DNA from: an uncultured Bacilli bacterium | Lineage (GTDB): Bacteria; Bacillota_I; Bacilli_A; RF39; UBA660 | Length of the DNA stretch: 50,288 nucleotides | Direction: 5' to 3' | NCBI GenBank assembly: GCA_904374795.1 | Contig: CAJFEV010000009.1 | Location: forward strand, 1-50,288 | Part shown: positions 1-50,288 of the stretch, piece by piece | How positions within the stretch are numbered: position 1 is the first letter of the stretch | Layout: every line of letters begins with the position of its first letter | The notes under the pieces: generated by a model | The model's input: the letters and a program-made list of their open reading frames with translations, nothing else | Databases searched by the model: none | Told to the model about the DNA's origin: nothing | Translations under genes and position numbers: made by a program

Positions 1-124
1 ATCCGTCTTTACCGATGTTTGTTATAATAACAAAAAAACATAAAGAAATCAAAAATTGAATCTTGAAATCTTTATGATTAACATTATACGTGATATAATA
101 TTTATATATTGAGAGTTGGTGTTT

Positions 125-982
125 ATGATGAAAAGCCTAAAAAAGATTCTTTTTCTTTTTCTTTTATGGATACCTTTTTGTGTTCAAGCAGAGTCTGGTA
201 TAGAAAATTTTTATGTCAATGCTGTTATTCAAGAAAATGGAGACATTACCGTCGAAGAATATTTTTATTTAAATGGCGAATTTAATGGAATGGATAGAGA
301 TATTTTATTTAAAAATGACGATGCCTATTCTTTTCGCCCGGAATTAGAATATTATGGTGGGAGTGATATTCATAATGGTTCAGGGATTACCTTAGAGGAG
401 ATTAGAGCTTTACCTATTGATGAAAATTTTGATTTTCAAAATATTTCTGGAGAACTTTTTAAAGAAGTATCGAGTGCAGATGCTGGTGACTATGGTGTTT
501 ATACAATAACTCGTTCTTCTGATGGTGCTTCTTATCGAATTTTTTTGCCGGATAGTAAAAATGAAGCTTTTTATTTAAAATATACTTTAAAAAATATGGC
601 TGTGGTTCATGATGACGTTGCTGAAATTTATTGGAATGTGATCGGGGATAGTTTGCGAGAGTCAATTGGAACTTTAAAAATTCGAATTACTTTTCCTAAC
701 AATCAAACTGAATTTCGTGTTTGGGCTCATGGTCCTTTACAAGGAGAAATACATAAAGTATCAAATCAAGTTTTAGTAGCTGAAGTTCATAATGTTTATA
801 GTTATCATGCTGTAGATATTCGAGCTGTTTTTGATAAGAGTGTGGTACCTTTATCCACTAAATTTACACATGTTACAGCCTTAGATAAGATTTTAAATTA
901 TGAAGAAGATATGGCAAATCAAGCTAATTATGAACGTGAGCAAAGAGAATATCAATATCAAGAAAAAGCTTATGAAACATAA
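125..982 (+). CDS. DUF2207-family membrane protein, N-terminal fragment (signal peptide plus extracellular domain); apparently split from 1189..2517 by a frameshift
   Basis: Signal peptide MKSLKKILFLFLLWIPFCVQA followed by IENFYVNAVIQENGDITVEEYFYLNG, typical of DUF2207 N-termini. ATG 125/128 preferred over TTG 116. An extended -10 (TGATATAAT) lies at 91-99. Ends at TAA 980-982 while frame 1 remains open into the next ORF. Confidence 0.6.
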   Translation: MMKSLKKILFLFLLWIPFCVQAESGIENFYVNAVIQENGDITVEEYFYLNGEFNGMDRDILFKNDDAYSFRPELEYYGGSDIHNGSGITLEEIRALPIDENFDFQNISGELFKEVSSADAGDYGVYTITRSSDGASYRIFLPDSKNEAFYLKYTLKNMAVVHDDVAEIYWNVIGDSLRESIGTLKIRITFPNNQTEFRVWAHGPLQGEIHKVSNQVLVAEVHNVYSYHAVDIRAVFDKSVVPLSTKFTHVTALDKILNYEEDMANQANYEREQREYQYQEKAYET

Positions 983-1188
983 CGTATTGTCAAAGAAATC
1001 ACACTCGTTCTTGTTATAATTCGGCTAAAAACTATACTAATTTAGTTACAGATGAAAAAGTTAAAGCAGATTTAGAAGAACAACTTTCAGATTTACTTAT
1101 TCTTGTTGTTGCCGAAGAAGAAAGTGATGCTAAAGAATATACTAATAACGCTCTAGAATATGTAGATTACTACTGGTATGATAAAGCT

Positions 1189-2517
1189 ATGGATGCTGTA
1201 ATGATTTTAGAAAATGAAACTTTAAAAAATACATTGCTTGATCAATTAGATACTGTGCGTTTAGAAATTACAGAAAATGAGGAAAAATATAATCAAAATG
1301 CCATTATAATTATATTTGTTTTACTTATTGGTACAGGGGCTTTTGTTATTCTTTTATATATTAAATGTGATAAAGAAATAAAAGTGGATTTTCCGCATAA
1401 ATATATGCGTGAATTTCCGGATGATTTTTCACCTTCAACTGTTGAATATCTATTTAAAAAGGAATTGACTGATAAATCAGTTACTGCAGAAATTTTATAT
1501 ATGGTTTGTCAAAAAAAGATTTTTTTAAAACAAATGGAAAATAAAAAAGATTATCTTTTAGAAAAAAATTCTCAATACATGGAATCATTAAATCCAAAAG
1601 AAAAATCTTTAATAGAATTTTTGTTTAATTCTGCAAATTCAGTTACGTTAAAAAAATTGAAAAATCGAAATTCCTATTCCTCTGTAAAAAAATGGGAAAA
1701 GCTTCAAGAAAAAATGTTGGATGAAGCTTTAAATGAGGAATTATATGTCAATGAAGAAAAAGAAGGCATAGCTAAAGAAAAAAGTAATGCTCCTTCTTTG
1801 ATCTTTGTAATTCTAATTTGGCTTTTGGTAGGCGGAATTTTTGATTTTCCTATTTTATCTATTGTTCTTATATTTATACTTTTGGCTTTTTGGAAGAAAA
1901 AAAATTCTATAAAAAATATTGTACAAAAGAAGAAAACCTTTGAAACCTATTTAAAATTAGGATCTCGAATTTTTTCTGTTTTTCTTATTTTCTTTTCAAT
2001 TTTAGGAATGATTCACTTATTTGTATATAATCATTTTATTCTTACAAGTATATATTTTTATCTTATCTTAATTTTAAGTGCGATTTTTTTATTCATTTAT
2101 GCAGGTATGGTTAAGAAAAGAACGGAAAAAGGTGCATTAGAATTTGCAAAATGGTCGGCATTTAAAAGATTTTTAGAGGATTTTGGAAGATTAGATGAAA
2201 AGGAATTACCTGAGGTTGTTTTATGGGAAAAATATTTAGTATATGCAGTTGTTTTAGGATGTGCAGATAAACTTTCTAAAACAATGCAAATCAAGATGCA
2301 AGAAATGAATATTCCGGAAAGTAGTTTTATAGATCCTTTTGTCTTCACACATTTTCATATGATTTCTTCATCAGTTTCCTCATCCGTAAGAAGTGCTCAT
2401 AGTTATACATCATCTTCATCGTCTGGCGGGAATTGGTCAAGTGGTTCAGGTGGCGGCGGAGGATTTTCTTCTGGCGGTGGCTTCGGCGGCGGAGGCGGCG
2501 GAGGCGGTCGCTTCTAA
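1189..2517 (+). CDS. DUF2207-family membrane protein, C-terminal fragment with Gly-rich tail
   Basis: KWSAFKRFLEDFGRLDEKELPEVVLWEKYLVYAVVLG motif, several TM helices and a SSSSSGGNWSSGSGGGGGFSSGGGFGGGGGGGG tail, as in full-length DUF2207 proteins. Positions 976-1188 are open in the same frame but contain no ATG/GTG/TTG. Confidence 0.65.
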   Translation: MDAVMILENETLKNTLLDQLDTVRLEITENEEKYNQNAIIIIFVLLIGTGAFVILLYIKCDKEIKVDFPHKYMREFPDDFSPSTVEYLFKKELTDKSVTAEILYMVCQKKIFLKQMENKKDYLLEKNSQYMESLNPKEKSLIEFLFNSANSVTLKKLKNRNSYSSVKKWEKLQEKMLDEALNEELYVNEEKEGIAKEKSNAPSLIFVILIWLLVGGIFDFPILSIVLIFILLAFWKKKNSIKNIVQKKKTFETYLKLGSRIFSVFLIFFSILGMIHLFVYNHFILTSIYFYLILILSAIFLFIYAGMVKKRTEKGALEFAKWSAFKRFLEDFGRLDEKELPEVVLWEKYLVYAVVLGCADKLSKTMQIKMQEMNIPESSFIDPFVFTHFHMISSSVSSSVRSAHSYTSSSSSGGNWSSGSGGGGGFSSGGGFGGGGGGGGRF

Positions 2518-2529
2518 AAAATAAATCAT

Positions 2530-2570
2530 GGCATCTGAAACTACGATTGTATTCAGGTGCTTTTCCTTTT
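2530..2570 (+). terminator. Rho-independent terminator after the DUF2207 gene
   Basis: Stem GGCATCTGAA (2530-2539) / TTCAGGTGC (2552-2560) followed by TTTTCCTTTTT. Confidence 0.6.
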
Positions 2571-2690
2571 TACATTAAAAAACATTTGATTCTCTTTCAG
2601 ATGTATTTCATAAAAATTATCCTTAAATTTCTTTGATATATATAATTCGTTTTTTGAGCAATTATTAAATAAAAAATGAATTTATGCTAT

Positions 2691-2719
2691 TTGCAAAGCA
2701 AATATATGTTTGCTATAAT
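2691..2719 (+). promoter_or_regulatory. Sigma-70-type promoter TTGCAA-N17-TATAAT for the small ORF, with palindrome AGCAAA-N6-TTTGCT in the spacer
   Basis: TTGCAA 2691-2696, 17-nt spacer, TATAAT 2714-2719. The spacer reads AGCAAATATATGTTTGC. Confidence 0.55.
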
Positions 2720-2781
2720 GATATCGGATACATTTGAATTCAGATGTTTCTCTTCAAAAGATTAAGAAGGGTGGTGATACT

Positions 2782-2859
2782 ATGAATAAAAGAGAAAAAT
2801 CCTTTTATTTCATAATATTACTGTTATTATTTATAATAATCTTATTATTAATAAAATAA
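2782..2859 (+). CDS. 25-aa hydrophobic peptide MNKREKSFYFIILLLLFIIILLLIK (candidate small membrane toxin-like peptide)
   Basis: ATG 2782 preceded by a strong RBS (AAGGGTGGTGAT, about 5-nt spacing) and a near-consensus promoter. One predicted TM helix. Below the 60-aa ORF-track cutoff. Confidence 0.4.
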   Translation: MNKREKSFYFIILLLLFIIILLLIK

Positions 2860-2974
2860 ATAAAGGCATCTGAAACAACTTGGTTGTATTCAGGTGCCTA
2901 TCAACATTTAAAAGGATAGCATCTGATTGTCCTTCAGATGTATCCGTTAAAAATTATAATCAAATTTCTTTGAT
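2852..2974 (-). ncRNA. Predicted ~120-nt antisense RNA convergent with, and overlapping the 3' end of, the small ORF
   Basis: Minus-strand promoter TTGAAA-N17-TATAAT (3009-2981). On the minus strand the long hairpin GGCACCTGAA..TTCAGATGCC (2898-2865) is followed by TTTATTTATTTTATT. Confidence 0.35.
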
Positions 2975-3050
2975 ATATACATTATATATGATTTTTTTCA
3001 TTTTTTCAATCAAAATTTTCATTGAATGACGAACAAATATATGCTATAGT
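2865..3050. repeat. Copy B of the ~190-bp duplicated hairpin-plus-promoter segment
   Basis: See copy A. Hairpins at 2865-2898 and 2920-2940, then the TTTCTTTGATATATA box and the uvrA P1 promoter. Confidence 0.6.
2981..3009 (-). promoter_or_regulatory. Minus-strand sigma-70-type promoter TTGAAA-N17-TATAAT
   Basis: Plus-strand ATTATA at 2981-2986 (TATAAT on minus), 17-nt spacer 2987-3003, plus-strand TTTCAA at 3004-3009 (TTGAAA on minus). Confidence 0.5.
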
Positions 3051-3085
3051 ATTTTTGCATATATTTGCTTTTTTTGTGGTAGAAT
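3022..3085 (+). promoter_or_regulatory. uvrA promoter region: TTGAAT-N17-TATAGT, a perfect 11-bp inverted repeat, and an extended -10 TGGTAGAAT
   Basis: TTGAAT 3022-3027, TATAGT 3045-3050. Inverted repeat CAAATATATGC (3034-3044) / GCATATATTTG (3057-3067). TGGTAGAAT at 3077-3085. Confidence 0.45.
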
Positions 3086-3112
3086 ATTAATGCTTTTAAA
3101 TGAGGTGTTGTA

Positions 3113-5923
3113 ATGGATAAGATTGTTGTTAAAGGGGCTCGTGAAAATAATTTAAAAAATATAGATATTGAGCTTCCAAAAAATAAATTAATTGTTATGA
3201 CTGGAGTTTCTGGAAGTGGTAAAAGTAGTTTGGCTTTTGATACGATTTTTGCTGAAGGACAAAGGAGATACGTGGAAAGTTTATCTGCTTATGCTCGTCA
3301 ATTTATTGGAAATGTAGAAAAACCTGATGTCGATAGTATTGAAGGATTAAGTCCAAGTATATCTATTGATCAGAAAACAACGAATAAAAATCCACGTAGT
3401 ACGGTTGGAACAATTACAGAAATTTATGATTTTTTACGTCTTTTATTTGCACGTATTGGAGTACCATATTGTCCAAATCATCATATTCCTATTAAAAGTC
3501 AAAGTATAGAAGAAATGACGAATAAGATTATGGAATTTGATGAAGGGACGAAGCTAGAGATTTTAGCTCCTGTAATTCATGGTGAAAAAGGAACTCAAAA
3601 AGATTTGTTTGAAGATTTGCGTAAAGAAGGATATTCAAGGGTAAGAGTCGACGGGGATAACTTTAGTTTAGATGAAGAGATAAAACTAGAAAAAAACAAA
3701 AAGCATAATATTGAAGTGGTTGTTGATCGTGTTGTCGTTAAAGAAAGTGAACGAAGTCGTATTTTTGAATCGATTGAAACGAGTACAAAACTTGCTAGTG
3801 GAAAAGTTTTATTTCATGTGATCGGTGGAGAAGAAATTTTAATGAGTGAGAATTATGCTTGTGTGAAGTGTAATTTTTCCATTCCTGAACTTGAACCTAG
3901 ACTTTTTTCTTTTAATAGTCCTTATGGAGCTTGTCCTGAATGTAAAGGCTTGGGAACAAAGCTTAAAATTAGTGAAGACTTAATTATTCCTAATAAAGAG
4001 AAAAGTTTACATGAAGGAGCCATTGTTGCTTTCAATTTAGATAATAATATTCATAATCAATCTATGCAAGCCGTTTGTGATAAATATGGCATTGATATGG
4101 ATATGCCAGTTAAAGATATTCCTAAAGAAAAATGGAAAATTATTCTTTATGGTTCTCTTGAACCCGTAGAAATTAAATATGTTTCTAAAACAGGAAATGT
4201 TCGTTATACGAATGATTATTTTGAAGGGGTAATTCCTAATTTAGAACGAAGATATATGGAAACAACAAGTGCTTGGATTCGTGAATGGCTTGAAGGATTT
4301 ATGGTGGAAATGGATTGTCCAGTATGCCATGGAACGAGACTTCAAGATAGCGTTTTATCTATTTATATTAATAAAAAGAATATCTATGATATGACGATGA
4401 TGAGTATTAAAGAATTAAGAGACTTTTTACGTGGTTTAAAACTTACGAATGAACAAGAAAATATCAGTCGTCTTTTGTTAACGGAAATTGATAATCGTTT
4501 ATCCTTCTTAGTTAACGTTGGTTTGGAATATTTGACTTTGCATCGTAAAGCAGGAACCTTATCAGGTGGTGAATCACAACGAATAAGACTTGCCACTCAA
4601 ATCGGTAGTAAGTTATCTGGAGTATTGTATGTTTTGGATGAGCCAAGCATTGGACTTCATCAGAAAGATAATGAAAAATTGATTAAATCTTTAGAAGAAA
4701 TGCGTGATTTAGGAAATACTTTAATTGTTGTTGAGCATGACGAGGATACTATGCGTGCAGCAGATTATTTAGTGGAGATTGGTCCTGGAGCTGGAACCGA
4801 AGGTGGCAGGGTTGTTGCAACTGGTACACCTGAAGAAGTTATGCAAAATGAGCATAGTTTAACGGGTCGTTATTTAAGTGGAAAAGAAAGAATTGAAGTA
4901 CCTAAAAAACGTCGTAAGGGAAACGGTAAATATTTAGAAGTAGTTAAGGCTGAAGAAAATAATTTGAAAAAAATTAACGTAAAATTTCCTTTAGGTAAAT
5001 TTATATGTGTTACCGGTGTTTCTGGAAGTGGTAAAAGTACATTAGTAAATGAAATCTTGTATAAAACGGTTGCTAATCAGCTTTATCGTTCAAAAGAAAT
5101 TCCGGGTAAATGTAAAGAAGTTAAAGGTTTAGAAAATATTGATAAGGTAGTTATGATTAGTCAAGATGCGATTGGTCGTACGCCACGTAGTAACCCTGCA
5201 ACTTATATTGGTTTATTTGATGATATTCGTGATTTATTTGCTAATACTAAAGAGGCTAAAATGCATGGTTATGATAAAGGAAGATTTTCTTTTAATGTTA
5301 AAGGCGGAAGATGTGAAGCCTGCTTTGGAGATGGTGTTAAAAAAATTGAAATGCATTTTTTACCAGATGTATATGTTCCTTGTGATGTTTGTCATGGTAA
5401 AAGATACAATAAAGAAACACTTTCTATTACTTTTAAAGGAAAAAATATCAGTGATGTTCTTCATATGCGTGTGAATGAGGCAGCAACATTTTTTGAAAAC
5501 GTTCCAAAAATCAAACGAAAAGTAGATATTTTAATGGATGTTGGACTTTCTTATATTGAATTAGGACAAAGCGCTCCAACGCTATCCGGGGGTGAAGCTG
5601 GAAGAGTAAAACTTGCTAAAGAACTTCAAAAGAAACCTACAGGAAAAAGTTTATTTATTTTAGATGAGCCAACAACAGGTTTACATTCTGAAGATATTAA
5701 AAAATTGTTGGTAATTTTAAATCGTATTGTTGATAATGGGGATACTGTTATTGTGATTGAACATAATTTAGATGTTATTAAAGTGGCTGATCATATTATC
5801 GATTTAGGTCCTGATGGTGGAGTAGGAGGAGGGTCTGTTGTTGCCTCTGGTACTCCTGAACAAGTAAGCAAAGTAAAAGAGTCTTACACAGGACAATGGT
5901 TAAAAAAATACTTGGAAAGATAG
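3113..5923 (+). CDS. uvrA: Excinuclease ABC subunit A
   Basis: 936 aa. Two ABC modules with Walker A GVSGSGKSSLAFDT and GVSGSGKSTLV, signatures LSGGESQR and LSGGEAGR, and CxxC zinc-finger pairs. Confidence 0.97.
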   Translation: MDKIVVKGARENNLKNIDIELPKNKLIVMTGVSGSGKSSLAFDTIFAEGQRRYVESLSAYARQFIGNVEKPDVDSIEGLSPSISIDQKTTNKNPRSTVGTITEIYDFLRLLFARIGVPYCPNHHIPIKSQSIEEMTNKIMEFDEGTKLEILAPVIHGEKGTQKDLFEDLRKEGYSRVRVDGDNFSLDEEIKLEKNKKHNIEVVVDRVVVKESERSRIFESIETSTKLASGKVLFHVIGGEEILMSENYACVKCNFSIPELEPRLFSFNSPYGACPECKGLGTKLKISEDLIIPNKEKSLHEGAIVAFNLDNNIHNQSMQAVCDKYGIDMDMPVKDIPKEKWKIILYGSLEPVEIKYVSKTGNVRYTNDYFEGVIPNLERRYMETTSAWIREWLEGFMVEMDCPVCHGTRLQDSVLSIYINKKNIYDMTMMSIKELRDFLRGLKLTNEQENISRLLLTEIDNRLSFLVNVGLEYLTLHRKAGTLSGGESQRIRLATQIGSKLSGVLYVLDEPSIGLHQKDNEKLIKSLEEMRDLGNTLIVVEHDEDTMRAADYLVEIGPGAGTEGGRVVATGTPEEVMQNEHSLTGRYLSGKERIEVPKKRRKGNGKYLEVVKAEENNLKKINVKFPLGKFICVTGVSGSGKSTLVNEILYKTVANQLYRSKEIPGKCKEVKGLENIDKVVMISQDAIGRTPRSNPATYIGLFDDIRDLFANTKEAKMHGYDKGRFSFNVKGGRCEACFGDGVKKIEMHFLPDVYVPCDVCHGKRYNKETLSITFKGKNISDVLHMRVNEAATFFENVPKIKRKVDILMDVGLSYIELGQSAPTLSGGEAGRVKLAKELQKKPTGKSLFILDEPTTGLHSEDIKKLLVILNRIVDNGDTVIVIEHNLDVIKVADHIIDLGPDGGVGGGSVVASGTPEQVSKVKESYTGQWLKKYLER

Positions 5924-5942
5924 TTTTAGCTATCTTTTTTTT
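5917..5942 (+). terminator. Rho-independent terminator of uvrA
   Basis: AAGATAG (5917-5923) / CTATCTT (5930-5936) followed by a T-tract. Confidence 0.6.
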
Positions 5943-5975
5943 CTTATTTTCGATATACTTGTTTTAGAGGTTTAT

Positions 5976-7901
5976 ATGGAAAAATATTTAGTTAGAAAAA
6001 TTCGGAAAGATATGAAGAAAGAATATTGGGATAGTTTGATTCTTTTAAATAATCACAATATTTTTAAATATTCTTTAGCTTTGCTAGAATATGATATATT
6101 TCATTTTTATTTTAAAGGCAATTATGAATATCTTTTAAAGGCAATGGCTTGTTTAAGTGAATTTTCTACTAGTAATATTGTAACGAATGAGGTTTATGAG
6201 AGAATTCAGAATATTCGTGTTGAAATAAGGAAACGATTAGTAAATAAAAAATTAAAAGAGCAAAATAAAGCAAATTATAAGTTGTTAAAAAAGATTCTTG
6301 GACAAATAGAAGTTTTTTCTTTAACTTGTAATGAATTTATTGATAGAAAATATGATGGGAATAAGCTTGAATTACTTTATTATTTGATTTTTTCTATTAA
6401 AAATGTAAAGGTTTTACAAAACTTAATTCGAAAAAAACCTCATATGTTTAATCTTATGGATAAAAAGGCTTATGAGCTATTTAAAAAAATTATTAAAAAT
6501 TATACAGATATTACTAAAAAACACGTTGCTGATCCTAAAAAATATTTGGATGATTTATGTTATTATGATGAAGTTATAGAAATTATAGTTAGTCATGAGA
6601 TCAATCATTTATCTATTGGCGATTTGAAAAATTTGGTTACTTATTTTGAAGAGCTTCTTTCTTTGTATAATGGAAAAAATCAAGAAAGATATGTTTATTT
6701 TATTCAAAAATGGGAAGTTCGATTTTTAGAAGAGATTCAAAAAAAACTAAATTGGAATATTACACAGGTTGATAATAGATTTTTGGAAGATGTTTGTTAT
6801 GAGTTCTTTGTTGAAAAGAATTTTTCAATACCTGTAGAAAATGCTAGTAAAGTATGTTATTTAAAATATTGGCATATGCCAAGATCAGATCAAATGACAT
6901 CAATTTATACGGTTGATTCAGAAGGAGCTTTAGAACTTGATGATGGTTTTAGTTGTCAAAAAACATCTGACGGATATCGTTTAGGAATTCATATAGCTAA
7001 TCCATTAGTATATATTGATTTTTCTGGTCTTATTTTTAAAGAAGCTACTCGAAGAACTTCAACTCTTTATTTTGACTCTAACACTATTCCTATGTATCCT
7101 GAAATTTTATCTAAAAATTTATTTAGTTTAAATGCTGGATGTGTTCGAAAGGTTTTGAGTTTATATGTAAATATAGATTTTGCTAAGCAACAAATTCAAA
7201 ATATAGAATTTAAATTAGAAGATGTTTTTGTTGCAGGAAATGATACTTATAAAAATTGTGATTTGTGTATGCAAAGTCAAAATGGTTCGAATTCTTATTT
7301 AGATAATTTAAATAATTTAAGTGATATTTTTCCGCTTTTACTTCAATATTTTTCTATGGATAAAATTTATGAATATATGAATCGTACGACTTTTAATCTT
7401 TCAAATACTAATGTTGTTGGTAATACTAAAAGTGAAAAAATGGTTGAAAGTATGATGATTTTTATGAATAGGTATGTTGCTGAATTCGCTTTAAAAAAAG
7501 GATTTCCTTTTTTGTTTCGTAATCATGAATTGAAAAATATATATAAAGAAGATTTAGAAAGATATAAAAATCTATTGCAGAAAGAAAAAAATACACAAGC
7601 ATATTTAAATGAAATTGAAATTTTAAAAGGAAAGTATCCAAAAAGTTATTATGATGTAGTGAATCGAGGACATTTTGGATTAGGAATACCCACATATTCT
7701 CATATAACGAGTCCAATTCGAAGAATTGCTGATAATTATAATCAATTTATGTTAATGAAATGGTTAAGTAATGATACGTCAGATCAAGAATGGTATAAAT
7801 ACGAATTGATTTTAAAAGAAGTTGGTGAATATATTAATTATCAACAAAAACCTTTAGAAGCATTTTCAAAGAAAGTGCGGTCAAAAAAATACAACATCTA
7901 G
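5976..7901 (+). CDS. RNB-domain (RNase II/R family) exoribonuclease-like protein with an unrelated helical N-terminal ~300 aa
   Basis: TVDSEGALELDDGFS, GIHIANPLVYI, STLYFDSNTIPMYPEILS and GHFGLGIPTYSHITSPIRRIADNYNQ match RNB catalytic-domain motifs. Confidence 0.6.
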   Translation: MEKYLVRKIRKDMKKEYWDSLILLNNHNIFKYSLALLEYDIFHFYFKGNYEYLLKAMACLSEFSTSNIVTNEVYERIQNIRVEIRKRLVNKKLKEQNKANYKLLKKILGQIEVFSLTCNEFIDRKYDGNKLELLYYLIFSIKNVKVLQNLIRKKPHMFNLMDKKAYELFKKIIKNYTDITKKHVADPKKYLDDLCYYDEVIEIIVSHEINHLSIGDLKNLVTYFEELLSLYNGKNQERYVYFIQKWEVRFLEEIQKKLNWNITQVDNRFLEDVCYEFFVEKNFSIPVENASKVCYLKYWHMPRSDQMTSIYTVDSEGALELDDGFSCQKTSDGYRLGIHIANPLVYIDFSGLIFKEATRRTSTLYFDSNTIPMYPEILSKNLFSLNAGCVRKVLSLYVNIDFAKQQIQNIEFKLEDVFVAGNDTYKNCDLCMQSQNGSNSYLDNLNNLSDIFPLLLQYFSMDKIYEYMNRTTFNLSNTNVVGNTKSEKMVESMMIFMNRYVAEFALKKGFPFLFRNHELKNIYKEDLERYKNLLQKEKNTQAYLNEIEILKGKYPKSYYDVVNRGHFGLGIPTYSHITSPIRRIADNYNQFMLMKWLSNDTSDQEWYKYELILKEVGEYINYQQKPLEAFSKKVRSKKYNI

Positions 7902-7941
7902 AAAAATTGTGCTATAATCATGTATAGAATGGAGGATATAT

Positions 7942-8754
7942 ATGAATCCTGTTATGTTTAAAATTGGCAATTTTGAAATTATGTGGTATTCTTTTTTACT
8001 TTTAATTGGAGTAGTTGTTGGTATTGCTTTACTTTTAAAAGAAGGAAAAAAACAAAATTATCCGACGGATTTTTTATTTAATTTGTGTTTTTGGACGATT
8101 ATTTTTGGCTTTATTGGGGCGAGAGCTTATTATGTGATTTTTAATTGGAGTCAATATGCAAGTGATCCGATAAGCATTTTTAAAATTTGGGAAGGTGGAT
8201 TAGCTATTCACGGTGGTCTAATCGCTGGATTTATTACCATGACTTTATATTGCCGTAAGTATAATGTACGATTATTTAAGATTGTGGATATGGCAGTTCC
8301 AGGTGTTATTCTTGCTCAAGCAATTGGCAGATGGGGGAATTTCTTTAATATGGAAGCTCATGGGGGAATTGTTAGTCGATCTGTTTTAGAAAATTTACAT
8401 ATTCCAGAATTTGTTATTAATGGAATGTATATTAATGGTAATTATTATCATCCGACTTTTTTGTATGAATCCTTATGGTGTTTATTAGGATTTCTCGTTT
8501 TACTTATCGTAAGACATTATAAGTATTTAAAAGTAGGTGGATTAACCTGTGTATATTTGATTTGGTATAGTATTGGTAGATTTTTTATCGAATCCATGCG
8601 AACTGATTCTTTAATGCTTGGTGGATTTAAGGTTGCCCAAATTATTTCTTTTATTCTATTTATTATTGGTATTTTAGGTTTGATGATTCAATCACGTAAA
8701 GGAAAATTTGAAGATCTTTATAGTGAACCTAATCACGAAAGTATTCATTTTTGA
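7942..8754 (+). CDS. lgt: Prolipoprotein diacylglyceryl transferase
   Basis: 270 aa polytopic membrane protein with HGGLIAG and GRWGNFFNMEAHG motifs. Confidence 0.9.
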   Translation: MNPVMFKIGNFEIMWYSFLLLIGVVVGIALLLKEGKKQNYPTDFLFNLCFWTIIFGFIGARAYYVIFNWSQYASDPISIFKIWEGGLAIHGGLIAGFITMTLYCRKYNVRLFKIVDMAVPGVILAQAIGRWGNFFNMEAHGGIVSRSVLENLHIPEFVINGMYINGNYYHPTFLYESLWCLLGFLVLLIVRHYKYLKVGGLTCVYLIWYSIGRFFIESMRTDSLMLGGFKVAQIISFILFIIGILGLMIQSRKGKFEDLYSEPNHESIHF

Positions 8755-8762
8755 GGTAGAAA

Positions 8763-9251
8763 ATGAAAAAAAATAAAAAAAAATTATGGGGAATTTTATT
8801 TCTATCTTTAGCTATATGTATTTTCGTTTATGATACGTATTCTTATCATTTTTCTGATCATGCAAGCAAAAAAAAAGAAAATTTAACTGTAGAATATGAA
8901 AATGCTGGGAATTTACTTTTATCAAATATTCGTGAAGGAAGTACGACTTCCTTACATATTAAAGTGAAAAATGAAACGGATGAGTCGAAAGATTATCAAT
9001 TAAAGTTTATTGAAGTTTATAATGAACTTTATTCTAAAGATCAAGTTACGTATTCTTTTAGTAGAGATAATAAGAGTGTTGAAATAAGTAGTGCAGTTTT
9101 TCCTAGTGAAACAACAACAATATATGATGGTGAGTTAATAAATCCTGGAGAAGTTGTGGATTATGTATTGACTGTAGTAGTTCATAATCTTAATGAGTTA
9201 GATATTGGAAAAAATCTTCAAGCAAGAATAATTTTGGAAGAAATAGAATAG
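8763..9251 (+). CDS. Secreted protein with SipW-dependent-type signal peptide (TasA/camelysin-like beta-sandwich)
   Basis: N-terminus MKKNKKKLWGILFLSLAICIFVYDTYSYHFSD resembles the SipW-cognate motif (G/D)T(Y/F)(A/S)YF(S/T)D. Followed 12 nt later by a paralogous signal. Confidence 0.5.
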   Translation: MKKNKKKLWGILFLSLAICIFVYDTYSYHFSDHASKKKENLTVEYENAGNLLLSNIREGSTTSLHIKVKNETDESKDYQLKFIEVYNELYSKDQVTYSFSRDNKSVEISSAVFPSETTTIYDGELINPGEVVDYVLTVVVHNLNELDIGKNLQARIILEEIE

Positions 9252-9263
9252 TGGGGCTAGAAA

Positions 9264-10718
9264 ATGAAACAAAAGAGAATGTTTGTAGTTATCATATCAT
9301 CTTTAGTCATAATGATTTCTTTGACCTATCAAGGAACGTATTCATATTTTACATCAAGAGTAGAAGGAACAGGAAATATAGAGAATAATCAGTCTCAAGG
9401 TCAAACGAATACATTACAAAATTTGATTATTGGTGAATCGGCGAATGTTGTAAGTAGTAATATGATACCAGGAGATAGTGTTACGTATACATTTACTGTT
9501 CAAAATCCAAATAATATAGAGGTATGTTATAACTTATTATGGAATAATACAACAAATACATTTGTAAATCAAAAAGATTTGCGAGTAACCTTAGCAAAAA
9601 GCGATGGAACCGTATTAGTGAAAGATGCTCAATTTCCTGCAACAACTAGTGGAACTACGATGATATTAGAAGGAACAAGAATCGAAGCTAGCACAACAGA
9701 TACATTTACATTAACTGTAACCTATCAAAATACAGAAGAAGATCAGACAGCAGATATGGGAAAAAGTTTTAGTGGAACCATTATAGGAGAACTAGGGGAA
9801 TGTAAAGTTCCAACTGCTGTAGAAACCATTTTAGCAAAAGGAGAAACAGATGAATTAAAGTTTGATGGAACAGTTGATAACAATTTAAGATATATAGGGT
9901 CTAATCCAAATAATTATGTACAATTCAATAATGAATTATGGAGAGTAATAGGCGTGTTTAATAATATAGATGATGGAACAGGAACAAAAGAGACGAGATT
10001 AAAAATCATAAGAAACGAACCAATAGGAGAATATAGTTGGGATAATAAAGCAAGTGGAACAGGATCATCTACTTCATCATATGGAAGCAATGATTGGAGT
10101 GATAGTGCCTTAAAAATCGTCTTAAATGAAGGCGCATATTGGAATAGAACAAGTGGAGAGTGCCCATATGGACAAAACGGGGCTACAACGTCTTGTGACT
10201 TCAGTACCAATGGATTAACAGAAGAAGCCAAGGCTATGATAAGTAATGCCAAATGGAACTTAGGAGGAACAGCAAGTTATACAAGTAGTAGTAATGGATT
10301 AGCAAGTCATTGGTACACATATGAAAGAGGCACAGAGGTATATAGTGGAAGACCAACAGAATGGATAGGCAAAATAGGACTTATGTATCCAAGTGACTAT
10401 GGATATGCAACAGCAGGAGGAAGTACAACAAATAGAGAAACATGTTTAAAAACAGCATTATATAATTGGGATGGTTCAAGTGTAAGCGATTGCAAAAATA
10501 ACGACTGGTTGTATGATAGTTCAAATTATCAATGGACTTTAACTCCTCATTCCAGGGGTTCAGATGTTGTGTTCTCTGTGGTCAGTGATGGGCACGTCTT
10601 CAGCAGCTTTGCGAGCCGCGCGGACTTTGCTGTTTCCCCCGCCTTATATCTATCCTCTAATGTTAAGATAAGTGGAGGAGATGGGTCTCAAAGTAATCCT
10701 TATCAGTTGAGTCTATAA
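9264..10718 (+). CDS. Secreted protein with SipW-dependent-type signal peptide, TasA-like N-domain and a C-terminal W-x-L-(T/R)-(S/T)-P..V(S/R)PAL domain (DUF6273-like)
   Basis: LTYQGTYSYFTSRVEG signal motif. C-terminus YQWTLTPHSRGSDVVFSVVSDGHV...AVSPALYLSS. Confidence 0.5.
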   Translation: MKQKRMFVVIISSLVIMISLTYQGTYSYFTSRVEGTGNIENNQSQGQTNTLQNLIIGESANVVSSNMIPGDSVTYTFTVQNPNNIEVCYNLLWNNTTNTFVNQKDLRVTLAKSDGTVLVKDAQFPATTSGTTMILEGTRIEASTTDTFTLTVTYQNTEEDQTADMGKSFSGTIIGELGECKVPTAVETILAKGETDELKFDGTVDNNLRYIGSNPNNYVQFNNELWRVIGVFNNIDDGTGTKETRLKIIRNEPIGEYSWDNKASGTGSSTSSYGSNDWSDSALKIVLNEGAYWNRTSGECPYGQNGATTSCDFSTNGLTEEAKAMISNAKWNLGGTASYTSSSNGLASHWYTYERGTEVYSGRPTEWIGKIGLMYPSDYGYATAGGSTTNRETCLKTALYNWDGSSVSDCKNNDWLYDSSNYQWTLTPHSRGSDVVFSVVSDGHVFSSFASRADFAVSPALYLSSNVKISGGDGSQSNPYQLSL

Positions 10719-10729
10719 TTTTATTTAAG

Positions 10730-10753
10730 TTCTTACTTTTGTAAGAATTTTTT
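10730..10753 (+). terminator. Rho-independent terminator
   Basis: TTCTTAC-TTTT-GTAAGAA followed by TTTTTT. Confidence 0.6.
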
Positions 10754-10804
10754 CTTGTTTTTTGATTTGTTCACTTTTATAATAGAATTATTCGGGGGAA
10801 TACT

Positions 10805-12595
10805 ATGAAAAATGTTTATAAGTTGTTTGGCATTTGGAAACGAATTTTAAAAGTTCAAAAGTTGTATGAAATTGAAAAGAAAGAATGTTATAAGATTGTT
10901 TTAGAAGATTTGATTCAACAAAGAGAAGAAATTTTAAATTGTTTTGAAAAAAATTATATGGCTTTTCATGATGTTGTTAAAAGAATTGAAAAGAAATATG
11001 GGTATACTTTTCAAGGCTCTTTGCTTGCAAATCTGATAACTAATCAGAACTTACCTACTGAAGTATTATTTACCTTTAGTTCTTTACAATCCATTTGGGA
11101 GTTTTTTGAATGCCAGGCTTTTAGTGCATTAAATTTTGAAGAAGCTTTATCTGTTAAAAATATTTCGTATTTTAGAGAGTATATTGAAGCTTTTTTGAGT
11201 TTTAAAAATTGGGAATATCAGGTTAGTCAAACATATTTAGATATGACTTCCACATTAAAAGATTTTTTTTCTCCTTTTGTACAAGCAAATGATAGGTTTA
11301 AAATGCCTATTTTTAAGCAAAATGAAAAATCTTTTGAAATGGAAATGAATGTTTTAAAAAAATTATATAAAAAATTGGTTCAATATAATATTGGAAAAAC
11401 AGAACATGAAGAATTTTTATTGTTATTTGAAGCGTGTTTGAAAAACTTTCCTGAATCTTATTTGATTGATATATGGAACGAATTACAATCTTATTTTTTT
11501 ACATTGGATCTTGCTGATGTTTATGAAAAATATTTTCATGAAGTGAACAGTATATTATTAAAATATAAAGTTGGTTCGTTAGAATATGAAGATTTACAAG
11601 AAGCTGATCTTCAAAATGTTGATTTTAATGGTTTTGAGTATTATCAAAATGTTTTTTTGATGGATATCAGATATTCTTATAAAGATATTGTTAAATATCA
11701 TAATGCTTTTTTACAATTAGAAAATTTGGAACTTCATATTTTACATGTTTATCAACGACTTATGATGTGTAAGTTGCACAGCGAACAAGATACTAAAAAG
11801 TCATTTTATCAGAATGTTTTAAAAAGTTTACTTGAACAAGAAAAAAACTTTTATACATACGTAGATTTTGTGGAATTTCAAAACTATTTACGAATTATTT
11901 ATAATCCGAAGATAAATTATTTTCCATTTATGTTTTTAGATTTACTTCCTAATGGAGATGAGAAGAAAGAAAAAGAATTTGTTTTGCACCGTATGATAAA
12001 TTATGAGATAGATGCTCTTTTCACCACTTTATCTTCTGTATCTTTTTCTGAACCTGGTACTATTCAAGTTCTCGAAGAAATAGAAGTTGAACCTCCTGAT
12101 ATGGAGATGCTTCAAAAATTTTTATTTTCTTTGACTTCGTTTGTTCTTGATAAGATTTCTAAAGATGAATTTTTAAAGGAATTAGAAAAAATAGGTTTCA
12201 ACTTTGAAGAACAATTTGAATATTTAAAAGAAGAACAGATCGCTTTTTTATGGCAATATATAGAAAAGAATTTTTTGAATATTCTTTTAAAAAATGGTGA
12301 ACAAGAGCTTGTTTGGTATTATATGTTTTTTAAAAATAAAGAAATGGAATATTTGGTTCAAAAAGACTTTAATTGTATGTTAACAATAAATGATTCTTTT
12401 AATGCAGTTTTTTATCCTATTCTTCGTAAATTTCTTATTGAAGATCTTCAAAGAACTAAAAAAGAAATATCTAATAGTGATGATGCTAGGAAAAAGAAAT
12501 TGTTTTCTTATTATTTAGAAAGTTGTTTGACTTTTTTCAAAGATAAAGATAAGGCAAAATTTCAAAAAATTCGCGAAATTGTTCGAAAAAAATAA
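10805..12595 (+). CDS. Hypothetical protein (596 aa, helical, acidic)
   Basis: Long uninterrupted ORF with RBS GGGGGAATACT upstream. No motif recognised. Confidence 0.5.
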   Translation: MKNVYKLFGIWKRILKVQKLYEIEKKECYKIVLEDLIQQREEILNCFEKNYMAFHDVVKRIEKKYGYTFQGSLLANLITNQNLPTEVLFTFSSLQSIWEFFECQAFSALNFEEALSVKNISYFREYIEAFLSFKNWEYQVSQTYLDMTSTLKDFFSPFVQANDRFKMPIFKQNEKSFEMEMNVLKKLYKKLVQYNIGKTEHEEFLLLFEACLKNFPESYLIDIWNELQSYFFTLDLADVYEKYFHEVNSILLKYKVGSLEYEDLQEADLQNVDFNGFEYYQNVFLMDIRYSYKDIVKYHNAFLQLENLELHILHVYQRLMMCKLHSEQDTKKSFYQNVLKSLLEQEKNFYTYVDFVEFQNYLRIIYNPKINYFPFMFLDLLPNGDEKKEKEFVLHRMINYEIDALFTTLSSVSFSEPGTIQVLEEIEVEPPDMEMLQKFLFSLTSFVLDKISKDEFLKELEKIGFNFEEQFEYLKEEQIAFLWQYIEKNFLNILLKNGEQELVWYYMFFKNKEMEYLVQKDFNCMLTINDSFNAVFYPILRKFLIEDLQRTKKEISNSDDARKKKLFSYYLESCLTFFKDKDKAKFQKIREIVRKK

Positions 12596-12640
12596 TTTTT
12601 CTGTGATATAATTGATTGGCATGTTAGAAAGAGTGAAAGT

Positions 12641-14761
12641 ATGGATAATAAAGAAGTTTTAGCAAAGAATTTAGGAATTAAAGTATCGCAAGTAGAAGCC
12701 GTTTTAAATTTGCTTAGTGAGGGTGCAACAATTCCTTTTATTGCTCGTTATAGAAAAGAAGCAACGGGTTCATTAGATGAAGAACAGATAAGAAGTATTG
12801 AAAAAGAATATACCTATTTAGAAAATTTACTCAAAAGAAAAGAAGATGTTATTCGACTTATCGAAGAAAAAGATTTGATGACAGATGAATTACGAACTTC
12901 TATTTTAGCTTGTGAAAAATTAAGTGATGTAGAGGATTTATATCGACCATTTAAAGAAAAGAAAAAAACTAAGGCTAGTGAAGCTATTAAAATGGGACTT
13001 GAGCCATTAGCTAAAAAAATGATGAGTTTTCCAGTCAACGGAACAATGGAAAAGTTAGCAAGTGGCTTTGAATGTGGAGTAGAAAAAGCGATTGAAGGGG
13101 CAAAATACATTATTGCTGAGTGGATAAGTGATAATGCTTATTATCGAAAATTTATTAAAAAAGAAATTTGGAATAATGGAACTATTGTTAGCAAAATTAA
13201 GAAAAATGCTGTTGATGAAAAAAAGGTTTATCAAATGTATTATGATTTTGAAGAAAAAATTAAATATGCTAAACACTACCGGATTTTAGCTATGAATCGA
13301 GGAGAAGAAGAAAAGGTTTTGTCTGTTTCTCTAGATTTTGATAAAGAGAAAATTTTAGAATATTTAAAAAGTAAAATGATTAAAAATAAAGATTCCTTTG
13401 TCGTTTTAGAAGTAGAAAGCGCAATTGAGGATGCTTTAAAACGTTTGATTTATCCTAGTGTTGAAAGAGAAATACGTGCGGATTTAACAGAAATGGCCGA
13501 GAAAAAAGCAATTTTAACTTTCCAAGATAATTTAGAGCATTTGCTTATGACTAAGCCTGTTAAAGATAAAGTGGTTTTAGGGTTTGATCCGGCGTTTCGT
13601 ACAGGATGTAAATTAGCAGTTTTAAATCCTTATGGTAACGTTTTAGAAATTGCAACGATTTATCCTCATGAACCAAAAAACGAAAAAGAAAAGAGTAAAG
13701 AAATTTTGACTTCCTTAATTCAAAAGTATGGTGTACAAATTATTGCTATTGGAAATGGTACTGCTTCAAGAGAGAGTGAAGCTTTTGTAGCTGATGCAAT
13801 TAAAGGAACGAATGTTTACTACAATTTAGTTAGTGAAGCTGGTGCTTCTGTTTATTCAGCTAGTCCCTTAGCTATTAAAGAGTTTCCAGATTTAACGGTT
13901 GAAAAAAGAAGCGCGATTTCAATTGGACGAAGAGTACAAGATCCATTATCTGAACTTGTTAAAATTGATCCAAAAAGTATCGGTGTTGGAGAATATCAAC
14001 ATGATGTAAATCAAAAAGAACTTTCAGAAGCTTTAGGTTTTACGGTTTCTAAAATTGTCAATGAAATTGGGGTGAATATTAATACAGCTAGCGCAAGTAT
14101 TTTAAGTTATATTTCTGGTTTAACGAAAAAGACTATTGATAGTATTTTGAAATTTCGTGAAAAGAAAACTTTTACTTCAAGAGAAGAAGTTAAGAAACTT
14201 GCAGGTTTTACAGATAAGGTTTATGAACAATCTATTGGTTTTTTACGAGTAATTGATGGCGAAAATCTTTTAGATAGAACTAGAATTCATCCGGAAAGTT
14301 ATGAGCTTGCTAGAAAAGTTTTGCTATCTTTACAGTTAGATTTGAAAAATTTAGGAACGCAAGAATTTAATGAAGTTTTAAGTAAAGCTAATGCTTCTAA
14401 ACTTGCTAAAGAATTAGATGCGGATGTTTATACGATAGAAGATATTTTAGAAGAATTAAAACATCCAGGTCAAGATTACCGTGATAAATTAGATGATATT
14501 GTTTTAAAGAGTGATATTTTAACCATTCATGATTTAAAAGAAGGAATGGAACTTAAAGGTACGGTTCGTAATGTTACGAGCTTTGGAGCTTTTATTGATA
14601 TTGGATTACATGATGATGGATTAGTACATATTTCTAAAATGAGTAAAAGTTTTGTCAAAAATCCTAATGATATTTTAAGTGTTGGAGATATCGTAACTGT
14701 CTATGTTTGTGGCATTGATTTGGAAAAAGAAAAAGTTCAATTATCACTCATTAAAGAATAA
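12641..14761 (+). CDS. tex: Tex-like transcription accessory protein (S1 RNA-binding domain protein)
   Basis: 706 aa. N-terminal IPFIARYRKEATG motif, YqgF-like GFDPAFRTGCK, HhH region, C-terminal S1 domain GTVRNVTSFGAFIDIG. Confidence 0.9.
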   Translation: MDNKEVLAKNLGIKVSQVEAVLNLLSEGATIPFIARYRKEATGSLDEEQIRSIEKEYTYLENLLKRKEDVIRLIEEKDLMTDELRTSILACEKLSDVEDLYRPFKEKKKTKASEAIKMGLEPLAKKMMSFPVNGTMEKLASGFECGVEKAIEGAKYIIAEWISDNAYYRKFIKKEIWNNGTIVSKIKKNAVDEKKVYQMYYDFEEKIKYAKHYRILAMNRGEEEKVLSVSLDFDKEKILEYLKSKMIKNKDSFVVLEVESAIEDALKRLIYPSVEREIRADLTEMAEKKAILTFQDNLEHLLMTKPVKDKVVLGFDPAFRTGCKLAVLNPYGNVLEIATIYPHEPKNEKEKSKEILTSLIQKYGVQIIAIGNGTASRESEAFVADAIKGTNVYYNLVSEAGASVYSASPLAIKEFPDLTVEKRSAISIGRRVQDPLSELVKIDPKSIGVGEYQHDVNQKELSEALGFTVSKIVNEIGVNINTASASILSYISGLTKKTIDSILKFREKKTFTSREEVKKLAGFTDKVYEQSIGFLRVIDGENLLDRTRIHPESYELARKVLLSLQLDLKNLGTQEFNEVLSKANASKLAKELDADVYTIEDILEELKHPGQDYRDKLDDIVLKSDILTIHDLKEGMELKGTVRNVTSFGAFIDIGLHDDGLVHISKMSKSFVKNPNDILSVGDIVTVYVCGIDLEKEKVQLSLIKE

Positions 14762-14765
14762 AAAA

Positions 14766-14799
14766 ATGCACTGTTTTTTGAAAATTCAGTGCATTTTTG
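14766..14799 (+). terminator. Rho-independent terminator of tex
   Basis: ATGCACTG (14766-14773) / CAGTGCAT (14787-14794) followed by TTTT. Confidence 0.6.
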
Positions 14800-14951
14800 C
14801 TTTTTGCAAACGCGTTTTTGTCAAAAAAAGTGCATTTTTATGAAAAAAATAATAAATTTGCCCTAAATTTTAAAAATTCAGTGCATTTTTCTTTTTTCTT
14901 TTAATTTTTATGAAAAAAGGGTATAATAAAAACAATATTGAAGGTGATTTT

Positions 14952-16763
14952 ATGTGCGGTATTGCCGGTTTTGTTGGTAAAGAAAAAAATATGAAAAAAG
15001 TTTTAAAAGGAATGACAGATCGTATTAAACATAGAGGTCCGGATGCTGAAGGATTCTTTGTTCGTGATGGTGTCGCTTTAGGTCAACGAAGATTATCCAT
15101 TATCGATATTGAGGGTGGTAAACAACCTATGTTTAGTCATGATGGAAATCTTGTCGTTGTTTTTAATGGGGAAATTTACAATTATAAGGAATTAAAAAAA
15201 GAATTAAAAAATTATCCTTTCCAAACGGATAGCGATACAGAGGTTCTTTTGTATGGATATCAAGAATGGGGTAAAGATTTACCTAATCATTTACGTGGTA
15301 TGTTTGCTTTTGCACTTTATGATATTCAAGAAAAAACTTTATTTTGTGCAAGAGACCCTTTTGGAATAAAACCTTTCTATTATTATCAAAATCATGGTAC
15401 ATTTATGTTTGCTTCTGAAATTAAAGCTTTTTTAGATCATCCAAAATTTGAAAAGAAATTCAATGAAAAAATCTTGCCAGCTTATTTATCCTTTAGTTTT
15501 ACTCCAACTACTGAAACTTTTTTTGAAGGTGTGAAAAGGCTTGATGCCGGTTGCACTTTAACTTATCAAAATGGAGAAATTGATATTGCTCGTTATTATA
15601 AATTAGAATTTCCTATTGAGAAGAAAGATTATAAAAAAACTGTTAAAAAAATTGGAGAGGTTATGGAAGATAGTGTAGAGCATCATATGATTAGTGATGT
15701 TGAGGTCGGATCATTTTTGTCTAGTGGCATTGATTCTTCTTATCTTGTTTCTTTAGCTAAACCAGATAAAACATATACTGTTGGATATGATATCCCACGT
15801 TATAATGAGAGTGATTATGCTACAGATCTAGCTTCTAAGTTAGGTATTCAAAATAAGCAAAAAAAGATTAGCAAAGAAGAATATATGGAAACGTTAGATA
15901 AAGTTTTCTATCATATGGATGAACCAGCAAGCGATCCTGCTGTTGTCGCTTTGTATTTTGTTTCAAAACTTGCGAGTGAAGATGTAAAAGTCGTTCTTTC
16001 TGGAGAAGGAGCCGATGAATTCTTTGGTGGATATAATTCTTATCGTGAAGAAGTAGATTATTCTTTTTATAATAAAATTCCTTACTTTATTCGCCATGCC
16101 ATCGCTAAGCTTTGTTTGCATTTGCCTCCTATTCGTGGCATTAATTTTTTAGTTAGAAGAGGTATGACTTTAGAAGAAAATTATATAGGAGTTAATAAAG
16201 TTTGGAATGAACGTGAAGTAAAAAAACTTTTGAAAATTCCAGTAACTTTAAAAAATCAAAAAATTACTAAACCAGTTTATGATGAATTTAAAGGTGAGAG
16301 TAATTTAGTGAAAATGCAAGCCATTGATATTCATTTTTGGTTAATGAAAGACATTTTACAAAAAGCTGACCGAATGACGATGGCTAACTCTTTGGAGGGA
16401 AGAGTTCCATTTGTCGATAAAGAAGTTTTTCAAGTTGCCGCTTCTTTACCTTTAGAATATAAAGTTACTAAAGAAAACACAAAAGTTGCCTTACGTGAAG
16501 CAGCAAAAAAAGTGATTCCAACAGAAGCCTATAAAAAGAAAAAGCTTGGATTTCCTGTTCCTATTCGCGATTGGATGCGCGATGATGATGTGTATCAAAT
16601 GATTCAAAAAGCGTTTACTTCAAAAGTTGCCGTTAAGTATTTTGATACAAAAAAACTTTTAAGAATGTTAGAAGAACATAAAAATCATAAAAAAGATTAT
16701 TATCGTAAAATATGGAATGTGTTCACTTTTATTCGGTGGTATCAAGTTTTTTTTGAAAATTAA
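14952..16763 (+). CDS. asnB: Asparagine synthase (glutamine-hydrolysing)
   Basis: MCGIAGF N-terminal nucleophile start (ATG 14952 with GAAGGTGA RBS; the track ORF starts upstream at 14910). SGGIDSS-like SSGIDSS PP-loop and EGADEFFGGY motif. Confidence 0.9.
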   Translation: MCGIAGFVGKEKNMKKVLKGMTDRIKHRGPDAEGFFVRDGVALGQRRLSIIDIEGGKQPMFSHDGNLVVVFNGEIYNYKELKKELKNYPFQTDSDTEVLLYGYQEWGKDLPNHLRGMFAFALYDIQEKTLFCARDPFGIKPFYYYQNHGTFMFASEIKAFLDHPKFEKKFNEKILPAYLSFSFTPTTETFFEGVKRLDAGCTLTYQNGEIDIARYYKLEFPIEKKDYKKTVKKIGEVMEDSVEHHMISDVEVGSFLSSGIDSSYLVSLAKPDKTYTVGYDIPRYNESDYATDLASKLGIQNKQKKISKEEYMETLDKVFYHMDEPASDPAVVALYFVSKLASEDVKVVLSGEGADEFFGGYNSYREEVDYSFYNKIPYFIRHAIAKLCLHLPPIRGINFLVRRGMTLEENYIGVNKVWNEREVKKLLKIPVTLKNQKITKPVYDEFKGESNLVKMQAIDIHFWLMKDILQKADRMTMANSLEGRVPFVDKEVFQVAASLPLEYKVTKENTKVALREAAKKVIPTEAYKKKKLGFPVPIRDWMRDDDVYQMIQKAFTSKVAVKYFDTKKLLRMLEEHKNHKKDYYRKIWNVFTFIRWYQVFFEN

Positions 16764-16874
16764 AAATTCATTTAAGTTTTTAGTTTTTTTAGATAATTTA
16801 ATATAGAAAAAAGAAAGAAATCATAGTAAAATAAGATAAGCAAAACATATAGTTAAAATAGTAGGAGATACATT

Positions 16875-17468
16875 ATGAAAACAATTCATTATTTATATAC
16901 TTCGATTTTTTTCTTTTTTTGTTTTTTCTTTTTATCCATTTTTATTATTAATGGGAATACGATTTTTTTTGATGTGCCTTTTTATGAATGGATTAGTCAA
17001 TTTCCTTTAAAGGATTTCTTTATATTTATTACGGATTTTGGGGATACTTTATGGCTTTGTATTTTTATTCTTATTGCATTTTTTATCTTACGAAAAAAAA
17101 GAAACCGAGAACTTTTACTCGGTACAATGGTTGTTGAAACTGTTACGAATTTACTTCTTAAATATTTTTTCGGGAGAGAACGTCCAGGTTTTCCTCATTT
17201 AGTAGAAGCAACAGGCTATTCTTTTCCTAGTGGACATATGATGGCTACTACTTCGTTTTCATTTCTAATGATTTATTTTGTATGGGAAAGTAAACTTCCA
17301 AAAGTTTGGAAAATTTTATTAACTGTTTTATTTATCTTATTCACATTCCTCATTGGTTTAAGTAGAATATATTTAGGCGTTCATTATACAAGTGATGTTC
17401 TTGGAGCTTTTTGTATATCTTTATCTGTTCTTTCTTTTTGTATTTTTTTGTTTCGTTCGCTTAAGTAG
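16875..17468 (+). CDS. PAP2-family phosphatase (undecaprenyl-diphosphatase-like)
   Basis: KYFFGRERP, SFPSGH and SRIYLGVHYTSDV, the three PAP2 acid-phosphatase motifs. Multi-TM. Confidence 0.75.
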   Translation: MKTIHYLYTSIFFFFCFFFLSIFIINGNTIFFDVPFYEWISQFPLKDFFIFITDFGDTLWLCIFILIAFFILRKKRNRELLLGTMVVETVTNLLLKYFFGRERPGFPHLVEATGYSFPSGHMMATTSFSFLMIYFVWESKLPKVWKILLTVLFILFTFLIGLSRIYLGVHYTSDVLGAFCISLSVLSFCIFLFRSLK

Positions 17469-18119
17469 TTTTAAATGGGGAAATGCATGAATAAGTCTTC
17501 GATTAAGTAATTTTCTGGATTTTTCAATTTTTTCACGTACTAATTTTGTAATTCTTTCTGTATCATCTTTTTTGATCAGTATTTTATTTTGAATATTTTG
17601 ATTGATTTTCTGAATTTCTAAAATGGTTTTTGAGGATATGATATTATCAATAAGAAAAATAAATACAAGAATGATAGCTAAAATTATAGAAATATTCTGT
17701 GGAATTTTGTTGATAGTATTTATAAAAAACGGATTTACTTTATACATGATTAGAAGTCCAAAAATTCCAAAAGGAATCATTGTTTCTAAGCATATACGTC
17801 CATTAATGTTAAATTTATAATTTGTATAATCCCACCATCTAGTATGGTAGATTTTTTCTAAAAAGTAACTTGTAAAATATTCTAAAATAGAACAAATAAG
17901 AATAATCATAATAAAAAGGGTTAATGGATCATTTAAATATTTATTTAATAACAGGGTCATAATTATTGCTCCCCAACCGTAAATGGGGCAATAAGGACCG
18001 ATTAGAAATCCGCGGTTAACAAATTTATGATCGCTTATCAATTTACATCCGACTTCTAAACACCATCCTAGAAATGAATACATAAAAAATAATAAAATAT
18101 ATGTTGAAATTTGTTGCAT
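17421..18119 (-). CDS. Polytopic membrane protein (putative ABC-transporter type IV / CmpB-like family)
   Basis: YSFLGWCLEV...NRGFLIGPYCPIYGWGA N-terminal motif. Its 3' end overlaps the convergent PAP2 gene by 48 nt. Confidence 0.5.
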   Translation of the reverse strand: MQQISTYILLFFMYSFLGWCLEVGCKLISDHKFVNRGFLIGPYCPIYGWGAIIMTLLLNKYLNDPLTLFIMIILICSILEYFTSYFLEKIYHTRWWDYTNYKFNINGRICLETMIPFGIFGLLIMYKVNPFFINTINKIPQNISIILAIILVFIFLIDNIISSKTILEIQKINQNIQNKILIKKDDTERITKLVREKIEKSRKLLNRRLIHAFPHLKLLKRTKQKNTKRKNR

Positions 18120-18239
18120 TTTTACCTCTTTCTATTTTCTTATTATACTTTTTTGTCAATAAAGAGTCAATAAAACAGATATATGCGCATTCTTTTTCTT
18201 TTTTGGTGTATAATGATTTTAAGGAAGGTAGGCGATTTT

Positions 18240-18635
18240 ATGAAAAAGAAAACTGCTGCAGCATTATTAGGAGGTGCCGCGATTGGAGCTGGATTGGGTA
18301 TTTTGTTTGCTCCAAAAAGTGGTAAGGAAACTAGAGCGGATTTAAAAGAAAAATTAGATGAACTCATAAAACAAGCAAAAGAAGTTGATATGGATGATGT
18401 GAAAGAATATGTTGTTCGTAAATCTGAAGAAATTGAAGCAGCTTTAAAAGACTTAGATAAAGAAAAGGTTTTGAAGATTGCTCAAAAAAAAGCTCAAGAT
18501 ATTCAAAAAAGTGCTAAAGATTTAGTGGATTATGTTAAAGCAAAAGGAGAGCCTATGTTAGAAGAAGCTGCAACTGCTGTGCGAGAAAAAGCTATAGAAG
18601 TTACTAAAGGCGTTTTGAAAAAACTTGAAGGTTAG
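18240..18635 (+). CDS. YtxH-domain protein
   Basis: MKKKTAAALLGGAAIGAGLGILFAPKSGKETRADLKEKL. ATG 18240 with RBS AAGGAAGG and extended -10 TGTGTATAAT upstream. Confidence 0.7.
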   Translation: MKKKTAAALLGGAAIGAGLGILFAPKSGKETRADLKEKLDELIKQAKEVDMDDVKEYVVRKSEEIEAALKDLDKEKVLKIAQKKAQDIQKSAKDLVDYVKAKGEPMLEEAATAVREKAIEVTKGVLKKLEG

Positions 18636-18727
18636 TTTGCTTTTTCTTTTAAATATGATATACTATATTTAGTGAAGTGATACGAGTTGTATTACTTCTT
18701 TTTTTACTCGAGGTGATGAAAATTATT

Positions 18728-19333
18728 ATGGAAAATGATTGCTTTTATAAATATGAGTATGCTCAAAAAATGTTGGAAACAGAGCTTCATGTATTAATAA
18801 AGGAATTCGAAAGAAAACATGGGTATATGCCAGTTGAACATGTTAAGTTTAGAATTAAAACGAAAGAAAGCATAAAAAATAAATTGAAATCTAGAGGTTA
18901 TGAATATACTTTGGAAAATATAGAAAAACATATTTCAGATGTTGTAGGATTTAGAATTGTTGTTTCTTTTTTAAGTGATGTTTATGACATTGTGTCTATG
19001 ATTAGTCATTCAACAAATATTTTAATAAAAAAACGTAAAGATTATATTAAAGAGCCAAAAGATACGGGATACAGCAGTTATCATTTGATAGTATTAGTTC
19101 CTGTTTATTTAGAAGGATATGTTGAGTATGTAACTGCTGAGATACAAGTGCGGACTGTTGCAATGGATTTTTGGGCAAGTTTAGATCATAAAATCCGATA
19201 TAAATTCCAAGAAGAGATTCCTTCAGATGTTCAAGAGGCAATGCTTAGTTATGCGGAAGATATTCAAGAACTTGATCGTAAGATGTATGAAATGAATAAG
19301 ATTATGAGTAAGTATGAAAAAGACGAATATTAA
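18728..19333 (+). CDS. Small alarmone synthetase (RelP/RelQ-type GTP pyrophosphokinase)
   Basis: RelA_SpoT synthetase motifs DVVGFRIVV, SGYSSYHLIV, EIQVRTVAMDFWASLDHK. Start uncertain (GTG 18677, ATG 18716 or ATG 18728). Confidence 0.75.
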   Translation: MENDCFYKYEYAQKMLETELHVLIKEFERKHGYMPVEHVKFRIKTKESIKNKLKSRGYEYTLENIEKHISDVVGFRIVVSFLSDVYDIVSMISHSTNILIKKRKDYIKEPKDTGYSSYHLIVLVPVYLEGYVEYVTAEIQVRTVAMDFWASLDHKIRYKFQEEIPSDVQEAMLSYAEDIQELDRKMYEMNKIMSKYEKDEY

Positions 19334-20360
19334 AAATTTACTTTTATGGTATCGTGTAAATAAACGAGATTTACCATGGCGTCATACAAAAGATTCTTAT
19401 AAAATTTGGATATCTGAGACAATGTTACAGCAAACTAGAGTTGAGACTGTGATTCCTTATTATCAAAGGTTTTTGGCTTGTTTACCTACAATTTCTTCTT
19501 TAGCAAAAATCAATGAAGACGATCTTCTTAAATTATGGGAAGGATTGGGATATTATAGTCGAGCAAGAAATTTGCAAAAAGCGGCTAAAATTTTAGATAG
19601 AGATGGCTTAGATTTTCTTCCACCTATCAAGGAAGAATTACAAGCATTGCCTGGTGTTGGACCTTATACAGTAGGAGCAATTTTATCCATTGCTTATGAT
19701 ATACCGGAACCAGCTATTGATGGCAATGTTATGAGGGTGTTGTCTAGAATTTATGAAGAAAAAGAAGATATTTTAAAACCAAAAATTCGTGAGAAATATC
19801 GATTAATTTTACAAGATTTGATGAAAAATGAAAAAGCTTCGGATTTTACTCAAAGTTTTATTGAGTTGGGAGCTTTAGTTTGTACAAGAAACCCTAGTTG
19901 TGATGTTTGTCCTTTAAAGTCTTGTTGTAAAGCTTATCAACATCAGACAGTTTCTTTATATCCTATGAAAAAAGTTAAAAAAGAAAAACCAGTATTTCAA
20001 AAAACTGCTTTTATCTTTACTTATAAAAATCTTTATATGATTCATAAAAGAGAGGATGAAGGACTTTTAGCTAATTTATATGAAATTCCTAATGTTGACT
20101 CTTTTTTTACAGTAGATGAAGCACAAGAGTATTTGCAAACCAAACATATTATTTATGAAAGTATTCAAGAAATAGGGGAAGTAAAGCATATTTTTTCTCA
20201 TCAAATTTGGATTATAAAAGTTTATTTTGTATCCTTACAAGAAAAAATTCGCCATGAACTTTTTGTTTCTTCTAAAGAAATTCAAGAAAAGTATTCATTG
20301 CCAACTGTATTTCAGAAAGTTTGGAATTTACAAAAAGAAAAAAATCAAAAGTTATTTTAA
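19314..20360 (+). CDS. mutY: A/G-specific adenine DNA glycosylase
   Basis: ETMLQQTRV, HhH-GPD LPGVGPYTVGAI, Cys cluster CTRNPSCDVCPLKSCC, C-terminal NUDIX-like domain. Confidence 0.9.
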   Translation: MKKTNIKNLLLWYRVNKRDLPWRHTKDSYKIWISETMLQQTRVETVIPYYQRFLACLPTISSLAKINEDDLLKLWEGLGYYSRARNLQKAAKILDRDGLDFLPPIKEELQALPGVGPYTVGAILSIAYDIPEPAIDGNVMRVLSRIYEEKEDILKPKIREKYRLILQDLMKNEKASDFTQSFIELGALVCTRNPSCDVCPLKSCCKAYQHQTVSLYPMKKVKKEKPVFQKTAFIFTYKNLYMIHKREDEGLLANLYEIPNVDSFFTVDEAQEYLQTKHIIYESIQEIGEVKHIFSHQIWIIKVYFVSLQEKIRHELFVSSKEIQEKYSLPTVFQKVWNLQKEKNQKLF

Positions 20361-20669
20361 TTCTTGATTTTTTTGCTCTTCTTGCAAAGTTTTGTTTGTA
20401 TTTGTAGCTTTTTTATTTTGCTGAAATTCTTGATAAGCTTGATTGATATTTTTTACTAAATCATATGTTCCACCAGCCATTAGGCCGCTCATTGCAACAG
20501 CTAAATTAAAATCTTTTGTTATAATCCATTCTACTAAAGCAAAAATTATTCCGATAGTTAAATTTTGTAATGGAATCATATAATTTTTGAACCAACTGAT
20601 TTTTTTTGAAAGAAATCCGAACAAAATTGTTACAAACATTGTAATAATTGATAATATTTCTGCTGACAT
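20352..20669 (-). CDS. Small 3-TM membrane protein (holin-like)
   Basis: 105 aa with hydrophobic segments and a charged C-terminal tail. Resemblance to phage holins is weak. Confidence 0.3.
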   Translation of the reverse strand: MSAEILSIITMFVTILFGFLSKKISWFKNYMIPLQNLTIGIIFALVEWIITKDFNLAVAMSGLMAGGTYDLVKNINQAYQEFQQNKKATNTNKTLQEEQKNQELK

Positions 20670-20771
20670 AGTATTCCTCCTTTAGTAATATATTCTTTTT
20701 TTGGAAATTTGACTGGGAATATGTCTATTTTTTTGGTATACTTAAAACAGTAGAAGAGAGAGTTGAAAGTA

Positions 20772-21924
20772 ATGAAGAAAAAGATAGTTATAGGAATTTT
20801 TTTAATTAGTTTTGTTGCTCTGGGGGGGGGGTATTCTGAGTAATCAATCCTCTCAAATTCAAACGACTGAAGGTGCTTTATTAGCTGTTTATATTGAAGA
20901 TGTATTTTCAAATACTATTCCAAATAGAACTAGTGGATATATTTTTGATAGTCAAAAAAGTAGGTGTAGTAATGATGCAACTATCACCTAGGATAATAGT
21001 AGTTGGGCACCGATAATCAATGGTATGGAAACTTTTAAAACAACTTGTGATTTATATTTTAAGGAACCTAATTTTATCAAAAACTGTGCTAATGAGACTT
21101 GTGATGATTCATATGCTGAAAAAAAGTCAAGTATAAAGACCATTATTTTTCAAAATGAATTTGCCACAGTAAATAATGCTGTAGTTTCTGTTGATTTAAG
21201 TGAAAAAGAGGATGGGAGTATTTTAGCGTATTTGATTGAGAATGTGGATGATCCTGAAATTTATACTGCCTATATTCAGAGTAACGAGACTATTTATTTA
21301 CCAGCTGATTCGGCAAATTTTTTTAATTATTTTACTGAAACTGTAAATGGTAATTATAGTAGTGAGTTAACTTCCATTGAGGGTTTGGAATATGTTGATA
21401 CGAGTCAAGTTACGAATATGCATAGAATGTTTTATGATTTAAGGTATTTAAGCCGTTTAAATTTAAGTCATTTTGATACATCAAATGTAACCAATATGTC
21501 TTATATGTTTGCTAATGATGCTGCAGTTGTTAACGCTCCTGTTTTATTGGAACTTGATTTATCTAGTTTTGATACATCTAAAGTTACAAGCATGTCAAAT
21601 ATGTTTTCTGGTCAAAGAAATATTGTTCGTTTAGATGTTTCGTCTTTTGATACTTCGCAAGTAACTAATATCGGATATATGTTTTATGGTTTGGACGTTG
21701 AAAAACTCGATTTGTCACATTTTGACACATCTAACGTGACAAATATGGGAGGAATGTTTCGTGATACTTCTATACAAGAGCTTAATTTAAGTTCTTTTGA
21801 TACTACAAAAGTTACATATTTTCATCAATTTTTTCAGGGTTCAAATGCTTTAACAAATGTTATTTATGGAGAAAAGTTTGTATATAGAAATGACGCGAAT
21901 GTTTCTTGGAAAGGAATTGTGTAA
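20772..21924 (+). pseudogene. BspA/DUF285-type leucine-rich-repeat surface protein, interrupted by a G10 frameshift and an in-frame TAG
   Basis: Signal peptide MKKKIVIGIFLISFVAL runs into G10 (20822-20831) and stops at TAA 20841. Frame 1 continues from 20830, has TAG at 20989-20991, then joins ORF 21025..21924, which holds five repeats of L(D/N)LSxFDTSxVTxMxxMF. Confidence 0.6.
20822..20831 (+). repeat. Homopolymeric G10 tract (candidate slipped-strand contingency site)
   Basis: Ten consecutive G in an AT-rich genome, immediately after the signal peptide of the BspA-like gene. Confidence 0.8.
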
Positions 21925-21980
21925 AAATCCTTTTCATTTTTTTTGCGCATTGATATAATAGATTTAGACGGTGATGTTTT

Positions 21981-24311
21981 ATGAAGGAGAAAATAACTGG
22001 GTTAAGTGAAAAACAGGTGCAAAATAGAGTTTTAAAAGGACAAGTAAATAAAGTAGATGATGATAAAACTAGAACGAATTGGGAAATTGTACGGGATAAT
22101 GTTTTTACTTTATTTAATCTTTTTAATGTTTTGATAGCTATTGCTTTATTTTATGTTGGAGCTTATTCTAATTTATTTTATATGGCAATTATTATTTTGA
22201 ATTGTGCTATTGGAATTTATCAAGAAATTCATGCTCGAAATTTAGTAAGAAAGTTGAGTGTTTTAAAGGAGAGTAAGGTTAAAGTTATACGAGATGGTGA
22301 AGAAAAGGAAATTAAAATGGATGAACTTGTTTTAGATGATGTGATGTTGTTAGAAATCGGTTCTCAAATTGTCTCGGATTCAGTAATGCTTGCTGGTGAA
22401 ATTGAAGTAAATGAATCTTTACTTACTGGAGAGTCGGATTCTATTTTGAAAATGAAAGATGATTCTTTATTGTCTGGTAGTTACGTGGTTAGTGGAAAAG
22501 GATATGCTAGAGTTGTTAAGGTTGGCAATGATAATTTTGCTTCGCATATTACAAGTGAGACGAAAAAATATAAAAGAGCGGAATCTGAACTGGTAAATTC
22601 AATGAAGAAGGTTACTCGGGCGACAAGCTTTGCAATTATTCCGATCGGTGTTTTGCTTTTTATTGAAGCTTATTTTTTAAGAAACGCTGGTGAATTTGAT
22701 TCTGTAGTTACTACAGCTGCTGCTTTATTAGGAATGCTTCCTAAGGGACTCATGCTTTTAATTACCATTTCTTTAGCTACAGGAGTTATTAAACTTGCTA
22801 AGAAAAAAGTTTTAGTACAGGATTTATATAGTGTGGAAACACTTGCCCATGTCGATACTTTATGTTTAGATAAAACGGGAACGATTACTGAGGGAAGAAT
22901 GCGTGTTAGTGATTATTGGGTTGTCAATGAAAAAGTTTTATCGAAACCAATTAATAAAGTTATGTGTGCGTTTGTAAATAGTATGGAAGGAGCAAATGCT
23001 ACTTTTGATGCGATTAAAGATTATTTTAAAGGAAATGAACAATATGAGGTCACAAACCGAGTTGCTTTTTCTTCTGAAAGAAAATGGAGTAGTATAACTT
23101 TTAAAGAAATTGGTTCTATTGTTATTGGAGCACCAGAAAGACTTATTGAACGAAGTGATATGAAATTGCCTAAACAAGTACTTGATTTGCAAAAAGAAGG
23201 AAAAAGAGTTTTAGGTATTGCTCATTCTAAAGAAGCTATTGAAGAAGATGGGTTAAAGGATTTAAAGATGATTGGTTTTATTGAGTTAGACGATCCATTA
23301 CGGAAAAATGCTAAAGAGATGTTGGGCTTTTTTAAAAAGCAACAAGTTGATATTAAAATTATTTCGGGTGATAATCCTTTAACTGTATCTAGTATTGCTA
23401 AAAAAGCTGGTTTAGAAGATTATAATTCGTATATCGATTTATCTACAGTTACAAATGATGAGGATATTGCATCGATTGTTAATGATTACAGTATTTTTGC
23501 GCGTGTTTTGCCTCATCAAAAGAAACTTATTGTTGAAGCTTTACAAAGTCAAGGTAGAACAGTTGCTATGACTGGGGATGGTGTAAATGATGTGATTGCT
23601 TTAAAACAAGCGGATTGTAGTATTACCTTACCAGAAGCAAGTGACGTGGCTAGACAAGTTTCTCAGATTGTTTTATTAAATTCGGATTTTAGTGTACTTA
23701 AAGATGTTTTAATGGAAGGAAGAAGAGTTGTTAATAATATTACAAATGTGGCTAGAATTTTCTTTATTAAAACGATTTATTCTGTACTGTTATCTATCTT
23801 TAATATCATTACGAATACACCTTTTCCATTTATTCCAATTCAGATTACTTTGATAGATTTAGCTATTGAAGGATACACATCATTTTTCTTATCCTTTAAG
23901 CAAAATGATAAACCTATTGAAGGTAGTTTTTTGAAAACAGTTTTCAAAAATGCTTCACCGTATGCTTTAACAATTATCCTTTGTTTAGTGGTTCTAACTT
24001 TTATGAGAGCTGGACTAAATATAAGTGAAGACATGATGCTTACCATTGAATATTTAACGATTGGTGGGGTAAGTGTATTTGCTGTTATTGAGTCATGCAG
24101 ACCCTTTAATCGTTTAAGTACTTTTCTTTGTACAACTACGGCTCTAGGCTATTTTATGGCAACGTATTTGTTTCAAGGATTTCTTCATTTAACGCCACTT
24201 GATTCTGATGGTTTAGCGGTTTTAGTTTGTACTTTATTTGTTGCTTATATTGTAGTAGTTGGTTTGAAGCTAATTATCGATAATGTTATAAAAGAAATGA
24301 AAAAAATTTAG
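21981..24311 (+). CDS. P-type (HAD) cation-transporting ATPase
   Basis: TGES actuator motif, phosphorylation site CLDKTGTITEG, hinge MTGDGVNDVIALKQAD, about 8-10 TM helices. Confidence 0.9.
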   Translation: MKEKITGLSEKQVQNRVLKGQVNKVDDDKTRTNWEIVRDNVFTLFNLFNVLIAIALFYVGAYSNLFYMAIIILNCAIGIYQEIHARNLVRKLSVLKESKVKVIRDGEEKEIKMDELVLDDVMLLEIGSQIVSDSVMLAGEIEVNESLLTGESDSILKMKDDSLLSGSYVVSGKGYARVVKVGNDNFASHITSETKKYKRAESELVNSMKKVTRATSFAIIPIGVLLFIEAYFLRNAGEFDSVVTTAAALLGMLPKGLMLLITISLATGVIKLAKKKVLVQDLYSVETLAHVDTLCLDKTGTITEGRMRVSDYWVVNEKVLSKPINKVMCAFVNSMEGANATFDAIKDYFKGNEQYEVTNRVAFSSERKWSSITFKEIGSIVIGAPERLIERSDMKLPKQVLDLQKEGKRVLGIAHSKEAIEEDGLKDLKMIGFIELDDPLRKNAKEMLGFFKKQQVDIKIISGDNPLTVSSIAKKAGLEDYNSYIDLSTVTNDEDIASIVNDYSIFARVLPHQKKLIVEALQSQGRTVAMTGDGVNDVIALKQADCSITLPEASDVARQVSQIVLLNSDFSVLKDVLMEGRRVVNNITNVARIFFIKTIYSVLLSIFNIITNTPFPFIPIQITLIDLAIEGYTSFFLSFKQNDKPIEGSFLKTVFKNASPYALTIILCLVVLTFMRAGLNISEDMMLTIEYLTIGGVSVFAVIESCRPFNRLSTFLCTTTALGYFMATYLFQGFLHLTPLDSDGLAVLVCTLFVAYIVVVGLKLIIDNVIKEMKKI

Positions 24312-24484
24312 TTTTATATTTATTCGTGTAAATTAAAAAAATAACAACAATTTTGTTGCTATTTTTTTGTTTTATAAAAGAATTTTAAAAACTTTGACAA
24401 CTATTTAAAAATAAAATAACCGATGAAGATTTGTGTGATTTTTAATTTTTAGGTTATTATAATTTTGAAATTAAACATATTTTA

Positions 24485-24524
24485 TTGACAAGTGTTATAT
24501 GCTGTTATATACTCTATATAACAG
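24485..24524 (+). promoter_or_regulatory. Promoter TTGACA-N17-TATACT overlapped by a perfect 10-bp inverted repeat (likely GntR/YtrA operator)
   Basis: TTGACA 24485-24490, TATACT 24508-24513. CTGTTATATA (24502-24511) / TATATAACAG (24515-24524). Confidence 0.6.
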
Positions 24525-24537
24525 TTTGGAGGGATTC

Positions 24538-24912
24538 ATGAAAATTTTACTTAGCAATTGTAGTTCTGTGCCAATTTATGAACAAATAAAAAAATGGATT
24601 ATTGAACAAATAATGAATAATGAACTACAAGAAGATGAGTTATTGCCGAGTATTCGAAGTTTAGCTTTAGATCTTCATATTAGTGTAATGACGGTTAAAA
24701 AAGCTTATGATGAATTGGAAAGTGAGGGTTACATTATTACACGTCATGGAAAAGGAAGTTTTGTTGCGCCAAGAAATAGGGAATTGATGCGTGAAGAAAA
24801 ATTAAAAGAAATGGAGAGTTTTTTAGAAAAAGCTTTGAATATTGCGAAAAGTCTTCATGTGTCTTTAGATGAAGTAAAGGAAATTTTAGAATATTTAGAT
24901 GGGAGAGAATAA
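24538..24912 (+). CDS. GntR-family (YtrA-subfamily) transcriptional regulator
   Basis: PIYEQIKKWIIEQI...LPSIRSLALDLHISVMTVKKAYDELESEGYI winged-HTH with a short C-terminal helical tail. ATG 24538 with GGAGGG RBS. Confidence 0.85.
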   Translation: MKILLSNCSSVPIYEQIKKWIIEQIMNNELQEDELLPSIRSLALDLHISVMTVKKAYDELESEGYIITRHGKGSFVAPRNRELMREEKLKEMESFLEKALNIAKSLHVSLDEVKEILEYLDGRE

Positions 24913-25772
24913 TGATGAAAAATATACTTGAAGTAAAGAATTTGCAAAAAGGCTATTCTGATTTTGTTTTAGGTCCAATTTCCACTTGTTTTCCAGGTGG
25001 AGTAATTATTGGTCTTATTGGGGAGAATGGGGCTGGCAAAACGACCTTTATAAAATCTTTATTAGGAATTATTCAAAGTGAAGGAAGCATTCAAATATTT
25101 GGTCGGGATATGAAGGAAGAAGCTCGTGAAATAAAAGAAGATATTGGTGTGGTTTTAGATAATTCCTTTTTTCCAGAGGTGATGACTGCAAATGATATTC
25201 ATAAAATTATGAAAAATCTGTATAAAAATTGGGATCCAGGATTGTTCTTTTCTTATTTAGGAAAATTTTCTTTACCTAGAAATAAAGCTATTAAAACTTT
25301 CTCTAAGGGAATGCGTAAGAAATTGGAGATTGTTACTTCTTTGGCACATCATCCTAAATTTTTGCTTTTAGATGAACCAACTAGTGGACTTGACCCGATT
25401 GTACGAAAAGAAGTGCTTGATTTGTTTTTAGATTTTATTCAAGATGAAGAACATACCCTTTTACTTTCTACTCATATAACTTCCGATTTAGAACATATTG
25501 CTGATTATATTTTATTTTTAGATAAAGGACATATTGTTTTGGAAGAAACTCGTGATGATATTATGGATAACTATGGAATTTTGAAATGTGGAATTACAGA
25601 ATTTTCTTCTATAGCAAAAGAGGATGTTATTCGTTTTTTAAAAAATAAATATGGATATGAAATATTGGTAAAAAATCCAGAACTTCTTAAAAAGAAATAT
25701 CCTAAGATGATTATGGATAAAATCACTTTAGAGGAGTTAATGGTTTTACTTGTGAAAGGAAGTGTTTTATGA
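24912..25772 (+). CDS. ABC transporter ATP-binding protein
   Basis: Walker A GENGAGKTT, signature FSKGMRKKL, Walker B LLLDEPTSGLD. Start overlaps the gntR stop. Confidence 0.9.
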   Translation: MMKNILEVKNLQKGYSDFVLGPISTCFPGGVIIGLIGENGAGKTTFIKSLLGIIQSEGSIQIFGRDMKEEAREIKEDIGVVLDNSFFPEVMTANDIHKIMKNLYKNWDPGLFFSYLGKFSLPRNKAIKTFSKGMRKKLEIVTSLAHHPKFLLLDEPTSGLDPIVRKEVLDLFLDFIQDEEHTLLLSTHITSDLEHIADYILFLDKGHIVLEETRDDIMDNYGILKCGITEFSSIAKEDVIRFLKNKYGYEILVKNPELLKKKYPKMIMDKITLEELMVLLVKGSVL

Positions 25773-26398
25773 AAGGGCTTATTTTAAAAGATTTTTTACT
25801 TATTAAGGGAAATGCAAGAACCATTTTGATATTTTTACTTGTGTTTGGTTTGATAGCTTTAGAAGGAAATGATTTTTTGTATTTTGTACCTGCTTTTATT
25901 AGTATGATGATGTTTATGACGACTTTTAGTTATGATGAATATAATAAATGGGATGCTTACGCGATTAGTTTGCCTGTAAAAAAGCAAGAGCTTGTATTGT
26001 CTAAATATATTGGAAGTATTTTACTTTTGGTAGTTGCTTTACTAGGAACTTTTTTGATTGCCTTTTTCGTTGGTTTAGTAAATCAAGATTTTGATATTCA
26101 AAAAGCCCTTTCTTTATTACTTGGATGTGGGGCATCTATCTTACTTCTTCAAGCTTTTATGTATCCTTTGCTTATTAAATTTGGCGTGGAAAAAGGACGA
26201 ATTGGCTTATTTGTAGGGATTTTTTTACTAAGCTTTTTAGCAGGATTTTTGATGAAAAATATTTCTCTTACTATACCTGAAAATCTTACTCATTTTTTAC
26301 AACTTTATTTACCTTGGATTTTACTTATTCTTGTATTTCTTGTTACTCTTATTTCTTATCAGATAAGCAAAAGAATTTATGCAAAGAAAGAATTTTAA
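25769..26398 (+). CDS. ABC-2-type transporter membrane protein
   Basis: 209 aa, about 6 TM helices, 4-nt overlap with the upstream ATPase gene. Confidence 0.6.
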   Translation: MKGLILKDFLLIKGNARTILIFLLVFGLIALEGNDFLYFVPAFISMMMFMTTFSYDEYNKWDAYAISLPVKKQELVLSKYIGSILLLVVALLGTFLIAFFVGLVNQDFDIQKALSLLLGCGASILLLQAFMYPLLIKFGVEKGRIGLFVGIFLLSFLAGFLMKNISLTIPENLTHFLQLYLPWILLILVFLVTLISYQISKRIYAKKEF

Positions 26399-26463
26399 AT
26401 CATCTTTCTTTTTTTATTGCTTTCTGTTCTTTTTTTTGCTATTTTTATCATAGGTGAAGAGTT

Positions 26464-27036
26464 TTGAAAAAATCGTTGTTGATTGGTTGTTGTTTTCTTT
26501 TTCTTGTTTTGTATTTCTTTTGGAAAGAACTTTTTTTTGGAGAATTGTTTTATGTTTGGTTTTTGGTGTTGCTTTTAGAAACGCTTCTTCTTTTAAAGAA
26601 AAAATATAAATGGACTTTTCTTTTTTTACTTTTTGTTATTCCTATTACATTAGTGATTAGTTATTTTTTCGGAATTTATTATTTTTGGGCTGAAGTTTTT
26701 GGAGCTTTATTTGTTTTTAGTGTATTTTTCCTTTATATGATTTGTTTGAATTTTAAAGAAATGAGCCGAAATGTAAAAATTAAAGGAATTTTAGGAATGA
26801 TTTTGTTTTTCTTTCTTATGCTTGCTTTTGTGGATTTTAATAGAATATCTTCTTTAGAAAAACCTATTTTTATGATTTACATAAATGATACTTATTATGG
26901 AGTAGGGTATAAGGGGAGTTATCAAAGAATTTCTTATGAAAATAAAAAAACAGGTTTAGGTGGTCATGAATGTTATATAGTGGAATTTGGCTTTTGGTTT
27001 TATCCTTGGATATTTAAGTCGTGCTATATTAATTAA
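26464..27036 (+). CDS. Hypothetical membrane protein
   Basis: TTG start with GGTGAAGAG RBS. Four or five TM helices followed by a short soluble C-terminus. Confidence 0.45.
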   Translation: MKKSLLIGCCFLFLVLYFFWKELFFGELFYVWFLVLLLETLLLLKKKYKWTFLFLLFVIPITLVISYFFGIYYFWAEVFGALFVFSVFFLYMICLNFKEMSRNVKIKGILGMILFFFLMLAFVDFNRISSLEKPIFMIYINDTYYGVGYKGSYQRISYENKKTGLGGHECYIVEFGFWFYPWIFKSCYIN

Positions 27037-27092
27037 AGCGCTTGTGTTTTTATAAAGAATCTTTTACAATATTTGTAAGAATAGGTGAGTAT

Positions 27093-29510
27093 ATGTTGGA
27101 GTTAAGGAATGTTTCAAAAATTTATCGATCTAAAAAAGGACCGGATACCATTGCTTTAAAAAATGTTCATTTACAGTTTGCTTCAAAAGGAATGATTTTT
27201 ATATTAGGGAAAAGTGGTTGTGGAAAGTCCACTCTTTTAAATATTCTTGGAGGATTAGATATTCCGAGTAGTGGAGAAATCTTTTTTTATCAAAAGAATG
27301 TCACAAAATTTTCAAATCAGGAATATGATGAATATCGAAATTCAGCAATTGGGTTTGTTTTTCAAGATTTTAATCTTTTAGAAGAGTATAATGTTTTTGA
27401 AAATGTAAGTTTGACTTTAGAATTACAAGGGAAAAAGGATTCAAATAGAGTTTATTCACTTTTAAAGAAATTGTCGATTGATGATTTAGCACTTCGAAAA
27501 ATTAATGAACTTTCTGGTGGACAAAAACAACGAGTGGCAATTGCAAGAGCTTTGGTTAAGGAACCGGAGATTATTTTGGCAGATGAACCAACAGGAAATT
27601 TAGATTATGCTTCTAGTCAGCAAATTTTTGAAATTTTAAAAGAAATAAGTCAAGAGAAATTGGTGATTGTTGTTTCTCATGATGAAGAATCTGCTAAACG
27701 TTATGGAGAACGTATTATTAAACTTGTTGATGGTGAGGTAGTAGAAGACTCTAATCCAAACATTCAGATAGAGAATAAAAAACTTTCTTTTGAAAGCTCT
27801 AAACTCCCTTTTGTTTTTGCTATAAAAATGGCTTTACGAAATTTACAAGTAAAACCATTTAAGCTTTTTTTAACTATTTTTATTATGGCTCTTTCTTTAT
27901 TGTTTTTAGGCGTTTCTATGAATTTGTTTTTATTTAATGATGATGCTTTTGTTTTAAAGGCTTTAACTGATAATAAGCAATCTGTATTAGATATTTATAA
28001 GTATGAGGGAGAATCTAGTGTTGATTTAACAGATACTGATTTAAAAAATTTAGAAACACTTAGTGAGGTAGCTTTAAATCCAGCTTATACGCTTTCTTTA
28101 GGTACACATAGTTTATCTTTTTCTTTTGAAGAAACTTATGGGGTTAAAGATGATTTTTATCCTATAACTCCTAGTGGAAAATACTTTATTGAAATTGAGG
28201 ATGATGCATTGTTTTCAAATCTTTTAGGGCATATTTCTTCAAATAATGATGAAATCGTTATTCACCGTTATACGGCTGATTATATTTTAAAGTATGGAAT
28301 TAAGGATACAAATGGAGAAATCTATCGACCTAAAAATTATGAAGAATTGATAGGAGATAACCATTCTATTAAGCTTGGTAATACAAATATTTTTATTGTT
28401 GGAATTGTTCTTGATGACATTTCTTTGTATGAAAAATATCTTTTATCTGGACATTTTCCAAGTGAAAATTTAGAAAGTTTTTATTATACAAATTATGCTT
28501 CTAAAGGGAATGTTGTTTATGTTAAGGATATTGAGTATTTTAAAAATCTTTTTTATAGTGAAGAAAATGTTGCAAATTCTCTTAGTTTGCAAGTAGGTGA
28601 TACTTTTAGTCAAGATATCGATGTATTTTCTTCTTCTCAAATCATTACTTTAAATGGTCTAGAAGAAATTTCTTCTTTGCATAAAGATGAAGTTGTGTTA
28701 TCTGTAGATTTTTTAAGAGAGATTGATTCGGGTTTTAATGAAAATTATAAAAACCTTCAAGATGATTTACCTTCGCTTATAGAATATATTCAAAACTATT
28801 TGGTTGATGGTTTTTCTTTACCACTTATTTTACGTAGACCGTTTAGTGAAAATTCTTTATTTATTGTACAAGTAAAAGGGATAACTTTTGATTCGGTTAA
28901 TTATGTTAGTGACTCGGTTGCTTTAGAAGCTCGTGAAAATATTCATACGCCTTCTTTTGTACGAATTGTAGAAGAAAGTCCAAGTAAACTTAAACAGCTT
29001 TTTGAAAATACGGAATTTGTTATTTCTAATTCTTATCCATCTGCTTATTACTTGGTAGATACATCATTTGATATGGTTCCATCCGTAATTCATTTGTATT
29101 ATTTTTTGCGTTATTTTCTTTTGTGTTTAGCTTTGTTATTTGTTGTTTTTACTATTCTTTTATTTGGAAATTATTTGACGACTTCTATTTCTTCTGCCAA
29201 AAAGGAAATTGGTATTTTAAGGGCTTTGGGAACTAGTGAAAAAGATGTGATTAAAATTTTTCTTTATGAAACAGGTATAATTAGTTTTCTATCTTATCTT
29301 TTGTTTGTTGTTTTCTATTTTCTAGTATCCTTTTTTATAAATCATTCGGTAAATCAATATTTGTATTATTCTATTCAAGTTTTTTTAGAAAATCCTTTGG
29401 TGCTTATCCTTGTTCTTTTATTTACTTTAGCTCTTCTTTTTATGCTTACAAGTTTATCTTTGAAAAAAATTACACGTATTAAACCAATTGATGCGATTTT
29501 AGATAAATAG
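27093..29510 (+). CDS. MacB-like fused ABC transporter (ATPase plus FtsX-type permease)
   Basis: Walker [29 protein letters not shown]. Large extracytoplasmic domain and C-terminal FtsX-like TM bundle. ATG 27093 ([11 protein letters not shown]) preferred over the track start at 27042. Confidence 0.85.
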
Positions 29511-29536
29511 TGTTAAAATAAATTCAGGTGTTTTCT

Positions 29537-30190
29537 ATGAAATTAGATGAATTGATTCCGATTTATGATAAAATGCAAAAAAAATATGGAGCGAGAGAAC
29601 TTGATTCTATTTATAATGGAGGCTGTATAGATAAACCTCTTCTTTTCTTTGTCTTTATGAATCCAACCGGAAGAAATATTGCTTCTTCTAAAGATTGGAA
29701 AGGACCTAAGTTTCCTTGGATTGGAACAAAAAATGTTTGGGAGATATTTTATCGATTAAATTTGCTCGATATAGATATTTATGAGAAAATAAGAAGTATT
29801 AAAGGAAAAGAATGGACGGTTTCTTTTGCTTATGAGGTTTATGAAAATGTTTGTAAACATCAATATTTTTTGACAAATTTAGGTAAGTGTACTCAAGTAG
29901 ATGCTAGAGAACTTCCTGATGAAGTTTTGAAAAAATATTTGTTTTTGTTAAAAAAAGAAATAGCTATTGTAAAGCCTAAGGTAATTATTTTATTTGGAAA
30001 TCAAGTGAGTAGTATTGTTTTAGGAAAAAAAATTTCTGTTTCTCAAGTAAGAAGACAGAAATTTGTTAAAAGAATATTTGGAGAAGATTATACTTTTTAT
30101 GCAGTATATTATCCGGTTGGAAACGGAAGATTTAATTTAGATAAAGCAATTGATGATATCAATTGGATTATGAACCAGGAATTTGTTTAA
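29537..30190 (+). CDS. Uracil-DNA glycosylase superfamily protein
   Basis: FVFMNPTGRN (compare the GxNPG motif of MUG/SMUG-type UDGs) and IILFGNQV. Family assignment uncertain. Confidence 0.45.
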   Translation: MKLDELIPIYDKMQKKYGARELDSIYNGGCIDKPLLFFVFMNPTGRNIASSKDWKGPKFPWIGTKNVWEIFYRLNLLDIDIYEKIRSIKGKEWTVSFAYEVYENVCKHQYFLTNLGKCTQVDARELPDEVLKKYLFLLKKEIAIVKPKVIILFGNQVSSIVLGKKISVSQVRRQKFVKRIFGEDYTFYAVYYPVGNGRFNLDKAIDDINWIMNQEFV

Positions 30191-30236
30191 ATAGGTTTTT
30201 ATGATATAATATGGATGATAATAAGGATGGTAGTGC

Positions 30237-30971
30237 ATGAGTAGACGTAGAAGAAGAAAAAAAAGAAAAAATTTGGTTAACCGTTTTCTTATCATGATTA
30301 TTATTTTTTTGATTATGTCTGTAGTTGTTTATTATGTAGAACCTATTAGAGAATATTTACCTTTTATTAATGGTAGTTATGCGACTAAAATGGAGGTTCC
30401 TACTTATGAAGGAAAGCTTTATAAAGTTTTAAATAATAATCAACCTAATTTTGAAGAGAGTGATTATACAACAACTTCTTTTGAGCGTTATAGTGATTTA
30501 GATGCGTTGGGAAGATGTGGGGTAGCTTTTGCAAATATTAGTCAAGAGCTTATGCCAACAGAGGATAGAGAAAGTATTAGTTCTGTTGAGCCAAGTGGTT
30601 GGCAATCAGTAAAGTATGATATTGTAGATGGTAAGTATTTGTATAATCGATGTCATTTGATTGGGTTTCAGTTAGCAGGAGAGAACGCGAATGAAAAAAA
30701 TTTGATTACTTGTACTCGAACAATGAATGTAGAAGGGATGCTACCTTTTGAGAATCGGGTTGCTGAATATGTAAAAGAAACAAATCATCATGTTCTATAT
30801 CGAGTTACGCCAGTTTTTGAAGAAAATAATTTGGTAGCAAGTGGAGTACAAATTGAAGCTAGTAGTGTAGAAGACAAATGTGGAGAAGTTTGTTTTAATG
30901 TTTTTGTTTATAATATAGAAGAGGGAATTACTATTGATTATTTAACAGGTAAGAGTAAATTGGCAACATAA
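30237..30971 (+). CDS. Membrane-anchored DNA/RNA non-specific endonuclease (Endonuclease_NS_2-like)
   Basis: N-terminal RRRRKKRK plus TM anchor. YNRCHLIGFQLAGENANEKNLITCTRTMN resembles the (D)RGHLIA..N..TQ..N active-site region of streptococcal secreted DNases. Confidence 0.6.
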   Translation: MSRRRRRKKRKNLVNRFLIMIIIFLIMSVVVYYVEPIREYLPFINGSYATKMEVPTYEGKLYKVLNNNQPNFEESDYTTTSFERYSDLDALGRCGVAFANISQELMPTEDRESISSVEPSGWQSVKYDIVDGKYLYNRCHLIGFQLAGENANEKNLITCTRTMNVEGMLPFENRVAEYVKETNHHVLYRVTPVFEENNLVASGVQIEASSVEDKCGEVCFNVFVYNIEEGITIDYLTGKSKLAT

Positions 30972-30990
30972 ATTTTTTGTTGCTTTTTTT
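30963..30990 (+). terminator. Rho-independent terminator
   Basis: GCAACA (30963-30968) / TGTTGC (30978-30983) followed by TTTTTTT. Confidence 0.55.
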
Positions 30991-31019
30991 CTTTCTTTTT
31001 GATATAGTATTAATGCAAT

Positions 31020-31094
31020 GCAGGTGTGGTTCAGTGGCTAGAATGCGACCTTGCCAAGGTTGAGACGGGAGTTCGATTCTCCTCACTTGCTCCA
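31020..31094 (+). tRNA. tRNA-Gly (anticodon GCC)
   Basis: 75 nt folded by hand: acceptor GCAGGTG/CACTTGC, D arm GTTC..GAAT, anticodon stem CGACC/GGTTG with loop TTGCCAA, T arm GGGAG-TTCGATT-CTCCT, discriminator T, encoded CCA. Confidence 0.9.
31049..31094 (+). repeat. attL: 46-bp direct repeat (3' part of tRNA-Gly)
   Basis: CCTTGCCAAGGTTGAGACGGGAGTTCGATTCTCCTCACTTGCTCCA, identical to 49698-49743. The base before each copy differs. Confidence 0.9.
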
Positions 31095-31116
31095 TCGATT
31101 CTCCTCACTTGCTCCA
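31095..31116 (+). repeat. Tandem extra copy of the last 22 nt of the tRNA
   Basis: TCGATTCTCCTCACTTGCTCCA occurs at 31073-31094 and again at 31095-31116. Confidence 0.9.
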
Positions 31117-31127
31117 AAATGTCTACA

Positions 31128-31152
31128 AAGCCTTTATTCAAGGGCTTTTTTA
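31128..31152 (+). terminator. Weak terminator-like hairpin downstream of the tRNA (island-borne)
   Basis: AAGCCTT..AAGGGCTT stem followed by TTTTT. Confidence 0.35.
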
Positions 31153-31227
31153 ATGATTTTTTATAAAAAAATACCTGTTTTTTTGCTAAATTTTATCATT
31201 TTTTCCTACTTTTTAGTCCTCGTGTGT

Positions 31228-31240
31228 AAATTGTGTGTAA
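31228..31240 (+). repeat. 13-bp AAATTGTGTGTAA repeat near the left end (partner at 49545-49557)
   Basis: Exact 13-mer in the same orientation near both island ends, within GTGTGT-rich context (CGTGTGTAAATTGTGTGTAACTAATACACAG). Confidence 0.6.
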
Positions 31241-31318
31241 CTAATACACAGTTTTCTTTATTTTTCCAAGAAAAAATGGCAATAAAAAATCCCAAAAGTT
31301 TCATAATTTTTTGGGATA

Positions 31319-32869
31319 TTATCCATCAGGAACTAATAAATTAATTTCTTGATATATTGGTTTAAATCCAACAAAAATAGCTTGTAATTCTTTATCAGTT
31401 AATGTGCTATCAATCGCCGATATCTTGGTGAATATTGGGTAAAGATTACATAAATAATCTTGAAAATATTTAAGATCTTTTGAAAAAGACTCGTCATCTA
31501 TTGGCTTATTAAAAATTTTAATCATAATTTCTTTTAATTGCTTTTGATTTTGAAATCTTCCTACTACAATAGAATATAGTTCATAAACATTGAGACCTAA
31601 AGTATTTCTAAATTCTTGATCAAACTTTTCAGTAAGTTTTCTATCATCATCTAAATTAGTTTGATTATATGTATTTAAGAAAGTTTCAACTTTAGTCCAT
31701 CCACCTCTATTCATTAACGTTTTAAGATTGTTTTCTCCTCGTGCCATAAAAGTATGAGAGGAATGCCTTAGGTTCTTAAGGGGTAAGTTTTGAAAACCTA
31801 ATAAATGAATAAATTTTCTCCATTCCTCAGTAAATCGGGAAGGATCAATAAAAACATTATCATCCCATGAAGTAAAAATAAAATCATCATTTGTTATATA
31901 CCAGCCACAGGCTTCTTTAAATTTTCGATAAAAATCTATCAATTTTAAAGCTTCTGAACTCAGAGCTATTTCCCTATAACTACCTAAAGTTTTTAAGTCT
32001 TTGATAATTAGTTTTCCCGTCAAACGTGATTTTACGATAGCTCTTGATATATTAATAGACATCCTAAATCGATTGATATCCGAGTATTTAATGGCTGCAA
32101 TTTCTTCAATTCGTAAACCTAATTCTAAAAATAAATTTACTAATAATTTAAAGCGAATATTCTTTTTACTAACTTCTCGTAAAACATAGTGCATTTCATC
32201 CAAAATCAAATAATTCTGTTTTTGAGGTTTATAAGATGGTTTGTTATCTATAGAAGTAAATGGATTTGTTTTAATGATTTTTAATTCTTTGCGGTAATAC
32301 TCAAAACTTGAATGCAAAAGAGAATAGGGATTTGTTAAAGTATTTACAGAAATGACACCATCTTTTTTCGTGCTTTTAACTGGTTTAATTTCTCTCATAT
32401 TCTCGACAATTTGTCGTGCCATTTCTTCATCAATATCCACAATTTTTTTATCCAAAATATGAAGTTCTTGAATGTATCTACTTTTAAAACTGAGAATATC
32501 TTTTTCATATGTACTTCTTTCTAAATTCTTCTTTTGTACTTGTATCAATCGATATTCAAAATATTTTTCAAATCCCATTTCTAAAGTCATGCTGTTTTGA
32601 GAGTCTTTAGTTTCTAAAAGTTCTTTTTCTTTTGCATCTATGAAAGCATGGAAGGTTTGCCATTTCCATTTTATAGCTTCTATTAAATCATGAGTAACTT
32701 TAGTTGGTCTTTTAGTACCAAATTTAAGATAAACCCGAAATTTATTAGGAGCTATTTCATAAATTCCTTTTAAATCATTATCTGTAATTCCTAATCGTTT
32801 AGCTTCACTAAATGATATAGAAAAACCTTGTAAAGCCTCTTTAGTAAGAGTTTGTTTGTTACTCGCCAT
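31319..32869 (-). CDS. int: Tyrosine-type site-specific integrase with a ~110-aa C-terminal extension
   Basis: LELGLRIEEIAAIKYSDI (Arg I), NLRHSSHTFMARG (H-x-x-H/R box) and GGWTKVETFLNTYNQ (catalytic Tyr). Lies adjacent to the tRNA att site. Confidence 0.85.
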   Translation of the reverse strand: MASNKQTLTKEALQGFSISFSEAKRLGITDNDLKGIYEIAPNKFRVYLKFGTKRPTKVTHDLIEAIKWKWQTFHAFIDAKEKELLETKDSQNSMTLEMGFEKYFEYRLIQVQKKNLERSTYEKDILSFKSRYIQELHILDKKIVDIDEEMARQIVENMREIKPVKSTKKDGVISVNTLTNPYSLLHSSFEYYRKELKIIKTNPFTSIDNKPSYKPQKQNYLILDEMHYVLREVSKKNIRFKLLVNLFLELGLRIEEIAAIKYSDINRFRMSINISRAIVKSRLTGKLIIKDLKTLGSYREIALSSEALKLIDFYRKFKEACGWYITNDDFIFTSWDDNVFIDPSRFTEEWRKFIHLLGFQNLPLKNLRHSSHTFMARGENNLKTLMNRGGWTKVETFLNTYNQTNLDDDRKLTEKFDQEFRNTLGLNVYELYSIVVGRFQNQKQLKEIMIKIFNKPIDDESFSKDLKYFQDYLCNLYPIFTKISAIDSTLTDKELQAIFVGFKPIYQEINLLVPDG

Positions 32870-33185
32870 ACCGTCGCCATCTTTCTAACTGTTTTGCTGT
32901 GTCGTCAGTGTATACTTTTCCTTCTAAAAGTTTTTCAATATCAGGAATTTTAAAATGTCTTACATGACCAATCCATGTAACAGGTAATTTTCCTTCTTGA
33001 ATACATTTGGTCAAAAAATATTTAGATAATTTGGGATAGAGTTTTAAAATATCATTTATGCTATACAATTCATCTTTTTCAGTGTGTAAGCTTTCTTTAA
33101 ACATATTATCTTCATAAGACTTAATAAGTTGTCCTATTTGAATAAATAAATCGCTTAATTTAGTAATTTCTTGATTCATAATCAT
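32859..33185 (-). CDS. xis: Excisionase-like HTH (HTH_17/MerR-type) protein
   Basis: YSINDILKLYPKLSKYFLTKCIQEGKLPVTWIGHVRHFKIPDIEKLL. Overlaps the int start by 11 nt. Confidence 0.55.
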   Translation of the reverse strand: MIMNQEITKLSDLFIQIGQLIKSYEDNMFKESLHTEKDELYSINDILKLYPKLSKYFLTKCIQEGKLPVTWIGHVRHFKIPDIEKLLEGKVYTDDTAKQLERWRRYGE

Positions 33186-33592
33186 TTCTCCTTCATTTTT
33201 TCATCAATGGTTATTTCCTTGTTTAAATTAGATTTCAAAAAATTGATGATATAATCTCGGACTTCATCATGTAATTCTGAAGCTCTATTTTGAGTAAATA
33301 AAGTTGATTTAACATTATCACTCCATGTATTATTTTCTTTACAATCAGTATGATATCCAATTAAAACTCGCATTTGATTATTACAATCTCTTTCTTTTGG
33401 TAAATATGCCCATATACAATAATCGAGTTCGGGAGCATATTTATCATACACTTTTAATAAACCGCCTTGTTCAATGCCATCATTAAAAATCTCGATAATT
33501 CCATCTATATCTATCTTATCTTTCAATAGTTCATTTCCTACGGAATTAAAAATAGATATTACTTTCTTTATTCTATCGCTCCAAACAACCAT
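33182..33592 (-). CDS. Hypothetical protein
   Basis: ORF with a 4-nt overlap onto xis. ATG 33592 (MVVWSDRIKK) preferred over the upstream GTG at 33637. Confidence 0.45.
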   Translation of the reverse strand: MVVWSDRIKKVISIFNSVGNELLKDKIDIDGIIEIFNDGIEQGGLLKVYDKYAPELDYCIWAYLPKERDCNNQMRVLIGYHTDCKENNTWSDNVKSTLFTQNRASELHDEVRDYIINFLKSNLNKEITIDEKMKEK

Positions 33593-33912
33593 AATATCAC
33601 TTCTTTCTAAAAATACTTGTAATTTGAATGTTACCACAAATAAAATTAATTAAAACCCTCTGCTGAAAGATAGTTTATATAAGTTTATACTGTTGTAGCT
33701 TTGAAAAAGCTAAAAATTTCTTATTAAAATTTTTAGCATTCCAATTAGTAGTATCCTTATATATTTAATAAATACTTCTATTTTTACTATTATAACGAGA
33801 TTTCATGGCTGCGAGAAACTGCTCGTCAGTTTAGCTTATTTAAAGCTCAGCACTTTAGATTTTTATAGTTCTAATAGAGCTTGTACTCTTACATTTTCGT
33901 AAAAGCTCAGCT

Positions 33913-34281
33913 CTACAAAGACCTAAGCAAATCTAATAGCATTTTTTTACTTATTTGTGCTTGTACGTCTTCATCTACATACGATAGATACCATAAATGA
34001 CTTGTAATATCTTCTTGAAGTTTCTTTGTCTCACTATCAATGTTAGGTAGTTTATCATATTTTTTAAAACACTTATCGCATACAAGTACATGATTAAGCC
34101 ATACTAGGTAGCCGTGACTTATAGATTTATTACAGAAATCACAAACTACCCGATGACTTGATATATAATTATCCGAACTATCAAGAAACAAGTAACTATA
34201 GCCATTCGCAGTATATTGAAGCTCTTTTCTGGCTTCTTTAAGTCCTGCGATAGGATTATTCATTTTTTCTTGTAATTTCAT
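33913..34281 (-). CDS. Zinc-ribbon protein
   Basis: CDFC-x17-CDKC four-Cys motif. RBS GGGAGGTGAAAT upstream. Confidence 0.5.
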   Translation of the reverse strand: MKLQEKMNNPIAGLKEARKELQYTANGYSYLFLDSSDNYISSHRVVCDFCNKSISHGYLVWLNHVLVCDKCFKKYDKLPNIDSETKKLQEDITSHLWYLSYVDEDVQAQISKKMLLDLLRSL

Positions 34282-34317
34282 AAAAATTTCACCTCCCTTC
34301 TAAATATTGTTCGCACT

Positions 34318-35271
34318 TTAATTAGTTTCATTTTTTCCATCCTTTCTATAAAACGTTGACAATTCTTCAAATGGTATTGCAACATTTTTTCCTTTTATGT
34401 TGTTAAATTCTGCTACAGTTAAAGGAGATATACTGTCTTTTTTCTTCATAAGATAATAAGCAATATAACATTCATTTACAATTCCTTTTCCATATTCTAA
34501 AAATGCTGGAATTATAATTTCTGTAGCAGAATTTATACTCTTAATAACCTTTAATCCTAAACATACTCCAGGCAATTTAGAACACATAGCCTTAAAATCC
34601 ACGTATTTATGTTTAGCTGGGATATTGCAAATTTCTAAAATTGTTGTACAATCTTGATCTGTACATTTAGGGCCGTATCTTTTTAATACAGTACCAATAG
34701 GCATGACAATCTTCGTTCTAAAACTATTAATGATTAAAAATGTAGTTTTAGTTTGATTAGCCAGTGCCTTATATTTTTTAAAAAGAAGATTTAAAGGGCG
34801 TGAATCATAATTACTATTATTATTAGTAATCGAAATCCCTTTCTTAGCACCCTTATGCTTCAAATTTAAATAACCACTGTTAATCAGATTCGGTAAAGAA
34901 TCAATAATAACTAATGAAACTGACTCTTCAATAAACCCATCAATAACTTCTTCTAAGGATTCAAAGTTATTAATTTTAAACAAATTGAAATATGTGCCAT
35001 CATAAGAAGATAAGCCTATAGTTTTGAGTTTATTATTGGTAACAGAATTATCTGCATCAATGTATAAAACAGTCTTGCCTAAGCTACAGTAACTTAAAGC
35101 AATCTGTAAAGCTATAGTGGTTTTTCCAGAAGTAGATTCTCCTACAATTTGTGTAAACGCACCTGGTGTAAAAGCATCTAGAAGATCTAAAGGAAAAATG
35201 TTTATTTTCAAATCTTCTGTATTTACTGTGAAATCAGCGTATTTTTTTAATAAATATTCTTTCATATTCAT
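34318..35271 (-). CDS. RecA-family ATPase / recombinase-like protein
   Basis: Walker A GESTSGKTT, VLYIDADNS and Walker B LVIIDSLPNL follow the same order as RecA (GPESSGKTT, FIDAEHA, VVDSVAAL). FLIINSFRTKI resembles RecA FINQIR. Confidence 0.65.
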   Translation of the reverse strand: MNMKEYLLKKYADFTVNTEDLKINIFPLDLLDAFTPGAFTQIVGESTSGKTTIALQIALSYCSLGKTVLYIDADNSVTNNKLKTIGLSSYDGTYFNLFKINNFESLEEVIDGFIEESVSLVIIDSLPNLINSGYLNLKHKGAKKGISITNNNSNYDSRPLNLLFKKYKALANQTKTTFLIINSFRTKIVMPIGTVLKRYGPKCTDQDCTTILEICNIPAKHKYVDFKAMCSKLPGVCLGLKVIKSINSATEIIIPAFLEYGKGIVNECYIAYYLMKKKDSISPLTVAEFNNIKGKNVAIPFEELSTFYRKDGKNETN

Positions 35272-36587
35272 TCTCCTTTCAAAAATTCATTTATATCTAT
35301 AGGCGACATCGATGGTGAATTATTATCTGGCAGTATATCCTCCATACTATAATCTTTTTGTGTTGGAATCGGAGGTTCACCAGCAATATAGAATTCTCCA
35401 TCAGCATAGGTGTTAACCGTATCTAATGGAAGAGCGGCTCCTCTTAGTTTCACAGCTCCAATTTTAAATAATTTGGAAACCTGAGACATAGTGTCTGTAT
35501 ATACAGTCACGATGTATGAAGAGGCTCTTTCTAATTCGCTAGCTTCAGCAATTTGATTTATTTTGTAATTACCATTATGCTTGCTAGCGTAATCAATGCC
35601 TTCACGATTAACTTGTGAAAGTAAAATAACTATGATTTCACGTTCGGTTCCTAAAAAAGATAAACATTGTTTTCTAAAAAAGGAAACATAACGATTAATA
35701 ATAGAAAATTCACTTTCATTTGATGAAAGATTCTCAGAGTATTTTAATAATTGAACGTGATCGATGACTAAAATATCAATGCCATGATCCGGTTCATGAT
35801 TTTTAGAAAAATACTCTTGTTTAATACATTCATCAACTTGCTGGATTTTTTCCTCAAAAATCTTTGTGCTATATTCTCCTAAGTCACTTTCTCCTAAAAC
35901 ATGAAAACATCCTTTTAAATTTGAAAAATAATCATAAAGGTCATGAAATAGAAATGACTTATCTTCGTCAGAAAGTTTGTTCTGTGTAATATCTTGAACA
36001 GATAAAGAATGTCCTATAATATGAGAAATTCGTGAAAATATCTTATTCAAAATATTAAATGGTGTTTCTTCTAAAGAAAAATAGCATACATTATATCCAG
36101 ACTTTACTGCGTTTAAACATATGTTAACTGCATATGTAGTTTTCATGCATCCGGGTCCTCCAGCTATTGTGCATAAATTACCTGGTAGTAATCCTCCTGT
36201 ACGTTTGTCAAGTTCTTCACATAAAAGAGATACACCTTGAATTTTTTTAGAATTCGAATATATATCTATATACTTATTTAATATAGAAACATAATCAGAC
36301 TTACTAGCCTCAATAGCTATAAGTAAATCACGAATCTTATCATTTGCAGTACTATCTAAGTATTTATTGGATGATAAGTATTCATTTAAAGCTTTTATTT
36401 GCTTTAGAATGTCTACATCCGTACTACATAAACGACTTAATTCATTTAAATGATGCAAAACTTTTGAATAATCTTGCCTTAATACTGAATTTTCTAATGC
36501 AGGTCCTATTTCATCGTAGAACACGTTACAAAACTTATGATTATTAAAGCCAATTACTATATGTTCATCTTTTTTTTGAACATTCAT
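35268..36587 (-). CDS. DnaB-family helicase (C-terminal ATPase domain) with a novel N-terminal region
   Basis: Walker A GGPGCMKTT, FSLEETPFNIL (compare FSLEMS), Walker B ILVIDHVQLL, LLSQVNREG (compare SQLxR), ASELERASSYIV. Confidence 0.75.
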   Translation of the reverse strand: MNVQKKDEHIVIGFNNHKFCNVFYDEIGPALENSVLRQDYSKVLHHLNELSRLCSTDVDILKQIKALNEYLSSNKYLDSTANDKIRDLLIAIEASKSDYVSILNKYIDIYSNSKKIQGVSLLCEELDKRTGGLLPGNLCTIAGGPGCMKTTYAVNICLNAVKSGYNVCYFSLEETPFNILNKIFSRISHIIGHSLSVQDITQNKLSDEDKSFLFHDLYDYFSNLKGCFHVLGESDLGEYSTKIFEEKIQQVDECIKQEYFSKNHEPDHGIDILVIDHVQLLKYSENLSSNESEFSIINRYVSFFRKQCLSFLGTEREIIVILLSQVNREGIDYASKHNGNYKINQIAEASELERASSYIVTVYTDTMSQVSKLFKIGAVKLRGAALPLDTVNTYADGEFYIAGEPPIPTQKDYSMEDILPDNNSPSMSPIDINEFLKGE

Positions 36588-36732
36588 AATGATCCTCCTT
36601 TCTAATTAAAATTTGAAAATTATTAAACAGTTATCAATGATTTTTTATCATCAAAAACTATAATTTTCATATCAAACTTCTTGCTTGATGTATTCATGAT
36701 ATCGCATGCCTAATTGATAATCTAGGTTAAGT

Positions 36733-36779
36733 ATTATCGTTGAATTATCGTTGACATTTGAAGTAAAATCTTATAGACT
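36733..36779 (+). promoter_or_regulatory. Promoter TTGACA-N17-TAGACT overlapped by a perfect tandem 11-bp repeat ATTATCGTTGA x2
   Basis: Repeats at 36733-36743 and 36744-36754. TTGACA 36751-36756, TAGACT 36774-36779. Confidence 0.5.
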
Positions 36780-36806
36780 AACTAACAATTGAAAGGATGT
36801 GTTTTC

Positions 36807-38822
36807 ATGGAAAAACAAAATAGAAAAAAATATCGTAAAGATTTTGGCGTGGATGATAGCCTAAAAAGTAACGAAATTTATATAAGCCAATTTGTTGAAC
36901 TAGAGCAAAACATAACTAGTCAATTAAAAGAAAATACTTCTTTAACTGAAAAGGAAATAAACAATAAAGAGTTTTTAGAAAGAAACATTGGCTCCAAAAA
37001 TGTAACTGTTAATTTAGATTTAATAATTAGGGTAATAGATTCTATATTTCAAGAATATCAAACTAATTATTTAGTTAAGGAAAAATTTAAAACTTTAAAG
37101 GAACTTATAAAATATTTATCAAAAGACATGGAAAAACAAATAATTAAGCAGCTAGAAAGCATTGAAGACAATATATCGCCTAATTTATCTGAAAATGAAA
37201 TATTTTTAAAAAAAATTGAGAACTCTCAAAATGGAATTGGTAACTTAGATTTAATAATTGATATAATAACAGATATCGTAAAATTCAAATCTCAAGAATT
37301 TTCAACAGTATATAAAAGCAAAAACGACGAGATCCGTCAAATTCTAAACAGATTTATAAAATACGCATTGAAAAACACAGAAAATCAGGTAATCGAACAG
37401 TTAAAAAATATCAAAAAAAATACTGCAAATAATTTTTCTGTAAACGAAACAACCTTGAAACAATTTGAAGATTCTCAAAATATAACTGTTAATTTAGATT
37501 TAGTAATTAATACAATAAGAAATACCATAACCCTTAAGTCTCAGAATTTTCAAAGTGAATCTCAAAATAAATATGAAAAAGAAACAATAACCTGTTTTAT
37601 AAACTATATTTTAAAAAATGTTGAAACAAAATTAATTGATCAATTAACGGAAAATGAAAAAAACATTATAGCCAATTTTCCTTATGACAGCCAGTTTTTG
37701 GAAAAACCTACGGATCCTTCAAATATATATACAATTGCGGAAAATGTAATTATCGATGTGGAGGAAATTTTTGAAGAAATAACAAGAATTGGAAAAAATA
37801 TATCTCTAGAGTTTCAAAAAGAATATAAAGTCAAAAATGGAAAAAAATGTGATAATTTATACAGTCTAAAAAAATTTGCGTTGAAAAATATGAACAAAAA
37901 AGTAAATTATTATTATGGAAAATTCATAATAGAGTGGGGTTATCCATATCTTACATCTGTAACAATTGGTAATCACGAAGGCTATAAATCTTTTCTGGAA
38001 GATTGTCTTCTTATATATCATTATTATGATTTGCATAACAAAATATGGGAATATGAAAATTTTTATATAGACGAGGATGAGAATCAAAATCAAAAGGAAT
38101 TTGGTAAAATTCAAAAAGCATGGAACTTTATAAATCCTAAAAACGAGGAAAAATACAACAAATTACATGCTTTTTATTCAATCTTTTCTAATTATAGTTT
38201 TACATCTACAGCATATAATCCACATTTTCATAATCAAGTAAAAAGACTAACTAGCGAAAAACAAACTAATAAAGTTTTAACAAAAGATGAAATAAAGAAT
38301 CAATTATTTTACATGAGAGCAGAACTCATGCAACTAATTGTTAAAAAAATGCAATTGTCAAATATTGATTTATTCGTACTTTACTTACCGATGATTAATA
38401 GAGACACTCAAACATTCAAATATAAAGTTACAGCACAATCTCTGATGGCTATCGCTTATCACAAGTTATTAATAAACTTAACTTCTAAAATATATGGTCC
38501 GCAAAAAATCAAGTGTATTTATTGTGATAACTACATTGAAAAAAGTAATAATAAGAAAATATGTAATGTATGTCAAGAAAAAGGAATTGCTAAAAAGCAA
38601 GCCAGAAAAAAATACGAACAAAAAGCAGATAGAAAAAAGCAGTATGGCAGTCGAGAAAATGCGAAAAAATATCTAAAAGAAATACATGAAAAAGACCCTG
38701 AAAACATTCCAAAGCAACTTGCTAAAGAAATCCAAAAATATGATAACAAAAAAATCAGCTATAAAGATGAAGAACCCTTAAAAAAGATATTAATACAAAT
38801 AAAAAATGAAGAGTCAATGTAG
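36807..38822 (+). CDS. Repeat-containing protein: four ~83-aa internal repeats, an unknown central domain, a C-terminal CxxC..CxxC zinc ribbon and a Lys-rich tail
   Basis: Repeats anchored on N(V/I)TVNLDL(I/V)I..I (three clear copies, one degenerate). CIYCDNYIEKSNNKKICNVCQEK. ATG 36807 with AAAGGA RBS. Confidence 0.55.
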   Translation: MEKQNRKKYRKDFGVDDSLKSNEIYISQFVELEQNITSQLKENTSLTEKEINNKEFLERNIGSKNVTVNLDLIIRVIDSIFQEYQTNYLVKEKFKTLKELIKYLSKDMEKQIIKQLESIEDNISPNLSENEIFLKKIENSQNGIGNLDLIIDIITDIVKFKSQEFSTVYKSKNDEIRQILNRFIKYALKNTENQVIEQLKNIKKNTANNFSVNETTLKQFEDSQNITVNLDLVINTIRNTITLKSQNFQSESQNKYEKETITCFINYILKNVETKLIDQLTENEKNIIANFPYDSQFLEKPTDPSNIYTIAENVIIDVEEIFEEITRIGKNISLEFQKEYKVKNGKKCDNLYSLKKFALKNMNKKVNYYYGKFIIEWGYPYLTSVTIGNHEGYKSFLEDCLLIYHYYDLHNKIWEYENFYIDEDENQNQKEFGKIQKAWNFINPKNEEKYNKLHAFYSIFSNYSFTSTAYNPHFHNQVKRLTSEKQTNKVLTKDEIKNQLFYMRAELMQLIVKKMQLSNIDLFVLYLPMINRDTQTFKYKVTAQSLMAIAYHKLLINLTSKIYGPQKIKCIYCDNYIEKSNNKKICNVCQEKGIAKKQARKKYEQKADRKKQYGSRENAKKYLKEIHEKDPENIPKQLAKEIQKYDNKKISYKDEEPLKKILIQIKNEESM

Positions 38823-38827
38823 ATTCT

Positions 38828-39442
38828 TCATTCTTCATAAATATGGATATTATTGTAACAAGTATTTCGACACTTACCCCATAACCGTGCCATTTCAGAA
38901 AGATTTATAGTACCAGCTTTATATTGTAAATAGTACTTTAAGAACATTGGATCATTTTCCAGTGTTTTTTTCGTTACAATTGGTCTTCCTAACTTGATAC
39001 CTTTTTTAACTGCATTATTTAATCCTAAACGTATTTGAAACTGTTTGACTTTTAAATCGAATGACGAAAAAACTGCTAATATCTGTAACATAGCACTTGT
39101 CATAATATCTAATTCATCTTTTCTACAATCAAAAACTAAAGATCCAACTTCTAAACATAATTTATTATTCTCAACAAAATCCAAAATCTCTAAAAATGTT
39201 TTAAGATTTCTAGCAAGCCTAGTAATATCTGTAGCTACAATTTTAGAAACACCTGGTTTAACAATTTTAAATAATTTATCTAATTCAACTCTTTTATCAA
39301 AATCAACTTTACCTGAAATATACTCAATAAAAATATTTTCTTGTGGAACTCCTTTTCTTATTAACTCTGTAACTTCATACTGTACATCTTGCCTTTGTGT
39401 ACTACATCTAGCAATACCATAAACTTCATTTGTATCATTCAT
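38828..39442 (-). CDS. Small serine recombinase (resolvase/invertase family)
   Basis: YGIARCSTQRQD catalytic-Ser context, IVATDITRLARN, C-terminal HTH INLSEMARLWGKCRNTCYN. ATG 39442 preferred over the track start at 39475. Confidence 0.8.
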   Translation of the reverse strand: MNDTNEVYGIARCSTQRQDVQYEVTELIRKGVPQENIFIEYISGKVDFDKRVELDKLFKIVKPGVSKIVATDITRLARNLKTFLEILDFVENNKLCLEVGSLVFDCRKDELDIMTSAMLQILAVFSSFDLKVKQFQIRLGLNNAVKKGIKLGRPIVTKKTLENDPMFLKYYLQYKAGTINLSEMARLWGKCRNTCYNNIHIYEE

Positions 39443-39464
39443 AAATAGATTTCCTTTCTTTACC

Positions 39465-39505
39465 AAACTGCCCAATAAAACCTCTAAAACATTTATTGAA
39501 CACTT
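39465..39505. repeat. Unit 1 of a direct repeat upstream of the serine recombinase gene (res-like)
   Basis: AAACTGCCCAATAAAAC (39465-39481) and TTGAACACTT (39496-39505) recur at 39550-39566 and 39577-39586. Confidence 0.6.
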
Positions 39506-39549
39506 TTTAAATTTTTAACATTTAAAATACCCCAATTTATCCAAGATTT

Positions 39550-39586
39550 AAACTGCCCAATAAAACAAATGATTTTTTGAACACTT
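39550..39586. repeat. Unit 2 of the res-like direct repeat
   Basis: Exact 17-mer and 10-mer shared with unit 1, 85 bp away. Confidence 0.6.
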
Positions 39587-39627
39587 AAAATCAAAAAAAA
39601 AATATCGCATGATAAAAGGATATTTTT

Positions 39628-39912
39628 CTATTTTTTAAACTTTAATTCATAATTTTCTATATCATCAAAAACAAATAACTGCTCGACAGGAACATCTAAT
39701 GCTCTTGCAAAACGTTCAACATCCATAATAGTAAAACTTCTATCTAAACCAATAGTCAATAGTTTTTGAATCCGTTTAAAACCTTTTCCTGTTTTACTAG
39801 CAAGAAAATTAATACAATCTTCATAATTGAAAAGGTTGTATTTAGTATTTAAACAATAAAATACTTTAAACGAAATTTTATCTTGTAATTTACTATAATC
39901 TTGAAACTTCAT
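39628..39912 (-). CDS. Small HTH (XRE-like) protein
   Basis: C-terminal FTIMDVERFARALDVPVEQLF resembles XRE-type HTH helices. RBS AAGGAGGG. Confidence 0.45.
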   Translation of the reverse strand: MKFQDYSKLQDKISFKVFYCLNTKYNLFNYEDCINFLASKTGKGFKRIQKLLTIGLDRSFTIMDVERFARALDVPVEQLFVFDDIENYELKFKK

Positions 39913-40071
39913 GACGACCCTCCTTTGCTTATGAATGTTAGAACACTAAAAAATAAATAACAAGACTTTTAAAACAAATAAACAAAAAAAGAAAAAATAA
40001 AGAAAGATGTGAGACACTGAAAGAGGAAAGAACAACCAACACCCCACCTAAAATGCAAATGGTAAAAGTTT

Positions 40072-40106
40072 TTTAAAATAAAAAGATGAAGTAAAATCAT
40101 TACTCC
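40072..40106 (-). terminator. Rho-independent terminator after the PD-(D/E)XK gene
   Basis: Minus strand GGAGTAA-TGATT-TTACTTC followed by ATCTTTTTATTTT. Confidence 0.55.
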
Positions 40107-40130
40107 ATGCTTTAAAGTTTCCTTATTATA

Positions 40131-41378
40131 TTATTTATCATAAACACTCTGAAAATCAAATTTATCTAACCGATAGATTTTACCTTTATATTCAGGATAA
40201 CACTTAATAACAGCATCTATAAATCTACCTATGTCTTCACCAGTATTCCAATCACAATACCAATATTGCTTTCCATTAATAGTAATAGGTTCATTATTGT
40301 TTTTAGTAAGACGATAATAATCTTTTCTTGGGTTATTCTTGATTTCTGAATCTGCTATTAAATTTTCCCAAGTACCAGTCGTATGTAAAATATCTTCTGG
40401 TAAATCCGTAAAGAGGAGTATATGTTTTCTAGCAATAATGTCTTTGAAAACAGTATATAAAAAGTCACTATTACCTAAGATGGTATTATTAAATACATTT
40501 TGATGTCTAGTTTTACTAAGAACTAGTGAAATGTTTACTTTTAAATTATCGTCAAGCTGTAACTCCTCTGACATCTTAACTACATTTGTAAGGAAAATAG
40601 TAAATATTGCCTTATTGTTATTATAAAATTGGGCTAATAATTCTTTATCGCTTAGTAAAGCAATCAATGTCTTTTCAAACTTTTTCCACACTTTAATAGT
40701 CAATTCTTTTCCTACATAAGTAATAGGTATTAAAGCGTTATCAATAATATTTTCTTCATACAAACAACTAAAACTTTTGACGTATTCTTCAATAGATAAA
40801 GCCATATTTTTATTTTGCATTTTTAAACTACAAGGTGTATAAATCATATCAATCAAGTCTTGATAAGTGATATGAATGTAGCCATCATCGGATACTTGAT
40901 CCTTATCATCTAATGATAAATAAACATAAATCAATTTGTGACTATTTTTTAATGACTCATCAAGTTCTTCTTTATAACGCTTACATTGTTCATCATGCTC
41001 TAAACTAAATAATTTAGCTTCTAATACAAGTGCATACTGTATAGAGTTTATTTTAAATTCAACAAATAAATCCAATCTTCCAGATGTAATTACCTTTTGA
41101 GTTGATACTTTAATGTCACTTATAGAGTCATTACCTAATAAACCAAGCTCATTAAAAAGCTTAGAATTTTTACAAGCAAGTAACTCAATCAATAATTTTA
41201 ATGGATAACTCCCTAAAGCATAAACATTTTCTTCCTCTAATACAGATGCTAAAAAATTAGCGTGTACATCCTCGTATCTGTAGAATCCTATTTGCCGAAT
41301 AAAATTAGTCCTATTGTAGTAATTCTCAAAATCAATCCATTCTTTACTGTTCTTGAATTTTAAAATTTCATAATTCAT
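40131..41378 (-). CDS. PD-(D/E)XK nuclease family protein (PDDEXK_4-like N-domain) with a ~200-aa uncharacterised C-terminal domain
   Basis: YEDVHANFLASVLEE (compare E..HS.FLAWLL) and GRLDLFVEF...YALVLEAKLFSLEHDEQCKRYKEEL (the D..E-x-K core followed by Q..RY). Confidence 0.6.
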   Translation of the reverse strand: MNYEILKFKNSKEWIDFENYYNRTNFIRQIGFYRYEDVHANFLASVLEEENVYALGSYPLKLLIELLACKNSKLFNELGLLGNDSISDIKVSTQKVITSGRLDLFVEFKINSIQYALVLEAKLFSLEHDEQCKRYKEELDESLKNSHKLIYVYLSLDDKDQVSDDGYIHITYQDLIDMIYTPCSLKMQNKNMALSIEEYVKSFSCLYEENIIDNALIPITYVGKELTIKVWKKFEKTLIALLSDKELLAQFYNNNKAIFTIFLTNVVKMSEELQLDDNLKVNISLVLSKTRHQNVFNNTILGNSDFLYTVFKDIIARKHILLFTDLPEDILHTTGTWENLIADSEIKNNPRKDYYRLTKNNNEPITINGKQYWYCDWNTGEDIGRFIDAVIKCYPEYKGKIYRLDKFDFQSVYDK

Positions 41379-41396
41379 ACTTTCACCTCTAGTGTT

Positions 41397-41447
41397 AGAG
41401 TATCATACTTAGAGTATTTTATCAAGCGCTTAGAGTGTAATTTACAC
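41397..41447 (-). promoter_or_regulatory. Promoter TTGATA-N17-(TGA)TACTCT with palindrome GTGTAA-T-TTACAC 9 bp upstream of the -35
   Basis: Plus-strand coordinates: -10 at 41397-41402, -35 at 41420-41425, palindrome at 41435-41447. Three ACTCTAA repeats overlap the promoter. The RBS AGAGGTGA ends the module just before ATG 41378. Confidence 0.5.
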
Positions 41448-41567
41448 ATTTTAAAGAAATTTTGAAATTAATTGTTTAAACACACAATATTAGAGAGTGT
41501 GAGACGATTTGAGCCACATGTGAACCATTTAATAAAAGAGAGAATATTACCATACCATAACTTATAA

Positions 41568-41595
41568 TAAAGAAAAAATGACACAAAGTTGTGCC
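41568..41595 (-). terminator. Terminator at the upstream edge of repeat copy 1
   Basis: Minus strand GGCACA-ACTT-TGTGTC followed by ATTTTTTCTTTA. Lies 19 nt after the stop of the 113-aa gene. Confidence 0.5.
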
Positions 41596-41613
41596 AATTT
41601 ATTTTTATACTTG

Positions 41614-41955
41614 TTAAGCATATAAATTTTTCAATACTTCAATACAATTGTTGTCTTTATCACACAGTATTTCTAAATAGTCATCCCAAGTGTATACTCT
41701 TTGATTTTTTTCTATAATATTTACTGAAGTATGTTGACCAATTAATGCTTCAATTTCTGAAAGAGTTTTTCCAACAAAATTTTTACCATGAATTAAATCA
41801 TATCTTTGTTGATTTTGTTTTCTAACATTTAAATATCTTAAAATAGTAAAAAGACCACCTATAGCAAATCCTAACATAATTGGATTAACGTACATATTTA
41901 AGCTATTTAAAAGAAAATAGATGACTACTATTACTATTATAATTGCAAATCCCAT
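41614..41955 (-). CDS. Two-TM membrane protein with a soluble C-terminal domain
   Basis: MGFAIIIVIVVIYFLL and PIMLGFAIGGLFTIL helices. No known motif. Confidence 0.5.
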   Translation of the reverse strand: MGFAIIIVIVVIYFLLNSLNMYVNPIMLGFAIGGLFTILRYLNVRKQNQQRYDLIHGKNFVGKTLSEIEALIGQHTSVNIIEKNQRVYTWDDYLEILCDKDNNCIEVLKNLYA

Positions 41956-42001
41956 AATACACTCTCCTCAATTTTTATGAAAAATATCATTATGTTAATT
42001 T

Positions 42002-42121
42002 TCAAAAAAGCCGAAAAACACAATAAATGATAGATAATAAAAGAAGTATTGTAACTATTACTCCCACAACACTTGGTTTATCGTCATTACTATTATTTTT
42101 TCTTTCTACGATTTTTGCCAC
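42002..42121 (-). CDS. Possible 39-aa single-TM peptide (GTG start) filling the gap between the 94-aa and 113-aa genes
   Basis: GGAGGG RBS 6 nt upstream of GTG 42121. Peptide VAKIVERKNNSNDDKPSVVGVIVTILLLLSIIYCVFRLF. Below the ORF-track cutoff. Confidence 0.25.
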   Translation of the reverse strand: MAKIVERKNNSNDDKPSVVGVIVTILLLLSIIYCVFRLF

Positions 42122-42390
42122 CACTGTCCCTCCAATCCAAAATATCCTTCTTTTAAAGCTCTCAACCAATTTGTATTAAACTTTAATTCTACAACATCTT
42201 CCTTTGATAATTCTGATAACTCAATTTCATGAGATTTCCCACTAGCACTTTTTAATTGAACAATGTGATCTTCGTCCGAAAGTTCCAAAGTAACCTTTTT
42301 TGTGCCTCTTACTTTTCGTTCTAACTCACCATCCACATAAATTTTATATGCCTCCATCGGTTGCACATCAGCAGAAATTTTTAATATCAT
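42106..42390 (-). CDS. Hypothetical 94-aa protein
   Basis: RBS GAAAGGAG. First full gene downstream of repeat copy 2. Confidence 0.5.
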   Translation of the reverse strand: MILKISADVQPMEAYKIYVDGELERKVRGTKKVTLELSDEDHIVQLKSASGKSHEIELSELSKEDVVELKFNTNWLRALKEGYFGLEGQWWQKS

Positions 42391-42475
42391 TTAATATACT
42401 CCTTTCTAACTTCTTTTTATAAATCAAAATTATTTAACAATAATTGATTTTTCATTTTCTACTACCTCTAGTGTT

Positions 42476-42526
42476 AGATTATCATACTTAGAGTATTTTA
42501 TCAAGCACTTAGAGTGTAATTTACAC
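42476..42526 (-). promoter_or_regulatory. Second copy of the palindrome-N9-TTGATA-N17 promoter (-10 TAATCT)
   Basis: Palindrome at 42514-42526, -35 at 42499-42504, -10 at 42476-42481. Confidence 0.5.
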
Positions 42527-42646
42527 ATTTTAAAGAAATTTTGAAATTAATTGTTTAAACACACAATATTAGAGAGTGTGAGACGATTTGAACCACATGT
42601 GAACCATTTAATAAAAGAGAGAATATTACCATACCATAACTTATAA

Positions 42647-42673
42647 TAAAGAAAAAATGACACAAGTTGTGCC
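42647..42673 (-). terminator. Terminator at the upstream edge of repeat copy 2
   Basis: Minus strand GGCACA-ACT-TGTGTC followed by a T-tract, 4 nt after the stop of the 164-aa gene. Confidence 0.5.
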
Positions 42674-42676
42674 AAT

Positions 42677-43171
42677 TTATTTTTCTTGAATAAATAAGTG
42701 AATAAATTCGTCAGCAAAAGAATTATAATTATTTTTATTCAATTCTCTACAACCACAAATAATAGTTTTTCCATGTTGCTTTAATTGATTTATAAAATAA
42801 TCCTTTTCACTAATAATATCTATATTATCTATAATAACGACATCATAATCTAAATTTTCTAAATTCAGCTCCTTAAAAGTCTCAATACTATCTACAATTC
42901 TAAGAGTGTCAGGAACATTACCATAAGAATATAGGTTATATCTTTTTATAAAACCTGCTTCATCTTGATATAAACTTAAAAACAAAATTGATTGTTCCTC
43001 ATCTGTAAGTAATTTTATAATTTTATATAATAATGGTATTAACCCCGAATTTTCATTAGAATAAATAGTAAGCATATAACTTTCATTTGATTTTATTTTT
43101 TTAAGCTGATTGGTAGTAAAATTGAACTCTCCTATATCATGAGCTTCCAATTCATATATCTTTTTGTCCAT
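42677..43171 (-). CDS. Hypothetical protein, possibly a degenerate RecA/DnaB-fold domain lacking a Walker A lysine
   Basis: YDVVIIDNIDII looks like a Walker B strand. The expected P-loop position reads SNENSGLI. Confidence 0.35.
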   Translation of the reverse strand: MDKKIYELEAHDIGEFNFTTNQLKKIKSNESYMLTIYSNENSGLIPLLYKIIKLLTDEEQSILFLSLYQDEAGFIKRYNLYSYGNVPDTLRIVDSIETFKELNLENLDYDVVIIDNIDIISEKDYFINQLKQHGKTIICGCRELNKNNYNSFADEFIHLFIQEK

Positions 43172-43189
43172 CTAATTACCTCCATTCAT

Positions 43190-44344
43190 CTATTTAAGAA
43201 AGCCATATTCATATAAAAGATTAATAATCTGTTTTTCTTGAATATATTCGTCACTCATGGAATAAACTTTACCATTTCCGATTTTCAGAAAAACTGGAAA
43301 ACCATAAAAAACATAATTGCTGCTACTTTCAAACATAGACCGAAGTTCTTCTTCTTCTGTTCTAGTCAAATCACCATAATTCAAATGATATGCATATAAC
43401 CCATAATTGTTAACCACTTTAGTAAGTTCCTCTTCAAAATAAGTGCAATAAAGACAATTATTAGGTATAGTTATATATAAAATACTATAATCCTTATCAT
43501 AAAATAATTGAGTAAACTCGTCAAAATTTATTTCTTTAATATATTCTTCTTTTGGTAAATTTTCTTCAGTAGTATCTTTTTGTATATCATCTGAATCTTC
43601 TTGAGTTTGACTGTTAATCTCTTCTCGTACTTCATCAATTGGTTTAGTCACTATTTCATATTGTGAAGGATCTATACTAGGAATTTCCACATCGTAAGGA
43701 ATATAGTCAGATTCGTCAACTATTTGTTTGCCATTTAATTTATATATATTACCATCTTTCGGATTATACAAAAACTCTTGAATTGAATATCTATTAATGT
43801 CTTCATAGGTTGTAAGAGTTAAAGTTAAATCTCCACTCTGTAAATATTTGCCATTTTCTAAAATAGTTCCACTAACAGTAATATCTTCATACCAATTAAG
43901 TACATTGGAATTCCCCAATCCATCTTTTTCTGTACCAAGTATGTGATTATAGGTACTTATAGTTACTGTATTCCCCTGTGTAGAATACGAACAGTCGTTT
44001 GAAGTCGCTACATACAGGACATAATCTGATTTTAAATTTTCAATATAATAGCATGTATTATCATCTTTTAATGATATATAATTACCAGTCCCAATTGTTT
44101 TAGTTGCATCTTGATAATTTTCATAATTATATGCACGAGATGATAACAAATTATAGTCAAATTCTTCTGGCGAAAATTTATACAATGTACCGATTTTAGT
44201 TTCTTCCTGTTCTACAATTTCATTAGGCTTATCATTTGTTTGGGGATTTGCATTAATTTTATAAATAACAATAAGTCCAAATACAAGAATTACTAGAATT
44301 CCAAATAGAAAATAATACCATTTTTCTTTTAAAAATCTTTTCAT
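43190..44344 (-). CDS. Membrane-anchored extracytoplasmic protein with a C-terminal thioredoxin-like domain (CLYC active site)
   Basis: N-terminal TM WYYFLFGILVILVFGLIVIY. C-terminus ILYITIPNNCLYCTYF and YGFPVFLKIGNGKV parallel the thioredoxin WCGPC and GIPTLLLFKNGE elements. Confidence 0.6.
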   Translation of the reverse strand: MKRFLKEKWYYFLFGILVILVFGLIVIYKINANPQTNDKPNEIVEQEETKIGTLYKFSPEEFDYNLLSSRAYNYENYQDATKTIGTGNYISLKDDNTCYYIENLKSDYVLYVATSNDCSYSTQGNTVTISTYNHILGTEKDGLGNSNVLNWYEDITVSGTILENGKYLQSGDLTLTLTTYEDINRYSIQEFLYNPKDGNIYKLNGKQIVDESDYIPYDVEIPSIDPSQYEIVTKPIDEVREEINSQTQEDSDDIQKDTTEENLPKEEYIKEINFDEFTQLFYDKDYSILYITIPNNCLYCTYFEEELTKVVNNYGLYAYHLNYGDLTRTEEEELRSMFESSSNYVFYGFPVFLKIGNGKVYSMSDEYIQEKQIINLLYEYGFLK

Positions 44345-44439
44345 TTTTAACTTCCTTTCTAAGATTTGTTAAATTAAATGTTTTTTCATTTTTATACTTT
44401 TTAATATTTAAGAAGTAGCTCCTGCAAATATATAATCCA

Positions 44440-44663
44440 CAAGATATAGTAGATATTAAATTATAATCAAATTCATCTTTCGGAATTTGATATAATATTC
44501 CAATCTTTTTTGCTTCATCTTCATTCTCAACTTAATTTGAATTTCTAATAGAAATGGAAACCGCAATAACTATGATAATCATGATAGCAACTACAAACAT
44601 TACTAAGTAATGCCAATATCTTCTAAACATATTTTTCGTTTTTGCTCTGATTGACTGTTTCAT
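44440..44663 (-). pseudogene. Truncated paralogue of the N-terminus of the 384-aa thioredoxin-like gene
   Basis: ATG 44663, TM peptide MKQSIRAKTKNMFRRYWHYLVMFVVAIMIIIVIAVSISIRNSN, TAA at 44534-44532, then in-frame VENEDEAKKIGILYQIPKDEFDYNLIS. This aligns with VEQEETKIGTLYKFSPEEFDYNLLS of the downstream gene. Confidence 0.45.
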
Positions 44664-44664
44664 T

Positions 44665-45042
44665 TTATTGTCGTAAAGCTGCTAAAACTTTATCTCTGCT
44701 AGCATTTGCCCATCTAAAATAAGAATTTCCATCAGCAGCAGCCAAATATCCAAACCAAATTGTAGAGGAGTTATAATAGTCTATAAGCTCATCATTAGTT
44801 GTAGTACATTTTACTAAAATAATTTCGTCCTTTGTTACTTCAGTAGCATTACACTTAATTTCGTTAGATCTAAGTGTTGTCCACATACCAGCAATTTCTG
44901 GTATATCACTTTTTGCATATATCTCAGCTTCTGAACAAACAACTGTGTTACATCCTCCTGCATTAAAGTTAGAATTTGAATTATATCCACATCCTGTTAC
45001 CGCAATAATTACTATTACTCCTAATACCAATATTTTTTTCAT
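44665..45042 (-). CDS. Lipoprotein with four additional cysteines
   Basis: MKKILVLGVIVIIAVTGC lipobox. ATG 45042 with AAGGGTGTGAG RBS, preferred over the track start at 45108. Confidence 0.7.
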   Translation of the reverse strand: MKKILVLGVIVIIAVTGCGYNSNSNFNAGGCNTVVCSEAEIYAKSDIPEIAGMWTTLRSNEIKCNATEVTKDEIILVKCTTTNDELIDYYNSSTIWFGYLAAADGNSYFRWANASRDKVLAALRQ

Positions 45043-45083
45043 TTCACTCACACCCTTCAATAGCATTTGTATACTACAAGTAT

Positions 45084-45135
45084 ATAGTAACATACCTGTA
45101 GTATACATTCAACCACTTTGAGTGTAATTTTACAT
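45084..45135 (-). promoter_or_regulatory. Promoter TTGAAT-N17-TACTAT with palindrome GTGTAA-TT-TTACAT 9 bp upstream of the -35; divergent XRE/lipoprotein control region
   Basis: -10 at 45084-45089, -35 at 45107-45112, palindrome at 45122-45135. An extra 10-bp inverted repeat GTATACTACA (45069-45078) / TGTAGTATAC (45097-45106) brackets the -10. Confidence 0.5.
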
Positions 45136-45170
45136 CATTTCAAGTTGTTAAAATTAAATTGGTGATGAAA

Positions 45171-45548
45171 ATGGTTATAAACGATAAAGAAAATTACAAT
45201 AAAGTGAAAGATTCTATTTCTATGGATAATTTAAAAAATATCATTAAAAGTAAAGGATATTCACCAATTAAGGTAGCGATGGAATCAAAAATAAGTAGTT
45301 CCACAATCAATGCCTATATGAATGGGCAAAAGTTACCAAGTGTTACAACATTAGTAAGTATGGCAAACTTTTTAGATTGTAACTTAGATTTTCTATTAGG
45401 AAGAACGGATATTCCAACAAAAATTGATGCAATAGAGAATATCAATAAAAACCCCAAATTAGCTTTATTGTTTCAAAATATATCTTCTTTGCCGAAGGAT
45501 AAACAAGAATTAGTCGAAGCATATGTAAAAGGATTGATGGATAGATAA
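45171..45548 (+). CDS. XRE-family HTH transcriptional regulator
   Basis: LKNIIKSKGYSPIKVAMESKISSSTINAYMNGQKLPSVTTLVSMANFLDCNLDFLLGRTD. Start uncertain (TTG 45159, ATG 45165 or ATG 45171). Confidence 0.75.
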   Translation: MVINDKENYNKVKDSISMDNLKNIIKSKGYSPIKVAMESKISSSTINAYMNGQKLPSVTTLVSMANFLDCNLDFLLGRTDIPTKIDAIENINKNPKLALLFQNISSLPKDKQELVEAYVKGLMDR

Positions 45549-45626
45549 AGGAAATATTGATTGTTGTTAATATTTCTTTTTTCTTTGACAAGAAAGTTTT
45601 TTATTGAAAATAAACTAGATTTTTAA

Positions 45627-45875
45627 TTAAAATGGCAAATCATCATTTGTAACAAGAACTACATCATTAGACTCTTGGAATTCTGGTTTCCATTTTTCTA
45701 ATATTTTGTTAATATATCGAAAACTTACTGCTCCACTAAAAACTGCTTCTTTTAAAGCGGATAAGATAGTATCATCTTTAAAACTAGATTGCCATTCAAG
45801 AATTATGTTTTTTTCAATTGGAGTGAGTAGTCTTCCAAACTCTTGTTGAAAAGTGTCATAAACATTAGTGTTCAT
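45627..45875 (-). CDS. DnaD-domain (DnaB_2) replication protein, C-terminal domain only
   Basis: FQQEFGRLLTPIEKNIILEWQSSF..ILSALKEAVFSGAVSFRYINKILEKWK matches the DnaD/phage replisome-organizer repeat. Confidence 0.65.
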   Translation of the reverse strand: MNTNVYDTFQQEFGRLLTPIEKNIILEWQSSFKDDTILSALKEAVFSGAVSFRYINKILEKWKPEFQESNDVVLVTNDDLPF

Positions 45876-45903
45876 AGATCAACACCTCCATTTCTATGAA
45901 TTA

Positions 45904-46242
45904 CTAAAATATTTTTATGTAATTATCTTTTTTAATAATGATAGGAACTATTTTATCAGTCATGGGATGAATAAACTTCATACAGGTATCTATAGTTCTT
46001 CTAGTGTCATTAATACGGATAATAAACTTTCCAAAATTACTGGTAATATATCTTTCTCTCCGAAGTATAGATAGGTATGGTTTGTAAACTGCTTCTATCT
46101 CTTCCATAGCTTCTTTTTTTAATATTCCTAATTTTTTGTTTCTTTCTTTGGAATAAACTAAACCATTCTGATAAATGCTAAGCTTTATTTTATGATCACG
46201 GGTTTCAACACTAACAACCCATTTGTTGGTAGTTTTTGTCAT
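45904..46242 (-). CDS. Hypothetical protein
   Basis: 112-aa ORF co-oriented with its neighbours. Confidence 0.4.
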   Translation of the reverse strand: MTKTTNKWVVSVETRDHKIKLSIYQNGLVYSKERNKKLGILKKEAMEEIEAVYKPYLSILRRERYITSNFGKFIIRINDTRRTIDTCMKFIHPMTDKIVPIIIKKDNYIKIF

Positions 46243-46534
46243 AAAGTTCCTCTTTTCTTATAAACGTTACTAGTCAACCCCTTTAAACTTTTTCAGTTTT
46301 TCTTCTTTGTTATTATTCTTTTAATTGTTTTTATTATTATTTTTTAGTATTTGTTTTTTTTTAATTACTTTTGTTATTACTCTTACTGTTACTCTTATTA
46401 TTAATAGTTTATTATTATTTGCGTGAGTGAAAAAATCACGTTCACGACTGTTCCAGTTGTTAAACTCATCTTGATATGCCCCCAATATTCTTTTCTATTA
46501 TTTATGAGAATAACTACATAATAGTTTAACAACT
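46243..46534. other. AT-rich, repeat-laden non-coding region (candidate replication origin)
   Basis: No ORF of 60 aa or more. Repeated GTTATTA/TTACTCTTA units (GTTATTACTCTTACTGTTACTCTTATTATT) and hairpin CGTGAGTGAAAAAATCACG. Flanked by replication-type genes. Confidence 0.3.
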
Positions 46535-46825
46535 TTAAATTTCTTCTAATTCTAATTTATTTTTTTCTTCTAAAATTCTAAGAGAAAATTTTTCTTTCAA
46601 TATCTTTTTTACTTTCTCCATCATTAACTTAGCTTCTTCTGGAGTAAGTAAATATTCATCCTTAGAAATTTGTATAATGGTTTCCAAACTTAACTTTTGA
46701 TAGTTTTGATAATACTTATAATAAGATACAATATTTAGAGCAATTAAATAAGAAAGATACCTAAAATAATTGTCCTTTAAGTCTTTTTCAAATCTTTGCT
46801 GAAATTGATTTTTCTTCATAAACAT
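46535..46825 (-). CDS. Hypothetical protein
   Basis: 96-aa ORF immediately downstream of the PcfJ-like gene. Confidence 0.4.
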   Translation of the reverse strand: MFMKKNQFQQRFEKDLKDNYFRYLSYLIALNIVSYYKYYQNYQKLSLETIIQISKDEYLLTPEEAKLMMEKVKKILKEKFSLRILEEKNKLELEEI

Positions 46826-46838
46826 TTTTCTCTCTTTC

Positions 46839-48266
46839 TTACACCTTTTCTAAAACTTTCTTTTCCCAGCTTTCAAGAAATGGAAGAATATTAGGTGCGA
46901 CTGGATTATTATATTTCATTTTACTTTGTACAATCTGTTGACCTCGTACTTCAATCGTAACGAATGATGTATGTGGTTGAGTAAGTAATCTAAGAAAATA
47001 AATGTCACATTTGCCTGTAGCATAGCTTTTAGAATAATTTTTATAAACACAATTATGTTGTTGCTCAGCTTCATCTCGTAATTCTTTTAAAGAAGGAGCT
47101 GGAAAGACAATAAATTGATTATTTTTATAAATGTTTTTCTCTAAATCCTTAGCTCGTTCTTGAATAAGACTATCAATATTTTTATCTAAAATCTCTTTCA
47201 TAACTTGAGTAACAGAATCATGTGCTTCCATTAAATTGTCAGGATATAATATCTTTTTATCATGTAAATCGTAATGAAGTGTACTACACATATTAAGATA
47301 ATCTAAATATTCTATTTCATGGTGAGGATAAAACTTCAAAACTTTATAGTATGCTTTTTCTAAATCTACATATTGACTAATTTCCTTTAAACGACTGAAC
47401 GCAGCTAACTTTCTTATTAATCGAATATCCTTTTTCTTAAGAATTCTTAAAACTTTTAATTCTCGATAAATTATATTATGTTTTTTCATAAAAGGATAAA
47501 AGGTTTTAGGAACGCCAAATACTTCTTCAAAACTTTTTCCTTGATGAAAATCCGGAGCATTCATTGCTAAATAATACAATTTCATCTTATTTAAAATTTC
47601 AAAACTAGGCATATAAGCATGACAAGTAAGATAATCACTAATACAAATATATTTATTTTTCAAAAAGTTTAGAAAAGATTGTAATTCACTATATTGAATA
47701 CTTGTGTTTTTAATAAGATTTTTTACATTATAAGGACAAACCATACCATAAACATCTCGATAAGCCCATCTAAAATTTCTTGCTCGCCAATGAGTAAATT
47801 CTTCATAGTGAGAAATATACATATATCCCATATGATTATGAACTTGGTTTGTAACAAAATCATAAATTTGATTTGTTCCCATAACAAAACTTCTCATAAA
47901 CTCCGTGAGAGAGTGTTCAATTTTATTATTAAAAAAATCTGAATATAGCTCAAAAGTCCGAATAACAAATGTGTCTTGGATCTTATCAAGAAGTTGTAGA
48001 TTATCCCGAAAGACATAATGAGTAAGTCGATCAGTTTTCACTAATAATTTTTGCTTACAATTAGGACATTTATAAGATTGATTCACTTTAGCTTTGCACT
48101 GGAAAATATATCCGCAATTGGTACAACGATATTCTTTCTTTGATTTTATAATTAAATTATGAGTTTTTTCTTTTTCAGAAATAAATCTTTGAAATGTTTT
48201 AGGAATAATAAACTTACGATCCGTCAAATCCAATAAAGCTCTAAATTCTTTTTTGATATAACTCAT
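46839..48266 (-). CDS. PcfJ-like protein with an N-terminal zinc ribbon
   Basis: CTNCGYIFQC..CPNCKQK zinc ribbon. The C-terminal QQHNCVYKNYSKSYATGKCDIYFLRLLTQPHTSFVTIEVRGQQIVQ resembles the PcfJ-like domain from memory. Confidence 0.5.
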   Translation of the reverse strand: MSYIKKEFRALLDLTDRKFIIPKTFQRFISEKEKTHNLIIKSKKEYRCTNCGYIFQCKAKVNQSYKCPNCKQKLLVKTDRLTHYVFRDNLQLLDKIQDTFVIRTFELYSDFFNNKIEHSLTEFMRSFVMGTNQIYDFVTNQVHNHMGYMYISHYEEFTHWRARNFRWAYRDVYGMVCPYNVKNLIKNTSIQYSELQSFLNFLKNKYICISDYLTCHAYMPSFEILNKMKLYYLAMNAPDFHQGKSFEEVFGVPKTFYPFMKKHNIIYRELKVLRILKKKDIRLIRKLAAFSRLKEISQYVDLEKAYYKVLKFYPHHEIEYLDYLNMCSTLHYDLHDKKILYPDNLMEAHDSVTQVMKEILDKNIDSLIQERAKDLEKNIYKNNQFIVFPAPSLKELRDEAEQQHNCVYKNYSKSYATGKCDIYFLRLLTQPHTSFVTIEVRGQQIVQSKMKYNNPVAPNILPFLESWEKKVLEKV

Positions 48267-48616
48267 GAAAAATCAAATTGCATTTGGTTTGAAGGAATGT
48301 TTTTTAATTCAGTTTTAGAATCTTTTTTTGGATTAGTACTAGATAGTAATATTCCTAGTTCAGCATTAGTTTTTTGAAAATAATCAATACACCATTGATA
48401 AACTTGTGAGTCTTCAATAATAGAAATATTATTAACGCAATATTCTTTAGCATTATCTCTCAAATAATTTACTAAATCTTTCAAATTTTTTTCTGGTCTT
48501 AAATAGTATTCACTCATATCAGGAACTTGTAACAAATAATTTACAATTGTGGTTAAAGGTTTATTTTGAAAATTATCTTGATTATATAATTCTTTTAGTC
48601 TTTCATAACCATTCAT
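48263..48616 (-). CDS. PcfK-like (AcrIIA9-related family) protein
   Basis: About 117 aa with NYLLQ...KNLKDLVNYLRDNAKEY...DSQVYQWCIDYF pattern, and a 4-nt overlap with the PcfJ-like gene (pcfK-pcfJ synteny). Confidence 0.4.
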   Translation of the reverse strand: MNGYERLKELYNQDNFQNKPLTTIVNYLLQVPDMSEYYLRPEKNLKDLVNYLRDNAKEYCVNNISIIEDSQVYQWCIDYFQKTNAELGILLSSTNPKKDSKTELKNIPSNQMQFDFS

Positions 48617-48649
48617 AATTTTTAACTCCTTTCAAATAATTAGCTATTA

Positions 48650-48940
48650 CTACACATTCAATTTTTCAAAATGCTTTTTATATGAATTTAATGTTGCACG
48701 AATAATTTTTTTATCTTTCCTAAAAGAACTTTTTAGCAAAAAATAAATATTAGGAACATAAGTAACCGATGTTAAAGCAGAATCATAATTTCCGTTTAAC
48801 AAATCAACAAAAGATTGTGGTATACGTTGAATAAATGTTCCAAAACTTAATTCTTTTAATATTTTCAATACATCATCAGCCATCAAAAGTTTTACTTCTT
48901 CGCCGATATCATGTATACTTTTCTTTTGCATTTTAAACAC
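48650..48940 (-). CDS. Hypothetical protein
   Basis: 96-aa ORF with GGGAGGTG RBS. Confidence 0.45.
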   Translation of the reverse strand: MFKMQKKSIHDIGEEVKLLMADDVLKILKELSFGTFIQRIPQSFVDLLNGNYDSALTSVTYVPNIYFLLKSSFRKDKKIIRATLNSYKKHFEKLNV

Positions 48941-49188
48941 CTCCCATAACTACTGTTTAACAAAGGTGTCAATTATTTACAACCCCTTTACCAAAATTTA
49001 ACAAAAAAAGAACACACTAACAAAAGTGTGCCATAAATTAATCTACAAATATTATTTTAAAAGAAACACGCAAAAGATAATACACGATAATTACCCCAAA
49101 TGAGACGTTTTGAGAAACGTAAGAAACGTTCGAATATGCTTGGACCCCAAAACACGAAATAACCTTTGGTCAACATTTGATGCACGTT

Positions 49189-49407
49189 TTAATTTTCGGT
49201 ACTATCTTTGTATTCTTCAATATGAAAAAGCTCATATAGTTCTATAAGAAGTTTAACTTCTTCTCGTTCGATAACTAAGTGATCGTTAAAAGAGAGTAGA
49301 GTACCAATTAGACCTTCGTCATCAACATCATCAGTTAATTTAAAAAGAACTTTCTTTCCAACTAATTGTTTTATCTTTTCTATAAATTGTTTATAATTTC
49401 TATCCAT
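49189..49407 (-). CDS. Hypothetical small protein, first gene of the leftward island operon
   Basis: ATG 49407 (MDRNYKQF) with GGAG RBS, preferred over TTG 49440. Confidence 0.4.
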   Translation of the reverse strand: MDRNYKQFIEKIKQLVGKKVLFKLTDDVDDEGLIGTLLSFNDHLVIEREEVKLLIELYELFHIEEYKDSTEN

Positions 49408-49459
49408 ATGCAAATCTCCTATATCTTTTTTGAATTTCAAACAAATTTCTTCAAGAAAT

Positions 49460-49488
49460 ATTGTACAACACTTCTAGTATAATCACAA
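49460..49488 (-). promoter_or_regulatory. Promoter TTGTGA-N17-TACAAT at the right end of the island
   Basis: Plus-strand ATTGTA at 49460-49465 and TCACAA at 49483-49488. Followed on the minus strand by palindromes ATTTCTTGAAGAAAT and TTTGAAATTCAAA. Confidence 0.45.
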
Positions 49489-49544
49489 GAGGCATAAAAT
49501 TAACACCTCAAGTGTAATTAAAAAATAACATAAAAAGTGTGTGC

Positions 49545-49557
49545 AAATTGTGTGTAA
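49545..49557 (+). repeat. 13-bp AAATTGTGTGTAA repeat near the right end (partner at 31228-31240)
   Basis: Context AGTGTGTGCAAATTGTGTGTAATTGTGTTCAA. Confidence 0.6.
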
Positions 49558-49697
49558 TTGTGTTCAATTTATTATGAACTTTCATGTTTTTTTGAACAAT
49601 TTGACTCTGAATTTGAAGAAAAAAGATATGACTAATTTTTTAAGGATTTATCGTGCTTCATGAGGAATTTTTGTGCTAATTTTTTCAAAAAATAAGT

Positions 49698-49743
49698 GCC
49701 TTGCCAAGGTTGAGACGGGAGTTCGATTCTCCTCACTTGCTCC
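49698..49743 (+). repeat. attR: 46-bp copy of the tRNA-Gly 3' part
   Basis: Identical to 31049-31094. Confidence 0.9.
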
Positions 49744-49786
49744 AGTGACGTTTCTGTTCGAACTTTTATAGTTTGAACTTAACATA

Positions 49787-49815
49787 TAATCAATCCGTTC
49801 GGGTTGATTTTTTTG
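49787..49815 (+). terminator. Rho-independent terminator just outside attR (probable original tRNA-Gly terminator)
   Basis: AATCAATCC (49787-49795) / GGGTTGATT (49801-49809) followed by TTTTT. Confidence 0.6.
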
Positions 49816-49855
49816 TGCTTACAAAAGAATTAACTAGGAAAGGACGGTGTTAATT

Positions 49856-50131
49856 ATGATAAAGTTTACTACACATGAGTTAGAAATGGAAAAAAGTCTA
49901 AAACAACGTATTGAGTTTATTTGTGAGTTCTGCCATGTTACTCCTATTATTACTAATGGAAGTATTAAGAAAATAAACAATACAAACTTAAACTACATTG
50001 AACCTCATAAAATCGTTGTAAATAATACTACTTTTCTAGCCTTTAATTATTCTACTGATATTTATGTGGGTAATCTAAATAAAAAGATTAAACTTGTAGA
50101 ATTAGAAGATTATATTAAAAATATGGCTTAA
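49856..50131 (+). CDS. Hypothetical protein
   Basis: ORF beyond attR. No motif recognised. Start uncertain (GTG 49847 or ATG 49856). Confidence 0.35.
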   Translation: MIKFTTHELEMEKSLKQRIEFICEFCHVTPIITNGSIKKINNTNLNYIEPHKIVVNNTTFLAFNYSTDIYVGNLNKKIKLVELEDYIKNMA

Positions 50132-50288
50132 TCATTATTATTTAAACGACAAATATTGACTTTTTCTCTTAAAAAATTTATTATATTAGGCAAAACAAGG
50201 GGTTATTTACCTGCCAAATCTTTTTAATGGGGGTTATTGATTTGGAAGTACACAATTTATTAATAGCAAAGTTAAAGAGATAAAGGTA

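What the first reader, a model, noticed from the sequence alone, without database searches (positions are those of the whole stretch)
31020..49743. 18.6-kb tRNA-Gly island with phage-like replication genes but no virion or conjugation genes (satellite- or IME-like element)
A perfect 46-bp direct repeat of the tRNA-Gly 3' part bounds the segment. A tyrosine integrase and an excisionase-like gene lie next to the intact tRNA, and a terminator that looks like the original tRNA terminator lies just outside attR. Inside are a DnaB-family helicase, a RecA-like ATPase, a DnaD-domain protein, a PcfK/PcfJ-like pair, an XRE regulator and a serine recombinase. I recognise no capsid, portal, terminase, tail, lysin, relaxase, coupling protein or T4SS genes. 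About half of the ORFs have no recognisable motif. That gene content is what phage satellites or integrative mobilisable elements look like, and such elements often carry defence or exclusion cargo.
Basis: partly seen in the sequence, partly recalled or inferred. Interest (0 to 1): 0.7.

Follow-up and report, generated by a model that had tools for sequence, protein, structure and literature searches.

The report
Mobile self-replicating island at tRNA-Gly
An 18.65-kb mobile island sits in a glycine tRNA gene of an uncultured gut bacterium; it can cut itself out and probably copy itself, has no genes for a virus particle or for conjugation, has recently moved between different host species, and belongs to a wider family that the literature searches here did not find described.

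Summary
A perfect 46-bp repeat of the tRNA-Gly(GCC) 3' part (31049-31094 and 49699-49744) bounds an 18,650-bp insertion.

Mobility is shown by comparison. An island-free site and an occupied site differ only by the island plus the 46-bp duplication. Copies 98.9-99.9% identical lie in hosts whose flanking genes are only 70-85% identical.

One detail is wrong. The "tRNA terminator" outside attR belongs to a second element, which carries a large serine recombinase and a Mob_Pre relaxase and inserts after the CCA end of many tRNAs.

The island belongs to a family of roughly 15-19-kb elements. They share a core of XRE, PDDEXK_4 nuclease, PcfK, PcfJ, DnaD, small resolvase and DnaB-type helicase (plus a RecA-like ATPase in one relative), with exchangeable integrases. 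The resolvase and nuclease are therefore core genes, not cargo.

My reading: an excising, self-replicating element that needs a helper for transfer. Whether that helper is a phage or a conjugative element is unresolved, and no excised circle has been seen. It fails the PICI, IME and ICE definitions. I rate it a new variant of a known kind, of moderate interest.

The parts
31020..31094 (+). tRNA-Gly(GCC), intact. Its 3' 46 nt (31049-31094) form attL.
   Evidence: ARAGORN, Rfam 60.8 bits, repeat D4
31095..31116 (+). Extra tandem 22-bp copy of the tRNA 3' end. It is specific to this window and absent from all other copies of the island.
   Evidence: Repeat D5, TRF, 22-nt gaps in the alignments to L001, L003, L004, L005, L009, L012, L017 and L020
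31222..31240 (+). 19-bp motif GTGTGTAAATTGTGTGTAA, 128 bp inside attL. Inferred to be an arm-type integrase-binding site.
   Evidence: Exactly two matches in the window against 0.01 expected by chance
31319..32869 (-). Tyrosine integrase, 516 aa. Catalytic residues R253, K280, R368/H369 and Y401 are conserved; W391 is read from the window sequence only.
   Evidence: Pfam PF00589 2.7e-12, phrog_1 1.2e-38, invariant columns in alignment A1, residue check
32859..33185 (-). 108-aa protein overlapping the integrase start. Inferred excisionase or directionality factor, with no HMM support.
   Evidence: Conserved next to the integrase in 19 of the 21 related loci at 38-51% identity. No Pfam, PHROG, NCBIfam or PDB hit.
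33182..33637 (-). p151 (probably 136 aa, starting at Met16). It is the third conserved gene of the integration module. Function unknown.
   Evidence: 41-65% identical in 19 of the 21 related loci. No family or PDB hit.
33913..34281 (-). 122-aa protein with a Cys-rich motif read as a zinc ribbon. Function unknown; no homologue detected in the other family members.
   Evidence: Weak LIM and ClpX zinc-binding hits only
34318..35271 (-). RecA-like ATPase, core domain only, 317 aa. Inferred helicase partner, loader or recombinase.
   Evidence: Pfam RecA 6e-9, phrog_97 UvsX-like 9e-16, PDB RecA hits, 42% homologue next to the helicase in L068
35268..36587 (-). DnaB-family replicative helicase, 439 aa.
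   Evidence: DnaB_C 1.2e-19, phrog_19 1.2e-31, homologues in L055, L067, L068, L073 and L075
36789..38822 (+). p677, the largest gene on the opposite strand. It has three N-terminal repeats of about 80 aa, a C-terminal domain of about 390 aa, a Zn ribbon and a basic tail. Function unknown.
   Evidence: Only remote homologues to the C-terminal domain. The 387-aa protein in the same position in L073 matches at E 1.6e-52. AF2 pLDDT 68 and no PDB fold match. Split by a stop in L008.
38828..39475 (-). Small serine recombinase (resolvase/invertase type, 215 aa). Inferred to resolve multimers of the excised circle.
   Evidence: Resolvase 4e-17, phrog_125. Recurrent in the integrase-defined relatives (cluster 3) and in L067, L068, L073, L075 and L076 at 31-75% identity.
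39628..39912 (-). p94a, a small conserved ORF of unknown function.
   Evidence: 32% homologue in L068
40131..41378 (-). PD-(D/E)XK nuclease (PDDEXK_4, 415 aa). It is a core gene of the family and also matches the PADLOC candidate defence gene PDC-S26.
   Evidence: PF14281 1.8e-13, PDC-S26 1.6e-16, homologues in L067, L068 and L073
41385..41606 (-). 222-nt direct repeat, copy 1. It consists of a terminator-like hairpin followed by a promoter/leader, upstream of the nuclease gene.
   Evidence: Repeats D1 and D13, 99% identical, hairpin 41596-41579, sequence
41614..42390 (-). p94b (42106-42390) and p113 (41614-41955, two predicted TM helices). This accessory pair is bracketed by the 222-nt repeats.
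   Evidence: ORFs, no family hits, no homologue detected in the other family members
42464..42684 (-). 222-nt direct repeat, copy 2.
   Evidence: hairpin 42674-42658
42677..45108 (-). Accessory envelope block: p147 lipoprotein-like (44665-45108), p384 membrane-anchored with a thioredoxin/PedC-like C-terminus (43190-44344), and p164 (42677-43171).
   Evidence: Thioredoxin_2 weak, PedC-like weak, signal peptide/lipobox and TM segment read from the sequence, p147 and p384 homologues in the same slot in L075/L076
45159..45548 (+). XRE-family HTH regulator, 129 aa, divergent from the accessory operon. Inferred repressor.
   Evidence: HTH_3 1.8e-10, phrog_8 5e-15, 50-69% homologues in L067, L068, L073, L075 and L076
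45627..45875 (-). DnaD-domain (DnaB_2) protein, 82 aa. Inferred replication initiation or helicase-loading factor.
   Evidence: PF07261 3.2e-16, phrog_186 1.8e-15, homologues in all family members
45904..46825 (-). Small conserved ORFs p112 (45904-46242) and p96a (46535-46825), plus a doubtful 54-aa ORF (46321-46485).
   Evidence: p112 has homologues in L067, L068 and L073; p96a in L067, L068, L073, L075 and L076. No family hits.
46839..48266 (-). PcfJ-like protein, 475 aa (N-terminal Zn ribbon, beta-rich domain, C-terminal PcfJ domain). It is the signature gene of the family. Function unknown.
   Evidence: PF14284 6e-29, phrog_8470 8e-44, at least 199 homologue clusters, AF2 pLDDT 91, no PDB fold match, 35 phage matches in BFVD
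48263..48616 (-). PcfK-like protein, 117 aa.
   Evidence: PF14058 1.3e-5, below the cut-off, phrog_7445 2e-9, 38-48% homologues directly upstream of PcfJ in all family members
48650..49407 (-). p96b (48650-48940) and p72 (49189-49407), the first genes of the leftward operon that starts at the attR end.
   Evidence: Homologues at 39-67% identity in L068, L073, L075 and L076
49539..49557 (+). Second copy of the 19-bp motif (GTGTGCAAATTGTGTGTAA), 142 bp inside attR. Inferred arm-type integrase site.
49699..49744 (+). attR: a 46-bp copy of the tRNA 3' part.
49745..50288 (+). Not part of the island. This is the left end of a second mobile element: a hairpin/terminator at 49788-49809 and a 91-aa gene at 49856-50131. 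In other assemblies these are followed by a 644-aa large serine recombinase and a 460-aa Mob_Pre relaxase.

Best explanation
The segment 31095-49744 is an active integrative element that cannot transfer itself. It belongs to a family I could not find described.

Shown:
- It is a clean insertion into the 3' part of tRNA-Gly(GCC) with a 46-bp duplication that keeps the tRNA intact.
- It is present or absent in otherwise near-identical strains.
- Nearly identical copies occur in hosts that differ at species level or beyond.
- It encodes an intact tyrosine integrase and a phage-type replication gene set.
- It has no recognisable virion, lysis or conjugation gene.
- Its core gene set recurs in other elements of roughly 15-19 kb. 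Those carry unrelated integrases (a short tyrosine integrase at tRNA-Leu, or a large serine recombinase).

Inferred mechanism:
- An XRE repressor keeps the element silent.
- On induction, the integrase acts with the 108-aa and 136/151-aa partner proteins. It binds the two 19-bp arm motifs about 130-140 bp either side of the core and excises a circle.
- The DnaD-domain protein, the DnaB-type helicase and the RecA-like ATPase replicate the circle, using a host primase.
- The small resolvase resolves multimers.
- The PDDEXK_4 nuclease, PcfK and PcfJ act in DNA processing or in establishment in a new cell.

Cell-to-cell transfer must use a helper. My split is about 0.4 for packaging into a helper phage's capsid (satellite), about 0.3 for conjugative mobilisation in trans, and the rest for passive routes.

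The variable slot between XRE and the resolvase carries envelope proteins: a lipoprotein, a membrane thioredoxin-like protein and a small membrane protein. These may serve exclusion or host benefit.
For: Boundaries and duplication:
- The tRNA and the 46-bp repeat are confirmed.

Empty versus occupied site:
- L011, L014 and L016 carry the window's left flank at 99.91-99.99% identity, with the tRNA directly followed by GAGGGAAATT....
- In sample ERZ28574012, L017 matches L011 up to the tRNA end at 99.97% and then runs into the integrase.
- In the same sample, L040 runs from the island's right end through attR into the same GAGGGAAATT... flank. It matches at 99.78% over 4,589 bp.

Recent transfer between hosts:
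- Island copies are 98.9-99.98% identical to the window.
- The adjacent host gene block is 85% identical between L001 and L002, and about 70% between L001 and L031 or L035.
- The island is absent from all GTDB species-representative genomes; the best integrase there is 52% identical.

Functional parts:
- The integrase keeps its catalytic residues.
- The arm motif occurs twice against 0.01 expected.
- Replication genes are confirmed.
- Pfam and PHROGs give no structural or conjugation hit on any of the 25 ORFs.

Family:
- L068 is a 15,588-bp island bounded by a tRNA-Leu repeat. It has homologues of 13 window genes and a different integrase.
- L067 has the core plus a large serine recombinase.
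- L073, L075 and L076 are further members. L075 and L076 share the window's gene order and its cargo slot.
- The integrase-defined relatives at tRNA-Gly carry only primase-helicase, DnaB, SSB, resolvase and HTH genes within 10 kb.
Against: - No excised circle (attP) or replication intermediate was observed.
- The attP test was uninformative, because the island is absent from the JGI metagenome and IMG/VR collections.
- No primase, origin or iterons were identified.
- The excisionase role of the 108-aa protein has no HMM or structural support.
- About half of the ORFs have no assignable function, so a hidden packaging or mobilisation function cannot be excluded.
- No close relative of the integrase, PcfJ or helicase occurs in 2.9 million IMG/VR contigs. 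This argues weakly against encapsidation.
- All data come from metagenome assemblies. Contigs joined through a repeated tRNA could in principle be chimeric. However, several independent assemblies agree for every junction type.
Confidence: 0.72

Rival explanations
1. Phage satellite in the strict sense. A helper phage's protein lifts the XRE repression. The island then excises, replicates and is packaged into the helper's capsids, as PICIs and P4 are. It would use a packaging or hijack module that current profiles do not recognise, possibly among PcfJ, PcfK or the small conserved ORFs.
For: - Core genes have phage affinities: phrog_1, phrog_97, phrog_19, phrog_186, phrog_8, phrog_8470 and phrog_7445.
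- PcfJ homologues occur in 143 phage genomes, where they lie in the early/replication region. There are 35 BFVD structural matches.
- The size of 15-19 kb, the tRNA site, the repressor and the self-replication module resemble PICIs (definition read in PMC10085698).
- Some integrase-defined relatives carry D5_N/DUF5906 primase-helicases, as PICI and P4 do.
- No relaxase was found in any of six family members.
Against: - No small terminase, capsid-morphogenesis or other packaging gene was found.
- There are no close relatives in IMG/VR.
- No helper is known.
- Spread across hosts whose flanks are 70-85% identical is wider than most phage host ranges.
Confidence: 0.4
2. Integrative mobilisable element. 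The island carries an unrecognised oriT, and after excision it is mobilised in trans by the relaxase and T4SS of a co-resident conjugative or mobilisable element. PcfJ and PcfK would act as establishment (leading-region) functions in the recipient.
For: - PcfJ homologues occur in 367 plasmids, of which 224 are predicted mobilisable and 95 conjugative.
- A 41% PcfJ homologue lies with SSB, DUF3846 and ArdC-N.
- A 41% relative of the integrase serves an element with a MobL relaxase and a VirD4-type coupling protein.
- Mob_Pre elements sit in tandem at the same tRNA.
- The host range appears broad.
Against: - No relaxase or coupling protein was found in the island or in five other family members.
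- The island moves independently of the adjacent Mob_Pre element, because its right neighbour differs between copies.
- A DnaB/DnaD theta-type replication set is not what I know from described IMEs (own knowledge, not checked here).
Confidence: 0.3
3. Decayed prophage remnant. What is left is the integration, lysogeny and replication part of a temperate phage that has lost its late genes and is no longer mobile.
For: Gene content resembles a temperate phage's early region.
Against: - The same gene set without late genes recurs in at least six members that carry three unrelated integrase types.
- All large ORFs are intact in most copies.
- Near-identical copies occur in diverged hosts, and the island is present or absent in identical backgrounds.
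- No integrase relative is found on any viral contig.
Confidence: 0.05
4. Primarily a defence or exclusion island. Its selective role would be the PDDEXK_4 (PDC-S26) nuclease and the envelope proteins, with mobility incidental.
For: - The PADLOC PDC-S26 hit scores 1.6e-16.
- A variable cargo slot carries lipoprotein and membrane proteins.
Against: - PDDEXK_4 is a conserved core gene. In L067, L068 and L073 it is the first gene transcribed divergently from the repressor. That fits a role in the element's own DNA metabolism.
- PDC-S26 is only a candidate system with no tested function.
- No other defence hit was found.
Confidence: 0.15

Closest known systems
Phage-inducible chromosomal islands (PICIs, including SaPIs), as defined for SatelliteFinder (PMC10085698)
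   Same: A site-specific integrase next to the attachment site, an HTH regulator, its own replication module, a size near 15 kb, no tail or lysis genes, accessory cargo, and tandem occupation of integration hot spots.
   Different: There is no small terminase or capsid-morphogenesis gene. Replication uses DnaD, a DnaB-type helicase and a RecA-like ATPase rather than a primase-replicase. The integrase lies at the end of, and co-directional with, the long operon. The island also has PcfJ, PcfK, PDDEXK_4 and resolvase core genes, which are not among the five PICI core components.
Integrative mobilisable elements of Firmicutes (own knowledge of the Guedon/Payot-group definitions)
   Same: An integration/excision module, no T4SS, tRNA-gene targets, modular exchange of integrases, and accretion in tandem arrays.
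   Different: No relaxase or recognisable mobilisation gene is present. It has a phage-type theta replication set instead.
Tycheposons of Prochlorococcus (bioRxiv 10.1101/2020.12.28.424599; features recalled from memory, only the abstract was seen here)
   Same: A tyrosine-recombinase element at tRNA genes with helicase/primase-type replication genes and a cargo region. It lacks both virion and conjugation genes, and its transfer vehicle is unclear.
   Different: The host phylum is unrelated and no homology was tested. The core set here (PcfJ, PcfK, PDDEXK_4, DnaD, resolvase) is different.
Early/replication region of temperate Firmicute phages, for example Clostridium phage phiCs5676-1
   Same: A PcfJ-domain protein lies beside a replication initiation protein, with XRE-type repressors and an integrase.
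   Different: Those genomes carry full morphogenesis and lysis modules. Identity is only about 25%.
Tn4451/Tn4453-type mobilisable transposons (own knowledge). This comparison applies to the neighbouring element at 49745 onward, not to the island.
   Same: A large serine recombinase plus a Mob/Pre relaxase, with resistance cargo (erm-like, ABC-F, tet-like) in some copies.
   Different: Here insertion is immediately after the CCA end of tRNA genes. No DNA match was found in PLSDB.

Membership tests
Tyrosine recombinase (phage integrase family) | Catalytic R...K...HxxR...H/W...Y residues and a PF00589 domain | tested here: met
   PF00589 47.3 bits against a cut-off of 27.1. R253, K280, R368 and Y401 are invariant and H369 nearly invariant across 19 homologues. 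W391 is present in the window sequence.
tRNA-integrating genomic island | Direct repeat of the tRNA 3' part at both ends, an intact tRNA, the integrase next to the tRNA, and an empty site in relatives | tested here: met
   All integrase relatives at 48% identity or more that have tRNA-side sequence lie next to tRNA-Gly(GCC).
PICI (SatelliteFinder definition, PMC10085698) | Integrase | tested here: met
PICI (SatelliteFinder definition, PMC10085698) | Regulation module homologous to AlpA, MerR or Stl | tested here: inconclusive
   An XRE-type HTH is present. The xis-like protein has no family hit. The SatelliteFinder profiles themselves were not available.
PICI (SatelliteFinder definition, PMC10085698) | Primase-replicase module | tested here: not met
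   The island has a DnaB_C helicase, a DnaD domain and a RecA-like ATPase. No primase, D5_N or DUF5906 domain is present. Some integrase-defined relatives do have D5_N/DUF5906.
PICI (SatelliteFinder definition, PMC10085698) | Small terminase and/or capsid-morphogenesis gene | tested here: not met
   No Pfam or PHROG hit of that kind in any of 25 ORFs.
PICI or any phage satellite | Induction by, and packaging into particles of, a helper phage | not testable with these tools
   This needs VLP sequencing or experiments. IMG/VR holds no relative.
cfPICI / prophage | Capsid, portal, large terminase and head-tail connector genes | tested here: not met
   There is also no megablast match to 50,697 phage records.
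Integrative mobilisable element | Own relaxase and/or oriT | tested here: not met
   No relaxase family hit. An oriT cannot be recognised with these tools.
Integrative conjugative element | T4SS, coupling protein and relaxase | tested here: not met
   A 41% integrase relative does sit in an element with MobL and a T4CP.
PADLOC PDC-S26 candidate defence gene | Match to the PDC-S26 HMMs | tested here: met
   E 1.6e-16 over profile positions 19-204 of 397. Defence activity is untested, and the gene is a conserved core gene of the element family.
Element family proposed here (XRE, PDDEXK_4, PcfK, PcfJ, DnaD, resolvase, DnaB helicase; RecA-like ATPase in L068) | Co-occurrence of these genes in one integrase-bounded block of roughly 15-19 kb with no virion or conjugation gene | tested here: met
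   The window island, plus L067, L068 (15,588 bp, both ends defined), L073, L075 and L076.

The most novel reading that the evidence does not exclude
The island is a working member of a large, so far unnamed family of phage satellites of gut Bacilli and Clostridia. PcfJ homologues of the same 470-486-aa architecture form at least 199 protein clusters. These satellites would hijack helper capsids without any recognisable terminase or capsid-remodelling gene. The widespread but uncharacterised PcfK/PcfJ pair, or the conserved small ORFs, would then be a new packaging or helper-takeover module. That would also give PcfJ/PcfK a function in the phages and plasmids that carry them.
Probability: 0.25. 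Interest if true: 0.75.

Novelty: new variant of a known kind. Interest (0 to 1): 0.55.

Why it matters
The hosts are uncultured low-GC gut Bacilli (RF39-like, as I read the MAG names). This shows them exchanging an 18.65-kb element across species-level boundaries, although the element has no visible means of transfer.

The work defines a recurrent module of XRE, PDDEXK_4, PcfK, PcfJ, DnaD, resolvase and DnaB helicase that combines with different integrases. That gives a concrete model for finding more such "hitcher" elements, and for asking what PcfJ and PcfK do. These are widespread domains of unknown function in phages and enterococcal plasmids.

It also shows that a PADLOC candidate defence gene can be a core gene of a mobile element, which matters when defence candidates are read from genomic context.

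Finally, it documents a tRNA-Gly hot spot where elements accumulate in tandem. A serine-recombinase/Mob_Pre element that carries resistance genes in some copies lies next to the tyrosine-integrase island there.

Tried and rejected
Searches that were negative or uninformative:
- **attP junction.** I scanned JGI metagenome contigs and IMG/VR for the attP junction, then for any attL or attP junction. There were no matches because the island is not in those collections at all, so excision remains untested.
- **Close relatives on viral contigs.** Searches with the integrase profile, PcfJ and the helicase found none.
- **DNA matches.** Megablast of the whole island against 50,697 phage records gave nothing. 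Megablast of the neighbouring element against PLSDB also gave nothing.

Proteins that stayed unassigned:
- **p677.** The word-indexed search found only the protein itself. Full HMMER found eight remote homologues of the C-terminal domain. The AF2 model (pLDDT 68) has no PDB fold match.
- **PcfJ.** A confident AF2 model (pLDDT 91) has no PDB fold match. It matches only other unannotated phage PcfJ-like proteins.
- **Integration-module partners.** Profiles of the 108-aa xis-like protein and of p151 found nothing meaningful among PDB sequences.
- **Small ORFs.** NCBIfam and permissive Pfam scans gave only noise.

Other leads that failed:
- **Operator motif.** AGTGTAATTT, shared by three island promoter regions, is not enriched over chance.
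- **Literature.** Only three papers mention PcfJ- or PcfK-like proteins, and none describes such an island.
- **Far ends of related tRNA-Gly islands.** They were not reached within the 10-kb flanks.

Hypotheses rejected:
- **Prophage remnant** (see rivals).
- **Chance repeat.** The repeat is a target-site duplication.
- **Resolvase as a separate inserted transposon.** It is conserved across the family.

Full report
**1. Observation**

The window has about 28% G+C and holds one tRNA, tRNA-Gly(GCC) at 31020-31094. Its last 46 nt (31049-31094) recur perfectly at 49699-49744, 18,650 bp away (sequences). Between them lie about 25 ORFs, nearly all on the minus strand. GC skew changes sign at about 31 kb, where attL lies.

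- a 516-aa tyrosine integrase next to the tRNA;
- a RecA-core ATPase;
- a DnaB_C helicase;
- a small resolvase/invertase-type serine recombinase;
- an XRE regulator;
- a DnaD-domain protein;
- PcfJ, and a weaker PcfK.

No ORF hits a capsid, portal, terminase, tail, lysis, relaxase, coupling-protein or T4SS family. The 'excisionase-like' label for the 108-aa gene rests only on position and conservation.

**2. The island is a clean, recent and repeatedly transferred insertion**

The identical integrase is on record in at least 37 blocks of public metagenome assemblies. Island copies are 98.9-99.98% identical to the window.

*Empty site.*
- L011, L014 and L016 carry the window's left flank at 99.91-99.99% identity.
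- In them the tRNA is followed directly by GAGGGAAATT... and a serine-recombinase element.

*Occupied site, in sample ERZ28574012.*
- L017 matches L011 at 99.97% up to the last base of the tRNA and then enters the integrase.
- L040 runs from the island's right end through the 46-bp copy into the same GAGGGAAATT... sequence.
- L040 matches L011 at 99.78% over 4,589 bp.
- The only differences between occupied and empty sites are therefore the island and the 46-bp duplication.

*Diverged hosts.*
- The same island also sits at tRNA-Gly in other backgrounds.
- The adjacent host gene block (Zip, YebC, a two-component system) is 85% identical between L001 and L002. It is about 70% identical between L001 and L031 or L035.
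- That contrasts with about 99-99.9% identity for the island, so it has moved recently between hosts that differ at species level or beyond.

*Distribution.*
- None of 185,579 species-representative genomes carries the island. The best integrase there is 52% identical.
- Hosts of the relatives are uncultured gut Bacilli, 'Tenericutes', 'Mycoplasma' and Ca. Onthocola MAGs.

**3.

The sequence from 49745 onward is not chromosome. It includes the hairpin and T-run at 49788-49809 and a 91-aa gene.
- The 91-aa protein is encoded, unchanged, downstream of many unrelated loci. The surrounding DNA is near-identical in all of them.
- In each case this DNA starts immediately after the ...CTCCA end of a tRNA. 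The tRNAs include Gly-GCC of other species, Gly-TCC and Cys-GCA; one site is not a tRNA.
- In each case it is followed by a 644-aa large serine recombinase and a 460-aa Mob_Pre relaxase.
- Some copies also carry erm-like, ABC-F or tet-like genes.

The 'original tRNA terminator' is therefore the left end of a second mobile element.

Other copies of the island have different right neighbours. The island thus moves on its own, and this tRNA is a hot spot where elements accumulate in tandem.

**4. Anatomy that bears on mechanism**

- *Integrase.* It keeps R253, K280, R368/H369 and Y401. W391 is read from the window sequence.
- *Arm motifs.* A 19-bp motif, GTGTG(T/C)AAATTGTGTGTAA, occurs exactly twice in the window, in the same orientation. 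One copy is 128 bp inside attL and the other 142 bp inside attR, against 0.01 expected by chance. On an excised circle the two copies would flank the core like arm-type sites. That role is an inference.
- *Integration module.* The integrase, the 108-aa gene and p151 form a three-gene module conserved at 38-65% identity in 19 of 21 related loci. Relatives at 48% identity or more lie next to tRNA-Gly(GCC) wherever tRNA-side sequence was recovered. The subgroup near 40% identity does not.
- *Repeats.* Two 222-nt repeats, 99% identical, each begin with a terminator-like hairpin followed by a promoter/leader. They bracket two small accessory genes and precede the nuclease gene.
- *Window-specific duplication.* A 22-bp tandem extra copy of the tRNA end at 31095-31116 is unique to this window.

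**5. The island belongs to a wider family**

The integrase module serves different payloads:
- DnaB helicases (L062);
- D5_N/DUF5906 primase-helicase with SSB and a resolvase (L064);
- a MobL relaxase with a VirD4-type coupling protein (L065).

In six tRNA-Gly relatives, 45 ORFs within 10 kb of the integrase hit only replication, HTH, resolvase, zinc-ribbon and similar families.

Following PcfJ instead of the integrase shows where the rest of the island recurs. PcfJ has at least 199 clusters of 470-486 aa at 36-56% identity.

| Locus | What it shows |
|---|---|
| L068 | A 15,588-bp island bounded by a repeat of the tRNA-Leu(CAA) 5' part. It has homologues of 13 window genes and an unrelated 326-aa integrase. 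|
| L067 | The core genes, ending in a 544-aa large serine recombinase. |
| L073 | The core genes plus a 498-aa tyrosine integrase. An opposite-strand 387-aa protein matches the p677 C-terminal family at E 1.6e-52. |
| L075, L076 | The window's gene order: p96b, PcfK, PcfJ, p96a, DnaD, XRE on the opposite strand (69%), accessory genes, resolvase (74%), an opposite-strand gene. L075 also runs on into a DnaB_C gene. The accessory genes include p147 and p384 homologues. |

The 13 window genes with homologues in L068 are p96b, p96a, p112, XRE (50%), PDDEXK_4 (27%), p72 (66%), PcfK (38%), PcfJ (51%), DnaD (46%), p94a, resolvase (31%), DnaB (50%) and RecA-like (42%).

None of these elements has a Pfam hit to virion or conjugation proteins. 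The resolvase and the PDDEXK_4 nuclease are therefore core genes, although the nuclease also matches the PADLOC candidate PDC-S26. The variable slot lies between XRE and the resolvase.

**6. How it most likely works**

*Shown:* site-specific insertion, mobility between hosts, intact integrase and replication genes, and the absence of transfer genes.

*Inferred:*
- XRE represses the element.
- The integrase and its two partner proteins excise a circle through the 46-bp core and the arm motifs.
- DnaD, the DnaB-type helicase and the RecA-like ATPase replicate the circle.
- The resolvase resolves multimers.
- PDDEXK_4, PcfK and PcfJ process DNA or help establishment in a new cell.
- Transfer uses a helper.

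*Phage helper or conjugative helper:*
- The phage affinities of the core favour a satellite.
- The plasmid distribution of PcfJ favours mobilisation.
- So do its company with SSB and ArdC, the MobL/T4CP relative and the broad host range.
- I put the satellite reading at about 0.4 and mobilisation at about 0.3.

**7. Comparison with known kinds**

- Against the five PICI core components (PMC10085698), the island meets the integrase criterion. It arguably meets the regulator criterion. It lacks the primase-replicase, the small terminase and the capsid-morphogenesis gene.
- It lacks the relaxase of an IME, the T4SS of an ICE and the late genes of a prophage.
- It resembles tycheposons in design only.
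- Literature searches found no description of islands built around PcfJ and PcfK.
- I therefore rate it a new variant of a known kind: integrative elements that cannot transfer themselves.

**8. Limits**

- All comparisons use metagenome assemblies.
- No attP junction was seen, because the island is absent from the collections that could be scanned for it.
- About half of the ORFs remain unassigned despite structure prediction for p677 and PcfJ.

Noticed in passing
window 49745-50288; L021-L030: A second mobile element starts right after attR. It has a 91-aa gene followed, in other assemblies, by a 644-aa large serine recombinase and a 460-aa Mob_Pre relaxase. Some copies carry erm-like, ABC-F or tet-like cargo. 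It is found immediately after the ...CTCCA 3' end of many different tRNAs (Gly-GCC, Gly-TCC, Cys-GCA) in unrelated hosts, which suggests a recombinase that targets the tRNA CCA end. Related variants (GAGGGAAATT..., TAGTGAAATG...) occupy the same position in other strains.
   Followed up: partly
window 31095-31116: A perfect 22-bp tandem duplication of the tRNA 3' end lies directly after the tRNA. It is absent from every other copy of the island examined. It may be a recombination scar or a strain-specific slip.
   Followed up: partly
window 41385-41606 and 42464-42684: Two 222-nt direct repeats, 99% identical, each made of a terminator-like hairpin plus a promoter/leader. They bracket two small accessory genes (p94b, p113) and precede the PDDEXK_4 gene. 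This looks like a duplicated regulatory cassette or a cassette-insertion footprint.
   Followed up: partly
L001, L002, L005 versus L031, L035: The host gene block (208/210-aa gene, Zip, YebC, DUF1016, response regulator, histidine kinase) lies upstream of the tRNA in some assemblies. In others it lies downstream of attR in the opposite orientation, with different genes in between. This implies inversions or rearrangements around this tRNA hot spot in different hosts.
   Followed up: partly
window 36789-38822; L073 13059-14222: The C-terminal ~390 aa of p677 define a small protein family. Its motifs are ENGYPY, PIYN..YRxY..SLIGIAY..LL.NLT, a CxxC...CxxC zinc ribbon and a basic tail. In L073, as in the window, the family member sits after the resolvase on the strand opposite to the other genes. 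It has no recognisable fold match. In the window it carries three extra N-terminal repeats of about 80 aa.
   Followed up: partly
window 46839-48266: PcfJ gives a confident AF2 model (pLDDT 91) that has no fold match in the PDB. It has many matches among unannotated phage proteins. PcfJ is a widespread domain of unknown function that appears structurally novel.
   Followed up: yes
window ~31000: GC skew is strongly positive over 1-31 kb, where host genes are on the plus strand, and turns negative at about 31 kb, where attL lies. The island's genes run against the local host gene orientation.
   Followed up: no
window 27042-30971: The left flank encodes an ABC-FtsX fusion transporter, a UDG-superfamily protein and an Endonuclease_NS_2 nuclease. 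L011, whose left flank is near-identical to the window from about 20.2 kb, also shows a DUF285 protein and a P-type ATPase further upstream. These appear to be ordinary host genes and were not studied.
   Followed up: no

Follow-up and report, generated by a model that had tools for sequence, protein, structure and literature searches.

A duplicated 222-bp putative regulatory module bounds exchangeable cargo genes in a small tRNA-integrated element of uncultured Bacilli

Within an 18.65-kb element that sits in tRNA-Gly of an uncultured Bacilli/"Tenericutes" host from chicken gut, two direct copies of a putative regulatory module enclose a block of small genes in the accessory region, and closely related elements carry unrelated genes at the same place, with the boundaries of homology falling inside the module. 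We consider it likely that a single explanation accounts for these observations, namely that a regulatory region descending from the element's own early promoter was duplicated, that it insulates the cargo blocks behind it, and that its sequence supplies the homology by which cargo is exchanged. The window referred to throughout is the whole analysed stretch of DNA, 50,288 nucleotides long, and the landmarks of the element within it are as follows:

31049..31094, plus strand: attL, the 3' part of tRNA-Gly(GCC), a 46-nt direct repeat
49699-49744: attR, the second copy of the 46-nt direct repeat
31319-32869: tyrosine integrase, adjoining the tRNA att site
38828-39475: serine resolvase/invertase, 215 aa
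45171..45548, plus strand: XRE-family HTH regulator, 125 aa from the ATG at 45171, candidate binder of the palindromes described below

The element encodes an integrase, a helicase, a RecA-like protein, a resolvase, the XRE regulator, DnaB_2, PcfJ and PcfK. A search for phage structural or virion genes within the att-bounded 18.65 kb found none, and the PHROGs matches of the element comprised regulators and an invertase only. It may represent a satellite or a mobilisable island.

The original prediction of two direct repeats of about 98% identity was borne out by repeat search, MAFFT and BLAST, which agreed on copies of 222 and 221 nt in direct orientation, 1079 nt apart from start to start and separated by three substitutions and one 1-nt indel (98.2% identity, BLAST E 1e-114). 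A 42-nt core of the module matched twice, against zero matches expected from shuffles. The gene arrangement claimed around the copies was also recovered: copy 1 is fused directly to the PD-(D/E)XK nuclease gene, ending 6 nt before its ATG (41378), and reading of the open reading frames (ORFs) places a 12-codon ORF and then the 94-aa, 39-aa and 113-aa set behind copy 2. The copies and their neighbours, in coordinate order, are:

40131..41378, minus strand: 415-aa PD-(D/E)XK (PDDEXK_4) nuclease, matching the PADLOC defence candidate PDC-S26
41385..41606, minus strand: module copy 1, 222 nt, in the interval leading from cassette A to the PDDEXK_4 nuclease gene
41614..42390, minus strand: cargo of cassette A as a whole
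41614-41955, minus strand: 113-aa TM protein of cassette A
42002-42121, minus strand: 39-aa TM peptide of cassette A, GTG start
42106-42390, minus strand: 94-aa ORF of cassette A
42417..42455, minus strand: 12-codon mini-ORF (MKNQLLLNNFDL, then stop), directly after the ribosome-binding site (RBS) of copy 2
42464..42684, minus strand: module copy 2, 221 nt, in the interval leading from the 164-aa gene to cassette A
42677..43171, minus strand: conserved 164-aa backbone gene, upstream of copy 2

Family searches with the 94-, 39- and 113-aa proteins of cassette A gave no confident match, and the composition of the cassette gave no sign of foreignness relative to its flanks (GC 0.267 versus 0.27). 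The two-copy structure is no assembly artefact of the window, because more than 20 metagenome contigs, from varied samples and varied assemblers, show the same arrangement in independent assemblies. In sister elements, the four sites by which copies 1 and 2 of the window differ are redistributed between the copies, which agrees with gene conversion; short-read metagenome assembly chimeras could be an alternative source of this pattern. The two copies in one sister element (L009) are only about 85% alike.

Comparison with related islands confirmed that the genes behind the module differ. Four alternative inserts occupy the interval from the 164-aa gene to the nuclease gene, and among sister elements whose nuclease is at least 97% identical there are at least four different inserts:

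Allele A, in the window and more than 20 contigs: 12-codon ORF plus proteins of 94, 39 and 113 aa
Allele B, in L009 and L010: 35-aa ORF plus a 355-aa coiled-coil/TM protein
B-like variant, in L008: cargo only 66% identical
Allele C, in L022-L024: 107-aa zinc-ribbon membrane protein with its own predicted promoter and terminator
Allele D, in L004: different sequence upstream of the 3' part of the module

The genes flanking the inserts are 90-99% identical, whereas the inserts themselves are unrelated, and in every pairwise comparison the homology to the window both ends and restarts within the module. Against L009 it stops exactly where copy 2 ends on its 3' side, at 42463, and restarts at 41575 (module position about 32); against L022 it stops at 42507 (position 178) and restarts at 41471 (position 136); and against L004 it restarts at 41492. 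Because all homology breakpoints fall within the module, the proposed cargo hotspot is supported, and the insert alleles contradict the opposite expectation of a module without variable cargo. Allele boundaries thus fall inside the module, and we infer homologous recombination as the mechanism of cargo exchange. Recombination between the two resident copies might also delete the cassette. No allele lacking a cassette or amplifying it in tandem was seen in roughly 70 contigs from three neighbourhood look-ups, and contigs of four DNA runs, searched for deletion or duplication variants, showed no more than breaks of the graph at the borders of the repeat and a single spurious 21-nt joint.

Such a pattern might instead be read as site-specific recombination, with the module or its palindrome core of about 44 nt serving as an integron- or res-like site for the serine resolvase or the tyrosine integrase. 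Direct repeats do flank a cassette; every allele has the roughly 44 nt around the palindrome (positions 135-178) at either side, and no other stretch is shared in this way; the module holds short CACA/TGTG-based palindromes (CACATGTG, CACAC-N11-GTGTG and GTGTAAATTACAC); a resolvase gene lies 1.9 kb downstream; and TGTGTAAATT recurs in repeats near the att ends of the element. The breakpoints, however, vary by allele (positions about 32, 115, 136, 178 and 222) and define no single crossover point, and the identity around allele A spans 222 nt including terminator and RBS, which fits homology-driven exchange. Moreover, no copy of the palindrome adjoins the resolvase gene, the three-subsite architecture of a res site is missing, promoters accompany the cassettes, which sets them apart from those of integrons, and the same resolvase is conserved in relatives without the module. 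We therefore regard a site-specific mechanism as highly improbable. Only if it were true would a new mechanism be at hand: a small integrative element of uncultured Bacilli would then capture cassettes in an integron-like manner, each of them automatically standing behind a copy of the element's regulator-controlled early promoter.

The internal organisation of the module was read on the minus strand. Its candidate features are:

41579..41596, minus strand: terminator-like hairpin of copy 1, 7-bp stem and 4-nt loop, then TTTTTTCTTT
42658..42674, minus strand: terminator-like hairpin of copy 2, 7-bp stem and 3-nt loop, then TTTTTTCTTT
41522-41515 (copy 1) and 42601-42594 (copy 2), minus strand: CACATGTG box
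41435..41447, no strand assigned: palindrome GTGTAA-A-TTACAC of copy 1, candidate operator
42514..42526, no strand assigned: palindrome GTGTAA-A-TTACAC of copy 2, candidate operator
41397..41425, minus strand: candidate promoter of copy 1, -35 TTGATA (41425-41420), N17 with TATG-A, -10 TACTCT (41402-41397)
42476..42504, minus strand: candidate promoter of copy 2, -35 TTGATA (42504-42499), N17 ending in TATG-A, -10 TAATCT (42481-42476)

The terminator hairpin claimed for each copy is present at both sites as TGGCACAAC(T)TTGTGTCA followed by a T-run, and that of copy 2 appears in both the MFE and the centroid fold. Terminator-like sites number four in 6 kb against 1.2 expected, and the module copies hold two of the four. 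The hairpin with its T-run occurs in both window copies and in the upstream copy of L022; the copies of L009 and L008, like the short downstream ones of alleles C and D, have a degenerate hairpin or none. The box after CACATGTG reads CTCAAATCGTCTCA in copy 1 versus TTCAAATCGTCTCA in copy 2. Each copy contains a palindrome GTGTAAATTACAC (41447-41435 and 42526-42514), which is invariant across all module copies and equally distant from the -35 box in both window copies; in copy 2 it ends 9 nt upstream of that box, with its centre at about -51. Among the module copies compared, the core TTTCTTTAAAATGTGTAAATTACACTCTAAG ... AACACTAGAGGT is nearly invariant.

A TTGATA-N17 promoter is likewise predicted in both copies, with TACTCT or TAATCT as its -10 box, giving a consensus of TTGATA-N17-TAMTCT with a TRTG (TRTGn) -16 motif, and the RBS takes the form AGAGGT in each. 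Three ACTCTAA repeats had been proposed per copy; copy 1 has all three, whereas copy 2 has two, its third reading AATCTAA. An iteron or origin role for these repeats was set aside, as the 7-mers are short and their equal spacing in a third copy of the promoter region is plain homology. The layout of -35 box, 17-nt spacer, TGn and -10 box and the interval from it to the RBS are the same in every copy, the third one included, and also in L015 and L020. The predicted start lies only about 3-6 nt ahead of the Shine-Dalgarno sequence, an unusually short distance. A second possible extended -10 sequence (TATGGTAATAT, module positions about 55-66), just 3' of the terminator and conserved in all long module copies, could be the real promoter or an additional one. 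Metatranscriptome (Logan) contigs were too sparse to reveal transcription starts: they gave fragmentary gene coverage at a depth of 3-6, possibly from DNA, and the repeat collapsed into its own unitig.

That possible extended -10, together with the hairpin-forming CACAC-N11-GTGTG and GTGTAAATTACAC sequences, could also suggest that the conserved 150 nt upstream of the RBS form a transcribed cis-regulatory leader or a small RNA, such as a riboswitch, an attenuator or an antitermination site. We give this reading hardly any credence, since Rfam returned no match for 41300-42800 even at E <= 1, the folding energy is ordinary (z = -0.98 and -0.93 on the two strands), no reading frame is conserved between alleles, and the downstream copies of alleles C and D, which lack this part, still precede an intact nuclease gene. 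A structured RNA in general was rejected, as only tRNA was found at Rfam gathering thresholds and folding z-scores were about -1; a coding role for the module was rejected as well, as the short ORFs across it change frame between alleles.

The origin of the module is indicated by one further feature of the window:

45083..45161, minus strand: third copy, diverged and corresponding to module positions 132-211, located in the intergenic region from which the XRE gene and the leftward operon diverge

This copy contains TGTAA-AA-TTACA, a -35 box TTGAAT (45112-45107), an N17 spacer with TATG-T and a -10 box TACTAT (45089-45084), and its local alignment score against the module, 46, was reached by none of 1000 shuffles (maximum 33). 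Its TGTAA-AA-TTACA lies 40 nt from the XRE start codon. Homologues of the nuclease with 58-68% identity are encoded by the first gene divergent from the XRE gene in three distant relatives (L020, L021 and L044); because the nuclease is the first gene at the early promoter there, the module is a duplicated early-promoter region. Allele B points the same way: the 35-aa ORF behind the L009 module has its homologue in the N-terminus that the first early-promoter gene of L013-L015 encodes, and this 35-aa remnant occupies the place of the 12-codon mini-ORF of allele A. The third-copy promoter is itself a mosaic boundary, as positions 1-67 of L009 match it (45136-45070) and then lead into a different first gene. 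Comparison thus shows that the predicted operator-promoter-RBS part of the module descends from the element's leftward early promoter, back-to-back with the XRE gene. There would therefore be three such promoters, heading three consecutive gene blocks: the lipoprotein gene to the 164-aa gene, cassette A, and the nuclease with the genes after it. One regulator may act on all three through the palindrome they have in common, although this is not assured, because the half-sites are 2 nt apart in the third copy rather than 1 nt as in the module copies. Across the sequence, TGTGTAA occurs 13 times in 50 kb, eight of them inside the element, which is suggestive at most of a binding motif.

These data also bear on a simpler account, in which the repeat is a mere recent segmental duplication or a by-product of insertion, and the inserts arrived by illegitimate recombination in a tolerant intergenic region. 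Since insertions leave genes unbroken solely in intergenic DNA, a clustering of boundaries there would be expected in any case; allele A is stable and dominant, and all long contigs encoding the exact 164-aa or 113-aa protein show it in an identical context; and the absence of a deletion allele among the contigs fits this account. Inserts A and B, however, each have a long stretch of one and the same sequence at either end (222 nt and about 190 nt), the third promoter copy likewise marks a boundary, the copy-distinguishing variants are reshuffled, and the truncated 5' piece of a foreign first early-promoter gene in allele B is the footprint of promoter-region recombination rather than of chance insertion. 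On balance we hold duplication without homology-driven exchange to be unlikely.

The favoured explanation can be set out as a sequence of proposed steps. The 222-bp unit would combine the terminator of the upstream unit, a conserved spacer of about 110 nt, a palindromic operator, a sigma-A-type promoter and an RBS, and each copy would stop transcription of the preceding block and restart it for the next, so that each cargo block would be an insulated, self-expressed, moron-like unit. The shared module sequence would act as a portable stretch of homology: by recombining with each other, the module copies of different elements would swap or add cargo and leave the module duplicated on both sides, and a Campbell-type insertion of a circle with one module copy may be an alternative route. 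The copied early promoter would then play a double role, as expression signal for each cargo block and as homology for exchange. As the natural alleles illustrate, a small integrative element of an uncultured gut lineage can swap accessory genes, among them a candidate anti-phage nuclease and membrane ORFans, while its backbone stays undisturbed.

The module is confined to one narrow lineage. Distant-mode blastn against PLSDB plasmids and INPHARED phages gave no module match, nor did the GTDB representative genomes, and exact-core scans of IMG/VR returned nothing apart from chance 16-mers; in JGI metagenomes one contig matched, again with allele A. Within this element lineage the 87-nt core can serve as a landmark for locating cargo sites.

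Several known systems share parts of this organisation. Integron cassettes are alike in their array position and in the exchange of unrelated small cargo between repeated sequence elements; unlike them, the present cassettes have their own promoter and variable boundaries, with no adjacent IntI-type integrase and no attC structure. An integron cassette array was rejected, the sole tyrosine integrase lying 8.5 kb away by the tRNA att site; so was attC, the module repeats being long direct duplications rather than imperfect attC hairpins, and so was a res site of the serine resolvase, whose gene lies 1.9 kb and 3 kb from the copies, with variable breakpoints. Lambdoid phages carry conserved boundary ("linker") sequences at module junctions as well as cI/Cro-type operator-promoter regions; these belong to the modular theory of Susskind and Botstein and are reportedly treated by Clark et al. 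2001 for HK620. As with such linkers, the present module places short shared regulatory sequences at gene-block borders as homology for exchange, and as with cI/Cro regions, a divergent promoter region next to an XRE/cI-type HTH gene contains a palindrome, which is repeated at promoters. Unlike cI/Cro operators, the palindrome of the module is situated upstream of the -35 box, so it need not repress the leftward promoters; the XRE protein is its candidate binder.

The closest known analogues are phage morons and the PeSL regulatory cassettes of T4-type phages. Morons are transcription units of their own, inserted among conserved genes (Cumby et al. 2012, PMC3594210). Cassette A and allele C are likewise short, non-essential ORFan blocks with a predicted promoter in front and a predicted terminator behind, those limits being supplied for cassette A by the copy 2 promoter and the copy 1 terminator; cassette A adjoins a regulatory region, and some close relatives have it while others (L009, L022) carry unrelated units in its place. 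Morons usually have a promoter each of their own, whereas the promoter here is a copy of the element's early promoter; they often differ in base composition, whereas cassette A matches its flanks; and no phage structural genes are seen in the 18.65 kb of the present carrier.

Shuffling of this kind among close relatives of the T4 type is mediated by PeSL (promoter-early stem-loop) composite promoter/terminator motifs (Arbiol et al. 2010, PMC2839356; Comeau et al. 2014, PMC4122927). PeSLs and the module alike are intergenic repeats in which the stop codon of the upstream gene and a stem-loop terminator precede a sigma-70-type promoter, a Shine-Dalgarno sequence and a start codon; in the module the promoter, Shine-Dalgarno and start codon are recognised at the level of sequence, and the terminator-like hairpin occurs in only part of the copies. 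Both stand before ORFans in a hyperplastic region, both bound insertions or replacements among close relatives (here four insert alleles), and for both, recombination between copies is the proposed driver. PeSLs number about 50 per phage, compared with two full copies and one diverged copy here, and the PeSL hairpin lies within the promoter, whereas that of the module lies about 150 nt upstream of it. Unlike a PeSL, the module is 222 nt long, with a candidate palindromic operator common to the repressor-adjacent promoter; the two have no sequence relationship. Lytic myoviruses host PeSLs; the module is an analogue and not a member of the PeSL class, because its carrier is a small tRNA-Gly-integrated element of uncultured Bacilli and no T4-type phage. 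The module thus looks like the T4-type phage regulatory cassettes rather than a new kind of system, and it would extend the PeSL and moron principle beyond large lytic phages and lambdoid prophages.

The repeat unit at this locus, where the minus strand is the coding strand for all genes, is present as two nearly identical direct repeats, with a diverged third copy of its putative operator-promoter part located by local alignment:

41385-41606, minus strand: module copy 1, a 222-nt direct repeat
41596-41579, minus strand: terminator-like 7-bp hairpin with T-run in copy 1, from the terminator scan
42464-42684, minus strand: module copy 2, a 221-nt direct repeat
42674-42658, minus strand: terminator-like 7-bp hairpin with T-run in copy 2, from the same scan
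45083-45161: diverged third copy, corresponding to module positions 132-211, in the intergenic spacer that separates the XRE gene from the leftward operon

Copies 1 and 2, with a start-to-start spacing of 1079 nt, are 98.2% identical (three substitutions and one 1-base indel; BLAST E about 1e-114), and a 42-nt core occurs exactly twice against zero occurrences expected from shuffles. More than 20 metagenome contigs show the two-copy arrangement in independent assemblies, and the ending of shorter related contigs (L004-L006) within the repeat is expected of a real repeat. Read on the minus strand, each copy opens with the final bases and stop codon of the preceding gene and continues with the hairpin (the module hairpins are two of the four terminator sites in 6 kb), CACATGTG, (C/T)TCAAATCGTCTCA, a CACAC-N11-GTGTG inverted repeat, and the palindrome GTGTAA-A-TTACAC, with TTGATA 9 nt downstream. 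The 17-nt spacer that follows ends in TATG-A, a match to the TRTGn "-16" motif that is typical of promoters in low-GC Gram-positive bacteria, and the next hexamer, TACTCT in copy 1 and TAATCT in copy 2, is followed by AACACTAGAGGT in each. Copy 1 leads after 6 nt into the ATG of a 415-aa PDDEXK_4 protein, and copy 2 leads into a 12-codon ORF and then the 94-, 39-, and 113-aa ORFs. By repeat alignment, minus-strand reading, and the terminator scan, the original prediction had described the module accurately, save that its three ACTCTAA per copy fail for copy 2, whose third is AATCTAA.

Comparison with related contigs (L-numbered) supports the proposal of a cargo hotspot behind the module, as unrelated genes follow it in related elements and the breakpoints fall within it. 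The sisters compared have flanking DNA 90-99.5% identical to the window and a nuclease at least 97% identical where full-length (L022-L024, L004), and close sisters differ in the segment between the 164-aa gene upstream of copy 2 and the nuclease:

Allele A: the window's cassette; window, L001-L003, L007, L011, L025-L043
Allele B: 35-aa ORF and 355-aa coiled-coil/TM protein; L009, L010, with module copies at L009 1866-2049 and 3348-3549
Allele C: 107-aa zinc-ribbon membrane protein, accompanied by a predicted promoter of its own, a terminator, and 400 non-coding nt; L022-L024
Allele D: different sequence 5' of module positions about 115-222; L004

The upstream copy of allele C comprises module positions 1-178 and the downstream copy 135-221 only; L008 has a B-like variant, with cargo of only 66% identity although its 164-aa gene is 90% identical. 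Homology to the window is lost at 42463 and regained at 41575, lost at 42507 and regained at 41471, and regained at 41492, always within the module, and L009 carries a different first gene directly past the third promoter copy. A functionless duplication joined by random intergenic insertions is disfavoured, since the third copy is a boundary too and the footprint of allele B is a promoter plus a truncated gene. The module might instead be a site-specific recombination site, given that about 44 nt around the palindrome are common to both sides in all alleles, but this reading is also disfavoured: breakpoints vary, identity extends over 222 nt, the motif does not occur near the resolvase gene, and relatives that lack the module have the same resolvase. 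Nothing supports a structured RNA: Rfam gave no hit, folding z-scores are about -1, and functional-looking downstream copies lack the part concerned. Some of the cargo genes have distant homologues elsewhere in more distant elements, which makes a shared accessory pool their source. The nuclease (40131-41378, minus strand) has a PADLOC match to the phage-defence candidate PDC-S26 (E 1.6e-16); the remaining cargo gave no confident family match.

The nuclease is pseudogenised in L009 and L010 by internal deletion or frameshift, and the 164-aa gene there has an in-frame stop. The related contig L015 contains 100% identical direct repeats of at least 300 nt (16913-17212 and 18218-18517, spacing 1305 nt), and L013 has the same pair (10232-10531 and 11537-11836); each repeat is the 5' part of one of the tandem zinc-ribbon membrane-protein paralogues (3-4 copies), and the 107-aa cargo of allele C is a member of that family.

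The 23 full-length module copies taken from allele-A elements differ at only six alignment columns. In sister elements, the states by which the window's copies 1 and 2 can be told apart are reshuffled; for instance, L027 has the upstream haplotype in its downstream copy, and mosaics occur in L003 and L028. This pattern is suggestive of gene conversion, and chimeras of short-read metagenome assembly could also produce it. The two copies of L009 are only about 85% alike, each being nearer to the window's copies than to its partner, which indicates that near-identity in the window reflects a recent event or homogenisation and not a general constraint. Recombination would be the mechanism behind cargo exchange; it may also take place between the resident copies, and no cassette-less allele was found among the related contigs read.

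The third copy keeps the order of the module, with TGTAA-AA-TTACA, the same 9-nt gap, TTGAAT, an N17 spacer with TATG-T, and TACTAT. Its local alignment score against the module is 46, compared with maxima of 33 in 1000 dinucleotide shuffles and 31 across all the element's other windows. In L020, L021, and L044, whose nucleases are 58-68% identical, the nuclease is the first gene divergent from the XRE gene, and a promoter of the same geometry precedes it. The equivalent promoter of L015 (PcfJ 54% identical), CTTGATTA-N-TAATAT-AG-CACTAGAGGTGA, precedes the gene for a 270-aa protein whose N-terminus is homologous to the 35-aa ORF after the L009 module. Together, the divergent nuclease position, the L015 promoter, and this homology tie the module to the early promoter. 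Judged from these sequence comparisons, the module's predicted operator, promoter, and RBS are the early promoter that lies beside the repressor in this element family, and the window's element carries this putative promoter three times, one heading each gene block. Adjoining the XRE start, AATTTTAACAACT(T/A)GAA occurs at 45140-45160 and at equivalent sites in L015, L020, L021, and L044, a conservation kept at protein identities of only 54-68%; its XRE-strand reading, TGTTAAAAT, is an extended -10 and probably the XRE promoter.

The promoters assigned to both copies are predicted, and each putative start lies only a few bases 5' of the Shine-Dalgarno sequence, a geometry that is equally tight in L015 and L020; close to its 5' end, the module has an extended -10 (TATGGTAATAT) as an alternative. 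Metatranscriptomes yielded pieces of the region in four runs, only as low-depth Logan contigs, of which a leftward contig ends at 45061 and an XRE contig starts at 45286; this gap agrees with divergent promoters without counting as evidence for them. The palindrome is upstream of the -35 box, centred at about -51, and may act as an operator of the leftward promoters with either sign of effect. In the third copy it overlaps the likely XRE -35 region, with the conserved TGTTAAAAT on the other strand, making XRE autoregulation through this palindrome plausible.

The carrier is an 18.65-kb integrated element bounded by direct repeats of 46 nt that equal the tRNA-Gly(GCC) 3' part (31049-31094 and 49699-49744). 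It encodes a tyrosine integrase, a RecA-like ATPase, a DnaB_C helicase, a 677-aa ORFan, a serine resolvase/invertase, the PDDEXK_4 nuclease, the cassette, 164-aa and 384-aa proteins, a lipoprotein, an opposite-strand XRE-family HTH regulator, and DnaB_2, PcfJ, and PcfK proteins; no virion or conjugation genes were seen in it. The element is common in chicken-gut metagenomes, and the MAGs that contain its relatives carry the label uncultured Bacilli or Tenericutes. GC content stays at 27-29% throughout, and composition does not distinguish the cassette from its surroundings. An extra tandem 22-nt copy (TCGATTCTCCTCACTTGCTCCA) immediately after the tRNA (31095-31116) may be a scar of earlier integration or excision. 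Just within both ends, GTGTGTAAATTGTGTGTAA-like direct repeats (about 31221-31243 and 49540-49565) could serve the integrase or an excisionase as arm-type sites, and they share TGTGTAAATT with the module palindrome. The ORFan (36789-38822, plus strand) contains three or more internal repeats, each about 100 aa long, with the motif N-x-T-V-N-L-D-L-I-I and no match in Pfam, PHROGs, or PADLOC; sisters L022 and L027 carry a 230-aa HTH_28 protein in its position. Downstream of the nuclease, a 94-aa protein (39628-39912, minus strand) with an XRE-like HTH C-terminal tail (ARALDVPVEQLF) is a possible second DNA-binding regulator, and its L009 counterpart is split into two ORFs. After the lipoprotein gene, a 43-aa ORF (44451-44663, minus strand) is a 5' remnant of a 509-aa DUF2207 gene (L022 2659-4188; 87% identity over the first 71 aa), and the intact gene in sisters L022 and L023 indicates a deletion in the window's element; a chromosomal DUF2207-like homologue lies at 116-982.

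Of the phenomena described so far, the PeSL cassettes of T4-type phages are the closest; they repeat a stop codon, stem-loop terminator, sigma-70 promoter, Shine-Dalgarno sequence, and start codon, sit in hyperplastic regions where they bound insertions or replacements separating close relatives, and are able to recombine into mini-circles (PMC2839356, PMC4122927). Cassettes A and C, with their predicted promoters and terminators, also fit the definition of morons, which are independent transcription units that spread horizontally (PMC3594210). Here, by contrast, the module is carried by a small, tRNA-integrated element of uncultured Bacilli that does not look like a phage; it has few copies and is longer, and its repeated unit copies the promoter beside the element's regulator, palindrome included. 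The module would be an analogue of PeSLs by mechanism and not a sequence relative.
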